Positions 1 through 64,000 of a DNA stretch of 64,000 nucleotides are shown here, piece by piece. This stretch comes from Isurus oxyrinchus (lineage: Eukaryota): positions 2,604,001-2,668,000 of the forward strand of contig JANJGN010000049.1 of assembly GCA_026770705.1 (NCBI GenBank). Direction: 5' to 3'. The position numbers and the translations under genes were made by a program. Under the pieces are notes generated by a model that saw nothing but the letters and a program-made list of their open reading frames with translations, searched no databases and was not told the origin of the DNA. Within the stretch, counting starts at the first letter, position 1. Each line of letters begins with the position of its first letter.

Positions 1-1280
1 CAATTATTACTGCATTTGGCACTGTCTCTGTTCATATTAAATTAGACGCCGTTTCTATTTCTATTACACTAGGACACGTCTCTAATCATATTAGAGAAGG
101 TCACCTCTCAGTTTCTGTAATTGGCTCAGTCACAGTTGTGTATGCACTGGACGAGGGCCACAATACAGTTGACACTATCTCAGTCATGACTGCAGTGAAG
201 TAGGTCTCGGCTAAAGTTACAATAAGCCATGCCCCAGTTGTCACTGCACTAGAGCTTGTCTCTGGTTATAGAAAAATAGAACATGCTTTTATTTGCATTT
301 AACAAGACTCTATCTCAGCTATTACTCCAGTAGAACCTGCCATGTGTCTATCAAATTGGACTCTATCTCGGGTAATGCTGCACCAATGCATTCCTCCATT
401 CATATCACACAATTCCCTGTTTCTATTGTTATTGTCCAATACCATTACTCTCTTATTGCTGTACTTGTCCATGTCTCTGTTTTTATTAATCTCGTACCTT
501 TGCCGATATTTAGTTCACTAGACACTGCGTCAGATTATATTACAAAGAGCGCTGGATTATGTGAAGCTCCACTAGACTGTGTATCACTTTTCTTATACTG
601 GATCCGGTCTGTGTTATTACTACACTAGGCTGGTTCGTATTAAACAAGGTGCTGTCTCAATTATTACAGCATTCGGCACTGCCTCACTTTTGTTCCACTA
701 ATCGCAGCCCTGCTTATAACACATTCAATCATGTCTGCATTTATATTCTGCTAGACCATTTCAGAACAAGTTACACTAGACACTGTATCAGCCTGTATCA
801 CACACGACCTTGTCTGTCTTTTCAATTAAAATGGATCCTGTCTTTGCAGAGGCTTTGTTTTTGTACCTCTGTCTCTGCTTCTATTCCACTCTCCCTTTCC
901 CTGATTTTACTCCATGAGATCATATCTGTCTCTCTTACACTGGCGGCAGTCTCCGTTATTATGACTTAGGCTCTCTCTAGGAAGCAATTACTCTAGGCCC
1001 TGTGCCTGTAATAACTACCCTATTTCACTTGATATTGATCCAGGCACTGTATTTCTGTCTCTGCTATTATAGCAGTAGACCCTGTTTATGTTAATATAGC
1101 ACTTGTCTCCGTCCCTGTTATTCGTGCACTCGGTCACGTCTTTGCTTAAGTAACAATAGATGTTGTCTCGATTGTTACTGCACTTGTAATGTCTTTGCTT
1201 AAATTGCACTAGGCCCTGTCTCAGTAATTACCACACCAGACTCTGTCTCTGTTGTTATTTCACTTGTCTATGTCTCTATA
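1..1280 (+). repeat. Degenerate tract of the 27-bp satellite family
   Basis: Recurrent CTAG(A/G)CCCTGTCTC(A/T)GT..TAT/TAC units similar to the 40.4-51.2 kb array. Confidence 0.75.
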
Positions 1281-2039
1281 AGGTGGATGTTGAGTTAGAA
1301 ATGGGCCTCTGACTTTGGCCTAAAACGAGAAGTTTCCCATTGACTGGTTGTTCCGCGTAGCTCCTGATATTAATTTTCATTACAGCTAACATAGTTACAT
1401 ATGAGACATCGCCTTTTCTGTGTGTCTGTGTGAAAAGAAATCATGCTGCATCATTCCGCAAAGATAAAAGATTTATCTTCACCAGAATGGTTCAGCTTTT
1501 TTTATTTTCTCTTATTCAACCTGTAACTACAGATCGCCTAATATCATAAATATTTATTGATATTACATTCTGTTGTGTGCTCTTGTTCAGAATTTGATGT
1601 GATACTAACCATTTCTTTGCTAAGACGGGCATGTTTGTCAGCACACTTACTTAATGTCTGTCATCTCTCTACCTGAGACAGAGTCTAACTCACTGAAACT
1701 TATTGAACTCTCTGTCTCCTCTCTCTCTCTGTCTCTGAGAAATTGCACATTCATTTAACTTTCCGATTTTCTAATAACGCTTTTTTGAATAAAAAACTGA
1801 ATAAAGAATAATTCCCCTACATTAACTTCAGTGATAATCTTCAGCCCATCTCCACCCTCAATGAACGTGTTAAATCCCAAAGTGTTCCTGCATTTTAATT
1901 GCAGATAGTTTAATACTGCAACTATTTATTGATAACTATTCGGTTGTTTTCTATTGTTTGCAAAGTGATATCAGGCTGTCCATTTCGTTTCTAAGAATTG
2001 GCTTTGCTGTTCCCAATGATCAGTTAGAAAATTATTTAT

Positions 2040-2540
2040 TATTATTTCACGGGACGTGGGCTTCGTTGGTGAGTCCAACATTTTTCTGCCCATCCCTAAT
2101 TGCCTTTGAGAAGGTGATGGTAGCTGCCTTCTTGAACTGCTACTGTCCATGTGGTGCAGGTACACACAGAGTGCTGTTAGGAAAGGAGATCCAAAATTTT
2201 GACCGAGCGACAGTGAAGGAGCAGCGATAAATTTCCAAGAAGAGATGGTGAGTGACCTGGAAGGAAATTCCAGGTGGTGATGTTCCCATGCATCTGCTGC
2301 CCTTGTCCTTCTAGATGGTAGTGGTCGTGGATTTGGAAGGTGCTGTCGAAGGAGCCTTGATGAGTTCCTGCAGTGCATCTTGTAGGTGGCACACACTGCT
2401 GCTACTGTGTGGTGGTGGTGGAGGAAATGAATGGTGAAGCTGGTAGATGAGCTGTCAACAATTGAGCGACTTTGTGCTGGATGGTGTCGAACTTTTAGTG
2501 TGTTGTTGGATCTGTGCTCACCCAGCCAAGTGGAGATAAG
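2040..2540 (-). mobile_element. LINE 3' fragment (CR1/L2 superfamily, common shark family)
   Basis: Translates YKMHCRNSSRLLRQHLPNPRPLPSRRTRAADAWEHHH, recognised as a shark LINE C-terminus. Related copies lie at 28.3-28.6, 32.3-34.5, 35.15-35.48 and 54.76-54.92 kb. Confidence 0.8.
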
Positions 2541-2589
2541 TGGAGCTGCTGTCAGACCTGCTGAGCTTTCCAGCGTTTTCTGTGTTTTC

Positions 2590-2720
2590 CCCTGGGGTGA
2601 TATTCAGTGAGTTCAGGAAATTGGTATCAGAGGGAATGGAGCTGGGAGAACGGATCCCTGGGGTGATGTTCAGTGAGTTCAGGGAGATGGTATCAGTACG
2701 ACTGAACTGATCAGGAATAC
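2590..2720 (+). repeat. Two-copy 66-bp tandem repeat
   Basis: CCCTGGGGTGAT(A/G)TTCAGTGAGTTCAGG..TGGTATCAG at 2590 and 2656. Confidence 0.8.
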
Positions 2721-4169
2721 GATTCATTATCGAAGCATAAGGGAGAATGACAGGGCTAATGGATTTAACAGAAAAGGTGGAAGTGGAGTGTCAGTGTGTG
2801 TTTACCGGAATAAGGACGTGTATATGCTTAACAGAAAGGGGTGGGGCAGGGCGAGGTGTGGGCTATGTCTGTTTGTGTATTTAACAGAAAATGTTAAAAC
2901 TCAGTATCCGATCGGCCCCAGGGTCTGGGAACAAGCCTCATGTTTATGATTACTTGCTGCAAAACGTTGAACCCCGTCTTTGAGCATTTTCGCAGTTTTG
3001 ACCACCCAGGTATGTCCAAGAGACCTAAAGCTCTGTAATAATTTGCAGGAGTTGTACTTAATAATACATCAGTGCCAGACACGCTTCAGTCCCTGGATAC
3101 GCCCATTGGTTTGTGCTCCTTATTCTGCCTGTGTCATATATCTAGCCTGTGGCATCCCCACCTTCAAAGTGTTTAATCGAACAATGCAGAGGGATCTTTA
3201 CCCTGTTCCTGATCCTCGCTGCACCAACCGTGGGAGTGTTTGATGGGGCATTGTAAAGGGCGTTTTATGCTCCAATTTCCTGTCCTATATCATCCTCCGA
3301 TGAAGCCGAACCCTACAGTTTGGAATTGCCAGACATGTGACTGTGACCGTCCAGAGTGAAATCACCGAGGTGACCCTCCCTGTTCATTCATTCCGCCTCA
3401 GACAATTGCCAGAAACAGAGGTAAATGTCTCCTTACATGGATGGGGCGATGGGTGTAAACAGATCCCAGACAGGAATGGTAAAACTGGGAGAAATGTGCA
3501 ATAGGGAAAATGGAGAGGTGTCGATGGGCCTTTGAGAAAGGAATTCAGCAAAGTCACAGTTAGTTCACTTTTCATTCCAGATTTATTAGTAATTTCAGAG
3601 AATATTTTACAGGAAAGTTTATTTTAAAGTTAACAGAAGTGAATATAATTCCTGAAGTCACGTTGGGAACAGAGCACATGCGCTCTGAGTCCATATGCGC
3701 GCTGAGTTGGTAAACTGTATGTACCACTGGAACATAGATCAGCAAAAGAAAACAGCAGCTCAACGGAAAGGGAAGGGGGCAATAATGAATAAGGAATGAG
3801 AAAAGTTATTTAATTAAAATTGAAATCCTAATTCCAGGGAAATTAGATGCTACAATTACATTACAACCATTACCATTTCGCACATTTCATACAGGATCAC
3901 AGAAATACTGTTTGATGTTCGGTCACAGATTCGGGATCATCAAGAGAACATATTTTAAATTGAAATACAGAGATCTTAATGAACAGATGAGGAAAAGCTA
4001 CGGGGTCCAAATTCAACCGATCACTTGATCTGTAAAAGAGGGAGAAAATAATGAAGCAGATGTTTATGATCTGGTGCATTTTTGTTATAGTCTTTAATTG
4101 TTCAAATATTTAGAAAGTTTTCAAACCGCTTCTGTCAGATTGTAGTGTTAGTGGATTGAATCTTCTCAC

Positions 4170-4297
4170 CTTCACCAGAGTGACGGCAGTGCTGTAGAAA
4201 ATGATCAGGAAGAACAGGACAATGAATGTGGAAGCGGTTGTCCAGATGTTCCCGTTATCGTCCTCATTGTCTTCAATCCAGATGCGATCTGTGGAAT
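4170..4297 (-). CDS. IGHM: IgM transmembrane exon TM1 (DSTDRIWIEDNEDDNGNIWTTASTFIVLFFLIIFYSTAVTLVK)
   Basis: Acceptor ccctgtag|AT, acidic spacer, CART-type TM helix, phase-0 donor AAG|GTGAGA. Confidence 0.95.
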
Positions 4298-4899
4298 CTA
4301 CAGGGATATAACGGAGGAATTTTAATTGCATTCTTATTAATCGAGGGTGTCTTACCCTTTTTTTAATATATTAATTCTATTGTATCTTCCTCAAGCTTTT
4401 GATCTGTTCAGTAATTAAGTTTTCAATGCATATCTGTTAATGAATAAGTGACTCTCAACCATCTCTGTCTGTTACTAACTCCACAGCTGCTCTCACTTTA
4501 CATTTCTCATCCTGCCCCTATTGGAAAACGTGTTTTTATTCCTTCGATGTCAGTTCATTTTGGATGAATTTAGTACGACCTATCACTGGATTATATTATG
4601 GTGGAAATTGCAGGAGGTTTGCTAATTGATAACAATTATTTTCATGATAAGTACTGATAGCTATTAATTCCAAGACTCTGAACTCTGTTAGTTATCTTTT
4701 GTGAATTTTGATCTTGTTTGTTTATTTGTGGTGGTAATGTTCGGCACATAATTAACTTAAATCAGTTTATGATTAAGAACATTGCTTCAGCCTGTCTCCT
4801 GGGTCTTTATGTGCTCCCAGCAATTTTTGGAAGATGTGTCCTTTAAAAAAATAGATTTAAAATATACTTTCGTCTTTAGCCTGGCATTTGCCTTTGTGT

Positions 4900-5863
4900 C
4901 TTTTAAATATTTGCGTATATGTGCACGAGTATCTCTTGCTCTGCCTTTAACTGTGTTTGTGTGCCCTGTTGTATGAGCGTTGATGTGTGTGTTCATGTGG
5001 CATGAGGGTTGATATGCTTATTTATGTGTTGCCCGCCTTTGTGTGTATGTTTGTTCATTTGTAAATGAATGTGTATCAGTGTGTTAATGTGTCTGTATGC
5101 GTTGATGTTTATGTTCACTTATTAATGTCTGTGTTAAAGAGTTTATTTACATCCATGCCTGTTAATATATCTGATATTGTGCCTTCTTATGTTCTATGTT
5201 TGATATGTTAATGATTGTGCCCCCATGAGCGTGTGAGTATGTTGAGGCATGCCATTATGTGTTCTTGGATGTCTCTAGCTTTGTCTTAATGTATGTTTAC
5301 GTGTCTATGTTTACTAAAGCGTGTGTTTATATATGTTTGTTTTAATGTGAGTGCATGGATGTATTCATAGTTGTTTCTTGCTCTATGTTTGTGAAAATGT
5401 TACTGTCAGTTCATCTATTTGTATGTATGCCCGTTTGTCAATTTTTAATGTGTGTGTACAAATGCCTATGCATGTGCACTATTGTGTATGATAGTATGTC
5501 GTTAATTCTATATTGTTGTGCTCGTTGAAGCACAGTAATGGACATGTTCATGTATATACCTACAGGACCTGTCTGAGTCTGTTTATGGGGTTGTGTATAT
5601 CTGTAATTGTGTGTGTTGAGTGCACCCATGCATGTGTGTTTGTGTGTTTGCTCACAATCATTTGCATGTGTGTGACTGTGTGTGCATGTGTGTGAGAGGA
5701 TATCTGCATTTTTAGGTGCCTGCTTGTGTGTGCGTGTGTCTGTCTGTGTGTCTGTTTGTCGAGAGTGAGTGTATATTTCTGAGTGTGAGTTTGCATCTGT
5801 GCATATGTGTTGTGTGTTCCTGTGAGTTGCATGTCTGCATACTTTCTATGTATATGTGTACTC

Positions 5864-5924
<61 letters not shown>

Positions 5925-7105
5925 TATTTGTGAGTATGGGTTTGTTTGTGTGTGTAGGCCTGTGCATGTTTATCATTGTGTGGGTCTGTGTTTGCATGTG
6001 CATTCTTGTGTGCTTGTGTGTGTGGCTATGTGTATATGTGTCTGTGTGCTGGTTTTTTTGTATATGTATGCTTGTGCTTGTGTATGTATGTGTATGTGTG
6101 TGTGCGTGTATGCCTGTCTATGTATCCATGCATGCTTGCACCTGTTTGTGTACGTATGCCTCTTTTACCATGCCTATGTATGAACCTGTGTGTTTGTTNN
6201 NNNNNNNNNNNNNNNNNNNNNNNNNNNNNNNNNNNNNNNNNNNNNNNNNNNNNNNNNNNNNNNNNNNNNNNNNNNNNNNNNNNNNNNNNNNNNNNNNNNN
6301 NNNNNNNNNNNNNNNNNNNNNNNNNNNTGCGGTTCCATGTGTGTTTGTGTGTTTTGATCATGTGACTCAATTTGTTTTTGTGTGTATGCGTCCATGTGTT
6401 TGTGTGTGTGTGTGTGTTTGTGTGAATATGTGTGTGTGGGTTTGTGTATATGCCTGTGTGATTGTGTGTGTGTTTGCATATGTGTGTGTGTGATCTTGTG
6501 TCTGGATGTATGTTTCTCTTTATGATGTATGTGTGCTTCTGTGTGTCTCTGTCTGCCTGTCTGCATGTGTGCCCGAATGTGTGTACCTCTGTTTTGCCTG
6601 TATGCGAGCTCATGTATGCATGTGTGTGTGTGTGTGTGTGTGTGTCTGTAGGTGCATGTGTGTGTGCATGTCTGCTTCAATGTCTGTGGGTTTGTNNNNN
6701 NNNNNNNNNNNNNNNNNNNNNNNNNNNNNNNNNNNNNNNNNNNNNNNNNNNNNNNNNNNNNNNNNNNNNNNNNNNNNNNNNNNNNNNNNNNNNNNNNNNN
6801 NNNNNNNNNNNNNNNNNNNNNNNNTGTGTGTGCTTGTTTACATATGCTTTTGTGTGTGTGTGTGATGCCTCTGTGTCTGGGTGCATGCTTTTGTCTGTCT
6901 GTGTCAATGTCAGTCTGTGTTTCTGTGATTGGGCAAGTGTGCAAGATCCAGTGGGTGGGTGTGTGTGTCTATCTTCCTGCGTGTGTGCACGAATGTGTGT
7001 ATGTTGGTGTATGCCTATATGTATGCTCGTTTATGCATGTGTGTGTGTATCTGTGAGCGTGTGTGTGTGCGCATGTCTGTGTTTGTGTGTGTCTTTCAGA
7101 GTGCA

Positions 7106-7155
<50 letters not shown>

Positions 7156-8740
7156 CGTCGATGTGTGTGCTTGTTTATGTATGTTTGTATGTGTGTGTGT
7201 GTGCCTGTGTATGCGCATGCATGCCTGTGTGCCTCTGTGTCTGTCTGTGTAATTTTGTCTCTCTGTGTCAATGCCAGTCTGTGTTTATCTGTTCGGGCAT
7301 ATGTATATGATCCAGTGGATGTGTGTGTGTGTGTGTGTGCATCTGTCTGCCTGCATGTGTGCCCGAATGTGTGTATATCTGTGTATAACTTTATGCGTGT
7401 TCATATATGCATGTGTTTGTGTGTCAGTAAGTGCATCTGTGTGTGCAAGTCTGTGTCAAAGCCTGTGTGTGTTTGTGTGTGTGTGTTTGGATGTTAGTGT
7501 GTGTGTGGGGATGTGTGTGCTTGTTTATGTATGTGTGTGTGTGTTTATATGTACATCTGTGCCTGTCCGTGTGCTTTTCTCTCACTGTGTTTATGTCCGC
7601 CTTTGTTTATGTGTTCGGGCATGATCCAATGTTGTGTGTGTGTGTTTGTGTGTGGATGTGTTTGCTTGTTTATGTATATGTGTGTGTGTGTGTGCGTGTG
7701 TGTGTGTCTGTCTGCATGTTTTTGTCTGCATGTGTGTATGTCTTCTATGTTGATTTGTTCGAGCATGTGAGCATGATCCAGTGCACGCGGGAGTGTGTGT
7801 GTGTGTGTGTGTGCGTGCGCGTGTGTTTGTGTGTGTGTGTGTTCGTGTGGATGTGTGTGCTTGTTCATGTTTGTGTGTGTGTGCCTGCCTTTGTGTACGT
7901 GTGTGTATGCAATTTGGTTTCAGTGCATGTATGTGTCTCTGTGTGTGTTTGTGAGAGAGGGAGAGAGAGATTTGGTTTCAGATTTGGTGTGTGCCTTTGT
8001 TGTGTGTGCGTGAGTCCGTTTGTGATCTTTTGCCAGGGTGTGTGTGAGAGTGTCTTTGTCTGTGTGTGTGTGTATGTGTGGGTGTTTGGGTGTGTGTATG
8101 TTTTACGTACTATTGTGTGTGCATTTTCCTATCACTGGTTGTGTATGCATGTGTTTGTATCTCTGCGTCGCTGTGTGTATTTGTCTGTGAGAGAGAGAAA
8201 GAGAGAGATCTGGTGTCAGATTGTGTGTGCCTTTGTTGTGTGTGTTTGAGTGTGCATGTGTGTAGGTAATCTTGTGCCAGGGTGTGTGTGAGCCTGTCTT
8301 TGTCTGTATGTGTATATGTGTGTGTGTATGTGTGTGCGTGTGTGTGTGTGTGTGTGTGAGTGTGTGTGCGTGTGTGTGCGTGATCTTGTGCCAGGGTGTG
8401 TGTCTGTCTGTCTTTGCCTGTGTGTATGTGTGCAATGTGTGTTTATGTGTGTATTGTTATGTACTCGTGCACTTGCATTGTTTCTGTCAATGTGTGTGTG
8501 AGTATGTGTGCGTGTTTGTGTGTTTCTGTGTGTGCATGTGAGTCCGTGTGTGTGTGTGTGTGAGTGATCTTGTGCCAGGGCATGTANNNNNNNNNNNNNN
8601 NNNNNNNNNNNNNNNNNNNNNNNNNNNNNNNNNNNNNNNNNNNNNNNNNNNNNNNNNNNNNNNNNNNNNNNNNNNNNNNNNNNNNNNNNNNNNNNNNNNN
8701 NNNNNNNNNNNNNNNNNNNNNNNNNGTGTGTGTGTGTATT
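4900..8740. repeat. Complex (TG)n-rich microsatellite in the Cmu4-TM1 intron, containing three N runs
   Basis: Pure and degenerate TG runs. N runs at 6199-6327, 6696-6824 and 8587-8725. Source of the many spurious CV/HT ORFs. Confidence 0.95.
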
Positions 8741-9703
8741 ATGTTATTGTTTCTCGTATCACTGAGCATCAGTAACGTGGCCTGACAGTGAAGGTATGAT
8801 CGATGGAGAACACAATTCGCCATTCTGTGTATGAACGTGTTTTCTTTGGGGTTCAATGTGACATCAAGCGATAGAATGCAACAATTAAACAGAGGTTCCC
8901 CAGAAACATTAGAAACAGAACCGGAAAAACAGGAAGGATGGAAACAGCAGTTCAGATTTGGATTATGAAAAATCATCGGCAACTTCTGATTTACAAGAAC
9001 AAGAGATTGAAAATCATTTCAAAACATCACGTTGCCATGATTTGCCACAATATGTTTGCCATGATTGAAGATTACAATCTGAGCACAGGAAGCTAGAAGC
9101 CGCCTTGTATCTGAACTCATATCATAGACAGCTGTTCAATTCTACACCCTCTGTGACTGGGACTGGGAGGTTAGTGAGTTAATGTTCCCCTCTCCACTCT
9201 CTCTCGTTGGCTAAACAATTTCCTCTCTGGTTATCTGTGTTGGGGATGTGCAGGTGCATTGCGTAAACCAATGCCCTCCCCCATTTCTATGTTGGCTAAG
9301 TCGAGATAGATTTCACCTTCCCTTGTGACCCTCACTTCAGTTCCAAGTGGGTGCGATGTGGCAACATCCGGCTGGTAGAAGTTTGAATGGATGGACGAAA
9401 AGTGAAGCAGGAACAACGGGATCTGAATGCTGCTACTGTGTGTGCTTGTGCTAAATGGGAAATGGTCAGAATTCACCTCAGCGAGGGGCAAGTTGGTGAA
9501 GTAACTTTACGAAATTCTGTAATGAATGAGCTTTATTCTGTCTCTAAGCCAGGGTCTATCTGAGCTGGGGGCACTGATTGCACAAGACTTGGGTCTGAGA
9601 CCTGTAAATTCCCGACATCAACTAAACAGGCCTAACATTAGCAAAACTGGAAAAATAATTAATTAAGTGGCTGTGTGTTTAATTCACAATTGGAGGAATA
9701 TCC

Positions 9704-9709
9704 TTTATT
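9704..9709 (-). terminator. Polyadenylation signal for the secretory form
   Basis: AATAAA about 37 nt downstream of the secretory stop codon. Confidence 0.8.
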
Positions 9710-9745
9710 ATTTCTACTAAAGTTCGAAAAGTAAGTGATAGATTC

Positions 9746-10137
9746 TCATTGACATGAATTAACGGTGTCCATCAGTGCAAGGGAAATGTTCACAAAACTC
9801 GGTTTACCACTGGATTTATCAACCGTTCTGTTGATGATCTTCAATGGAATGGCTTCATGTCCCACCACACAGGAGTAAGAAGCGCCGCTGGCCCGCTCCT
9901 CCGCTGCAATGGATAACAGGCTGTACATGAAGAAGGTGTTATTGCCGTTCTCCGCCATCACCTCAGTGTTCTTGTAGTTCCCCGGATTCACCGGCTTGTC
10001 ATTGACGGTCCACTTGACGAAGATCTCTTGGGGGGAGAAACCTCTCACTAAGCAGCTGAGGGAGATGAATCTCTGAGCGGAGACATCTTCAGCCGGGGGC
10101 AGGAGGACAGAGACGGACGGTTCCCGCGGATATTTAG
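9746..10137 (-). CDS. IGHM: Cmu4 exon plus secretory tailpiece (..[20 protein letters not shown])
   Basis: Acceptor ttttttgcag|CT. Internal membrane-form donor G|GTAAA after 9808. Tail has an N-glycosylation site and penultimate Cys. TGA at 9748-9746. Confidence 0.96.
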
Positions 10138-10632
10138 CTGCAAAAAATTGACAATAAATGTAAAAAAACTGGAGAATTCCAGGGACAATGACACCGGTGG
10201 TTAGATGTGAGAGAAATGTGTTTTGTTTTGACTTTTCAAGATCTCCATTTTCCACTTTGGGGTCTGACCGGCTTTCTAGCTCGGAGCAGATGTGGATGCA
10301 ATCATTCACTCTGAGAATATGCGGGTTTGGACTGGAAAGATTCATCAGTAACAGTAACAGGCCATTCGGCCGAACAGCTCTGTGCTGGTGTCTGAACTCC
10401 ACACCAAGCTCCTCCCACATTATATAATCAAACCCTGCAGTACAGTTTCTTGTTCATTCACCTAAATATGAATTCACTGCTTAAATGCATCATTTACGGA
10501 CCTAGGGGTTATAGTTAGTGAAATTGCCAATCAGACTTGCTCATTAGTACATTGTGCATTGATTATTGGTTCTCAAACTTACACTGGGAATTTGCACACT
10601 CTCTCACTTATTGATTCATTCTCACCACTCAC

Positions 10633-10941
10633 GTTCTTCCTTGTGGATGGAATTTCTTAAAGGAGTCGGCAGATCCTGATGGCTCACCACACAGTAGAAC
10701 TCAGCCCCACTCAGCCAGGCTTGTGTTGAAATGTTCAGGTGGCTAACCACGCTGTTAGGATCCTCTCCCGGCTGGACAGCAATCTCTGATTTCAAAGGCT
10801 TCTTTTCTTGTGTCCAGGACACGAGGACTCCATAAGGGGCGTTACTCACGCTGCAGGTTTAGATCACTGTCGCCTCCAGTAAGACCTGTGCTATTGGCGG
10901 CGGCTGTAGAGTAATTACGGCGTCGTTGCAGTCGGAAAGTG
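10633..10941 (-). pseudogene. IGHM: Cmu3 exon, inactivated (no AG acceptor, in-frame TAA)
   Basis: Reads (A)[36 protein letters not shown]...[22 protein letters not shown] with TAA at 10861-10859. The 5' end is tttctgcttca|CA with no AG. The donor C|GTGAGT is intact. Confidence 0.9.
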
Positions 10942-11849
10942 TGAAGCAGAAATGAGTGTCAACCAAAACATCATCTTCAGAATGAGAAACCCGGTATACA
11001 GCTTTCATTCTCACGACAGGAATATTTATTTGACCTGCCCCTGCCGTGTTAACGCCTTCATTATTTGAAGGTCAGTGACTTGCAATAATTCCGGGAGACT
11101 CCATAACATTCCCTGGGTATTTCCAGCCAGCGCCACTGGGAATGACTAAACCAAATGCCGGTCCAACAGTGTGAATAAATTCAGGTACAATCGTCTTACA
11201 GACAGAATATCACTCGTCCCGAAATCAAGGAATCAGAGAATGATAGAATGCTAACAGCACAGGAGGAGACCATTCAGCTCTCTATGTCTCTCTGTAAGAA
11301 TAATGTGTGCCTTAACCCCATTTATCCTCCCCGTTCTGTCACGTGCGATAACATTTTCAAAAAAAATAAATGTTAAACTCTTTTTTTGAAATGTCAATTG
11401 AGTCCCAGCCTCAGAAATTCTTGGGGAAAATGAAAGTGATAATATTTCCCAGTGTGAGGAAAACGTTGCCAAAATCACCTTCCTCAGAATTTTCCTATCT
11501 CTAATTTGGAGGACTAAGCATTTTCTCCCTACTTCCAGTTTTATTAATTAACCGAAACACCACAATTCGATCACTCAGTAGACTTTTGTACTCAAAGGGA
11601 GGCAGCCGAGATTATGCAAACTCCAATCAGCGCTGCTCAGACTGAAAACAGCAGCAGAAATAAAGTGCACATCTTTGTCAGGATTGAAGTCGTGGGCAAT
11701 TACCAGTAAAGGCCTGCACACACCGATCCTACTCATAATATGATCAATCAATTTCGGATAAAACTAAAACCAATGACTCATCACTCACTGTCCAACCTTT
11801 GAACAAAATGTCACCGTGTTTTGTGAGTTGATGGAATTCTGGACACCGG

Positions 11850-12050
11850 GGGATTCTGATTCAGAATGAACATGGGTTCAGTCCCCACTCCAGATGTTTG
11901 AACACAAGTGTAGCTGATACCAACAATGTAGTACTGGGTGAGTATTGTATTGTGGGAGGCACCGACTTCAACATCAACTGTTGAGGCCCGTGAATACCTG
12001 CTTTGTCAGTGTGATGTCAAATTTCCCCAAATTCTCCCAAGTTTTGGGTC
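11850..12050 (+). mobile_element. Degenerate Deu-type SINE 5' part; probable 3' part at about 14270-14410, split by a CR1 insertion
   Basis: tgggttcagtccccactccaga...gtagtactgggtgagt... resembles the shark DeuSINE head from memory, and 14270-14410 resembles its tail. Confidence 0.5.
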
Positions 12051-12094
12051 GTCCACAAACCTTTAAACTGTCCCCTGCAAACCAAGATCTAGAT

Positions 12095-14080
12095 CATTTA
12101 TATATATAAATATTTATCCATTTAGCTATTGTCCCTTTAATTCCATGATATATAAGTTTCCTCACAGGTCTGTTGTGTGGCACTGTATCGAACGCCTTTT
12201 GGAAATCCATATAGACCATATCAACGGCCTTGCCCTCATTAACCATCTCTGTTATCTCTTGATAAAAATCCAGTAAGTTAGTTATACAGGATTTTCCTTT
12301 AATAAATCCATGATGACTCTTCCTAATCAATCTACATTATCCCATATGATATTAATTCCATCCAGAATAATTATTTCTAGAAGTTTCCCAACCCCCGAAG
12401 TTAAACTGACTCATCTGTATTTGCAGGGATGACTTTTACAAACTTTTTTGAACAACAGTGTAATATTTGCAATTCTCCAGTCCTTTAACACCTCCTCCAA
12501 TTGTAGAGAACGCTGAAAAATTATTGTCAGTGCCTCTGCAATTCCACTCTCACTCCCATTAATACTCTTGGACGCATCTCACACTGTCCTGGTGCCTTAT
12601 CCACTTTAAGTACCGACAGCTGATGCAATAACTCTTCCTTATCAATTTTAAACCCTTCTAGTGACTAAGTTTCCTCCTCTGTCACCATGGCCTGGGCAGC
12701 ATCTACCTAAAGGTAAAGACGGATGCAAAATATTCATTTAACACCTCAGCCATACCTATTGCCTATCTGCGTAAATCCCCTTTTTGATCCTTAATCTGCC
12801 TATTCCTCCTTTTACAACCTTTTACCGATTGATATGCTTATAGCATACCTTGCGATTTCCTTTTATATTAGCCATCAGTCTTTTTTTCATGATCCCTCTT
12901 TGATTCTCGTATCTGCTTTTACACATCCTTTCTGAACCTTCTGTATTTAGCTTGGTTCTCAAATGTATTTGCTACCCGACACCTGTTGCAAGCACATTTT
13001 TTCTTCCTTAACTTAATTTCTATCTCCTTTGCCATCCAGGGAGTTCTGGACTTGTTTCGCCTGCCCTTCGCTTTTGAGGGAACATACTTTCACTGTGCCG
13101 AAACCATCCCCTCTTTGAAGGTAGCTCATTGTTCAGCTAATGTTTTCCCCACCAACCTTTGGTTCCAGTCTATCAGGCCCAGCCCCATTATTGCCCCATT
13201 GAAGTCCGCTCTCTGCCAGTTGGCTATTCTTACCCTGGATTGATCAATGTCATTTTCCAGCGTCATCCTAAACCTTATGATACTATGATCACTGTCCACT
13301 AAATGCTCCCCTACTGTCAATTTATTTACTTGGCCCACGTCACTCCCAAGAACCAGGTCTAGCAGTGCCTCCATTCTTCTTGCACTGGACACACACTGCC
13401 GTAGGAAATTCTCCAGAGTATAATCTAGGAATGCTGCTCCCTCACTGCCCCTTACGGTCCCACTATCCCAGTATATATTCGGGTAATGAACCCCTCCCCC
13501 ATCTATTATAACTACTCGATGATGTTTGCATCTCTGTTATTTCCTTGCTCCTCTCTATCTCCCCACTAGCTATTGCGGTCTGTACATTACAACCAGCGAT
13601 GTAATTGCACCCTTCTTATTCCTTTACTCCAGCAAAATTGATTCTGTCCTTGAATCGCCTGACACATTCTTTTTTTCCAGTAATGCAATACTCTCCTTAA
13701 ACAAAAACGCCACCATGACCCCGCCTCCATTTTGTGTTCTTTCCTGTCCTTTCTGAACATCTTGTAACTAGGAATATTTAACACCCAATTCTGTCCTTCC
13801 TTAAGCTATGTCTCCATTATCGCCCTAACATCATAATACCACAAGACAATCTGTGCCTGTAACTCCCAAATTGTATTAACTATACTCCATGTACATACTT
13901 GTAGTGCATTGCTGATTTAGAATTCATTGCTTGGTCCCTTATCCTGACTCCATCTATTAACTGACTATTCCCTCTTTTAGAGTTAGCTGCCTCTCCCAGA
14001 ATGCCATTACCCTGGTATAACTTTCTGAAATTCTCTCCTTGTTCCCACGCTCCTCCTGAGTTAGTTTAACTCTCCCCAAC
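12095..14080 (-). mobile_element. CR1-type LINE ORF2 remnant (endonuclease + RT N-terminal part)
   Basis: Peptides LLDLVLGSD...EHLVDSDHSIIRF (APE) and HGFIKGKSCITNLLDF...VYMDFQKAFDTVPH (RT), with multiple stops and frameshifts. Confidence 0.9.
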
Positions 14081-14567
14081 AGCAAAACCAATAATGTTCT
14101 TTAGTTCGAAAAACCCAATATTGCTGGAAATCTGAAACAAAAATGAAAAGAAAACATTCAAAATGTTTAGCTAAAGTGTTTCTATTTCCTGGGCAATATG
14201 TGTCCCTGAACAAACAGAATGAAAACAATAAATAAATAAATAAATCCTGTTAGCATCATGTTCCAGTTTCTAGGAGACTGTTGTGCAACACATCGCTGCT
14301 GAATATTCTACTTTACGACAATGAGCACATTTCCAATGTCATTCATTGGCTGCTAAGTGTTTTGGGAGAATCTGACGCTGGGGAAGACGCTGTATAAATG
14401 AAGGGATTTCTTCAGTGTGTTTTTGTTTCCTTTGGAAGGAAACACAAACGGGCAAGTTGGCAAATGGGACACATTCTCTGACTTTTAATCAATCCAAAGT
14501 ATTTCTTGGTTTGGACAGAGATTGGCACCAAAAATGGACTTGATCTTTCTCGGGTTGTGTCTCTTAC

Positions 14568-14879
14568 CCTCAGGTTTGGTGATGTTTCGGCTTTGAGTGA
14601 CCCCTTTATGAGTAACCTGGCAGGTATAGAGCGGGTGACTGAACCAGTCCCCAGCGGGGACTGTCAACCGACTGGTCGCCGAGAAGTTCCCGTTCACTTC
14701 AAAGCCGGGAGAGGTGACGAAGCCCGAGGCCATGGCCTGTCCATTCTTCAGCCATTTCATGTTGATTGAATTTGGACGGAAATCAACGATTGAACAGACG
14801 ATGGTTGCAAATCTGCTGCTTGTGATTTCTTCACTGGGGCTCACGGTGAGGAGAACAGTCAGATGATGCACCACAATTC
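14568..14879 (-). CDS. IGHM: Cmu2 exon ([29 protein letters not shown]...[20 protein letters not shown])
   Basis: Acceptor ttttcttgcag|GA, 312 nt open frame, donor G|GTAAGA. Confidence 0.95.
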
Positions 14880-14959
14880 CTGCAAGAAAATTCATATTAT
14901 TAGGAATTAATTTTGCTTCAAACCAAACAATTAAAAACTGTAAAACTATTTACATAAAA

Positions 14960-15720
14960 ACCACAGGATGGAACCAGGTCAGCCGGCCCCATAGTTCAAT
15001 GCGGGAGTTTAGGATCCACAAGAACATCCTCTCGCCCTATTTCACCTCACAGTAGAAAAAAAAATCTCCTTTACAATCTCCCTCATGTATCTATTAAGAT
15101 TCCCCTGAACAGGGTCTTGGTAACGTCTCACCTACAGCAATTCCCACATGCTGCTCACTCTTTGTGTAAAGAAGATTCGGAATAGCCAATCATTTCTTTT
15201 TAGCATTCTCTTGTAAACATGAACTCTAATTCTTGTCTAATATATCAAATTATTTCAAAAGTCTGAGGACCTTTATTTGGTCACACCACAATTTTTTATT
15301 TTGTAGAGAATAGACCACCAGCCTATTCGCTGTTATTTGATAGAAGTAACCTATCAGCTCTGGTAATGTCCTTGTAATTAGTTTAGCTCCTATTGCAACG
15401 CCCCTGTAACATTCTCCTTATGTGGAAACGAGAACTACATACAATATATTCGGTATGATATGGAGGGGATAACTGCACACAGTACACCTATTGTGATGTG
15501 GAGACCTGAATTATACACAGTACACTACGTTATGATGTGGAGAACAAAACTGTCCACATTACAATAACTGTGATGCGGAGATCAGAGCTGTGCATATCAC
15601 ACTATGTGTGATGTGGAGGCCAGAACTCTACACAATCCACTAAGTGTGATGTGGAGAATACAGGCATCCACAATGCACTAAGTGTGATATGGGCACCTGA
15701 ACTATACACAATACTCCCAT
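14960..15720 (-). mobile_element. Degraded CR1 3' remnant ending in an ~38-bp tandem array (15421-15720)
   Basis: About 8 units like TGTGATGTGGAGACCAGAACTxCACACAxTxCACTAA. Confidence 0.6.
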
Positions 15721-15828
15721 TCCATTCTAACCCATGTGATACAGAATTTGAACATAACTCATTTGCTGACCACATTCACCCTTCACTCAGCCCCGCCACT
15801 GCCGCCATGTGCATCCCACAACACGAAC

Positions 15829-16128
15829 CTGGCATTTCCTTCCGCCAGACCGAGTCGCTCCGTTGAACCTCGCAGTAGATTTTGCTGCTTCCCACCTCGG
15901 ATTCGGTGATGATTAACTGGCTGCTCAGGGAGTAGGTTCCCTTCTTGTTCAGCACTGATGGGTAAGTCTTCAATCCAGCTGTGATCGTCTCTTGATCTTT
16001 CTTCCAGGAAACACTAGTGATTTCGGGGGAGTAGTCTGCAGCCAAACAGCCGTAGGTGACGGAGCCGGCAGTGTTTGCTTGTTCACAGGAGGAGAGCAGA
16101 GTGTAGAGGGTGGGGGGAGACGGTGTCA
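15829..16128 (-). CDS. IGHM: Cmu1 exon ([17 protein letters not shown]...[19 protein letters not shown]...[18 protein letters not shown])
   Basis: Acceptor ctttcccag|TG, 300 nt, donor CAG|GTTCGT. C1-set Cys/Trp/Cys plus the light-chain-bonding Cys. Closely resembles shark IgM CH1 as I recall it. Confidence 0.95.
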
Positions 16129-16914
16129 CTGGGAAAGAAGAGTCAATCGAACAAGTTAAAAATTTGATTCGTGGTTATGAAATAAGCAAATTGTTCGAAG
16201 TTTAATATTGGTATCATTTATTTCCAAAATACCCTGGTCATAAACTGCATTTAGGAGTTGATACGTCCGACGGGACACCCCGCCATGATAGCCAGTCTTG
16301 TACACAAGATGAGGCACAAGTCGGAAAAGGGAAATACTGCCCATGAGGCCACATAATTGCGAGTGAAATAAGGGATATTGTAACCTGGGCTTCCTCCAGC
16401 CCTTGCTCCTCTGTTTAGGAAAACATCAATCATTCCTCAAACACTTTCACTTTAGACCCTCCCACATTATTTTCACTGAGCTCTCGCTTAAAGTATTTTA
16501 CTATCAACCTCTTCTCACCAGCAAATGACTAATTTAATGCAGTAACATTTACCTATCTCTGGGCCAGGATGGCTGATTATCTTCCATGAAAGACATCAGT
16601 GGGCCAGAGAGGTTTTTACACTAATCTATTATAGTTTCATGATCAACATGTTGGTGTTTTCAGGGGATAAACTTGGATGATGCTTGGCAGCATTTGCTCT
16701 AAAGATTATGTAACTCCGACCGGTGGATCGACTTGTTTCATTAATTACAGACACATTTTTAGCACTTTTATAAAACATGACCCAGAGTTGTTCAATGAGA
16801 CCATTTGATAGCATGCCCGGTTGGCTTTCAGCCAATCACAATTCCGAATTAACTCTCCAAAATTGCCAATCTTCAATGATGTTTACAAATAATCCATTAA
16901 GATCAACTACTTTG

Positions 16915-17270
16915 GTTAGATAAACAGAGAGATAGATATCTAGCTAGACAGAAATTTAAAGAGATAGATAGATCGGTAGATAGAGAGTTAAATAGATAGT
17001 TAGGCAGAGTTAAAGAGATAGATAGTTAANNNNNNNNNNNNNNNNNNNNNNNNNNNNNNNNNNNNNNNNNNNNNNNNNNNNNNNNNNNNNNNNNNNNNNN
17101 NNNNNNNNNNNNNNNNNNNNNNNNNNNNNNNNNNNNNNNNNNNNNNNNNNNNNNNNNNNNNNNNNGAGATAGGTATAGAGATAGTGATCGACAAATAGAG
17201 ACAGACATACAGATAGACAGATAGATAGATAGACCGTTCAATCTATCGATCTTTGCATCGATGGATGGAA
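16915..17270. repeat. (GATA)n/(GACA)n microsatellite with N run 17030-17165 in the J-Cmu1 intron
   Basis: Directly visible. Confidence 0.9.
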
Positions 17271-19478
17271 AAATGGATGCATGAATATATACATGGGCAG
17301 AAAAAGGCGATTCATCTACACTGCCCAATCAAATGTTCACAGTTCACAGATTGAACTGATTAGATAGAAGAGAGAAGAACATTGAATTTCTGCATCAAAC
17401 CCATCGTCCTAGTAAAGCCCTTAGCACAAGAGTAAAACTACCTCTATGATAGTTCATCAAATACCGTTAAGACGCTTGGGATCGGGACGTGCATTAAATT
17501 AAGTTAAATTCATATTTTGCCAGCTTTCATTCCCACCGTAGATTGTATGAGACATGGAGTAAGGCACCATACTGTCCATTTAAGCTGCACAATTTAATTC
17601 CAGATTCGATTATATCGCAGAAGGTAACGTTACAGTCACTTCCTGTAACTGTCCTGAAATTGTGCTTTAGATCAGGTCAAACTGATTCAAATATTAACTG
17701 ATATTGAAAATGTTTAACCATCATCCCTTCATCACAAACTTGGCTTTTTTTTCCGAATGAAATGTACATTAAATTAACGATCTGCTACTTCATTGAAGCA
17801 ATTGAATCATTTACTTTTGCATACTTAGTTCGGAGCACTCAGTATGCTTGATACTGATTAAAGTTCCTTGAACATTGATAATGCCAATACTCTCATGTCA
17901 GATACAGAACAGTTGAATTATACCTAAACTCTATTTGCACAGTCCTGTGAAGCGCTGTATTTCATGAATAGTAACAGTGGGATGCATTCTAAAATACCCT
18001 CTATACTGCACTTCTCATTAAAACTTGCGCTTAGACTGAACCACCAACAAATCCCGGTTCTGATACAACAAACACTGAACAGAGTGTTTCTACCTTTCTA
18101 CACTTTGCATTCCTTCTGAATTCCACAAACTGGGATACTGATCTTATTTCTGATTCAGCTTCTCAAACTTAAGGACAGATTTGCACCTTTCTTGGAGATA
18201 AAAACTGCTTAATTAAATTATTAGAAATGAATTCCCTGAAATACAGGAGAATGAACCAGAAAGTTCACAACCAACCAGGAGGTGCCTGATTCTCACACAA
18301 TGACCACACAAATAGAAACAGAACAGACATAAACAATACAAAAATAATTCTCTTAAAGATAGATTTCTCCAGTATCCATTAATCCATTTGATTGATTAAA
18401 ACTTTTGTAAATTTACTTTCACGTCACTTCTCTGAAATTAAGCTGATTCTACATTGAAAAGCTCTCTTTGACGGGCTGCAATTTCTCCCTGTCTGTGTGC
18501 AGTTTTCACAACAGCCTTAGAGTTAGTTTGGCTGAGAACAGGTACATCAAAATAATTTACATTCATGGTAATTTATGTCTATAACAGGGACATTGTAACA
18601 GAGCAAGAATTTAACAAATCGTTAGATATTTACACTGAAGTCCAATTATTCACTGACATTATTTCAGAATTATGTGTAAGCATTGAAACTGCTGAGGCAA
18701 AACACGAAGGTAATTAATAAAATTGTACAGCAATATCCAATGGAGCTGAAGGCAGTTGAGTAAGAAACATGTTGCTTTCCAAGTTAATTGAAAATAATTT
18801 TAAAAATTCTCCAACCTTGAGTTTTAACTTTAATCCTGGACTCAGCGCAGCATATTTGAGAGATTTTTTTTGCAATGGATTTGCACTTATCTTATATTCT
18901 ATTTTCACGTTGTTGACATTTTACCCTATTATGCCAAATTAGTTAATAATGTTATTCTTCTTCTGATTTGTCTCTTGTTAATAATAGGCTTAATTAAATT
19001 AAGGTAACACTTCTTAAATTAAACAAATAACATCCATACACATTCGGACATATATATTATTTTACTTTTAATAAATTAAGATGATAAAAAATCTATAAGA
19101 ATGTGCTCCTCTACCTACACCCGTGTCAGCTTTTCATGTTTGTGACTATGTTGGCACAACATAAAAGCTCTTCTGTTCTAAACGTGCATTTCACATGATA
19201 GATTTATAAGTGGGGAACTTAAAATTGTTCAAACACTATCTGGGTGATCACCTTGGTAATAAAAAATGGAGTGCAACACCCTCTAGTCACTAAAGCAGGA
19301 CTCCGGAGTTGAAATGTCATCCCACAATTCAACAGCAGTTTTAGTTTTAATAATTAAAATAGCTCTGGCAGTTTGTCGCCATTTTCGGAACCTCCCATAG
19401 ATAATAGTAAAGCCAAGCTTCGACAAAACATTCCCGTAATCCACACAATGCACGTAAATCAGTTTTAAATATATAATG

Positions 19479-19671
19479 AAAATAAAATGCTGTGGATGCT
19501 AGAAATCTGATAAAAAACGGAACATGCTGGCAAAACTCAGCACGTCTGGCAGCATCAGTGGAGAGAGAAACAGAGTTAACGTTTCGAATCCGTATGAATC
19601 TTCTTCAGGTCTCTGCTTCTCCATGGACAGATGCTGTCAGGCCTGCTGAGTATTTTTTTCAGCATTTTCTG
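19479..19671. mobile_element. Short fold-back element (Penelope-like derived) with a 15-bp TSD
   Basis: TTTAAATATATAATG duplicated at 19464-19478 and 19672-19686. Imperfect inverted arms (ctcagca.gtctggcagcatc / gatgctgtcaggcctgctgag). Hammerhead-like core on the minus strand. Confidence 0.8.
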
Positions 19672-21588
19672 TTTAAATATATAATGCTACTTATTGAAAT
19701 TAAGATCCACAATCATCAATGTAGAACTGAGAGATAACAATTCCTCTGCATCACTTGAGATACTGAAACTCATCGAGCAAAAAGAACAACGATTTTAATG
19801 AGAATTAAAGGCCCCCATTTAATTCAACCCGTATATCTCACAGCTTTGCAAGATTGATTGTTGTTCTTCAATTCAGAAGTTACATTTGTAATTAACTGTT
19901 TCGATTGCAATGTTTGTCCATATTCAGCCTTATGCATTCTGAACTTTCTCTGACTTTGAATAGAATTATTGAGCAATTCCTTAACTGCAAACTATTTAGG
20001 ATTGGCTTAGTGATAATGGGCTACACCAAAATTGAAGGAACAGCGCTGTTTGGCTGCACAGCAAAGGTTCAGCAACCCGGCAAATATATGAAATTAGCTT
20101 GCTTCAATTTACAAAACGCATTTAATATTGATAATTAATTAGCACCTTTCAACCTGTGTAAACCAGGGAGGAAACAATTAATTTAAAATCCCTGTTTGAC
20201 CTAAACACTGCAGTGCGATCAGTGTGTATTATAATTTAAAAAAAAACAATGGAAATTGCTGGAACCTCTGCATTTGTCCTATTGATATTAAATGTGCTGT
20301 GTTTGCAGCTTAGTTGTGGATGGCACAGATTATCTGCTAAATGTCTAACAATACTATTTTTTATTGTAATCTTGGGAAATATTGCCGCGTTATAACCGTT
20401 TGAGTTATATTCATTTAACTCCCCATCACCGTTCAAGTTGGCTGTTTACGTCCTTTAACATTGCATTATTACCTCAAGTATTAAATAGGAATATCGGAAA
20501 CAAAATATTAATTTTTGAATCTGCAGTTAGCACTGAAATAAACATACATCAATATATCTATCAATATTGATTAAAAAGCCTGCCTGCTTTATAACTATAG
20601 ACCTCCTTCACAATGGTTTAAGCACATAACCAACACACGGTAGATGTGATCGACATTACACGTTGTAGAATCAATAAACAGGTCCACGAGCTTTAACTGT
20701 TCAAAGTAACCCAGGGTCATACTCTCCTCAGCACTTAGCACCAAATCACAACACCGAGGGAGTGAATCCAACAACTGCTTAATTACCTAAGTCTTTTCAG
20801 CAGAATCAGGTACAACATTTCAAATAAACCTCAATACATCGCATCGAAATCGCCTTTCATTGAACAAGTCATTTATTAAAATAAACAGAAGCATGAAACA
20901 ATGGCAGAAGAATTGTACTTCGATGCATCATGTTTAATGCATTGTGTTTATTTTCACTTTATATTTTCGTAATATCTGGCGATATTACTGCATTTTAATC
21001 TTTCAAGTTGTGTTCATTTAAACATGACCCAGGCAGCAATTTTTTAACTCTGTTGTTCTCAGTTATCATAGCATTTCACTTATTGAAGATGAACGTTGGT
21101 CAACATTATATTGATATTTTCCAGCGCAGTTAAACACAAATAAACATGACAAACATTTATTTTAAAACCCATAGTTTAATATGACATTTTTGACCTTGAT
21201 AGCACTCGGTTTCCTGTCTACAATCTTATTTCCAACACTTTTAAACACAATGTTTTCAGTCGATTAGAAAACTTGCAGCGATCAGATATCACCGACATTA
21301 AACATGGTAGAAACACCAAACTGTTTAACAAAACTCAGGTATTTAAACCAGGCACAAAGCCTCATCAGCAGATAAAAGGCAAATCACACAAACAAGTCTT
21401 TAAAACTCCCATAGCTTTTTTTTTGGCCGAGAAGCAGGAGAATTGTTCAATCCCTTTGCAGAATAATTAAATGCAACATTGTAAACACAGAATGCAAAGT
21501 TTCGGTTAACACTTTAATGACTAAACTAAACAGAAATGTGAAACAATAAAGTAAATCCAACAGCACAGAATGAAGGCATGTTTCTTAC

Positions 21589-21636
21589 CTGCAGTCACCG
21601 TCACCATGGTTCCTTGGCCCCAATAGTCAACACAGT
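21589..21636 (-). CDS. IGHJ: JH segment (CVDYWGQGTMVTVTA)
   Basis: WGxG motif and phase-1 donor GCAG|GTAAGA. Confidence 0.96.
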
Positions 21637-21675
21637 CACAGTGTTACATTCGCTGATCTGGGTCACAAAATAACC
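21637..21675 (-). promoter_or_regulatory. J 5' RSS (23-bp class)
   Basis: Plus strand: CACAGTG (21637-21643), then the nonamer-like ACAAAATAACC (21665-21675), giving a spacer of 21-23 bp depending on register. Confidence 0.85.
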
Positions 21676-21997
21676 AGTCCGCACACAAGGGGAGAAATTC
21701 AATATTAATTATATGTTACAAACCGATTAGCAAAGTAAAATCATGATCGATTTTATCAAAAAAGTAAAATTGTGAAACATTTTTAAAACTTTATAAATTA
21801 CACTGTTTTATTTGTATTTCGCAGAGTAACTGATGATCATGCATTGAAATCAACAACCATTGATTTAATAATTAACACTTTAGCACCTCTTGGAACCTGT
21901 CAACTGGGGAGTTCCAGGTACAGATAGGGCTTTGTTTAATTTAGTTGTAAAGTAAGAAAAATGCATTGACCCAAATACAGTCAATTAGCCCCGATGA

Positions 21998-22064
21998 GGT
22001 TTTTGCATTAACAGTAACGGCTGTGCCATCCTGTATCACTGTGAGACGCACCGTGTCCGAAACT
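21998..22064 (-). other. IGHD: D2 segment ATACAGGATGG (22036-22026) with 12/12 RSSs
   Basis: Plus strand: GGTTTTTGC-12bp-GGCTGTG [D] CACTGTG-12bp-TCCGAAACT. Confidence 0.9.
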
Positions 22065-22380
22065 GCGGCGGACTGTTAAATGTGAAATACAGAGATTCAA
22101 ATCCACAGCGGTCTGAGAAAACTGATTCTGAATACTCTAGGAATATATCACTGTGATATTTCTATTAATATTTGTCATTATGTGTATAAAACGGATCGAA
22201 ATCCGCCTTTAACATGTGTGCCCCTATTTAGCAAGACAATCAAAATTAGTAAATACGAAGACTTTTATACATTTTTCGTAATTCAGTGTTTCTTCAAAAC
22301 CCTTATTGTTGGTCATATTTATTTTCTTTGACTTTCTTGCTGTGATACTGATCGCAGATTAGATCAAAGTCCCTCTCTGG

Positions 22381-22459
22381 GGTATTTGTATGAGGAGTTC
22401 GCTATACACAGCACCGTGATCCCCATAGTACCACAGTGACACGAGCCAGCACAGATACT
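22381..22459 (-). other. IGHD: D1 segment GTACTATGGGGAT (22431-22419) with 12-bp 5' RSS and 22-bp 3' RSS
   Basis: Plus strand: GGTATTTGT-22bp-CACCGTG [D] CACAGTG-12bp-ACAGATACT. Confidence 0.92.
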
Positions 22460-22813
22460 GCTCTCACTCACTGATTGTTGCTGTAAGAAATAAAACCTTT
22501 CAGTCAGCAGAAGATTTGCAGATTTTGATTACAATTCATCCATGAGTTTTACTCAGGAGCAGAACTTTAGGCTAAAATTATCCCCATTCACAAAATAATT
22601 TGTCAATATTTCCGTTTGGCTCCTAGTCATCAGTTGTGCACATTCTAAGCGGTAACTATGCTCTTTAATATACAGAGTTAGTCAACCTTTTGCTTTTATT
22701 CTTCATCAGGTAATTGCTTTGGAAAATAGAACTCTTCAATCGAGTTTCAAACAGATCACTTAACCTACTTTGAGCTAATACTGACCTATGATACACTGTA
22801 ATTATTCCTCTGT

Positions 22814-22852
22814 GGTTTCTGTCGGAGCTCTGGGCTTGTTCAGGTCGCTGTG
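22814..22852 (-). promoter_or_regulatory. V 3' RSS (23-bp spacer)
   Basis: Heptamer CACAGCG (22852-22846), 23 bp, nonamer ACAGAAACC (22822-22814). Confidence 0.93.
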
Positions 22853-23154
22853 GTCGTTTGCACAGTAATACCTTGCGGTGTCTTCGGGTCTCAGATTTTT
22901 GATCTCAATGTAAGTTGTGGACGAAGTTCTTGATGGGATGATTCGATCTTCGACTCCAGGCGCGTAATACATGGTTTCCGAGGGTTTTCTGTAAGCAAGG
23001 AGCCACTCCAGCCCTTTCCCAGGAGCTTGTTTAACCCAGCTCACGTAGTAGCTGTCCAAACTGAACCCGCTCACTGAACAGGACAGTTTGCGAGATTGTC
23101 CGGACTTAGCGGTCTCTGAAGCCGGCTGGGTCAGCACGATGGCGGATTGGACAT
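22853..23154 (-). CDS. IGHV: Ig heavy V exon, open frame, IgW-like (YVQS/AIVLTQPASE...CSVSGFSLDSYYVSWVKQAPGKGLEWLLAYRKP...EDTARYYCAND)
   Basis: Acceptor ttcgctaacag|AT. Canonical Cys, Trp, GLEW and DTAxYYC motifs. Followed directly by an RSS. Confidence 0.97.
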
Positions 23155-23278
23155 CTGTTAGCGAATGGAAAAATGTAATTACATAAGAAAACAATCAAAT
23201 CAGTGAATTGAAATAACAATGTGATGTCAGACAAGAAGCAGACTTCTATTGTATCTCTTATACAGTCGGGGTACTTAC

Positions 23279-23324
23279 AGGTGGAGCAAGCCAATAAGAA
23301 GCAAAGGCACAGCACAAATCCCAT
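23279..23324 (-). CDS. IGHV: Ig VH leader exon (MGFVLCLCFLLACST+T)
   Basis: ATG, hydrophobic signal peptide, phase-1 donor T|GTAAGT and a 124-nt intron to the V exon. Confidence 0.93.
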
Positions 23325-23414
23325 CCTCAGTCTCTGGCTATAACTGACTTGGGAGCGTTACTGTCCGTCACAGCGACACCTGTGGATTGTGAACCAGGAG
23401 CTGAACCGTCTCGC

Positions 23415-23422
23415 TATTTATA
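23415..23422 (-). promoter_or_regulatory. TATA box of the VH promoter
   Basis: TATAAATA on the minus strand about 90 nt upstream of the leader ATG (23324). No ATGCAAAT octamer seen nearby. A (GA)n run lies at about 23440-23462. Confidence 0.75.
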
Positions 23423-23669
23423 CCGGCTAGAGTCAAATAAGAGAGAGAGAGAGAGAGACAGAGCTGGAGAATGGGAGTCACGCTCCTCCCCTAGTTAACA
23501 ACCTGACTCCTCCTCTGTTTTCTTGTCTTGGTCCAGCTGTATAAACAATGGTTAACCATTAGTATTCCGCGTTCCACAAAAGTACGTTTCTTTTGATTGT
23601 CCATGTATTGTGTAGGATTATGTACTGTCTTTCCAAAGCTTACTTTAAAATTGATTCAGGGTGTATATT

Positions 23670-23990
23670 TACATTCGTATTAAACACCCCACATGTGATC
23701 AGTATCAATTCCCCTCAGATGGATGTAAACTCTCCCATGGAATTCGTTAGATGATCAGGGTAGATTTCACCTTTGACCAGGGTCAATACTTGTCCCTCAA
23801 CCAATATCGCAACATCAGATTATCTGGTCTTTTATCTCAGTGCAGTTTGTTGGATCTCGCTGTGCGCAGATTCACGGCCTAACATTTCCCTGCACTACAA
23901 TGGTTTAAAACAATTCCCCGTGAATCAAAGTCCCACAGGATCTCAGTTCACCTGTGTGAAAGTTGTTCTTTCGTTTCACACTGATCTATT
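23670..23990 (+). mobile_element. Degenerate Deu-type SINE just upstream of the VH promoter
   Basis: ccctcaaccaatatc...cagattatctggtc...gtttgttggatctcgctgtgcgca resembles the Deu domain from memory. Confidence 0.6.
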
Positions 23991-25069
23991 CTAAATGGGA
24001 TCAGTTCAAATTTAAACAGTGGAGTGTTTTTGTGATGAGACTGCACAGTCCAACCGAACTGTATTTAATTCAGAGCTAAATCACTTTGCCTACCTTCCTA
24101 ATAGTTCTGACATATTTATCCCACAAGTCATGTTTGTTGTCTGATATCATTGGGGATTAGCACTGCAGGTTAAACAAGATTGGCCAGGGTGAAGCCATTA
24201 AAACAGAAATTACATTCAGGGATTTGGGCTATCACGAGTTTAATTTTTTTGTTAATTTTCACTAGGAAGATAAATCATTAAATTTATGATGACATTAAAC
24301 CAGATGCATTCAGCTATTTAGATGCCAAGACCTGCTGGATGAAAGAGTGTCACCTATGAAAATATAAAGCCTCCCATTACATTTATGCTAAAATCCTCGT
24401 GAGTCATTTGAGTTCCCACTCAGCTTCCAGACTGGGATTGTGACTCGACAGACTACAGATCAGTGGGTCAAGTAGAAAATTATTAATAGAATCAAATAGT
24501 CGCACCCTCGTAGTTAATGTGTTCTTTATATTTGTGTGATACGTGCTCAGCTGGCATTCCCTGTTACAGGATTGCAAAGAAACTGCGCAATTATCAGAAT
24601 CAAATTGGCCTTCATTAATTAAATTCTGAAACGTGCATTGTATTGTTTCAGTTGCATTTATTCTGTTTGCACGTGACATACACGAAACACAATTTCCTTA
24701 ATCTTACATGATAAGAAATGCAATTTAGATTAACATAGTCGAATCATTCATTAGCTGATGAGTTTATTTATTTGCAGTGTGATCCACAACACATTCACCC
24801 CATATCTCTCCTCCACAGACAGTGATAGAAGCCCAGCAATCCATCATCCGGAAGGGGCGATAAGTCACATTGCAATTTACAGGAAACATCTGTGGCTGCT
24901 GTGCAGAAACAGAAGCTGTTTCCAGCTCGCTGCTCAGAGATAAGAGGACTACCAGAACCCAGGTATTAGTATTGGAACCTATTTATACACAAATCTGCCC
25001 AACAACAATATGTATAAGCAATCTAATCTCATCTCCAATGGGTGTATTGGCATTCATTTGGAATGAATT

Positions 25070-25790
25070 AATAATTTGAGATTGATTCCCAGAACCTGTA
25101 TCCTCTCCAAGGTACCGGGGTAAGAATTCTCAGAATGAATCTGGGAACATGAGGCTATTGTGACACACCACTGTGCACAAACTGAAGGAACGATTCCGAG
25201 AGCCTGGGGCCTATCTGATGCTCCTGGGAGCACAAACACTGGATGTGATTCCTGGAGACTAGGGAATATTTGAAATACTAGGAAGCATGAACCATGGGGA
25301 TAGTATCAGGAACCTGGTCTCAGCAGACTCACCAGAGAACATAAACGCTGGGAATTATCCCCAGAACCTAGGCCTGTCTGACACATGAGCACCTACTTGC
25401 CCAAATCCTGGGAATTGCTTCTAGGTGCAAGGTCAACCTGACACGATGTGTCCTTGAAGCACAAAACCTTTTAATGAATCCCAGACGCTAGACCAATGTT
25501 ACACAGACACACCTTGGACACAGTTGTTGGGTCTATATGATACAGGCAGTTATAATTTGTAGTTGCTGGTCCTATATGACACCGACAGACATGGGAGCAC
25601 AAACCCAATTAATTATTCCCTGTTCCTAGGTCTACATGACACAGGTAGTGAGCGGACTACAAATCCAATGAATGATTCCTTGTTTGGAGGCCTTTGTGAC
25701 TCAAGCACCGAGAAGTGCACAAACCTTCTGAATCATTCCCTGTTGCTGGATCTACATGGCACAAGCAGACTAGGGAGCACCAGCTGGTAC
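25070..25790. repeat. Degenerate ~60-bp tandem repeat
   Basis: Recurrent GGGAGCACAAAC..(G/T)AAT(G/T/C)ATTCC..GGTCTACATGACAC motifs. Confidence 0.6.
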
Positions 25791-26029
25791 TGATTTCACA
25801 TAGTAGCGAAGGTATATCCAAGCTTAAATGGTAAATACACTAAATGTGAACTGGCATGGAATCAATGGGCCCCGATAGGTATTTATTGGAAAATATAGTG
25901 GATAAAAGGAGGCAAAGAATATTAACACTAAAGGATGACCATGCAGAAATAAATAGAGTAGAATTGACGGAAATGTGCTGTTGTTTCCCAAATCCATGCA
26001 CATATTCCGCAGCACTTTGTTTTTGAAAA

Positions 26030-27315
26030 CCTCTTATCAGGTTGTAGTAATGTTAAAGACACAAATGAGATGCTTTGCGATTGCGACATGGGAAGCTATT
26101 GATTCTCATGTTTCTCCAATTGCCGACAACATTTGACATGTTTAAAGCAGAACTCCTGTCTCCCCGTCTACGGCTTCCACCACGACCACCATTACCACCA
26201 CCACCACCATCACCACCCTCCCCCCACAATAAATGCAGTCAGTTGTGCAGTTGGGTAGCACTACACCTGCCTGGCAAGAGCACCATCTCTAATGGTTTAT
26301 CATCCTGTTACTGCGCCATTATCTCTGCTGTACCACTGGGATACAGGTTTGACTCCCCTATATTCTTCAGCTACATATTGCTCGCCATCATCGATATATA
26401 TAACATTTGGTTCCATATGTATGGTTCCACATGTCCCGAAACTTCCATTGTCTCTAACCTGCCAATCTGATTATTCAACATTGACATCGAGGGTGAGTAG
26501 AAATTTAATCAAGCGAAATCTGGAAAACTGAGGCCAATGAATTCAGTCTCCCGACAAAATTAATTCCCTTATGACTAATTACCTCCCTCTCCATGACCAA
26601 TATTTGAAACTGAACCAGATCATTCGCAGGTTTGGCGCCTGATCTGACCCTAAACTGAGATTATTCCCAAACCCCACTCAAACAGGTCACGTCGCCCATC
26701 TCTATTCCATGGTCCATCTCAGCACTGGCTTCAAAACAACTGATGCTAAAACCCCAAGCCATCTCTTTGTCACCTCTAGACTTCAATACTACAATCGTTT
26801 CCTGAACATCCTCCCAGGATCCACCATCCATAAATCGGACCTCAACCTCTATTCTGATGCCTGCACCCGAATTCACATAAGTCCACTCGGTCCATGAATC
26901 CTGTTCTCCCTGATCAACATTGGCTCTCGGTTTAGTAATGTATCAGCAATGAAATTATCACCGTTGTTTTAACTCCCAACATGGCCTCACACCTCCCTGT
27001 CCATTTAACCTCCTCAGCCTTACCATGTTACGAGAACTCTTCCCTTCTTGAACTCTCACATCTTTTGCATCCGTGACTGTATCACTTGGTATCAGTTGCC
27101 TGGCCCCGAAGCTCTGAAATCCACCATAAATCACCCCTCCCTTTCTTCTCCTTTTCGATCCTCACTAAAAGCCACATCGTTGACCCAATTGAATGTCATC
27201 TGCCCTAATGTCTACTTATGTTACTCGGTGTCAAATTTAGTCTGTTAATGGTCTTTTGAGTCACGTTGGGACGATTAACGACAGCAACACTACTATATAG
27301 ATGCAAGTTGTTATT
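26030..27315 (+). mobile_element. L2-type LINE 3' remnant
   Basis: DAKTPSHLFVTSRLQYYN..LNILP resembles the L2 motif AETLIHAFVTSRLDYCN. Ends ...tatatagatgcaagttgttattg. Confidence 0.7.
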
Positions 27316-28147
27316 GAATGATGTTGTTCAGTTTCTTTCTAAGTGAAGGAAATAATAAGCCAAGTGAAGTTCAGTTGTATTAATCTCAGGTCAGGGATCA
27401 TGAGATTTTCACCTTTACTATAACATGCAGTAATCATTACATGGTCGAGTTATGTGTCCCGTGTTTCTGTGTGTTGTTCTGATGATCACTGAACAGAATC
27501 ACAGAGGATAATGTGTCGATACTCATTATGTATGCTCAGATTTAATCACCTTTCCAAATGAATTCTGAGGACAGACAGACATTGCCTTGGAAACAGAATG
27601 GTCAGTGGGGCAATGCAGTCTAAAAAAATAAGCACAAAATAAAATAATCATCATTGCATGTTAGGGCTATTACAAGCCATAAGGCTATATTTCAGATCAA
27701 AGAAAATAACATGTTGAAACATGATTGGAAAATATCATTTATCATTGTGGAATTCATATAAAAATATTAAGAATGATGTGTTTTAGGCAAACACACACAC
27801 ACATCGGCACACAGACACACAAGCACATACATACACTGTTTTGTTGAGCCGGAGTTTAAAGACACCACGACGCTAACCTATGCCTTCAGCAAAATTCCTC
27901 CTTTCAATTAACATCGACAAATATGTACAATATACATTAACAGGATTTGAACCATTTCACTCTTTTGCTAATGTTACTTTGCGGAAGAAAAAGCCACAAT
28001 CATCTGGAACCCTTTCCATGTTTATCCTTTGGGACCTTCTGTAGAAGGAAATGACCTGGTTTATTACTCTAACTTGTTGCTAGAGACATTAACGTAAGGA
28101 AAAATAACTCATAACGACATTTTTAAATTATCAACATTGACAATCTT

Positions 28148-28166
28148 TCGTCACCAGGTGGCAGTG
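28148..28166 (+). promoter_or_regulatory. CTCF-like motif TCGTCACCAGGTGGCAGTG
   Basis: Matches the CCASYAGRKGGCRS core with one mismatch. Confidence 0.55.
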
Positions 28167-29734
28167 ATAACGCGATTGCTTCCAAGAAAAGATGCAGACA
28201 CTGCCACTGTTATTACTGTACCATAGCATGTCTATGTTTATATCACAGCAGACCTTCACTCAGTTATTACTAGTTTTGATTCTTCCACAGATCTTAGCAT
28301 CTCTGACAACGCCTACGTGCATTACCCATACCTAATTGCCCTGGAGAATATTTTGGTGAGATATCTTGGAACGCTGCAGTCTGTGTGGCGCAAATACAAC
28401 AACAGTGCTGGTGGGAATAGAGTTTAAGGATTTTAGTTCAGGAACAACGAAAGAAAGCAAAAACAACTCCAAGTCAGGATACTGTGTTTGACTTTGAGCG
28501 GCACTTGCAGGTGTAGGTTCTGCCATTCATCTGCTGTGCTGTCCTATGTAACAGAGCACTCAGGTTCTGAAGACGTTGTTGAGGGATTTAGCAGAATGAG
28601 ATGAGGGGCTTCTGTCATGCGGAAAAGTGAGAGAAACTTTCTCCTAGAGCAAAGAAAGTTATGAGATGTTTGGGAAAAAATGTTCAGGTTTCTGAAGAGC
28701 TTTTATAGGACGTATATGTCTCCGTCCGTAATATACTGGGCTCAGTTTCGGATAGTGCAATAAACTCTATGCCCATCCATACTTTACATAATGCCCTGTT
28801 TCAAATATCACAAAAGTATGTGTCGTTTATGTTTCACTCCTCCACGTCCCTATTTACAACGCACTAGACTCTTTATCAGTTATTACTACACTATATAATG
28901 CCTCCTTTTATATTGCAAGACCATCTCCGTGTTTATATTATACGAGGCCTATTATTCGTGCACCAGCCTGCTCATAGTCCACGAAGCCATATTGCTGTTT
29001 ATATTAAATAAGGCATTTTTTCTGTTACGAAGGCACTGGACATTCTGTTTATATTAAACTATGGCCATTCTCAGTTATTGTGGTACTGTAATAATTGTGT
29101 GTCAGATCAATAGACAGATGGATGAAGGAGACATATGTCTCATATTGTATAAATATATATATTTGTCTGTGTTGGTGGTGAATTTTTATATGGGAAAATA
29201 CGTTAAGCCTTGGTCACAGCCATCAGAAGCTGTGTGCAATGTCCAATTGCTCTTATATTAACTGGATAATATTTATGTTGAAAGGATGGTTCACGACTTG
29301 TAACAATCTCTGAAAGTTGAACTGGATTGGGGGGCAGAAGGGAAGGTGAGCCAGTGGCGGTGCAATTCATGCTGAATAGTGGAAATCTTTGTTGTGGCTA
29401 TTGTACAAAGTGTTTTATAGTTATGGAATGTTTTCCCTGCAGAATTTTACATTCTCGCTTTCTGTGGCTACTGGTTGTGTGATCAACCCTGAACATATGT
29501 ATATGCGTCTAATTGTATCTGTCATTTATGCTTATACAAAACACATCATTCCTGTTGTTTGCAAGCTATATCAACAAAGGTGAATCTGCTTCACCAGTTA
29601 CTTTTCTTACAATATTTAATTCCCTTTTATTAAAAATGCGTTGAAGTGTATTAATGCAAGTTTGTTTCTTGATTCATTTATGTCAACAACTATACGAAGG
29701 TCGGCATTTTCACAATAGGAGCAATGGCAGTCAT

Positions 29735-29753
29735 TGGCCACTAGATGACAGTG
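29735..29753 (+). promoter_or_regulatory. CTCF-like motif TGGCCACTAGATGACAGTG
   Basis: Core match with one mismatch, preceded by an upstream-motif-like GCAATGGCA. Confidence 0.55.
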
Positions 29754-29949
29754 CAAGACGGTTTGCCTAAATTGCACAAAGCCGGCGCTGCCTCAGGCAC
29801 GAGAAGGTGTCATGGTTTGTATTACATCAGACACTGCCTAAGGTTTTACTCATTTGGTATTGCCTGATTTGGAATAGTTGTTAAGTCCAGCATTTATTAT
29901 CCATTCCTGATTGCCCTTGAGAAATGGTGATACGCCACCTTCTTGAAAG

Positions 29950-32290
29950 GAACAAGGGTTTTAACATCTTTGAAACTGAATAAATGCCAAGGCCCGGTCA
30001 AGATGTATCCTAGCTTGTTAAGGTAAACAAAAGAAGAAATCGTCATCATTTTTTAATTCTTTGCAATCTTAGACACTGTGCGATAGGGCTAGAGTGCAGC
30101 CAACGTTGTACTCTTGTTCAAAATGGAGATAAGTATAGACTGAGTAATTACAGGAGAGTGAACATAATCTTGGTGCCGAGAGTTGCATCTACTTTTAGAA
30201 TAACAGTGATTAAGCAAAGCTGGACAGCACGACTTTGTTAAAAGCAGGGCGTGTCTGACTAACATGGTTACATTTTTTGAAGAGTTAATAGGGATTGTGG
30301 ATGGGTACCATGCATTCAATGTAGTCTACGTGGATTTTAGCATGATCAGGTACTACATGGCAGACTGGTCACGAAAATTAAAGCCAATGTGATCCAAGGC
30401 AAAGTGGCAAGCTAAATCCAAAATGGTTCAAAGCCAGGAAGCAAAGGGAAATGGACACTGGCGTTTCCGTAAAAGGAAATGGTATTCTCCAGGCCTAAGT
30501 AATAGGACACTTGCCTTTTGTTGCATATATCAAGTACTTGCATATGACTGAAAGCAGTCTGATTCAGAAGTTTTGAGACGATGCACAAATTCGCTGTGTG
30601 ATTAAGAATGAAGCAGAAAGCTGTAGACTGCAGGAAACCGACTAGTCAGGTGGACATACGAATAAAGATAATTGTGAGGTAGTACATTTGAAGAAGGCTA
30701 AACAGTAAGAGAATAAATAGCAAATGATACGACACTGAGAAGTATAGTGGGACTAAAGAATGGAGAGATTCCTGAATGTGCCTGGTAAGGTAGATAAGGT
30801 TATCAAGAATGCAGATGGGATTCTTGTTTCATTATCTGAGGCATAGAACATAAGAGTTGAGACCTTATTCTGGAGCCGTGTGAAATGCTCGTTAGGCCAG
30901 AGTTGGAGTATTGCGTACAGTTCTGGTCCACAGACTATTGGAAAGATATGAATGGGCTCGAGAAGTTACAGAGGAGATTTACGATGGCGTTGCCTCAACT
31001 GCGGGAGATTAGCTACTGGGGAGGATAGGATAGGCTCAGTTTGTTTACCTCTGAACAAAGGAGGCTGAGGGAAGACCTGACTGAAATATATAAATTATGA
31101 AGGATCTAGAGAGTCTGGATAGAGAAACAAATTTCTCTTGGATTGAGGGTCAATAATAAGGAGGACTATAAGAAATAGGAGGAGGTTTAGTCCATATAGC
31201 CCATGAAGCCTGCTCCACTGTTCAAGAACATCATAGCTGATCTGATTCAGGCCTCAGCTCCAGTTTCCCGCCTGCTTCCCAGAACCCTTGAACCCTATGT
31301 TGATCAGAAATCTGTCTAACTAAGCCATGAATATATTGAATGACCAGCCTCCACTGCTTCCTGGAGAAGTGCAGTGTCAAGACTAATGACTCTCTGAGTG
31401 AAGAAATTCCTCCTCATCTCTTTCTTAAATGGGACAACACTGCTTTTTAAACTGTGACCCGAGTTGCAGATTCCCCTGCGAAATGGAAACATGTTCTCAG
31501 CATTTGCTCTGTAAAACCCCATCAGAATCTTATAATATCACCTCGCATTCCTCTACTCTCCAGTAAGTAAAGATGCAATCTGTTCAACTCTTCTTCATAA
31601 GTCAGCCCCTTCCTCACAGTCATCAGTCGAGTGAACATCCTGTGAATTGATTCTGGTGCATGTATATCTCAAATTGCAGAGACCAAAATTGTACCCAATA
31701 TTCCAGGCACCTTCTCACCAATGGCAGTACCATTATAGCAAGAATGCCCTACTTTAAATGCCATTACCCTTTGCAATAGAAGCCATTATTCAATTTGCCT
31801 TCCTAATTCCTTGCTGCGCCTGCATGTTTTGTTTCATCGTTGTACAAAGACAGGCAGGTCTCTCTGCACTGAAGAATTCTGCAGCCTCTCAATTTAAATA
31901 AGATATTGCTTTTCGACTTATACTGCAAACTTAAAGACAACCCCATATTTTTCCAACCTTATAATCCATGTGCTGAATTTCAGCACAATCGCTAATCTTA
32001 CCTGTTTGTTGGAACTTGTTTTCCTTTCTATTTTTGTATCATCAGCAAATTTGTCTACAATATAGCAGACCCCTTCATCAAAGAAGAATAGGTTTTAGCA
32101 ATTGCTTTCACCCAGAAGGTGATGGAAATCTAAAACTCATGATGTGGATGTGTTGTAGAAACTTGAAGTGAAACAACCTCAAAGGTTACAGACTAAGAGC
32201 TAGAAAGTTGCACCAGGTTGGTTACCACTTGGTCACTGGGATGAAATCCCTCTTACGTGTTATAGGTTTTTATGAGCCTATGATTCATTT
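29950..32290. mobile_element. Nested CR1 remnants: plus-strand RT copy (about 29950-31165 and 32080-32290) interrupted by a minus-strand copy (about 31165-32080)
   Basis: ttggagtattgcgtacagttctggtc (LEYCVQFW) on the plus strand and MRRNFFTQRV on the minus strand. Confidence 0.75.
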
Positions 32291-32299
32291 CTGTTAGCT

Positions 32300-34500
32300 A
32301 GAGTGCTTCAGGATTTTGACCCAGCAACAGAGAAGGAAAAACGATATATTTCCAAGCCAAGTTTGCCTTTGGGAAACTTATAAGTGGTGATCTTTCCATG
32401 GGTCTGCTACACTTGTTCTTCTAGGTAAAAGCTGCTAGGGTTTTGTACAGAGCTGTCAAAGGACAGTTGGCGATTTGCCACAGTGCATATTTTAGATGGT
32501 GTACACTGCTGCCTTTGTGCAGTGGTGCTGGAGGGAATGGGTTTATAAATGGTGGGTGGAATGGCAAATCAGGCGCGATCATTTTTCCAGGTGGTTTCTA
32601 CCTTCTTCCGGATATAAGAAATAGTATTTAGAGAAGTGCATGTGGTTCCTTGGGCCTGTTCTGAAAGCGTGTTTTTGGAACTGCCCTGATCCAGGCAAGT
32701 TCAGATATTCAATCACATTCCTAACGTTTGCAAGGACATGGTGGACAGACTTTGGGTAGTCATGAGGTGCGTCATACAAAGTGCTGCCTCTGATTTTTTC
32801 TAGATTCTTCATATATGTTGCTGGTTCAATTAACTTTATTTTCTGCTGTGGCCCCCATAATGTTGCTGGTGTTGGATTCCGCAATAGTAATGTCAATGAG
32901 TAACAACTGGAGATGGTTAGATTCTCTCTTGTTGGACTTGGTCATTGCCTGGCACTTGTAATATCTCATATCACTTTCTGCTCATCAGCCAGAGGTTGAA
33001 TGTTGTCCACTAGTTTTTTTATTCTGCATGGAGACATGAACTGCTTCAGTATCTGAGGAATCGTGAATGGTGCTGAAAATTGTGCCAACATTCGCGAACA
33101 TCCCGACTTCTGATGTGATTATGGAAATAAGGTAATTGATGAAGCAGCTGAAGATGACTGGGCCTAGGACACCCTCCTGAGGAACTCTCAATTGATGCTC
33201 TGGTGTGGGATCATTGGCCTCCAACAACAACCATTTTCCTTTCTGCTAGGTATGGATCCAATGAATGGAAAGCTTTCCCCCGATTGCCATTGACTTCAAT
33301 CTTGCTAAGGATCCTCGGTGCCACACTCTGTCAACTGCTTCCTTGTTGTCAAGGGCAAGCACTTTCTGATTAGGAATCCAGCTGTTTGTCTTTGTTCAAA
33401 TCAACAAAGTGATGTATTCGGGAACTGAAAGGCCCTTGTGAAGCCTGAACTGAGCATTGTTGAGCAGCTTGTTGGTGATGAGCTGCTGTTTGATTGCTCC
33501 ATCAATGTCACCTTCCATCAGATTGCTGATGGCTGAGAGTAGAATTATTGAGGGTCAATGGACCGGGTCGGATTTGTTAGGCATTTTTCACGATGCTACA
33601 GCTTGATCAGGCTGATAGTCCATTTTTAGAAACGCCTGTTGCTTATCTGTCCTGCTCTGCTAAGTTTGTCATTGAACAATAGTTGATCTCCTCGCTTCAT
33701 TGTCATGGTAGATTGCTTGTTATACATTTCATGAGGTGCATTTTGTGGGGGAATAAGAATGTTGCTCATGCTAATACCTCACTTATGCGCAGTTTTTAAC
33801 TGCCAAATATTCCCTAAATCTATCGCAATTATCACGGTGATTATGCCAGAGAACGCAATGAGTGATGCTCTCAGTCTGAAGATGGGACTTTGTATCCAAA
33901 AGGATAGTGGGGTGGACACTCTCATTGATACTGTCATGAAGAGATGTATCTGTGCCAGGTAGAGCGATGAGCGCCGCCTCAAGTAAGTTTCCCCCTTGTC
34001 TTCACTCATCAGTTTCCAGAGCTCCGGTCTGGTAGATATGGCCTTCAGTACTTGGCCTGCACAGTTAGTAACATTGGCATTGAGTCATTCTTGCTGATAG
34101 ACATTGGAGTTCCGTTCTCTGCGCTGCCTTCAGTGTTTCTACAAAATTGTGTTCAACATGGAGACGCACTGATTCATTAAATGAGTTAAGAAAACGGCTT
34201 GCAATTAGGAAGAAGATTTTCCACCCTTGCTTAATTGCTAACATGAGAATTCATGACTCCTGGAGTCACTCTTGAGGGCCTCTAGGGGAACTCTTTCAAG
34301 ACTAATGTCCCATCATCTCTTGTGGGTCCCTCAGGCATACGGAGTAGTGGCTGGAAGGCATTAAAATTGAACATGTCAGGCGGGCGTTTGACCAGTTTGC
34401 ATTCATTGTTTCTCAGTTGTGGAAGATGTCCTCAGATGTTAGTCAGGAGAACTTTATAGAGTTAACAGGAATGTACATAGCTTTGTCTGTGCCTATGATC
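32300..34500 (-). mobile_element. Long degraded LINE (same family as 2040-2540)
   Basis: VPQEGVLGPVIFSCFIN...VGMFAN (RT domain remnant). Its 3' end is homologous to 2040-2540. Confidence 0.7.
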
Positions 34501-35024
34501 ATGTTGTTTGGAGTTTCGGACTGTACTCATCTTATTGATTCTCATAGCCGTTTAATGAAAATAACTGCATGCTGAGAATTTTCAAAGTGGGGTTAAAGAT
34601 TGACCACTTTGCTCTTTATCTCGAGTCCCATCAGGGACAAACCAGCTAGGGGAAAAATGTATTTACTAAAAGAACGTTGATGTATCAAATGTGCTTTGAT
34701 GGGTCTGGGAGATGCACGTTTCCCATTACTGATTTTGGATTTATTTTTAATAATTCCTATGTATATAATTAACTACATTTAAATTCCCAAAATGTTTGGT
34801 GGAATTTGAACCAATGTAATATCTGTTCATCTTGGACTAGGCCCTTTATCAGTGCTTTTTGCACTGATCTGACTCTATTTATATTTCCCAGCATTTGTCT
34901 CAGTTTTAGCTATTTTTTAAAAGGCCCTGCTTCAGTTATTACTGAACTGAACCAAGTTTCCATTTATATTATACCCGACCCTAGCTTTGATTATATTTCA
35001 CTGGAACCTATCTCAGGCACGACC

Positions 35025-35720
35025 TGGCAGTAGCGCTGTAGCTGGAATGTCACTGGTCCAGCCACCCAGAGGCCCGGACTCAACTTCTGGGAACATGGAT
35101 TCAAATCCCACCACAGCAGCTGGTGGAATTTAAATTCAAATGTTACAAGAGCCGTTCAGAAGTTGGGAGTTGTGCAAAAGCATGTCCACAGTCTACAAGG
35201 TACATGTCAGGAGTGAAATGGAATGCTTGCCAATTCCCTGGGTGACAAGGGCAGCAGAAGCGCAGGAACAACATCAACTGGAAAGTCTCTGTTCCTTCAC
35301 TATCCTTGGGTCTAAATCATTTAACTCCCTTCCTAGAAGCACCGTGGGTGTCCCTACAACACATGGACTGCAGCGGTTAAAGAAGTATGCTCACTACCAT
35401 CTTCTCAAGGGAAATTGTGTTTGGCTATTGAATGTTGATTCAGCTGGAAATGCACAAATCCCATCAATGAATAAAAGAATGGAAATAGTAGTGGATCACT
35501 ATAATTATCATTGCTGTAAACGCATCTGGTTCACTAATAAACATTCGGTGAAGTAAATCTGCCATCCTTCCCCCGTCTGGCCTAAATATGACTCCAAACC
35601 CACAGCACGTGGTTCACTCTTAACTGTCCTCCCACTCTGAAAGTGTATAGCAAGCTATTCAGTTTAAGGACAACTGCGCGGAAATGCTGGCCCTTTCAGA
35701 GATCTTCACATCTGCTGGAA
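35025..35720 (+). mobile_element. tRNA-derived SINE interrupted by a LINE 3' fragment (about 35140-35480)
   Basis: B-box-like ggattcaaatccc. The body resumes at about 35485 (aaatctgccatcctt...tctggcct...tgactcca.acccacagca). An inverse copy lies at about 39290-39760. Confidence 0.65.
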
Positions 35721-36749
35721 GATTAGAGAAGAAAAAATACTCCAGCCTAGTTAATAATTAAAATCAAAATTTGTAAAAGTACTCCCTATTGTGTTACCAT
35801 GAGTATTGGACATAATTATTCCTGGAACCACGTTTTATGAAATATTTGAAGGTCATAGAGAGGATGAAGAGGAGCTTGACCCGAATTTTTATAAGATTTT
35901 GGAGGTCTTGGATCGTTTTTATTAGATTGGAGGATGTTAAGAGGGCTTTAGAGCGAGGTATTCAAGACCATGGGAGGTGTTGATATGTAATGGCTAAAAA
36001 TGATTTTCTTCAAATTGCACAGGGCTCTGCCTCAGATAATAGTGCAAAAGGCCTTGTCTCAATTTATGTTTTACATTTCACCCTGGTGGAGTAAGTGCAC
36101 TGATGCATACATCTGTTTATATTACACAAGGCCATCTCTCTGTTTGTATTATGCCAGATGCTGGAAAAGTTATTTAGCATTAAATTGTTTATATTACCCT
36201 CGGTGTTATGTATCTCAGTCTGCATATCTACCAACCTATCTAACTGCGTACCTGCCTGTTTGTCTTTTTGTCTATCTATCTATATATCTATCCATCCACC
36301 TAAACTTCTATCCACCTAGCTATTTCAGGTCATCTATTACCGTTAACATTTCTTGATGCTGACGTCTTTTTCGAGTTCCTGTGTGGAAAGCACCTACTCA
36401 GATACCAAAGAGAGTTTAACTGCCCTCAGAATTGAGTTCGAAATGGATTAAATCAAATTCAGAACAAACAACAGCTACCCACAATTCTCTCTGGTTTGTT
36501 CACAAGTGATCACTTGTGTGTCACTGGCATGTGTGATGATGTGTGCAAGAGATGGAGGAAATGTAACTGTACCCAAATCTGACGTGAGCATAATAAATCT
36601 GCAATTCTCTTACTTGGAATGGAATGTAACACTTTTCACTCTCAATGAAATTCAATAAAATAAAAAAGAATGTGTTTCTGTTTCCATTGTATTGTGTTGC
36701 ATGCTAACTTCCCTATTTCCTCCCGAGTTTCCAATACGTTTGCCATGAT

Positions 36750-37300
36750 ATAATTCGATGTTTGCTGAGGCGGGTAAAGTGTTAACTGAAGAGAAACATG
36801 GTATAGGGCAGTAATGTCTGAGAAAGGTCCCACTGTAAAATATAAATAGATTTATTCTCCAGTGCAATTGTAACAGAAACATAGTGTAAAACATTATAAA
36901 TAGAGACAGGTTCCAGTGCAGTAACAACAGGGACAGGATCCATGTAATATTAACACATACATGCTCTAGTATAGAAATAACTGAGACATGGTCGAGTTCG
37001 ATATAAACAGACACAGGGTATGGTTCACGAATAACTGAAACACAGCATTATATAATACAAGTAGATAAATGCTCTAATGTAGTAAAAACTAATTCGGGGG
37101 CCGGTCTGAAACAGAGGTTTGATTAGCACAGTATAACTGTGCCAGAGCTTAGTGTAATTAACATATAAACACCATATTATGTGTCCATAAATTTCACAGG
37201 TTTTAGCAAAACTAAAACTGTGACTTGAACTCATAGAGTAATAATTGAGGCAGGATCTGGTGTAATATAAAGGGAACCTGTTGCCAGTGAAATATATGCA
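36750..37300 (-). repeat. Inverted degenerate tract of the 27-bp satellite
   Basis: AACTGAGACATGGTC / AAACAGACACAGGGT units. Confidence 0.7.
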
Positions 37301-37769
37301 CATTTTAAAAATCTATGATTACTGGATATTGACACAATGAACAGAAGGAATTGGGTTTCTCAGTCTATTCTCTCAAATCTTCTCATCATCTTGGAAACAG
37401 CGATTAGCTTTCTGTTTAATCTTCTTTATCACAAACAGAATGGTCCTAATTTATCTAATTCATCGTTTTTACTAAAGACCCTGATCGTTGTGAACAAACT
37501 GGTTACCCTCCTCTGTATACTTTCTGAGACCGCAACACACTTCATAGAATCTGAAAATCATAGATATGTGCGGCACCGAAAGAGACCTTTCCGCCCATCC
37601 TGTCCATAATGGCTGGAAATTATCAATCGAGTCTAATCCACTTCCCAGTTTTTACTCCAGAGCCCTTGAGGCTACATTTCTTCAAGCGAACATCCAAATA
37701 TATTTTGATATGTGATGAGGGATTCGGTCTGGAACACTATTTCATGCAGTGAGTCCGAAACACCATGAA

Positions 37770-38080
37770 ACACTCCGAAGTGTAGATACGGGACAGTTCA
37801 GACGCAGAGTAAAGCTGCCTCTACATTGGTAAATTCTTTGGTGAGGCACAGAGTAAATCTCTCTCTAAACTATCTCATCAAACACTCTCAGGACATGTAT
37901 AGTGCTGGATAGATACAGATCCCTGTACATGATTCGATCGAATGGTCCCAAGAATGGTACAGCAGTATCAGATGCAGAATAAATATCACTCTGCAGTGTC
38001 CCATATATCACTCACAGAAAGATATAGGAATTTTAATATGCAGAGCAGTGCTCCCTCTAGACCCTCCCATTAAATACCCC
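37770..38080 (+). repeat. Degenerate shark ~60-bp tandem repeat (GATACAGAGTAAAGCTCCCTCTACACTGTCCCATCAAACACTC family)
   Basis: 4-5 units visible. Inverse remnants at about 3165-3270 and 9515-9580. Confidence 0.65.
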
Positions 38081-38929
38081 CAATGTTGTTGAGTTCACCA
38101 GACACAATTTATACATAAATTCCTTCTGCGAACAGCCATCTATTTGGTTAAAGGTCAATGCGTAGGGCTGAGGTTAAACTTTGGTATGATACGAGTTAAA
38201 GACGTTGACACATTAATGAGAGGCCAGACTCTCCCGGGATAGAGGAGAAAGGGAGACAGAGCGAGATAGCATGTAGGAAACTCCGCAAACACATTTTCAA
38301 TGCTACTATATACCGGATCAAAGGAGGCTTCGCCAGTTTTGAACACATATATCACGTTTACATAGTTGTCCCATAAGTTAGAGAAATGTTCCAAATATCA
38401 ATCATTACTGGAATCCTTTGTGTGATTTGCATTTCTCTGTTGTTATTTCTATGCTCTGTTGATGGGGAAGCATCTATTGTATTTCTGCCGCTCAATATTC
38501 TTTTCTGAGGCGTCTATTTCTGTGTTTATTTACATAAACGCCTCACTAGTTTCAATGAAGTGTTCACGGAAGCAAAATCAGTTCAACAGTCAATTATTGA
38601 TTATTTTCAGCTCAAAACAAGTTTATTTTAAGAATATTCACAGATGGTATACGAAATGAACATAAATATCCGAAAAGCAATTGGTATAGAGGTTATTTAT
38701 TTTATATAAAATAAATCATTACATTTAAAAAAATGTTTCTGAAAGTTCTGTTTAAATCAGTTAAGCATCTCTGAACAGCCTGATATTCTGTTGAATATCG
38801 ATTTGGTGGAAGGATTAACTCCTTTAACACAATCATGTTTAAATAATGAAGAGAGAAATGACCTATGATCACATTCATCTCAGAATTTTTAACACATCAG
38901 CACGTGTATTTTGAAATGTTCACGTTTAG

Positions 38930-39180
38930 CAAAAGCTTGCATTTGTACAGCACATTTCACCTTCTCACGGGGTCCCATGTCACTTTAAGCTCTTTGATGT
39001 ACTTTAGTTTCAAATTATAATCACTTGTGTAATGTTAGAAACACAGGAGGCAATTTATGCACAGCAAGCTCCCACCAACAGAGATGTGATACATGACCGG
39101 ATCACCTGCTTATTAGTGATGTTAGTTGCGGTTTAAATATTGGCATCGGGTACAAGGGTGATCTCCCCTGCTCTGTAAAA
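38930..39180 (-). mobile_element. Deu-type SINE remnant
   Basis: Reverse complement is similar to 23770-23990 (aatttatgcacagcaagctcccac..aacag). Confidence 0.6.
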
Positions 39181-39289
39181 TAAGGTCAGCATAGATTTAT
39201 GCTGAGTATTTCCAGATTTTCTGGCCTTATCTTAGATTGAGAGCATTGGTAAAATTGTACAAAGCTTTGACCATTGTTTTCATTTGTTC

Positions 39290-39760
39290 TTTGGTTGTGA
39301 ACGTCGCAAGCAATGCCAGCCTTAACTGTTCATCCACAAGTACCCCTCAGAAGATGGTGTGGAGCCGACATGTTGAACAGCTGCAGTTTGTGCCGTGCGC
39401 CTCTTATTTGACTTTCCTGCAGAGGTTTTGACCCAACTAAATGGCCTTCTGGGCCATTCCAGGGGCAGTGAAGAGTCAACCACGTTGTTGTGGGCCTGGA
39501 GTTTCATGTAGACCAGGCTGCTAAGGGTGAGATTTCCTCTCCGAATGACATTAGTTGGAACTTTATGACAATTCAGTTGTTCGATTGTTAATGAAATGGA
39601 TAATTTTAATCCAGTTTTTGTTTTAATGAATTAACTGATGTAAATCCCACCAGCTGCCGTAGTGGGATTTTAAATGATGTCTCCGGAGCATTTGTGATCT
39701 TCTCTGTATTAATAGTCCAGATAATTTACTTCGATGCTGCTATTCCCTAAGACTGAGTTG
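39290..39760 (-). mobile_element. tRNA-derived SINE remnant
   Basis: Reverse-complement homolog of 35025-35720 (ccaccagctgccgtagtgggatt). Confidence 0.6.
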
Positions 39761-39819
39761 CCATTACCAATGCCACATCTGAATGATCACCCACCTGACC
39801 ATGCTTCAAACCTGCAGTT

Positions 39820-39925
39820 GTGGCTCTGAGGAAGAGTCATGTGGAATCGAAACGTTAACTCCGTTTCACTCTCCACAGATACTGCCAGGCCTGCTGAGTC
39901 TTTCCAGCATTTTCTGATTTTAGTT
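39820..39925 (+). mobile_element. Penelope-like terminal fragment with hammerhead-like core
   Basis: CTGAGGA-AGAGTCATGTGGAATC-GAAA-CGTTAAC followed by the same arm as in the 19479-19671 element. Confidence 0.65.
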
Positions 39926-41769
39926 CAGTAGTGGTTACTGTCCATATATGAGAGCCACTAATGCATGGCATTCGACATATTGCAGTTGCTATTTTGAAAT
40001 TATAGCATTTGGCTCTATGTATCTAAAGTTCAGGAGCAGACTCCAGTCTTACGCACATCAGTTTAGTTGTAAGGGATCAGTTGTAGTGCAGCCTGGTAAT
40101 GTGCCTGGCCCTTTTGTAACAGTGCTATTTATTTCCACTGGACCCATACAACAGTGGCAAGGATTCCTAAATAATCATTTCAAAACAGTGAGGCAGATGG
40201 TTTCCTGGAAGTTAAAGTTTGCAACTCACTATCTGCACAACAGGGATCTGGATTACTCTCCTCTTCATCGATAATTTAAGGATAGGTTTATCATAAATGG
40301 TCCAGCTTCTGAGGGAATTTTTGAAAAATTAGGGAGAAACTGTTCCACTGGCAGATGGATCAGTGATGCTGGGGCTTAGATTAATTCGATATTAATACAC
40401 TGATTATATTGCACCGTAAGACATTAATGATGTAACACTAAACTCTATCTCTATTTATATTGCATTAGGTTATGCATTAATTATATCTGAATTACTCTCT
40501 GTCCCTTTCAATTCGCCGCAAAGCCCTGCATCAATTGTTTGCACACTAGCTTTATCTCTGGTTGGTTTACACTTGGTATTGTCAGTGATTATTGCTTTAG
40601 GCCCTGCCTCAGTTTTATTAAATTGGGCCCAGTAGCAGTAATTCCTGTTCTGTAACAATTGGCATTAATCTAGTCCCTTTATCAGTAATCACTGCACTAG
40701 GCCCTGCCTCCATTTATATTAATACAGATCGGGTATCAGTAAACACTGTAATAGATCCTGCCTCAGTAAATATTAATACATACTTTGTTTCAGTAACCAC
40801 TGAAAGAAACCGTGTCTCAGTTTATATTAATACAGGCCCTGTATCAGCAATCAATGTAAAATCTCCTTCTCAGTTTATGTCAATCCATACATCGTAACAA
40901 TAATCACTGTAATAGACCCTTTCTCAATTGATAATAATCAATACCTTGTATCAGTATTCACTATAGTAGACCCTGTCTCAGTTAATATCAATCCAGACCT
41001 TGTATTAGTAATCACAGTAATAGCCTCTGATTATATAATCTAGACCATATATCAGTAATCACTGTAATAGACCCTGTCTCAGTTTATACTAATCCATAAT
41101 TTGTACCAGTATTCACTGCAATAGGTCCTGTCTTAGTTAATATTAATCGATGCCTTGTATAAGGAATCACTGTAATAGGTGCTATCTCAGTTTATATTAA
41201 TCCATAATTTGTATCAGTAATCACTGCAATAGACCCTGTCTCAGTTTGTATTAATCAATGCCATCTATCAGTAATCACTGTAATAGATCCTATCTCAGTT
41301 TATATTAATCCAGAAATTGTATGGGTAATTAATTTAATAGACCCAGTCTCAGGTTATATTAATCTAGACCCTGCATCAGTAATCATTCAAATAGACTCTG
41401 TCTCAGTTTATCTTAATCTAGACTCTGTATCAGAAATCACTGTAATAGAGCCTGTCTCCGTTTATCTTCCCCTAAACCTTGTATCAGTACTGGAATAGGC
41501 CCTGTTGCAGCTTATATTATTCTAGGACCTATATCAGTAATTACTCTAATAGACACTTCTCAGTTTAGATTAATATAGACGTTGTATCAGTAATCACTCT
41601 AATATATCCTGTCTCAGTTTATATTAATACAGATGGTTGTATTGGTAATTACTTTAATATACCCTCTCTTGGTTTATATTATTCCATACATTGTATCAGT
41701 ACGCACTGTAAAAGGCAATGTCTCAGTTTATATTAATCTAGACTCAGTATCATTAATCACTCTAGTAGA

Positions 41770-42446
41770 TGGGATCAGAACTGACAACGCAGGTGGATAA
41801 GGTAGTCAGGAAGGCATATAGCATGCTTGCCTTATTTGGCAGGGGTATTGAGTATAAAAGCTGGGAAGTCATGCTGCAGCTGTATAGAAACTTGGTTAGA
41901 CCGCACTTGGAATATTGCGTGCAATTCTGGTCGCCACATTACCAGAAGGATATAGAGGCATTGGAGATGGTGCAAAGGTTTACCAGGATGCTGCCTGGTC
42001 TGGACATTATTAGCTATGAGTAGAGGTTGGAGAATCTAGAGTGATGGAGATTGAGTGGCGACTTGATAGAAGTTTACAAAATTATGAGTGGCATGGGCAG
42101 AGTAGATAGTCAGAAGCTTTTTCCCAGAATGGAAGAGTCAATTACTAAGGAACATAGATTTAAGGTGAGAGGAGAAAACTATTGAGGAAATGTGTGGGGC
42201 AATTTTTTTACGCAGAGGGTAGTGAGTGTCTGGAATTCGCTGCCAGAGGAGGTTGTGGAAACAGGTACAATAGTGGTGTTTAAGAGGCAGCTTGACAAAT
42301 ACATGAATAGGATGGGAATAGAGGGATACGGACCCCGGAAGTGCAAAATGCTTCAGTTGACGGGCAATATGATCGGCACAGGCTTGGAGGGCCAAAGGGC
42401 CTGTTCCTGTGCTGTACCTTTCTTTGTTCTTTCTTCTTTGTTCTTT
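41770..42446 (+). mobile_element. 5'-truncated CR1 LINE inserted in the satellite, 5-bp TSD
   Basis: KAYSMLALFGRGIEYKSWEVMLQLYRNLVRPHLEYCVQFWSPHY peptide and a (TTCTTTG)n tail. GTAGA duplicated at 41765-41769 and 42447-42451. Confidence 0.92.
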
Positions 42447-45400
42447 GTAGACACTGCCTCAGTTGGTATTAATACATACATTGTATCAGTAAGCACTGAA
42501 AGAGACCCTGCCTCAGTTAATACTCATACAGACCTTGTATCTGTAATCACTGTATTGGACACTGTCTCAGTTTATATCAATCCATACGTTGTAATGGTAA
42601 TCATTGCAATAGACCCTGTCTCAGTTGATATGAATTAATACTTTGTATGAGTAAGCAGTGAAATAGGCCCTGACTCAGTTTATATTAAAACAGGCCCTGT
42701 CTCTCTAACAACTGGAATAGACCCTGTATCAGTTTATAGCAATCCAGGCCTTGTATTGGTAATCACTGTTAAAGACCCTGTCCCTGTTTATATTTACCTA
42801 GACAATTTATCAGTAATCAATGCAACAGACCCTGTCTCAGTTTATTTTAATCCATGCCATGTATCAGTAATCACTTTAAAAGACTCTGTCTCAGTTTATA
42901 TTAATATAGACCCAGTATCAATAATCATTCTAATAGAGCTTGTCTCAGTTTACATTAAACTAGACCCTGCATCAGAAATCACTGTAATAGACTCTGTCTC
43001 TGTTGATATTAATCAATACCTTGTATTAGTAATCACTGTAGTATACCCTGACTCAGTTCATATTAATACACACCTTGTGTTGGAAATCACTGTAATAGAC
43101 CCTGCCTCAGCTTATATTAATATAGACATTGTATTTTTTAATTAAAGTAACACACCCTGTCTCAGTTTATGTTAATCCATACATTATATCAGTAATCACT
43201 GTAATAGAGCCTGTCTCCATTTATCTTCCTCTAAACCCTGTATCAGTAGTACCTGTAACAGATCCTGTCACAGCTTACATTGTTCTAGTCCCTATATCAG
43301 TAATTACTCTAATAGACACTTTCTCAGCTTACATTAATACAGACCTTGTATCAGTAATCACTCTAATAGATCCTGTCTCAGTTTATATTAATACAGACAT
43401 TGTACTGGTAATTACTTTAATATAATCTGTCTCAGTTTATATTATTCCATACATTGTATCAGTACCCACTGTAAAAGGCAATGTCTCAGTTTCTAGTAAT
43501 ATAGACCCTGTATCAGTAATCACTGTAGTAGACCCTGTCTCAGTTTATATTATTCCATACATTTATCAGTAATCACTGTAAAATGTACTACCTCAGTTCA
43601 TATTAATCCAGACCCTGCATCACTAATCACAGTAATAGACCCTGTCTCACTTCATATTAATCTACACCCTGTGTCAGTTATCACCGTAATATACCCTGCC
43701 TCAGCTGATATGAATCCACACTTTGTATCAGTAATCACTTTAATAGACCATGTCTCAGTTTATATTAATCTAGACCCTGTATCAGTAATCACTCTAGGAG
43801 ACACTGCCTCAATTGGTATTAATACATACATTGCATCAATAAGCACTGAAAGAGACCCTGCCTCAGTTAATATTCATAGAGATCTTGTATCAGTAATCAC
43901 TGTATTAGACACTGTCTCAGTTTATATCAATCCATACATTGTAATGGTAGTCATTATAATAGACCCTGTCTCAGTTGATGTGAATTAATACCTTGTATCA
44001 GTAAGCAGTGAAATAGGCCCTGACTCAGTTTATATTAAAATAGGCCTTGTTTTGATAAGGACTGGAATAGACCCTGTCTCAGTTTTACCAATCCAGGCCT
44101 TGAATTGGTAATCACTGTAATAGAGCCCATCCCTGTTTAAATTAAGCTATACCATGTATCATTAATCAATGTAAAGACCACATATCTGTTTAAATTAACC
44201 TAGACCATTTCTCAACATTCAATGTAACAGACCCTGCCTCAGTTTATGTTAATTCATGCATGTAGCAGTAATCACTATAATAGACGCTGTCTCTGTTTAT
44301 TTTAATCCAGACTCTCTATCAGTAGTCACTGTAATAGGCCCTGTCTCAGTTGATATGGATCGAAACCTTGTATCAGGAGTCACTGAACAGTCCCTGTCTC
44401 CGTGAATATTAATACAGACATTGCATTGGTAATCACACTAATAGACCCTGGTCAGTTTATATTAATCTAGATCCAATATCAGTAATCATTCTAATAGCGC
44501 CTGTCTCAGTTTATATTAAACTAGACCCTGTATCAGTTATCACTGCAATAGACAGTGTCTCTGTTGATATTAATCAATACCTTGTATTAGCAATCACTGT
44601 AGTAGACCTTGACTCAGTTCCTATTAACACACACCTTGTCTCGGTATCAATGGAATAGACCCTGTCTCAGTTTATGTCAATCCAGAGCTTGTGTTGGAAA
44701 TTACTGTAATAGAACCTGTCTCTGTTTATATTAATCTACACAATGTATCAGTAATCACTGAAACAGAAACTGTCTCACATTATTTTTTCCCATACCATGT
44801 ATCAGTAATCACTGTAATAGATCCTGTCTCAATTTATATTAATATAGACATTGTATTGGTACTTACTGTAATAGACCCTGTCTCAGTTTATGTTAATCCA
44901 TACATTGTATCAGTAATCACGGTAATTTGCACTATCTATTTTTTATTAATCCATATGTTGCATCAGAAATCACTGTAATACTCCCAGTCAGAGGTTATAT
45001 TATTACAGGCCTTGTTACAGTAATCACTGCAATAAACTCTGTCTCCATTTATATTAATACAGATATTGTCTTGGTAATTACTGTAATAGACCTTGTCTTC
45101 ACTTATATCAATCTAGACCCAGTATCAGTCATCACTGTAATAGGCCCTGTCTCAGTGTATATTTATCCATACCTTCTATCAGTAATCTCTGTAATAGATC
45201 CTTTATTGGTTTAAATTAATCTAGGCTCTGTAACAGTAATCACTGTTATGGACCCTGTCTCAGTTTAAATTAATTTGGCCCGGCATCAGTAATCAATGTT
45301 ACAGATCCTGTCTCAGTTTATATTAATGCAGACATTGAATTGGTAATTACTGTAATAGACCCTGTCTCCATTCATATTAAGCCATACATTGTTTCAGTAA

Positions 45401-48400
45401 AAGACACTACCTCAATTTAGATCAAGCTAGACCCTGTGTCAGTAATTACCCTAACAGACCCTGCCTCAGTTAATTGAATCCATACCTTGTATCAGTAATC
45501 AGTGTAATAAATCATGTGTCAGTTTATACTAATCTACACCCTGTATCAGTAATCACTGTAATAGACCCTGCCTCAGTTGATATTAATCCATAGGTTGTAT
45601 CAGTAAACACTGAAAGAGACCCTGCCTCAATTTACATTAATACAGGCATTGTATCAGCAATCACTGTAATTGACACTGTCTCAGTTTATGTCAATCCATA
45701 CATTGTAACAGTAATCATTGTAATAGACAATGTCTCAGTTGATATTAATCAATACCTTGTATGAGTAATCACTGAAGTAGTCCCTGACTCAGTTTATATT
45801 AATAAAGACCTTGCCTTGGTAATGCCAGGAACAGACCCTCTCTCAGTTTGTATCAATCCAGGCCTTGTATTGGTAATCACTGTAATAGATCCTGTCCATG
45901 TTTATATTAATCTAGGCCATGTATCAATACTCAATGTAAGACCCCTGTCTCAGGTTATTTTAATCCATGCCATGTATCAGTAATCAGTGTAATAGAACCT
46001 GCCTATGTTATTGTTAATCCAGACCTGTATCAGTAATCGTTATTAAAGACCATGTCTCAGTTAATATGAATCCATACCTTGTATCAGTAATCACTTCCAT
46101 AAATGCTGTCTCATTTTTTACTAATCCATACACTGTATCAGGGTCACTTTATTGGACCCTGTCTCCATTTATATTATTACAAACATTGTATTGGTAATTA
46201 CTCTAATAGACCCTGTCTGAGTTTATATTAATCTAGGCCATGTAACAGTAATCACTGTAATAGACCCTGTCTCAGTTGATATTAATCAGTACCTTGTAAC
46301 AGTAATCAGTGGAGTAGACTCTGAATCAGTTCATATTAACACACAACTTGTTTCAGTAATCACTGTAATAGACCTTGTCCCAGTTTATATTAATCGATGG
46401 CTTGCATCAGTAATCAATGTAATAGACCCTATCTCACTTTATGTTAATTCAGACCTTCTATCGGCAATTACTGTAATAGATCCTGTCTCAGTTTATATTG
46501 ATACAGACATTGTATTGTTAATTACTGTAATAAACTCTGTCTCCATTTATATTAATCCATACATTATATCAGTAATCACTGTAAAAGACACTGTCTCAGT
46601 TTATATTCATCTAGATGCTGTTTCAGTAATCATCGTAATAGCCCCTGCCTCAGTTGATATGAATCCATACCTTGTATCTGTAATCACTGTAATAGACCTT
46701 GTCTCAGTTTATATTAATCTAGATTCTGTATCAGTAACTGCTGAAAGAGACCCTGCCTCAGTTTATATTAATGTGGCCTTGTGTCAGCAATCACCGTAAT
46801 AGTGTCTCAGTTGATGTGAATCAAATCCTTGTATGAGTAATCACTGAAGTAGACCCTGACTCAGTTTATATTAATACAGAACTTGTCTCAATAATGACTG
46901 GGATAGACCCTGTCTCATTTTATATCAAATGAGGCCTTGTATTGGTAATCATTGTCACAGATCCTGTCTAAGTTTATATTGATCTAGATCATGTATCAGT
47001 AATGAATGTAACAAATCCTGCCTCAGTTTATTTTAATCTATGCCATGTATCAATAATCACTGTAATAGACCTTGTCTTAGACTATATTAATCTAGATCCT
47101 GTATCAGTAATCACTGAAAGAGACCCTGCCTCCGTTTATATTAATATAGGCCTTGTGTCAGCAATCACTGTAATAGAATCTGTCTCAGTTGATATGAATC
47201 GATCACTTGTATCTAATCACTGTTATAGAATCTGTCTCAGTTTATATGAATCTATATCTTGTATCAGTAATCACTGTCATAACCCTATCTCATTTTTTAT
47301 GAATTCATGCCTTGTATCAGGAGTCAGTGTTACAGACCCTGTCTCCATTTATATTAATACAGGCATTGTATTGGTAATCACTCAAATAGACCCTTTCTCA
47401 GTTTATATTCATCTAGGCCCTGTATCACTAATCATTCTAATAGAGCCTGCCTCAGTTGATATTAATCTGGACCCTGTGTCACTCATCATTGTAGTAGGCC
47501 CTGACTCAGTTCATAATAATACACACCTTGTCTTGGTAATCACTGGAATAGACCCTGTCTCAGTTTATATCAATCCAGAGCTTGCGTTGGCAATAACTGT
47601 AATAGACCCTGTCTCAGTATATTATTACCCATTCCTTGTATCAGTAATCACTGGAATGGACTGTGTCTTAGTTCATATCAATGAAGACCTCACATCAGAA
47701 AACATTGTAATAGACCCTGTCTCAGTTTATATTAATCCATACCTTGTATCAGTAATCATTGAAATAGACCCTGTCTCCATTTATATTAATGCAGACATCA
47801 TATTGGTAGTTACTGTAATGGACCCTGTCTTCATTTACTTTAATCAAGACCCTGTAACAGTAATCACTGTGATAGACCCTATCTCCATTCATACTCATCT
47901 TTACCTTATATCAGTAATCTCTGCAATAGATGCTGTCTCAGTTTAAATTAATCTAGGCCCTGTCTCAGTAATCACTGCAATTGACCCTGTCTCAGTTTAT
48001 ATTAATACAGACATTGGGGGTATTGGTAATATCTGTAATTGACCCTGTCACAGTTTATATTAATCCATACATTGTGTCAGTAATCACTGTAATTGATCCT
48101 GTCTCAGTTTATATTATTCCATACATTGTGTCAGTAATCACTGTAATTGATCCTGTCTCAGTTTATATTAATCCATACATTGTGTCAGAAATCACTGTAA
48201 ATTATCCTGTCGCAGTTTATATTAATCCATACATTGTGTCAGTAATCACTGTAATTGATTCTGGTGCAGTTTATATTAATACAGACACTGGGGGTATTGT
48301 TAATTAGTCTAAAAGACACTGGCTCAGTTTATATTAATCTAGACCCTGTATCAGTAATCACTGTAATAGACTGTGTCTCAGTTAATATTAATCAATATTT

Positions 48401-48586
48401 TGCATCAGCAATCACTGCAGTAGACCCTCGTTCAGTTCTTATTAATACACACCTTATCTCGGTAATCACTGAAATTGACCCTGTCTCAGTTTATAGTAAT
48501 CCATACCTTTTGTTGGTATTCACTGTAATAGATCATGTCACTGTTTATATTAACCTAGATCATGTATCAGTAACGATTGTAACAGA

Positions 48587-48718
48587 GATAAAAACAAAAA
48601 AACTGCAGATGCTGGAAATTCAAAACAAAAACAGAATTACCTGGAAAAACTCAGCAGGTCTGGCAGCATCGGCAGAGAAGAAAAGAGTTGACGTTTCGAG
48701 TCCTCATGACCCTTCGAC
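48587..48718. mobile_element. Single-arm Penelope-like insertion in the satellite, 6-bp TSD
   Basis: AACAGA at 48581-48586 and 48719-48724. Same family as 48940-49144. Confidence 0.8.
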
Positions 48719-48939
48719 AACAGACCCTGTCTCAATTTATTATAACCCATACCATTTATCAGTAATCACTGTAAAAGACCCTGTCTCAGTTTGCATTAAT
48801 GCAGACCCTGCATCAGTAAATACTGTCGTAGGCCCTGTCTTCATTTATATTAATCTAGACCGTGTATCAGTAATCACGTAATAGACCCTGTCACAGTTTA
48901 TATTAATACAAACCTTATATCAGTAATCTCTGTAATAAA

Positions 48940-49144
48940 AACAAAAAACTGCAGATGCTGGAAATCCAAAACAAAAACAGAATTACCTGGAAAAACTCAG
49001 CAGGTCTGGCAGCATCAGCGGAGAAGAATAAAGTTGAGTGGGTTCTGTTGAAGGGTCATGAGGACTCGAAAGGTCAACTTTATTCTTCTCCGCTGATGTT
49101 GCCAGACCTGCTGAGTTTTTCCAGGTAATTCTGTTTTTGTTTTT
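48940..49144. mobile_element. Fold-back Penelope-like insertion, 14-bp TSD
   Basis: ATCTCTGTAATAAA at 48926-48939 and 49145-49158. 70-bp inverted arms at 48968-49037 and 49074-49143 with one mismatch. Confidence 0.88.
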
Positions 49145-49659
49145 ATCTCTGTAATAAATGCTGTATCAGTTTAAATTAATCTAGGCCCTATATCAGTAAT
49201 CACTGTAATAGACCCTGTGTCATTTTATATTTATACAAACACTGGGTATATTGGAAATTAATGTAAAAGACACTGTCTGAGTTTATATTAATCTAGACCC
49301 TGTATGAGTAATCACTGTAATAGACTCTGTCTCTGTTGATATTAATCGATACTTTGTATCAGTAATCACAGTAAAACACCTTGTCCCAGTTTACATTAAT
49401 GCAGACCCTGATCAGTAAGTACTTTTGTAGATCCTGTCTTCGATTATATTAATCTAGACCCAGTATCAGTAATCACTGTAATAGGCCCTGTCACAGTTTA
49501 TATTAATACATTTCTTATATCAGTAATCACCTCAATAGACACTGTCTCAGTTTAAATTAAACCAGGCCCTTTATCAGTAATCACCTTAATAGACGCTGTC
49601 TCAGTTTAAATTAATCTCGGCCCTATATCAGTAATCACTGTAATGGACCCTGTCTCCAC

Positions 49660-50440
49660 TCAATGAAAAGCCAATTTTTTCACATCCTTCAAAGAATGTG
49701 TCAGCAATGACTTGATGCTTAGTTTTCAATAAGTGCAAATGCAGGAGTCATCTGCTTACTGAAGCTCACTGAATGATGCTGGGAGAGTTTGGATTTGTAC
49801 TGAAGTTGGTGTAGCTTCAACAGATTCCCGTCCGTTCTGTCAATTATCTCCACGCCTGTGGGTAACCTGCTGGAGGTGAGGTGAACTATTACATAGAGAA
49901 AACAATGAGGAGAGGGTTGGTGCGATGACACAAGCCTGTCTGACCCCAGTTTTCACTGAGGTAGGGTCTGTACTGATCCTAGTGAGGATCAGGGCTTGCA
50001 ATCTATCTTGGAACAGATGGAGGATGGTGAAAAATTTCTGACTGCACCGAATTTGATGGGATACTCCATACGTCTTAATCGTCGGTAGAGGAAAAGGCAT
50101 TTGTGATGCGGAGCAAGGCCTTGTGCAGCTGTTGCTACTGCTCCTGGCATCACTCATGGATTTGCCACACAGTGAACACCATGGTGCCTCTCGATGGGAG
50201 AAAATGTCACTGCGCCTCTGTAAAGAGGTCATGGTAAGTGTGTGACTAAGGATGATGCTTGCAATAATCTTCCCCCTGGAAGAGAGCAAAGGGGCTCCTT
50301 TCAGGTTACTGCAATCGGACTTGTCTCCCTTCTTGAGTGGACTCATAATCAGAGCATTCCTGAGCTCCCTCGGCATGCAGTCCCCTTCACATGTGAGGGA
50401 TATGAGGTTGTACACCTATGTCAGGTCATGTATAGGTAAT
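49660..50440 (-). mobile_element. RTE-clade LINE RT fragment
   Basis: ELRNALIM..KKGDKSDCSN.KG..LLS..GKIIASI and SVKTGVRQACVIAPTL motifs. Confidence 0.8.
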
Positions 50441-52469
50441 GGCTGCACTAGATTTTGTTCTGTTCAGTTTAACCCAGGTCCTGTATCAGTAATCACAGAA
50501 CTTGACCCTCCCTCATTTTATATCAAATTACTGATTACATCAGTAATCACTGCACTTGCCCCTGCCCCAGTTTATATTCACAAAGGCTCTTAATCAGTAA
50601 TTCCTTCAGTAGGCATTGTCTCAGTTTACATTAATCTCTGCACAGTAACAGTCATCGCTGCACTAGGCACTGTCACAATTTATATAGATCTATGTCTTGT
50701 ATCGGTAATCATTGCACTTTGCCATGCCTCCATTCATTTAAATCTAAACCCTGTTACACTAATCACTGCTACTAGACCTCATCTCTGTTTATATTCATCC
50801 AGGGGCTTAATAAGTAATTCTTTCACTAGGCCCTGTTTCAATTGATATTAATCTACGGTCTGCATTGTCAATCAAAGCACGAGACTCTGCCTCAGTCGTT
50901 ACTGATCAAACCCTGTATCATCAATCACTGCCCCTAGGCACTGTATGAAATTATTTTCCTCCAGTTACTTTATATGTATTGGCTGCAGTGGATTCAGCCT
51001 CAGGTTTTCTGCTCTAGACAATGTCTCTGTTACTGTTACAGCCGAACCTACTTCATCTAATATTAAAATAGTCCATATCTTTATTTCTATTAAATTAGGC
51101 TAGTCTCAATTATCACCTTCAAGCCGAAGTGTTTTTTAAATTACATAAGGTTGTTCCTCGCTTAGACTGATCCAAACACTGTTTATGTTTACAACACACT
51201 AGGCCACAGCTCATTTAAGACTACACTAAACACCATTTCATAGACAGACAGATAGATAGATAGATAGATAGATAGGCAGGCTTCACGAAACACATTTAAT
51301 CTCCATCTCTCTCTCTGTCTCTATCTCTCTCTCTCTCTCAACAGCTCAGCCACTTGACCTCTTTTCTTTCCAAAACAGCAACTCACTCATGTAAACTCTC
51401 TCAGACACAACATAAATTATTTAACTCCGCTCTCACACAGAGGCCATTTAACTCTCACAATCTCTCTTGTCCCTTTCTCAGACAGCACATGATTAATTTA
51501 AAACATTCTTTACCCGAAGGGTCATCCATGAGGGATTTTTTATTTTTTATTTGTTTCTCCCTGTGATAATCCCCAATCCACCTCCACCTTCAGTAAATAT
51601 GCCACAAACAACAGAAACTCATTTGTTTTGTTCTTTTATATGGGAATGGAGGTGAATGCAATGTTAAAACTAGGAACAATCTATGCTGTGCTTCTTGATG
51701 CTGTCAATGTAAGTTTACCCTCACAGGCAGGAAGTCTGTTCATGGTGATAACATGAAACTGACGGCTGCTGTTTCATTCTCAGGTAACACTACTTCCTGT
51801 TTCTCTGCTGCTGGTTCCTAACCGCACATCTCACTTCTGAGCAGAAAATAAATCCAGGGGCCACAATCTGGTGGAAACATCTGTCAAGGCGGCCTATACC
51901 TGGCCACAGAGTCAGTGCAGAGTCACACAGATCACATTACGGTGAGATTTACAAATTGGTCTGCTGTGATCTATTTAGAGTTACCATTCCAGGACATAAC
52001 TGGAGCTGCCTGAGGATCAGTCACTGAACTTCTCCTGTTTTCCCAAGCCGGGAAATGACCGCTTGCTCCGTTATATTTTGGGCCATTTTTTCCATGTTAC
52101 CTGTTGGCTTTATTTCTCAACTTATCTCTCTCGCCATCTCTTCCTTCTTTCTCGTTTCCCTCATTTAGTCTTATGCTCTGTCTGTCAGTTCCGGCATCTC
52201 TCTCCATCTCTGCATCCCTTTCATACACATGTTCAAAATCATTATTGGTTGGATGGAGTAAATAAAGAGACCCCGGTTCAGCTGGCACAACAATCACTGA
52301 TCAGAGATGACAGATTCAGATTAATTCAACTGGATGGTGAGAAGAGGAGGACTGATTTTTTTTTAACACCGTGAGTTGTCATGAGCTGGAATGAACAACC
52401 TGAAATGATAGCAGAAGCGAATTCAACTTTGGAAATGGGATACATACGTCACAGCTTAAAAGCTGCTGG

Positions 52470-53620
52470 ACAATAGAAACATAGAACCCTAGAAAAGTTA
52501 TGGTGCAGAAAGAGACCATTCAGCCCATTGTGATTGCACTGGCCAAAAATAAAAGAAACTCACCACTCATTTTAATCCCACTTCCCAGAACCTGGTCCAT
52601 AGCCTTGCAGGTTACAGCAGTTCAGGTGCAGATCCAGGTGCCTTTTATGTGGGCTGACCGTTTCAACTTCAACCACCAACTTATGCAGTGAACTCCGGAT
52701 GTCCACCACCCTCTGGGTGAAAATGATTTTCCTCATGTCCCCTCTAATCTGTCTACCAATCACCTTAAATCTCTTCCCCCTGGTAATTGACGGTTCAGTG
52801 ACGAGAAACAGCTCTTCCCTGTCTGCCCTATCTAGGCCCCTCGTCATTTTGTACACCTGAATAATGTCACCCCTTAACATTCTCTGTTCTAAGGAAAACA
52901 GCCCTAACCTATATAATCTCTTCTCATAGCTGCTATTTTCAAGCCCTTGCAACATTCTTGTAAATCTCCTCCAAGCTCTCTGCGAGCGATCATGTTTTCC
53001 TGTAACGTGGTGACCAGAATTGTAGGCAAAGCTCCAGCTGTAGTTTAACCAGCGTTTTACACAGTTCCATTATTATAACCTTGCTTTTCTGTTCAACACC
53101 TCGCCCAATGAAGGAAAGCATTCCATATGTTTTCTAGACCAACTTGTCCAAATGTTCCGCCAACTTTTGGGGAGCTGTAAACATCCACCCCAAGATCTCG
53201 CACTTCCTCAACCTCTCAATATCTTCCTGTTTATTGAGAATTCCTTTGCTTTGTCCCCTCCGCCCTCTCAAAAGCATTAGCTCACACTTCTTCAGATTGA
53301 ATTCCATTTGCCACTTTGCCTAATCAACCAAATCAGTCATGTCATTTTGGAGTCGACAGCTATTCTCTCCACTATCAAGTACACGGCCAATTTTTGAGTC
53401 AGCTGCAAATTTCCCAATCATGCCTCCCACGTTAAAGTTTAAGTTATTAATACATATAATAAACAGCAAGGGCCCAGCACTGAGAGCTTTGGAAAAGCGC
53501 TGGGAACCGTTGCCCTTTCGCAGAAACATCAGTTGACCATCACCCTTTGTTTCCTGTCGTGAGACAAATTTGAATCCGACCTGCCACCTTCCCCTGTATA
53601 TCCTGAGTTCTCACTTTCCT
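52470..53620 (-). mobile_element. CR1 LINE 3' remnant
   Basis: SYEKRLYRLGLFSLEQRMLRGDIIQVYK and GPLLFIICINNL...KFAADSKIG. Confidence 0.88.
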
Positions 53621-55099
53621 GACCATTGGGGAATGTAACTCATTGGACAGATCTTTAAAAGAGCCGACACAGGCACGATGACTTTAAGGCCTTTTTCAAC
53701 GATTTTCTGCCTTTCTTACAGTTCATCTTTCTGTATTTATGTATCTTCTTGTTGCAGTATCATTTCGGTACTTCCTCTGTCCTTTATTGGGCCCAAATAA
53801 AATGTGATAATTACACAGTTTACCTGGTGGGCGAATCCTGCGGTCTGAAAGTGTCTGTACGTGTAATGCTGATAATTGTCAGCTATCTTTCAAGAGTTTA
53901 TTTATAAACTTCAAGTGAATGCCCCTGGATCGAACTCTGATCAAAAAATCACCACCTCCTGAATCTCTGTGGCACTGAATTTTGCACTGGGGAAATTTTG
54001 CTATTTGACCTTTTCAGTCACAATGAAAATCAAGCACAAGATTGAAAATGTCGGTTTGTTTGAGCGGTCAGATTCGGCCCGTGTGCCTCTGTGCAACTCC
54101 AAAACTGCAGGATAAACGGTGAAGGAACAGATCCGTTTCTGTTCCTCTGGCAGGTGCATCACTGTCACCTCAGATATCAGAAACCTCTGCAGTCTCATTG
54201 CCTCCCCTTGGGTAAATTCATTCTTTGTGAGCAGGTGTCAGTCACACGGGCCTTTGTCATGATATCTCCATGACTTTCTTATCACACAATTCCCTCCCCC
54301 GCTCATCATTGCATAGGAGCCTGCACTATCCCCAAAACGCAATTGTTCCCTTCCAGTTTGCTTTACAATTACATTCGGATGTTCTTTGCTCATCTACCTC
54401 GCTCAATGCAAGAGTACAAGCGGTAAAAACGACCTCTGTCATTTATACATTGCAGGCGGCCTCTGTGATCATTATTATACCAGGCTCCAATCTGCCGGGC
54501 CATGTAATCGCCACTTGTTTCATTAACTTAACTGGAAGAATAATTTTTTAGTGAACACGCTATTCAAACGTGTGATTGTGTCGCAGGAACCCCTGTCTGG
54601 CTGCGACACTGTACAGGGTTGTTCTGTTTGCTATTATTCCCACACCGATTCTGAGTATAAGAAAATATTGGGCAGAAGGGCGTAAAAGCAATTAAACTTG
54701 AATTTATACTGACACCTGCAGAACCCACTCAGTTTATGGGGTCCAGTCTCTTTTTCTCATTCATTCACGGCATGTGAGCTTCGCTGGCTGGGCCAACATT
54801 TATTGCCCATCCCATATTTCCCTTGACAAGGTGGTGGTGAGCTGCCTTCTTGAACCACGCAGTCCATATGTTGTAGGTACACCTGCAGTGTTGTTAGGGA
54901 GAGAGTTGTAGGATTTTAACTGGAGAGAGACTGGAACCCAAATATTCTGAGCCATGAGTGAGATTGTTGCCAAATATTCAACACGAACATGATCTGTTCA
55001 TAGTCCCCATCGCAAACCTTATTCCATTCAGAGTTCAATGGTCCTTGATTCTGTTATTCGGCAAATTATTTGCAAAGTTTTCGGAATCACACGCACTAA

Positions 55100-55760
55100 T
55101 GTATGACACCTTAACTTCGGTTTTGATGCACTAGACGCCGACTGTGCTCTCAGCACACTGGATTCAGTGATGTGTTCAGTAATACACTGCAACCTGCGGC
55201 TGTTAGTATTGGATCGAACACTGTCCTCGTTACACTAAAATTAAACAATGCCTTTGCTGTAATCACTCTGAGCTCTGAGTCCATTCTTAGTGCATCGCCT
55301 CGTATTTCGGTAATTATTACACTTCACTCCCGCCACTGTTCCAGCCAGAAAATAACCTGCTTATCCATCCAATTTAATACTCTGCTCTTACTATGGGAAC
55401 ATTGTTCCCGTCTATTTTCAACAGTAACATGTTCCTAACATTGATGAATTTGACAGTAATCACTTAGTGATAAACTGGTACCTATTTCGGATATCATTGT
55501 GCAAAGTATTGTATCCATTGTGATTAGACAAAGACTTATTTCTTCTATCTTTACACTAGGACCTATCTCTGCTATTAATGCAGTAGTACATATCTTTGCT
55601 TATATTGCACCGGGTCCTGTCTCTGTTATAACCACACTAGATTATCTCTGTTTCCATTACAACAGGCCCTAGCTTTGTTAATACTGCATCAACCCATATA
55701 TCTGTTTGCTATACATCGGCCCTGCATCTGTTTATGCTACAAAGAGCCTGAGTCATTACA
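55100..55760 (+). repeat. Degenerate 27-bp satellite tract
   Basis: CACTAG..CCT(A/G)TCTCTG.TAT units. Confidence 0.6.
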
Positions 55761-56290
55761 TGGAACATACAGCATAGAAGCAGAATGTGCAGTGCGAAAA
55801 GGATTAGTGCAGATGTAGTGGAAAGAGTGGAAGTAACACTCAATTGTTGCAGAAACAAAAGTGTGAAAATTCCCTGGAGATCAAGGAATGTTTCAACCCT
55901 TTCCATCCCTCTGAGTAATAAACCATAGAATTACAGTTATATTAACCTCACAACAGGTACAGTTTCAATTTGTCCATTTTGCTTCCACAAATGATCACAG
56001 ACTCACTGTATAGACAGGAAATTCTGTGAGATGCTGATGTGATCATTTGCCAATAAATTGCCCTTATTCTCGAGGTGATGTAATCCACATTCCATCTGAT
56101 CACCTGAGACAGATAACTCCAGCTGGGAAATGACCTGGACAGTCTGCAATCACTTTATAAACAAGAGCACACAGCAGAATGGTTATTAATAATTAGTTAC
56201 AATATTAAACGATCTTCAGTTGAAATACATGAATTGTTCTTTTTGGGGTGTTAACACATTCACTGAAGTTGCAGAAAGACCGTGAGGTGT

Positions 56291-56326
<36 letters not shown>

Positions 56327-56799
56327 TGGAGAGTGAGAGAGAGAGAGAGAAACGGACAGACAGGCAAACAGACGACAGTGACTTATGCGCTGCATCAGAT
56401 AGAGGGGCGAGCGACAGATTGGTAATTGGTACCTTCATCTTAGTAACGATGTATGCCATGACTTTCTATACAATGGCACAGAGTAGAAAATTGGACCAAT
56501 ATTTTTTTTTCTGCATTAAAAGATCGGCAGCCACAATTTGAAGAAGAGAACATGAAATGCCAAAAAATGGTGAAAGTAAATTATTTATATTCGAGGAATT
56601 ACAGTGCAAGTGTGAAGAATGATTCTCTTCATGAAAACAAACAGAACAGGTGGCATCTGATACATGATACTGTCGACTATAATGAAACTGAATATCAGGT
56701 GCTGAATTGGCCGCCGATCTCATGCCACCCATCTTTGGCCAAGGCCAGGGACCATTTTCTAGCTCATTACCTTTATTTATATTATCTCTCTATTTCACA

Positions 56800-58260
56800 T
56801 AGACACAGCCTAGCGCAGTAATAACTCAGGCTGGATTAGCTTAATTTAAGGTATGAAACTGTTTTCTGAAGTAATAATAGAGATCAGGACTAGTGCAATA
56901 TAAACTGAAAAGGGGTCCAGTTTAGCATTAAAAAGGCAGAGTCTAGTGCAATAATAACTGCGACTGCATCTTCTGTAACTTGTGAGACATCAGAGATAGG
57001 GCTAACGTAATATAAGCAGAGACATGGAGTAGTGCAGCAACAACTAAAACAAAGCTTAGTGCTGTGTATAGGGACCATTAGTCCAGCGCAGTAAGAACTG
57101 GGACTTTGCCGTGTGTAACACAAAAAGAGACATGGTATAGTTCCAGAACAACTGAGATGGGGCCAAGCACTGATATAACTGAGGCAGGAACTGGTGTAAT
57201 ATTATGATAGGATCCATTTGGATATAAACCGAGACAGGGTCAGGTGCAGCAATACTGAGACAGGGCCGAGTGCACCAAATATTGATACAACATCTTCAAT
57301 AATTGAAAAGGAAACTGGGTCAAGTTTAATAATTACTGAAACAAGGTCCAGCCTGTTAGTAATAGACGTGGCCTTGTGTAAAATAATCACAGGCATGGTC
57401 TGCACTGCATACAAAAACACAGGGTCTATTTCTATATTAACACATGCAAGGAAACGTCCAGCGGAATGTCAGCAGAGACATGACCTTGACTGACATGAAC
57501 AGAGAGATGATCTAGTGTAACATAAATAGAAGTGCGATCTCGTGGATTATAAAGTGAGGCAGTGCTGAGTGCAGGAATAGATGAGGCAGTAGCGTGTGTA
57601 ATTTGAGCAGAGACGTGGACTGACGAAGTAATAAAGGAGACAGAATCTAGTGTAAAGAAACTGACACAGGGTCTAGTGCAGTTTAACTTGATAAAGGACC
57701 TTGTGCAATATCAATTAAAATAAGACCTAGTGCAATCACTCCCAGCCAAGTACCTAGATTAATACCAATAGAAACCTGGACAAGTGCGGCAATGAGAGAG
57801 ACATGGTATAGTACAATAGTAACAGAGAAGGGACATTGTGTGATATAAACGGAAATTTATATGCGCAGCATTAACTGTGAAATTGTCAAGTTCAATATAA
57901 ACGTGGCAGAGTAAAAACTGAGACACAGCCTCGTGTGATACAACCATGAGCATGTTCTGGTTTAGTATTAAAAGAGACAGGGCCTAGTTCAGTAACAATT
58001 GAGACATGACCTAATGTCATGTTCGCCGAGAAATGATTCAGTGCAGTCATAACTGAGAGGAGGTTTGATATAATACAAAGAGGGCCCGGAGCAGGTATAT
58101 CAACAACAGAGATTGGGCTGAGTAAGGAAACAAATAGACATGACGTGCTGTAAGATCATCAGAAATATGACCCTGTGATATGATCAGAGACGGAGTCTAG
58201 TTTAATGTGAACAGAGATAGCGTCCATTTCGGTAACAATTGAGAGAATGCCTGTTTAATG
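56800..58260 (-). repeat. Inverted degenerate 27-bp satellite tract
   Basis: ACTGAGACAGGG(T/C)CTAGTGCA units. Confidence 0.8.
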
Positions 58261-58276
58261 TAAAGTACCACGGCTT

Positions 58277-58295
58277 CACTGCCATCTGCTGGACA
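58277..58295 (-). promoter_or_regulatory. CTCF-like motif TGTCCAGCAGATGGCAGTG
   Basis: Full match to the CCASYAGRKGGCRS core. Confidence 0.65.
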
Positions 58296-58559
58296 CACGT
58301 TGCTATTATCAATGCCGTTTAAATGCCAATTTCAGTTAATGCTTGTGAGGTCATTGATAAAAATATAAATCATTGAATCATGGAATGCTTGCAGCACAGA
58401 AAGAGGCCTATAAAGCTTAGGAGATTTTGAGATATAAAACTATTTTAGTTAAAATATCTACGTTCCGAATTCTTGATTTATAATAATGGAGTATTCAACT
58501 GCGCCTGACCGAACAAGTTCCCAATAAATGGTATTTATGGATCAAGTAAAATTTATTAA

Positions 58560-61060
58560 GCAATATTTTCAGGAAGAGAGTTCCAAATACTCAAGACCCA
58601 CAGAGATAAAGGAAAATCGTCCCATCTACGGTTGAAATGAGTAGCCCCTTATTTTTAAACAGTAACCACTAGTTCCAGGTTATCCAATAAGAGGAAACAT
58701 CCTCTGTACATCCACCCTGTCAAGGACCTCCAGGATCTTACATGTTTCAACCAAGTCGCCTGTTACTCTCCTAAACTCCAGCCTAGCCTGTCTAATTGTT
58801 CCTCATAAAACAATCCGTCCATTCCAGTTATGAATCTGGGAAACCTTCTCTGAACTGATTCTAATGCATTTACATCCTTTCACAAATAAGGCGACCAAAA
58901 CGGCACACAATACTCCAGATGTGGTCTCACTAGTGCTTTGTATAACCGGAGCATAACATCCCTATTTTTAAATTCAATTCCCTTTGCAATCAATGATAAC
59001 TTTCTATTTACTAATTACTTGCTGTACCTGCATACCAGCCTTTAATGATTCACACACTAAGACATCCAGATCACTGAATCTCAGAGCTCTGCAATATCTC
59101 ACCATTTAGATAATATGCTTCTCTTTTATTCTTCCTGCCAAAATGGACAATTTCAAATTTCCAATATTATACTCTGTTAGCCAGACCTTTCCCCCACTGT
59201 CTTTATTTATCTATGTCTTTTTGTAGCCTCCTTATGTCCTCTTCACAACTTACTTTCCTACCTATCTTTGTGTCATCAGCAAATTTGGCAACCATCCCTT
59301 CCATCCCTTCATGCAACTCATTTATATAAATTGTTAAGAGTTGAGGTCCTAGCACTGAGTCCTTTGGCACACTACTCGTTACACCTTGCCAACCTGAAAA
59401 TTCCATTTATTCCTGTTAGCCAACCAATCTTCTATCCATACTAATAAGTTGCCCTATATACCATGGGCTTTTGTCTTCCGTAATAGCCTTTGATGTGCCA
59501 CATAATCAAATGCCTTGTGCCAACCTTACTGCAGTATATCCATCGATTACCATTTATCCACAGCCCATGTTACTTCCTCAAAATCATGCTAGTTCTCCCT
59601 GATTACCTTGAACTTCTCAAAGTTGTCTGCTACAGCTTTTTTCATAGTAGCTTCTTTTTCCCCTTAACAGATGTCAAGCTAACTGGCCTGCAGTTTCCCA
59701 CTTCCTGTCTCCTCTTTTCTATCCCAAACTAAAGGGTCATCCGCTGAATCTAGTGAGCTTAGAAAAACATTAAAGCAATTCCTCAACTATCTCACTAGCC
59801 ACTTCTTTTCAGACCCCAGGATGAAGTCCATCAGGACCCGGGCAGTTGTCAGCCCGCAGCTCCAACTATTTACTCAGCACCACTTCTCTGGTGATTGTAA
59901 TTTTCCTGAGTTCCTCCCTACCTTCCATTTCCTTATTTACAGCTGCTTCTGGAATGTTAATTGTATCCTCTGTAGTAATTACTGATGCAAAGTACCTGTT
60001 CGATTCATCTGCCATTTCCGTGGTTTCCATTAACAATTCTTCATACTCACTTTCTCTGGTGTGAACGCTCACTTCAATAACTCGTCTCTTTACAAAAATA
60101 TATTCATGGAAGCTCTTACTATCTGTTTTTATATTTGTGGCTAACTTTTGGTCGTATTCTATTTTATTCCCCTCTTTATTAAACTTTTAGTCATCTAAAG
60201 CTGATCCTTCTCTTCTGCCCAATCTATTGGCATTCCACCTATCATTGCACAATCATATATTTGTTTTCTTTACGTTTTGTACTCTCGTTCACCTTTCTAG
60301 GTAACCACGGATGGTGTGTTGTTCCCTGGACCCTATTTGTGCTCGCTGGAATGTATATATCCTGTGTATCTTGATATATCCCCTAAAATTAAAACCATTA
60401 CTTCACAATGAACCGATCCCTTAACTTAATTTGCCAATTCACTTTAGTCAGTTCTGCTTTTATGCCCTCATAATTTCCCTCATTCAGTCTTTAAAATACA
60501 GTCTCGGACCCACTCCTCTCTCCCTCAAACAGAATGTAAAATTCAATCATACGATAGTCACTACTACCGAGGGCCACCTTCACCATGAGGTCATTAATTA
60601 AACCCATCTCATTGCACAATACCAGGTCTGGTATAGCCTGCTTTCTAGTTGGCTCTAAAACTAAGAAACAATCCCGGAAGCATTTGATCAGTTCCTCATC
60701 TGGGCTACCTTTACCCAACTGACTTTTCCAGTTCATACGTAGTTTAAAAGCTCCCATGATTATGGTCGTGCCTTTCCAACACGCTCCCATTATTTCTTCC
60801 TTCATGTTACCATGTGATTACTATTAGGAGGCCTGCACACGACTCCTACAAGCGCTGTCTTTACTTTCCCATTTTTCACCTCTATCCAAAGTGTTTGCAC
60901 ATCCTGGTTTGATGAGTTTGGGTCATCCCTCTCTATTCTGCTAAGCCATCATTAACTAGCAGAGCCACCCCTCCTTCCAAAATGCCCTTTGATATTCAAG
61001 TCCCAATCCATGTCCTCCTGCAGCCATGTCTGCAATGGCGATCAAATCGTACTTCTTTAA
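58560..61060 (-). mobile_element. CR1 LINE remnant with internal deletions
   Basis: GVTSSVPKDSVLGPQLLTIYINEL...KFADDTKIG (RT) and PTRKQAIPDLVLCNE...GSSDY (APE). Confidence 0.88.
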
Positions 61061-61759
61061 TTGTGGATGTGCTCTTATTTGGAAAGAAACAAAATTAACC
61101 TCTTTCATTGGCTTGGGGTGAGGCTCATTTGGTGTCACTTCATCTCTGTGTCTAAAGCCATGAACACTGAAGACAAATCTGTATCTCTTATTCCCTGGGC
61201 TCCGGGATGTATATTCAATTGTGAGCAAATAATGCACCCTTGTAAATATAGAGCTATTGCAAACAATGTTACTTTCTTCTTATCAACAATACAACTTATC
61301 GTATATAGCCACCTCAACACTTGTTTTAGCACCTTACCAGAGATACAATACATTATTAGTAAATGTTAATAACACCTTCCTACAGTTATGTCAAGACAAA
61401 GGCTGCTCTCCAATACAGATCTTCTGCTTTACGGATATGGTTCGTCAATTGAACCAAGTCATAGATCGTTTAGTTTTAAGATGAGGTGTCGTGTTAAGTT
61501 AAAGCTGCTGAATTCACCTTTTTTGTTTATCCCTTTGAAACTGACAAAGAATCCCTCAATTGCACAATTCAAATAAAACAAATATAATTAATTGAACCTA
61601 AGCTTCTCTGTTCCTTAAAGTAATTAAGGCAATAACACCGGTTCCTGCTCCCAGCCTAAAAGCTATATAGCCTCAATAGCAGAACCTCAAACTGAACTGT
61701 AAAGATAAGATAAATATTATTTCGTATCAACATAAAACCATATAATATTCGTAGTATTA

Positions 61760-62380
61760 TCACTACTTAAAGGCCATTTCGTTTGTTCTTACTGTTCTTG
61801 TCTTGTGAAGGATTAATTCATCTCCTGCCACCCTCTGTCTGCTCCCCGTAGGCCAGATGTTTTCCTCCTTTTCATATAATTATCCAATCCCATTTTGAAT
61901 GACTCGATTGTCACGGCCTCCACCACATCCTCACGCAGTCCATTCAAGGTTCTATCCACTCGCTGCATAAATAAAAGCATTTCCTCATGTCGCTAACATT
62001 TATTTTCCCAATTACCTTAAATCTGTGCCCCTTGGTTCTCGATCCTTCCACCAATTGGACCGTTTTCTACTTTCAACTCTGTCCAGACCCATCTAGATTT
62101 TGAATACATCTATAAATTCTGCCTCAACCTTTTCTCCTCTATGGAAAGCAGTACCAATTCCTCTAATCTGCCAGTTTAACTGAAGGTCTCCATCCCTGGA
62201 ACCATTCTCGTGAATCTTTCCTACTCTCTCACTGATACTTTCACACTTTTCCTAAAGTGTGGTGCCCAGAACTAGACGCAATGCTCATGTTGAGACTTTA
62301 ACAGTGTTCGAAAAACTCTTTGATTTTGAACTTTGTGCCCCAATTTATAAAGCCTCAGATACCATATGATTTATTATCCA
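61760..62380 (-). mobile_element. CR1 LINE 3' remnant
   Basis: gtgtggtgcccagaactagacgcaatgctc is the reverse of an EHCVxFWAPH motif. Confidence 0.7.
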
Positions 62381-62389
62381 GCCTGTCAG

Positions 62390-62850
62390 CACTAACAACA
62401 GAGACAGGGCATCGTGTTATATAAACAGAACATGGACTTGTGCAGCATTCACTGTGACCTCCTCTAGCTTAATATAAACATGGCAGGGTCAACTCAAGTA
62501 ATAACTGAGGGAAAGCCTCAGTGTAATGCAAACAGGCACATGTTCCAGTTTAGTACAAAGGGAGACATTGTACAAGGTATTATCAATTGGGACATGAAGT
62601 TTTGTCATGTTAGCTGAGGCATGGTTCCGTGCAGTAATAACTGAGATGTCTCACAGAAGAGAAAGAGGGCTTTGGTTGAGCAGAGATTGGGCCGAATACA
62701 GAAATAAGTGAGACATAGCCTCCTCTAATATAATCAACGACACGACCTAGTGTTATTTAAACAGGCACGGGGTCTAGTTTGATATGAGTAGAGACAGGGC
62801 CATTGCAGTAACCATCGAGAAATGCCGGCCTCACGCAATTTGAACAATCA
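62390..62850 (-). repeat. Inverted degenerate 27-bp satellite tract, paralogous to about 57800-58270
   Basis: Shared atgttc..gtttagta...gagaca...caattg.gacatga...tgtcatgtt.gc.gag string. Confidence 0.75.
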
Positions 62851-62856
62851 CGGTTT

Positions 62857-62875
62857 CGGTTCCATCTGCTGGACA
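62857..62875 (-). promoter_or_regulatory. CTCF-like motif TGTCCAGCAGATGGAACCG
   Basis: Paralog of 58277-58295, preceded on the minus strand by the upstream-motif-like TGCAATAGCA. Confidence 0.5.
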
Positions 62876-62934
62876 AATCTTGCTATTGCAGATGCTGTGG
62901 AAATGCTGATTTAATTTACTGTTTCTGACAGCAA

Positions 62935-64000
62935 TCATAGAATCGAAGAATTCTTACAGCAAAGTAAGAGGCCATTTGTCTGGTCGATGCTGACCCTCTA
63001 AAGGAGAAATTGACCTAGTTCCACACGTTTCCCCCTCGTCCAGAATTTTTCCCTTTTCCGAAAATGATGCAATTTGTTTTTGAAATTTGCAATTGAATCT
63101 GCCTCCACCACAAACTCAGCCTGTCCACTCCAAACCCTAACCACTCACTGCGCGAAAAAAAGTTTATTTTTAAATGTCGCCGTTGCTTCTTTTCCTGATT
63201 ATCTTCAATCTGTGCCCACTTGTTCTCGAATCTTCCACCATTGGGAATTCTTTCTCCCTACCTACTCTGTCTGGACCGTCATGATTCAGGACAACTTTAA
63301 CAAATCTTCTTTCAAACAGGGTATGGCATAGGAAGAAAACGCTAATATATTTTTGTTGTTGTTACAAGAAAATAACATAGGTGGAGTGTGAAAATATGAT
63401 CGAGTGAGGGCAACACAACTGATGCTAGCCGGGCTATAATTGTATTAAATATGTATTTTTGTTTCATCTTCTATGAAAGAGGGAACAATTAATATGTACA
63501 TTTGATCCACAAATGAGACCATAGGACTTTCAGGGGCAAATTTCTACATTTATTACGTTAGCACCAGCATGGTTGATGAAGAGCTGTGGAAATTCAGCTG
63601 AAACACTCCACGGCCCAGATAAGATGCATCCGAGGATTTTTACGGAATTAAGCAAAAATCTGCAGGTTCTCAGTCATAAATCTGTGAAAAATGCTTGCAT
63701 TCTGCAAAGACGCCTGGCGAGCAGATAAAATAAAATGCAGCGTTTATTGTTCTTTGGTAAAATGTTCGCAAATGTGAGTCATGAAATCACAATGAGTTAC
63801 CCCTCATAAACCCGTAAGAAAAGAAAGTTTATGGGGCATGTGGAGAGAAGGAGAACCTTTCATTGTAGCCAGTAAGTGTCCATGAAGGAAAGGACTTGCT
63901 TATCTAGCTGACTGATCACTTTGAACGTGAGCAAAATGAGATTCATGGGGCAAGATAGACAGTGGATGTGATGCATTTGGATTTCTGCAGGCTTTCTAAA
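62935..64000. mobile_element. CR1 remnants (minus about 62935-63310; plus RT fragment about 63500-64000)
   Basis: gtggatgtgatgcatttggatttc (VDVMHLDF) at the window end and a typical CR1 3' UTR on the minus strand. Confidence 0.6.

Follow-up and report, generated by a model that had tools for sequence, protein, structure and literature searches.

A CTCF-like repeat module at IgM miniclusters and elsewhere in IgH-bearing chromosome regions of the shark Isurus oxyrinchus

Introduction

CTCF-bearing repeats include D4Z4, DXZ4 and rodent B2 SINEs, and tDNAs and CTCF sites occur together in tDNA-plus-CTCF insulators. A region-restricted repeat linked to CTCF and cohesin is described for Firre, whose R0 repeat binds CTCF without a canonical motif and at a single locus (PMC4820808). 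In the clustered protocadherins, CTCF sites (CSE/eCBS) with fixed distance and orientation, often in tandem pairs, are co-duplicated with members of the gene family; they lie beside promoters and form loops with a single common enhancer (PMC7811963). Closest in gene content is mouse Igh, where oriented CTCF motifs lie up- and downstream of the IgH unit as IGCR1 CBE1/CBE2, VH CBEs and 3'Igh CBEs, and where upstream-facing CBE1 is described as the dominant impediment to scanning (PMC10293834). In skate, TAD borders are reported to carry inward-facing CTCF motifs (PMC10115646).

Why the many IgH miniclusters of sharks rearrange alone, with only one expressed, is treated as an open question (PMC2435157), and the IgW, IgNAR and light-chain cluster types are likewise reported to rearrange within the cluster (PMC5192425). 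We found no prior report on CTCF sites at shark Ig clusters in the literature searched, which did not extend to most subscription journals. Here we analyze a 64-kb stretch of the Isurus oxyrinchus genome (the window), in which an initial annotation had proposed a boundary module of CTCF site and satellite that could insulate Ig clusters and help explain their autonomy.

Results

The window contains an Ig cluster on the minus strand at ~4.1-23.3 kb. It consists of a leader and V exon (22853..23324) with a V-set domain and a 23-bp-spacer RSS at 22852, two D segments and a J with their RSSs (21590..22460; heptamers at 22418, 22025 and 21637), four C-mu-type exons with a secretory tail (9749..16174), the third of which (10634-10927) holds an in-frame TAA, and an IgM transmembrane exon region (4113..4370) that is 88% identical to that of a second IgM family. 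V, both D and J span no more than 1.6 kb, and clusters lie 80-200 kb apart. The V resembles an IgW V (59%) more than it does the V of conventional IgM (about 44-52%), and a protein search with it returned one shark match (82%) without a class name. An assignment to IgW from the V was nevertheless rejected, as the cluster has four C-mu-type exons and both its last C exon (90%) and its transmembrane exon (88%) match a conventional IgM cluster, whereas a true IgW has many more domains, which are ~40% identical. From 14976 to 28146 there was no CTCF match of 8 bits or more, and hence no divergent CBE pair of the IGCR1 type between V and D.

We scanned the window with a CTCF matrix reconstructed after JASPAR MA0139.1 (maximum 29.5 bits). 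The forward motifs at 28148 and 29735 and the reverse motifs at 58277 and 62857 that had been annotated were all recovered, with cores at 28148-28166, 29735-29753, 58277-58295 and 62857-62875 scoring 19.9, 19.7, 22.1 and 19.6 bits, and they were the only matches of at least 12 bits in the window. Against these four, 100 dinucleotide shuffles of the window gave a mean of 0.08 matches of at least 18 bits (maximum 2), while 1.24 Mb of fetched real DNA gave 18, of which 10 were module copies, a non-module background of ~0.4 per 64 kb. The flanks of the four motifs are homologous to each other, as the annotation had stated, with 61-66% identity and a common CATTT lead and AAT(A/G)GCA element; therefore the four motifs are not independent events. 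Further copies, absent from that annotation, stand at -58 (+, with a degenerate core), 81609 (-) and 97260 (+) in window-extended coordinates.

In its full form the module comprises a ~60-bp lead, a CTCF upstream-type motif, a variable 6-bp spacer, the CTCF core and an ordered 27-bp tract. Two V-proximal modules (28086..28280 and 29673..29860, both +) are directed away from V, and two distal modules (56900..58357 and 62390..62937, both -) are directed toward it. In the last of these the upstream motif TGCAATAGC (62882-62890) precedes the core by six bases, as it does in most classes of copies; its eighth letter is G where the optimum is C, the measured CTCF upstream-motif optimum being TGCAATCCC / TGCAATACCC at 5-6 nt from the core (PMC10287918). 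The upstream-type motif is weaker at 28148, 29735 and 58277. Thus the module combines both marks of a CTCF site, a strong core and a TGCAAT-type upstream motif 5-6 bp before it. The class of the 28148 module is near-palindromic, and most of its paralogues score 16 bits on the opposite strand.

That each motif heads a satellite tract was borne out at the distal modules, with 30 unit matches within 1.4 kb of 58277, in an ordered 1.4-kb tract, and eight within 0.5 kb of 62857, where ~0.5 kb of units is interrupted by a LINE piece; 28148 and 29735 are followed by stubs of two to three units (two matches each, +49 to +103). The orientations of the proposed convergent pairs also held, but the pairs bracket a block of satellite and LINE pieces upstream of V (29.8-58.2 kb), and the IgM cluster lies outside them. 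This block includes an array of a 54-bp (2 x 27) satellite (40664..50601, +) from the unit family of the 27-bp tracts, for which nhmmer detected no head; of ten exact matches to its units in other places, nine are found 7-18 kb upstream of an IgM V. A fifth, downstream module has its 27-bp tract at 1..1330 (+) and its head just left of the window. The core of this copy (-58 to -40) is degenerate, at 4.3 bits, compared to a median of 13.7 and up to 18.0 in paralogues; it is also decayed in at least five of these. The tRNA-Ser gene that precedes the module in paralogues is internally deleted here.

The position of the module at IgM clusters was stereotyped. V-proximal copies occurred at 10/10 clusters of the window's family (family A) and at 19/20 of the second family, all facing away from V. 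Genome-wide, 27/27 and 17/20 pattern matches in the two families fell within 10 kb upstream of V; together, 44/47 stood 2-6 kb upstream of an IgM V and were directed away from it. The two families are divergent, with V differing at half of their residues, and yet the V-proximal position is common to both. The downstream copies face the cluster, and at least 27 of them are found 9-10 kb away from its last C exon. In family A the distal and downstream copies enclose V-D-J-C, while the four sites of the window do not, and the window's downstream core is decayed. These observations, together with the strongest sequence constraint being that of family A and with orphan upstream blocks lying 0.2-0.5 Mb from broken C-mu remnants, would suit a dedicated IgM-cluster boundary, kept to confine RAG and enhancer reach to one minicluster, whose far copies are remnants of lost clusters. 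We regard this reading as rather unlikely. A downstream copy was present 2-12 kb from the last C exon in 0/20 clusters of the second family, 17/50 distal copies had no V within 120 kb, and V-D-D-J within 1.6 kb in clusters so far apart could suffice for autonomy (PMC2435157, PMC5192425).

The distribution of the module away from IgM also argues against such a boundary. Of 67 family-wide matches, 33 were more than 120 kb, and 28 more than 200 kb, from any IgH last-C exon found, a distance that refers to IgH C exons and not to light-chain clusters. Three far sites (200 kb read) held zinc-finger genes, LINE arrays and tRNA-Ser and no Ig domain, with cores of 11-19 bits. The module was absent from the one IgW (120 kb read) and one IgNAR locus (80 kb) and from four light-chain/TCR-like V genes (10 kb each), where a very diverged copy could escape. 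A satellite signal on both sides of the IgW cluster turned out, on reading, to come from different tandem repeats; the 14-mer satellite matrix gives false positives, and low satellite counts were therefore not used. A non-module CTCF match of 23.9 bits lies near IgW in retroelement-like sequence. By exact patterns, which leave room for older copies elsewhere, all 67 family-wide matches lie on 23 contigs that carry IgH C exons, and every pattern match shares its contig or chromosome with an IgH V or C match, C589 and C675, both small contigs, being the exceptions. By these patterns the module is thus multicopy yet limited to part of the genome, as a Firre-type local repeat is, and the proposed link to Ig clusters stands as confinement to IgH-bearing regions rather than genome-wide scatter, though not as proximity to IgH for about half of the matches. 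It was neither present at all cluster types nor found only at Ig clusters.

We then consider whether the motif is conserved beyond its surroundings. From 161 collected heads, 24 exact duplicates were dropped, leaving 137 distinct heads in nine classes; the conservation sets contained BLAST- or position-fetched copies only, and 30 loci found by motif pattern (L061-L090) were left out. Consistent with the annotation, which had the motif better preserved than its flanks, the high-information core columns showed 19 changes versus 38.0 expected from near flanks (Poisson P 5e-4). Within the nine classes, the low-information core columns changed at the flank rate (51 versus 50.6 expected), and the upstream motif showed 23 changes versus 38.4 (P 0.005). 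A direction-free count gave 15/71 for the core and 288/656 for the flanks (column permutation P 5e-4; upstream motif P 0.003), and a base-matched permutation for core constraint gave P 5e-5. The size of effect was weaker: the mean absolute score change was 3.13 versus 3.70 +- 0.37 (P 0.058), a direction-free test used in place of the directional one (-1.5 versus -3.2), which is inflated by uncertain polarity. Among contigs of four public runs from three organisms, variation hit 0/19 core, 0/9 upstream-motif, 4/6 spacer and 18/102 flank positions, variants that may be inherited paralogue differences. The 24 sequencing runs on record included no ChIP or ATAC library, and no RNA run carrying the module was among those listed, which has no bearing on its expression. 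The copies are related and gene conversion among them is possible, and near-identical duplicates occur in the assembly (261 bp at two further places are 100% identical), so the conservation tests overstate independence.

These numbers bear on the possibility that the module is a neutral passenger, an ancestral repeat with a chance CTCF-like word that was duplicated along with the surrounding block, its apparent conservation reflecting uneven rates, conversion and the picking of good matches. The spacer had 53 changes versus 28 expected (137 heads, within nine classes), and since it changes faster than the flanks, rates are indeed uneven along the element. Furthermore, the CATTT lead varies no more than the core does, cores have decayed to 4-8 bits in several copies of the downstream and V-proximal kinds, placement next to V follows automatically from duplication of whole clusters, and the effect-size test is marginal. 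However, the deficit falls on the high-information columns while the interleaved low-information columns change like the flanks, the counts were made within classes and on copies fetched independently of the motif pattern, the base-matched test is strong, and in the flanks changes are commoner, rather than rarer, at G and C columns than at A and T columns. We therefore judge neutrality unlikely; from their sequence, the sites seem to function as CTCF sites and to be maintained by purifying selection.

Constraint differed among classes. It was strongest in family A (core 5/40 versus 136/365 in flanks), where the variable core places carry CTCF-tolerated alternatives, and core position 9 (A) is G throughout the tRNA-Ser/downstream lineage. 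In the second IgM family the core was unconstrained (9/16 versus 100/151) and the upstream motif constrained (3/16); V-proximal cores there have a median of 13.1 bits. In the V-proximal class of this family the upstream element had 0 changes versus 8.8 expected, while the core changed at the flank rate and its 3' half was lost. Such a pattern would be expected if the conserved letters served another protein, for example if the palindrome TGCAATTGCA of this class, a putative bZIP-type factor site, belonged to a B-cell enhancer. The constraint on the CTCF core itself in family A, with tolerated alternatives where it varies, makes this explanation highly improbable for the module. Copies in the class labelled non-Ig, which is mixed, with 4/16 lying ~50-60 kb upstream of a V, showed no visibly faster core decay (1/8 versus 25/70, small numbers), a further point against a dedicated IgM boundary.

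The module has three founder contexts: one is V-proximal, one is distal and follows the 3' end of a LINE, and one follows a tRNA-Ser gene. Two of the three are common to both IgM families. The upstream flanks are common to the two families (z 15-31; z 17 between the flank of the 28086 module and that of the second family's V-proximal module), and collinear homology extends over more than 4 kb, which points to block duplication. An alternative is that the heads are transposon ends with subterminal repeats, of foldback, Helitron or TIR type, and that convergent pairs represent left and right ends, with Ig clusters carried between them as cargo. Homology between founder classes does begin sharply ~60 bp before the core, inward heads with inward repeats resemble foldback ends, and several copies have an opposite-strand repeat patch 1.5-3 kb inside. 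We nonetheless hold this to be very unlikely: classes have outer flanks in common, in three contexts, rather than unique insertion sites, pairwise alignments to +9 kb gave no common inner end and homology over more than 4 kb, no target-site duplication was seen by eye at 5' edges, facing heads differ by 35-40%, and the module is confined to a few regions. The module has likely spread as entire blocks underwent segmental duplication and inversion in IgH-bearing, gene-family-rich chromosome regions.

Discussion

Our analysis identifies the four motifs as members of a single local repeat family whose module probably binds CTCF. The reading to which we lean, on the strength of sequence comparison, is that this module was spread by block duplication and has an architectural role in the region as a whole, not one specific to Ig, as it would also serve neighbouring zinc-finger, GPCR and tRNA arrays. 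Outward-facing V-proximal sites would pair with inward-facing distal sites as cohesin loop anchors; such loops would separate the IgM promoter from the satellite block that lies upstream and would stall extrusion, along with any scanning by RAG, 4-7 kb beyond V. In family A, further loops between distal sites and the downstream copy would encircle the whole cluster. The module may thus insulate IgM clusters. It fails as a general explanation of why V(D)J joining is autonomous in each cluster, because it is absent at the sampled IgW, IgNAR and light-chain/TCR-like loci, although these also rearrange within the cluster. Of the proposal that a boundary module helps explain autonomy, stereotyped position and orientation at IgM and sequence constraint remain; the window's sites do not enclose the cluster, and other cluster types lack them.

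Candidate architectural sites at IgM clusters can now be named, with fixed position, direction and signs of selection. Clusters with a decayed downstream site, a family without a downstream site and orphan blocks without Ig provide natural controls, which together with the candidate sites make the loop-domain idea directly testable. CTCF ChIP-seq from bamboo shark and catshark embryos is reported to have been published.

The module can be set beside the systems described above. As in CTCF-bearing repeats and tDNA-plus-CTCF insulators, a repeat multiplies a CTCF motif, and one class lies directly behind a tRNA-Ser gene, but there is one site per tract rather than per unit, and the spread looks like block duplication rather than retrotransposition. 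Like Firre R0, the module is region-restricted; unlike it, it has a core and upstream motif, occurs in the IgH regions of several chromosomes, and its CTCF binding is predicted. Fixed distance and orientation, co-duplication and frequent tandem pairs recall the protocadherin sites, whereas the shark sites are located 4-7 and 30-60 kb upstream, precede a tract of 27-bp units and are found at a distance from the genes as well.

The parallel with mouse Igh is in layout. In both, oriented motifs lie up- and downstream of the IgH unit, with an upstream-facing site beyond the D-J centre, further sites facing it and, in family A only, a downstream site facing back, as described for mouse (PMC10293834). 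Outward V-proximal sites would correspond to IGCR1 CBE1, inward distal sites to VH CBEs and inward downstream sites to 3'CBEs, a correspondence that belongs to the reading as a dedicated IgM boundary. It is conceivable, if doubtful, that the ancestral shark IgM minicluster had a repeat-borne CTCF layout equivalent to that of mouse Igh, with a tRNA-linked anchor downstream, as a precursor of IGCR1 and the 3'CBEs. If true, this layout, copied with every cluster, would make each one a separate loop domain and so restrict V(D)J joining to the cluster and activation to one cluster at a time. Unlike mouse Igh, the shark site lies upstream of a single V rather than between V and D, CBE2 has no clear counterpart, and the candidate sites are all copies of one repeat, repeated for each minicluster.

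CTCF-like modules upstream of an IgM cluster

Four CTCF-like cores were present in the window, at 28148(+), 29735(+), 58277(-) and 62857(-), and scored 19.6-22.1 bits on a CTCF matrix with the counts of JASPAR MA0139.1, whereas 100 dinucleotide shuffles of the window gave a mean of 0.08 matches of at least 18 bits. The initial annotation had described homologous motifs, each heading a 27-bp satellite tract, in convergent pairs. The cores are indeed copies of one another; however, 58277 and 62857 head tracts (30 and 8 unit matches) while only a stub of some two units follows each of 28148 and 29735, and the pairs, although convergent, bracket a stretch of satellite and LINE sequence on the upstream side of V and leave the IgH cluster outside. 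Seven module copies were found in the 264 kb around the window, at -58(+), 28148(+), 29735(+), 58277(-), 62857(-), 81609(-) and 97260(+) when window numbering is continued past its ends. The order along the gene is a far-upstream outward site, three inward sites, a 54-bp array, two outward sites, the cluster and a downstream inward site; in the window cluster the two outward V-proximal sites lie 5 and 6.6 kb before V, and the downstream core has decayed (4.3 bits). The most V-proximal core class (28148; L211-L220) is near-palindromic in paralogues, its opposite strand reaching about 16 bits in 9/10 clusters, and could, judging by its sequence, act in both directions.

The window (G000:C49:2604001-2668000; genome size 4.98 Gb) contains a single IgH minicluster, on the minus strand, with leader and V (22853-23324), two D, J, four constant exons, secretory tail and TM exon, and about six copies of a 38-bp tandem repeat between constant exons 1 and 2 (15471-15712). 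The constant part is C-mu-like, with 90% (last exon), 88% (TM) and 66% (first exon) identity to a conventional four-domain cluster on contig C26, and V shares about 44-52% identity with the V genes of C26 and 59-63% with that of an IgW-type cluster with many domains. Clusters of the window's kind form family A (about 47 V matches on C20, C38, C42, C49 and small contigs), a large cluster family with germline pairing of an IgW-like V with C-mu exons; conventional IgM clusters form the second family (C26, 24-40 Mb, and small contigs). The window V matches a catshark protein at 82% identity. Because the third C-mu exon (10634-10927, minus) has an in-frame TAA, the window cluster is probably a pseudogene. 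The stop coincides in this cluster with the decayed downstream core and an internally deleted neighbouring tRNA-Ser, and several family-A copies carry frameshifts. The contig has further, near-100% copies of the window cluster and of its distal module (G000:C49:652642-715844 and 849349), which would stem either from very recent duplication or from duplication in the assembly. An IgW-type cluster at G000:C88:514378-530699 (L238-L240) has about ten constant exons, with one two-exon pair almost exactly repeated.

Module anatomy and spread

Across the founder classes, shared homology starts about 60 bp ahead of the core. A CATTT lead is followed by TGCAATAGC or one of its variants; a spacer of 6 bp separates this element from the core, behind which lies an ordered tract. 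The 27-bp units of the tract have diverged and align unit for unit between copies over 0.7-1.4 kb. For the CTCF upstream site, PMC10287918 gives a measured optimum of TGCAATCCC or TGCAATACCC, 5-6 nt from the core. The outer flanks fall into three contexts: V-proximal, where 28148 and the V-proximal copy of the second family have a flank in common (z 17); distal, where 62857, 81609 and 97260 share a LINE-like 3' end with the distal copy of the second family (z 15-64); and behind a tRNA-Ser gene. The LINE-like end is presumably CR1. Homology between copies extends beyond 4 kb, and no common inner end was found as it continued past that distance. Because of the shared flank contexts and this long homology without a common end, the spread fits block duplication and inversion rather than transposition, and transposon ends as the origin of the heads are very improbable.

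tRNA-Ser(TGA) directly precedes the module in 11/13 downstream-class loci scanned and 5/7 of a related class, about 100-180 bp before the core (L113-L140, L154-L161), a tDNA-plus-CTCF arrangement. The V-proximal copies of the second family (L191-L210) carry the palindrome TGCAATTGCA as their upstream element; it shows 0 changes where 8.8 were expected, and the core next to it has drifted in its 3' half.

Conservation of core and upstream motif

Conservation was measured on BLAST-found or position-fetched loci only (161 heads, 137 distinct). On a flank-built tree, the eight high-information core columns had a mean of 3.25 changes, compared to about 6 in near flanks. Within nine classes, changes were reduced in these columns (19 vs 38.0 expected) and in the upstream motif (23 vs 38.4), matched expectation in low-information core columns (51 vs 50.6) and exceeded it in the spacer (53 vs 28.2). 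A direction-free allele count gave 15/71 for the high-information core and 18/72 for the upstream motif against 288/656 for flanks (P 5e-4 and 0.003), but the size of score changes was only weakly reduced (P 0.058), all P values of these tests being optimistic because of relatedness among heads, conversion and duplicate contigs. Thus, the motif is better preserved than its surroundings, as had been proposed. Core constraint was clear in family A (5/40 vs 136/365), a mixed tRNA-Ser class gave 1/8 vs 25/70, and no core constraint was detected in the second family (9/16 vs 100/151; upstream motif 3/16). In contigs of four public runs from three organisms, variable places numbered 0/28 in core plus upstream motif, 4/6 in the spacer and 18/102 in the flank; these variants may be shared paralogue differences.

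That the motif is a neutral passenger of block duplication is improbable, the deficit of changes falling on high-information columns while low-information core columns change at the flank rate. That the conserved letters serve another factor, for which the second family's upstream motif could speak, is highly unlikely, the CTCF core being the constrained part in family-A classes.

Placement at IgM clusters and elsewhere

V-proximal copies always face away from V, with two per cluster in 10/10 family-A clusters and at least one in 19/20 second-family clusters. Genome-wide patterns for the two V-proximal classes matched within 10 kb upstream of V in 27/27 and 17/20 cases, and 9/10 matches of an exact satellite pattern lay upstream of a second-family V at a distance of no more than 25 kb. 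The exact 28-letter pattern of the 62857 class had 50 matches. In 30 of them the match shared its strand with a family-A V and lay 30-60 kb upstream of it; the distance was 60-120 kb in 3, and in 17 no family-A V occurred within 120 kb. Since only exact patterns were used, and only 40 of about 300 candidates were scored in the DNA searches, older copies elsewhere could be missed.

A family-wide 21-letter pattern had 67 matches on 23 contigs, every one of which carried IgH constant exons. Of these matches, 27 lay within 15 kb of such an exon, 7 at 15-120 kb and 33 beyond 120 kb, distances that are upper bounds because 150/236 exon candidates were scored and the mapping covered IgH rather than light-chain clusters. 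No Ig domain was found at three far sites (200 kb read), where the sequence consisted of LINE arrays or contained C2H2 zinc-finger genes. At C26:5410000-5530000 (L093-L104) the IgM upstream block, with its modules, 54-bp array and GPCR gene, is present as two 66-kb copies in tandem; their cores reach 24.8 bits, and neither has an adjacent IgH gene. C26:5584087-5584437 contains a broken V-set exon. Intronless rhodopsin-family GPCR genes occur among the distal copies, at window-extended 73, 90, 108, 128 and 160 kb. At G000:C26:2035000-2070000 (L174-L177), LINE-like units of 7.4 kb, about five in number, are arrayed head to tail, and three of them have an open frame of 1303 residues.

Searches of 120 kb around an IgW cluster, 80 kb around an IgNAR cluster and 10 kb for each of four V genes that look light-chain/TCR-like by sequence found no module, and there was no downstream module 2-12 kb downstream of 20/20 second-family clusters. 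A dedicated IgM boundary, which the V-proximal placement would favour and the distant copies would not, is unlikely; a working regional CTCF module is the reading that we give slightly more than half our weight.

Proposed function and known systems

The module combines motif, spacing, constraint, placement, orientation and regional confinement. CTCF may bind its cores, and cohesin loops between outward V-proximal and inward distal sites would then separate the IgM promoter from the satellite block. A loop between distal and downstream sites could enclose the cluster in family A, and 81609 and 97260 may form a divergent, border-like pair round a GPCR gene. Within-cluster rearrangement is reported (PMC5192425 and PMC2435157) for every type of elasmobranch Ig; the segments lie 250-500 bp from one another and the clusters 82 to >200 kb. 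The initial annotation had proposed that the module could help explain such autonomy. Because it was not found at the non-IgM samples, is incomplete in the second IgM family and lies far from IgH in about half of family-wide matches, it is no more than a single contributor in the case of IgM.

Skate chromatin is reported to show signatures of loop extrusion (PMC10115646). In mouse Igh, upstream-facing CBE1 is described as the main impediment to RAG scanning (PMC10293834). The layout of the module resembles that of the Igh sites, apart from lacking a pair between V and D.
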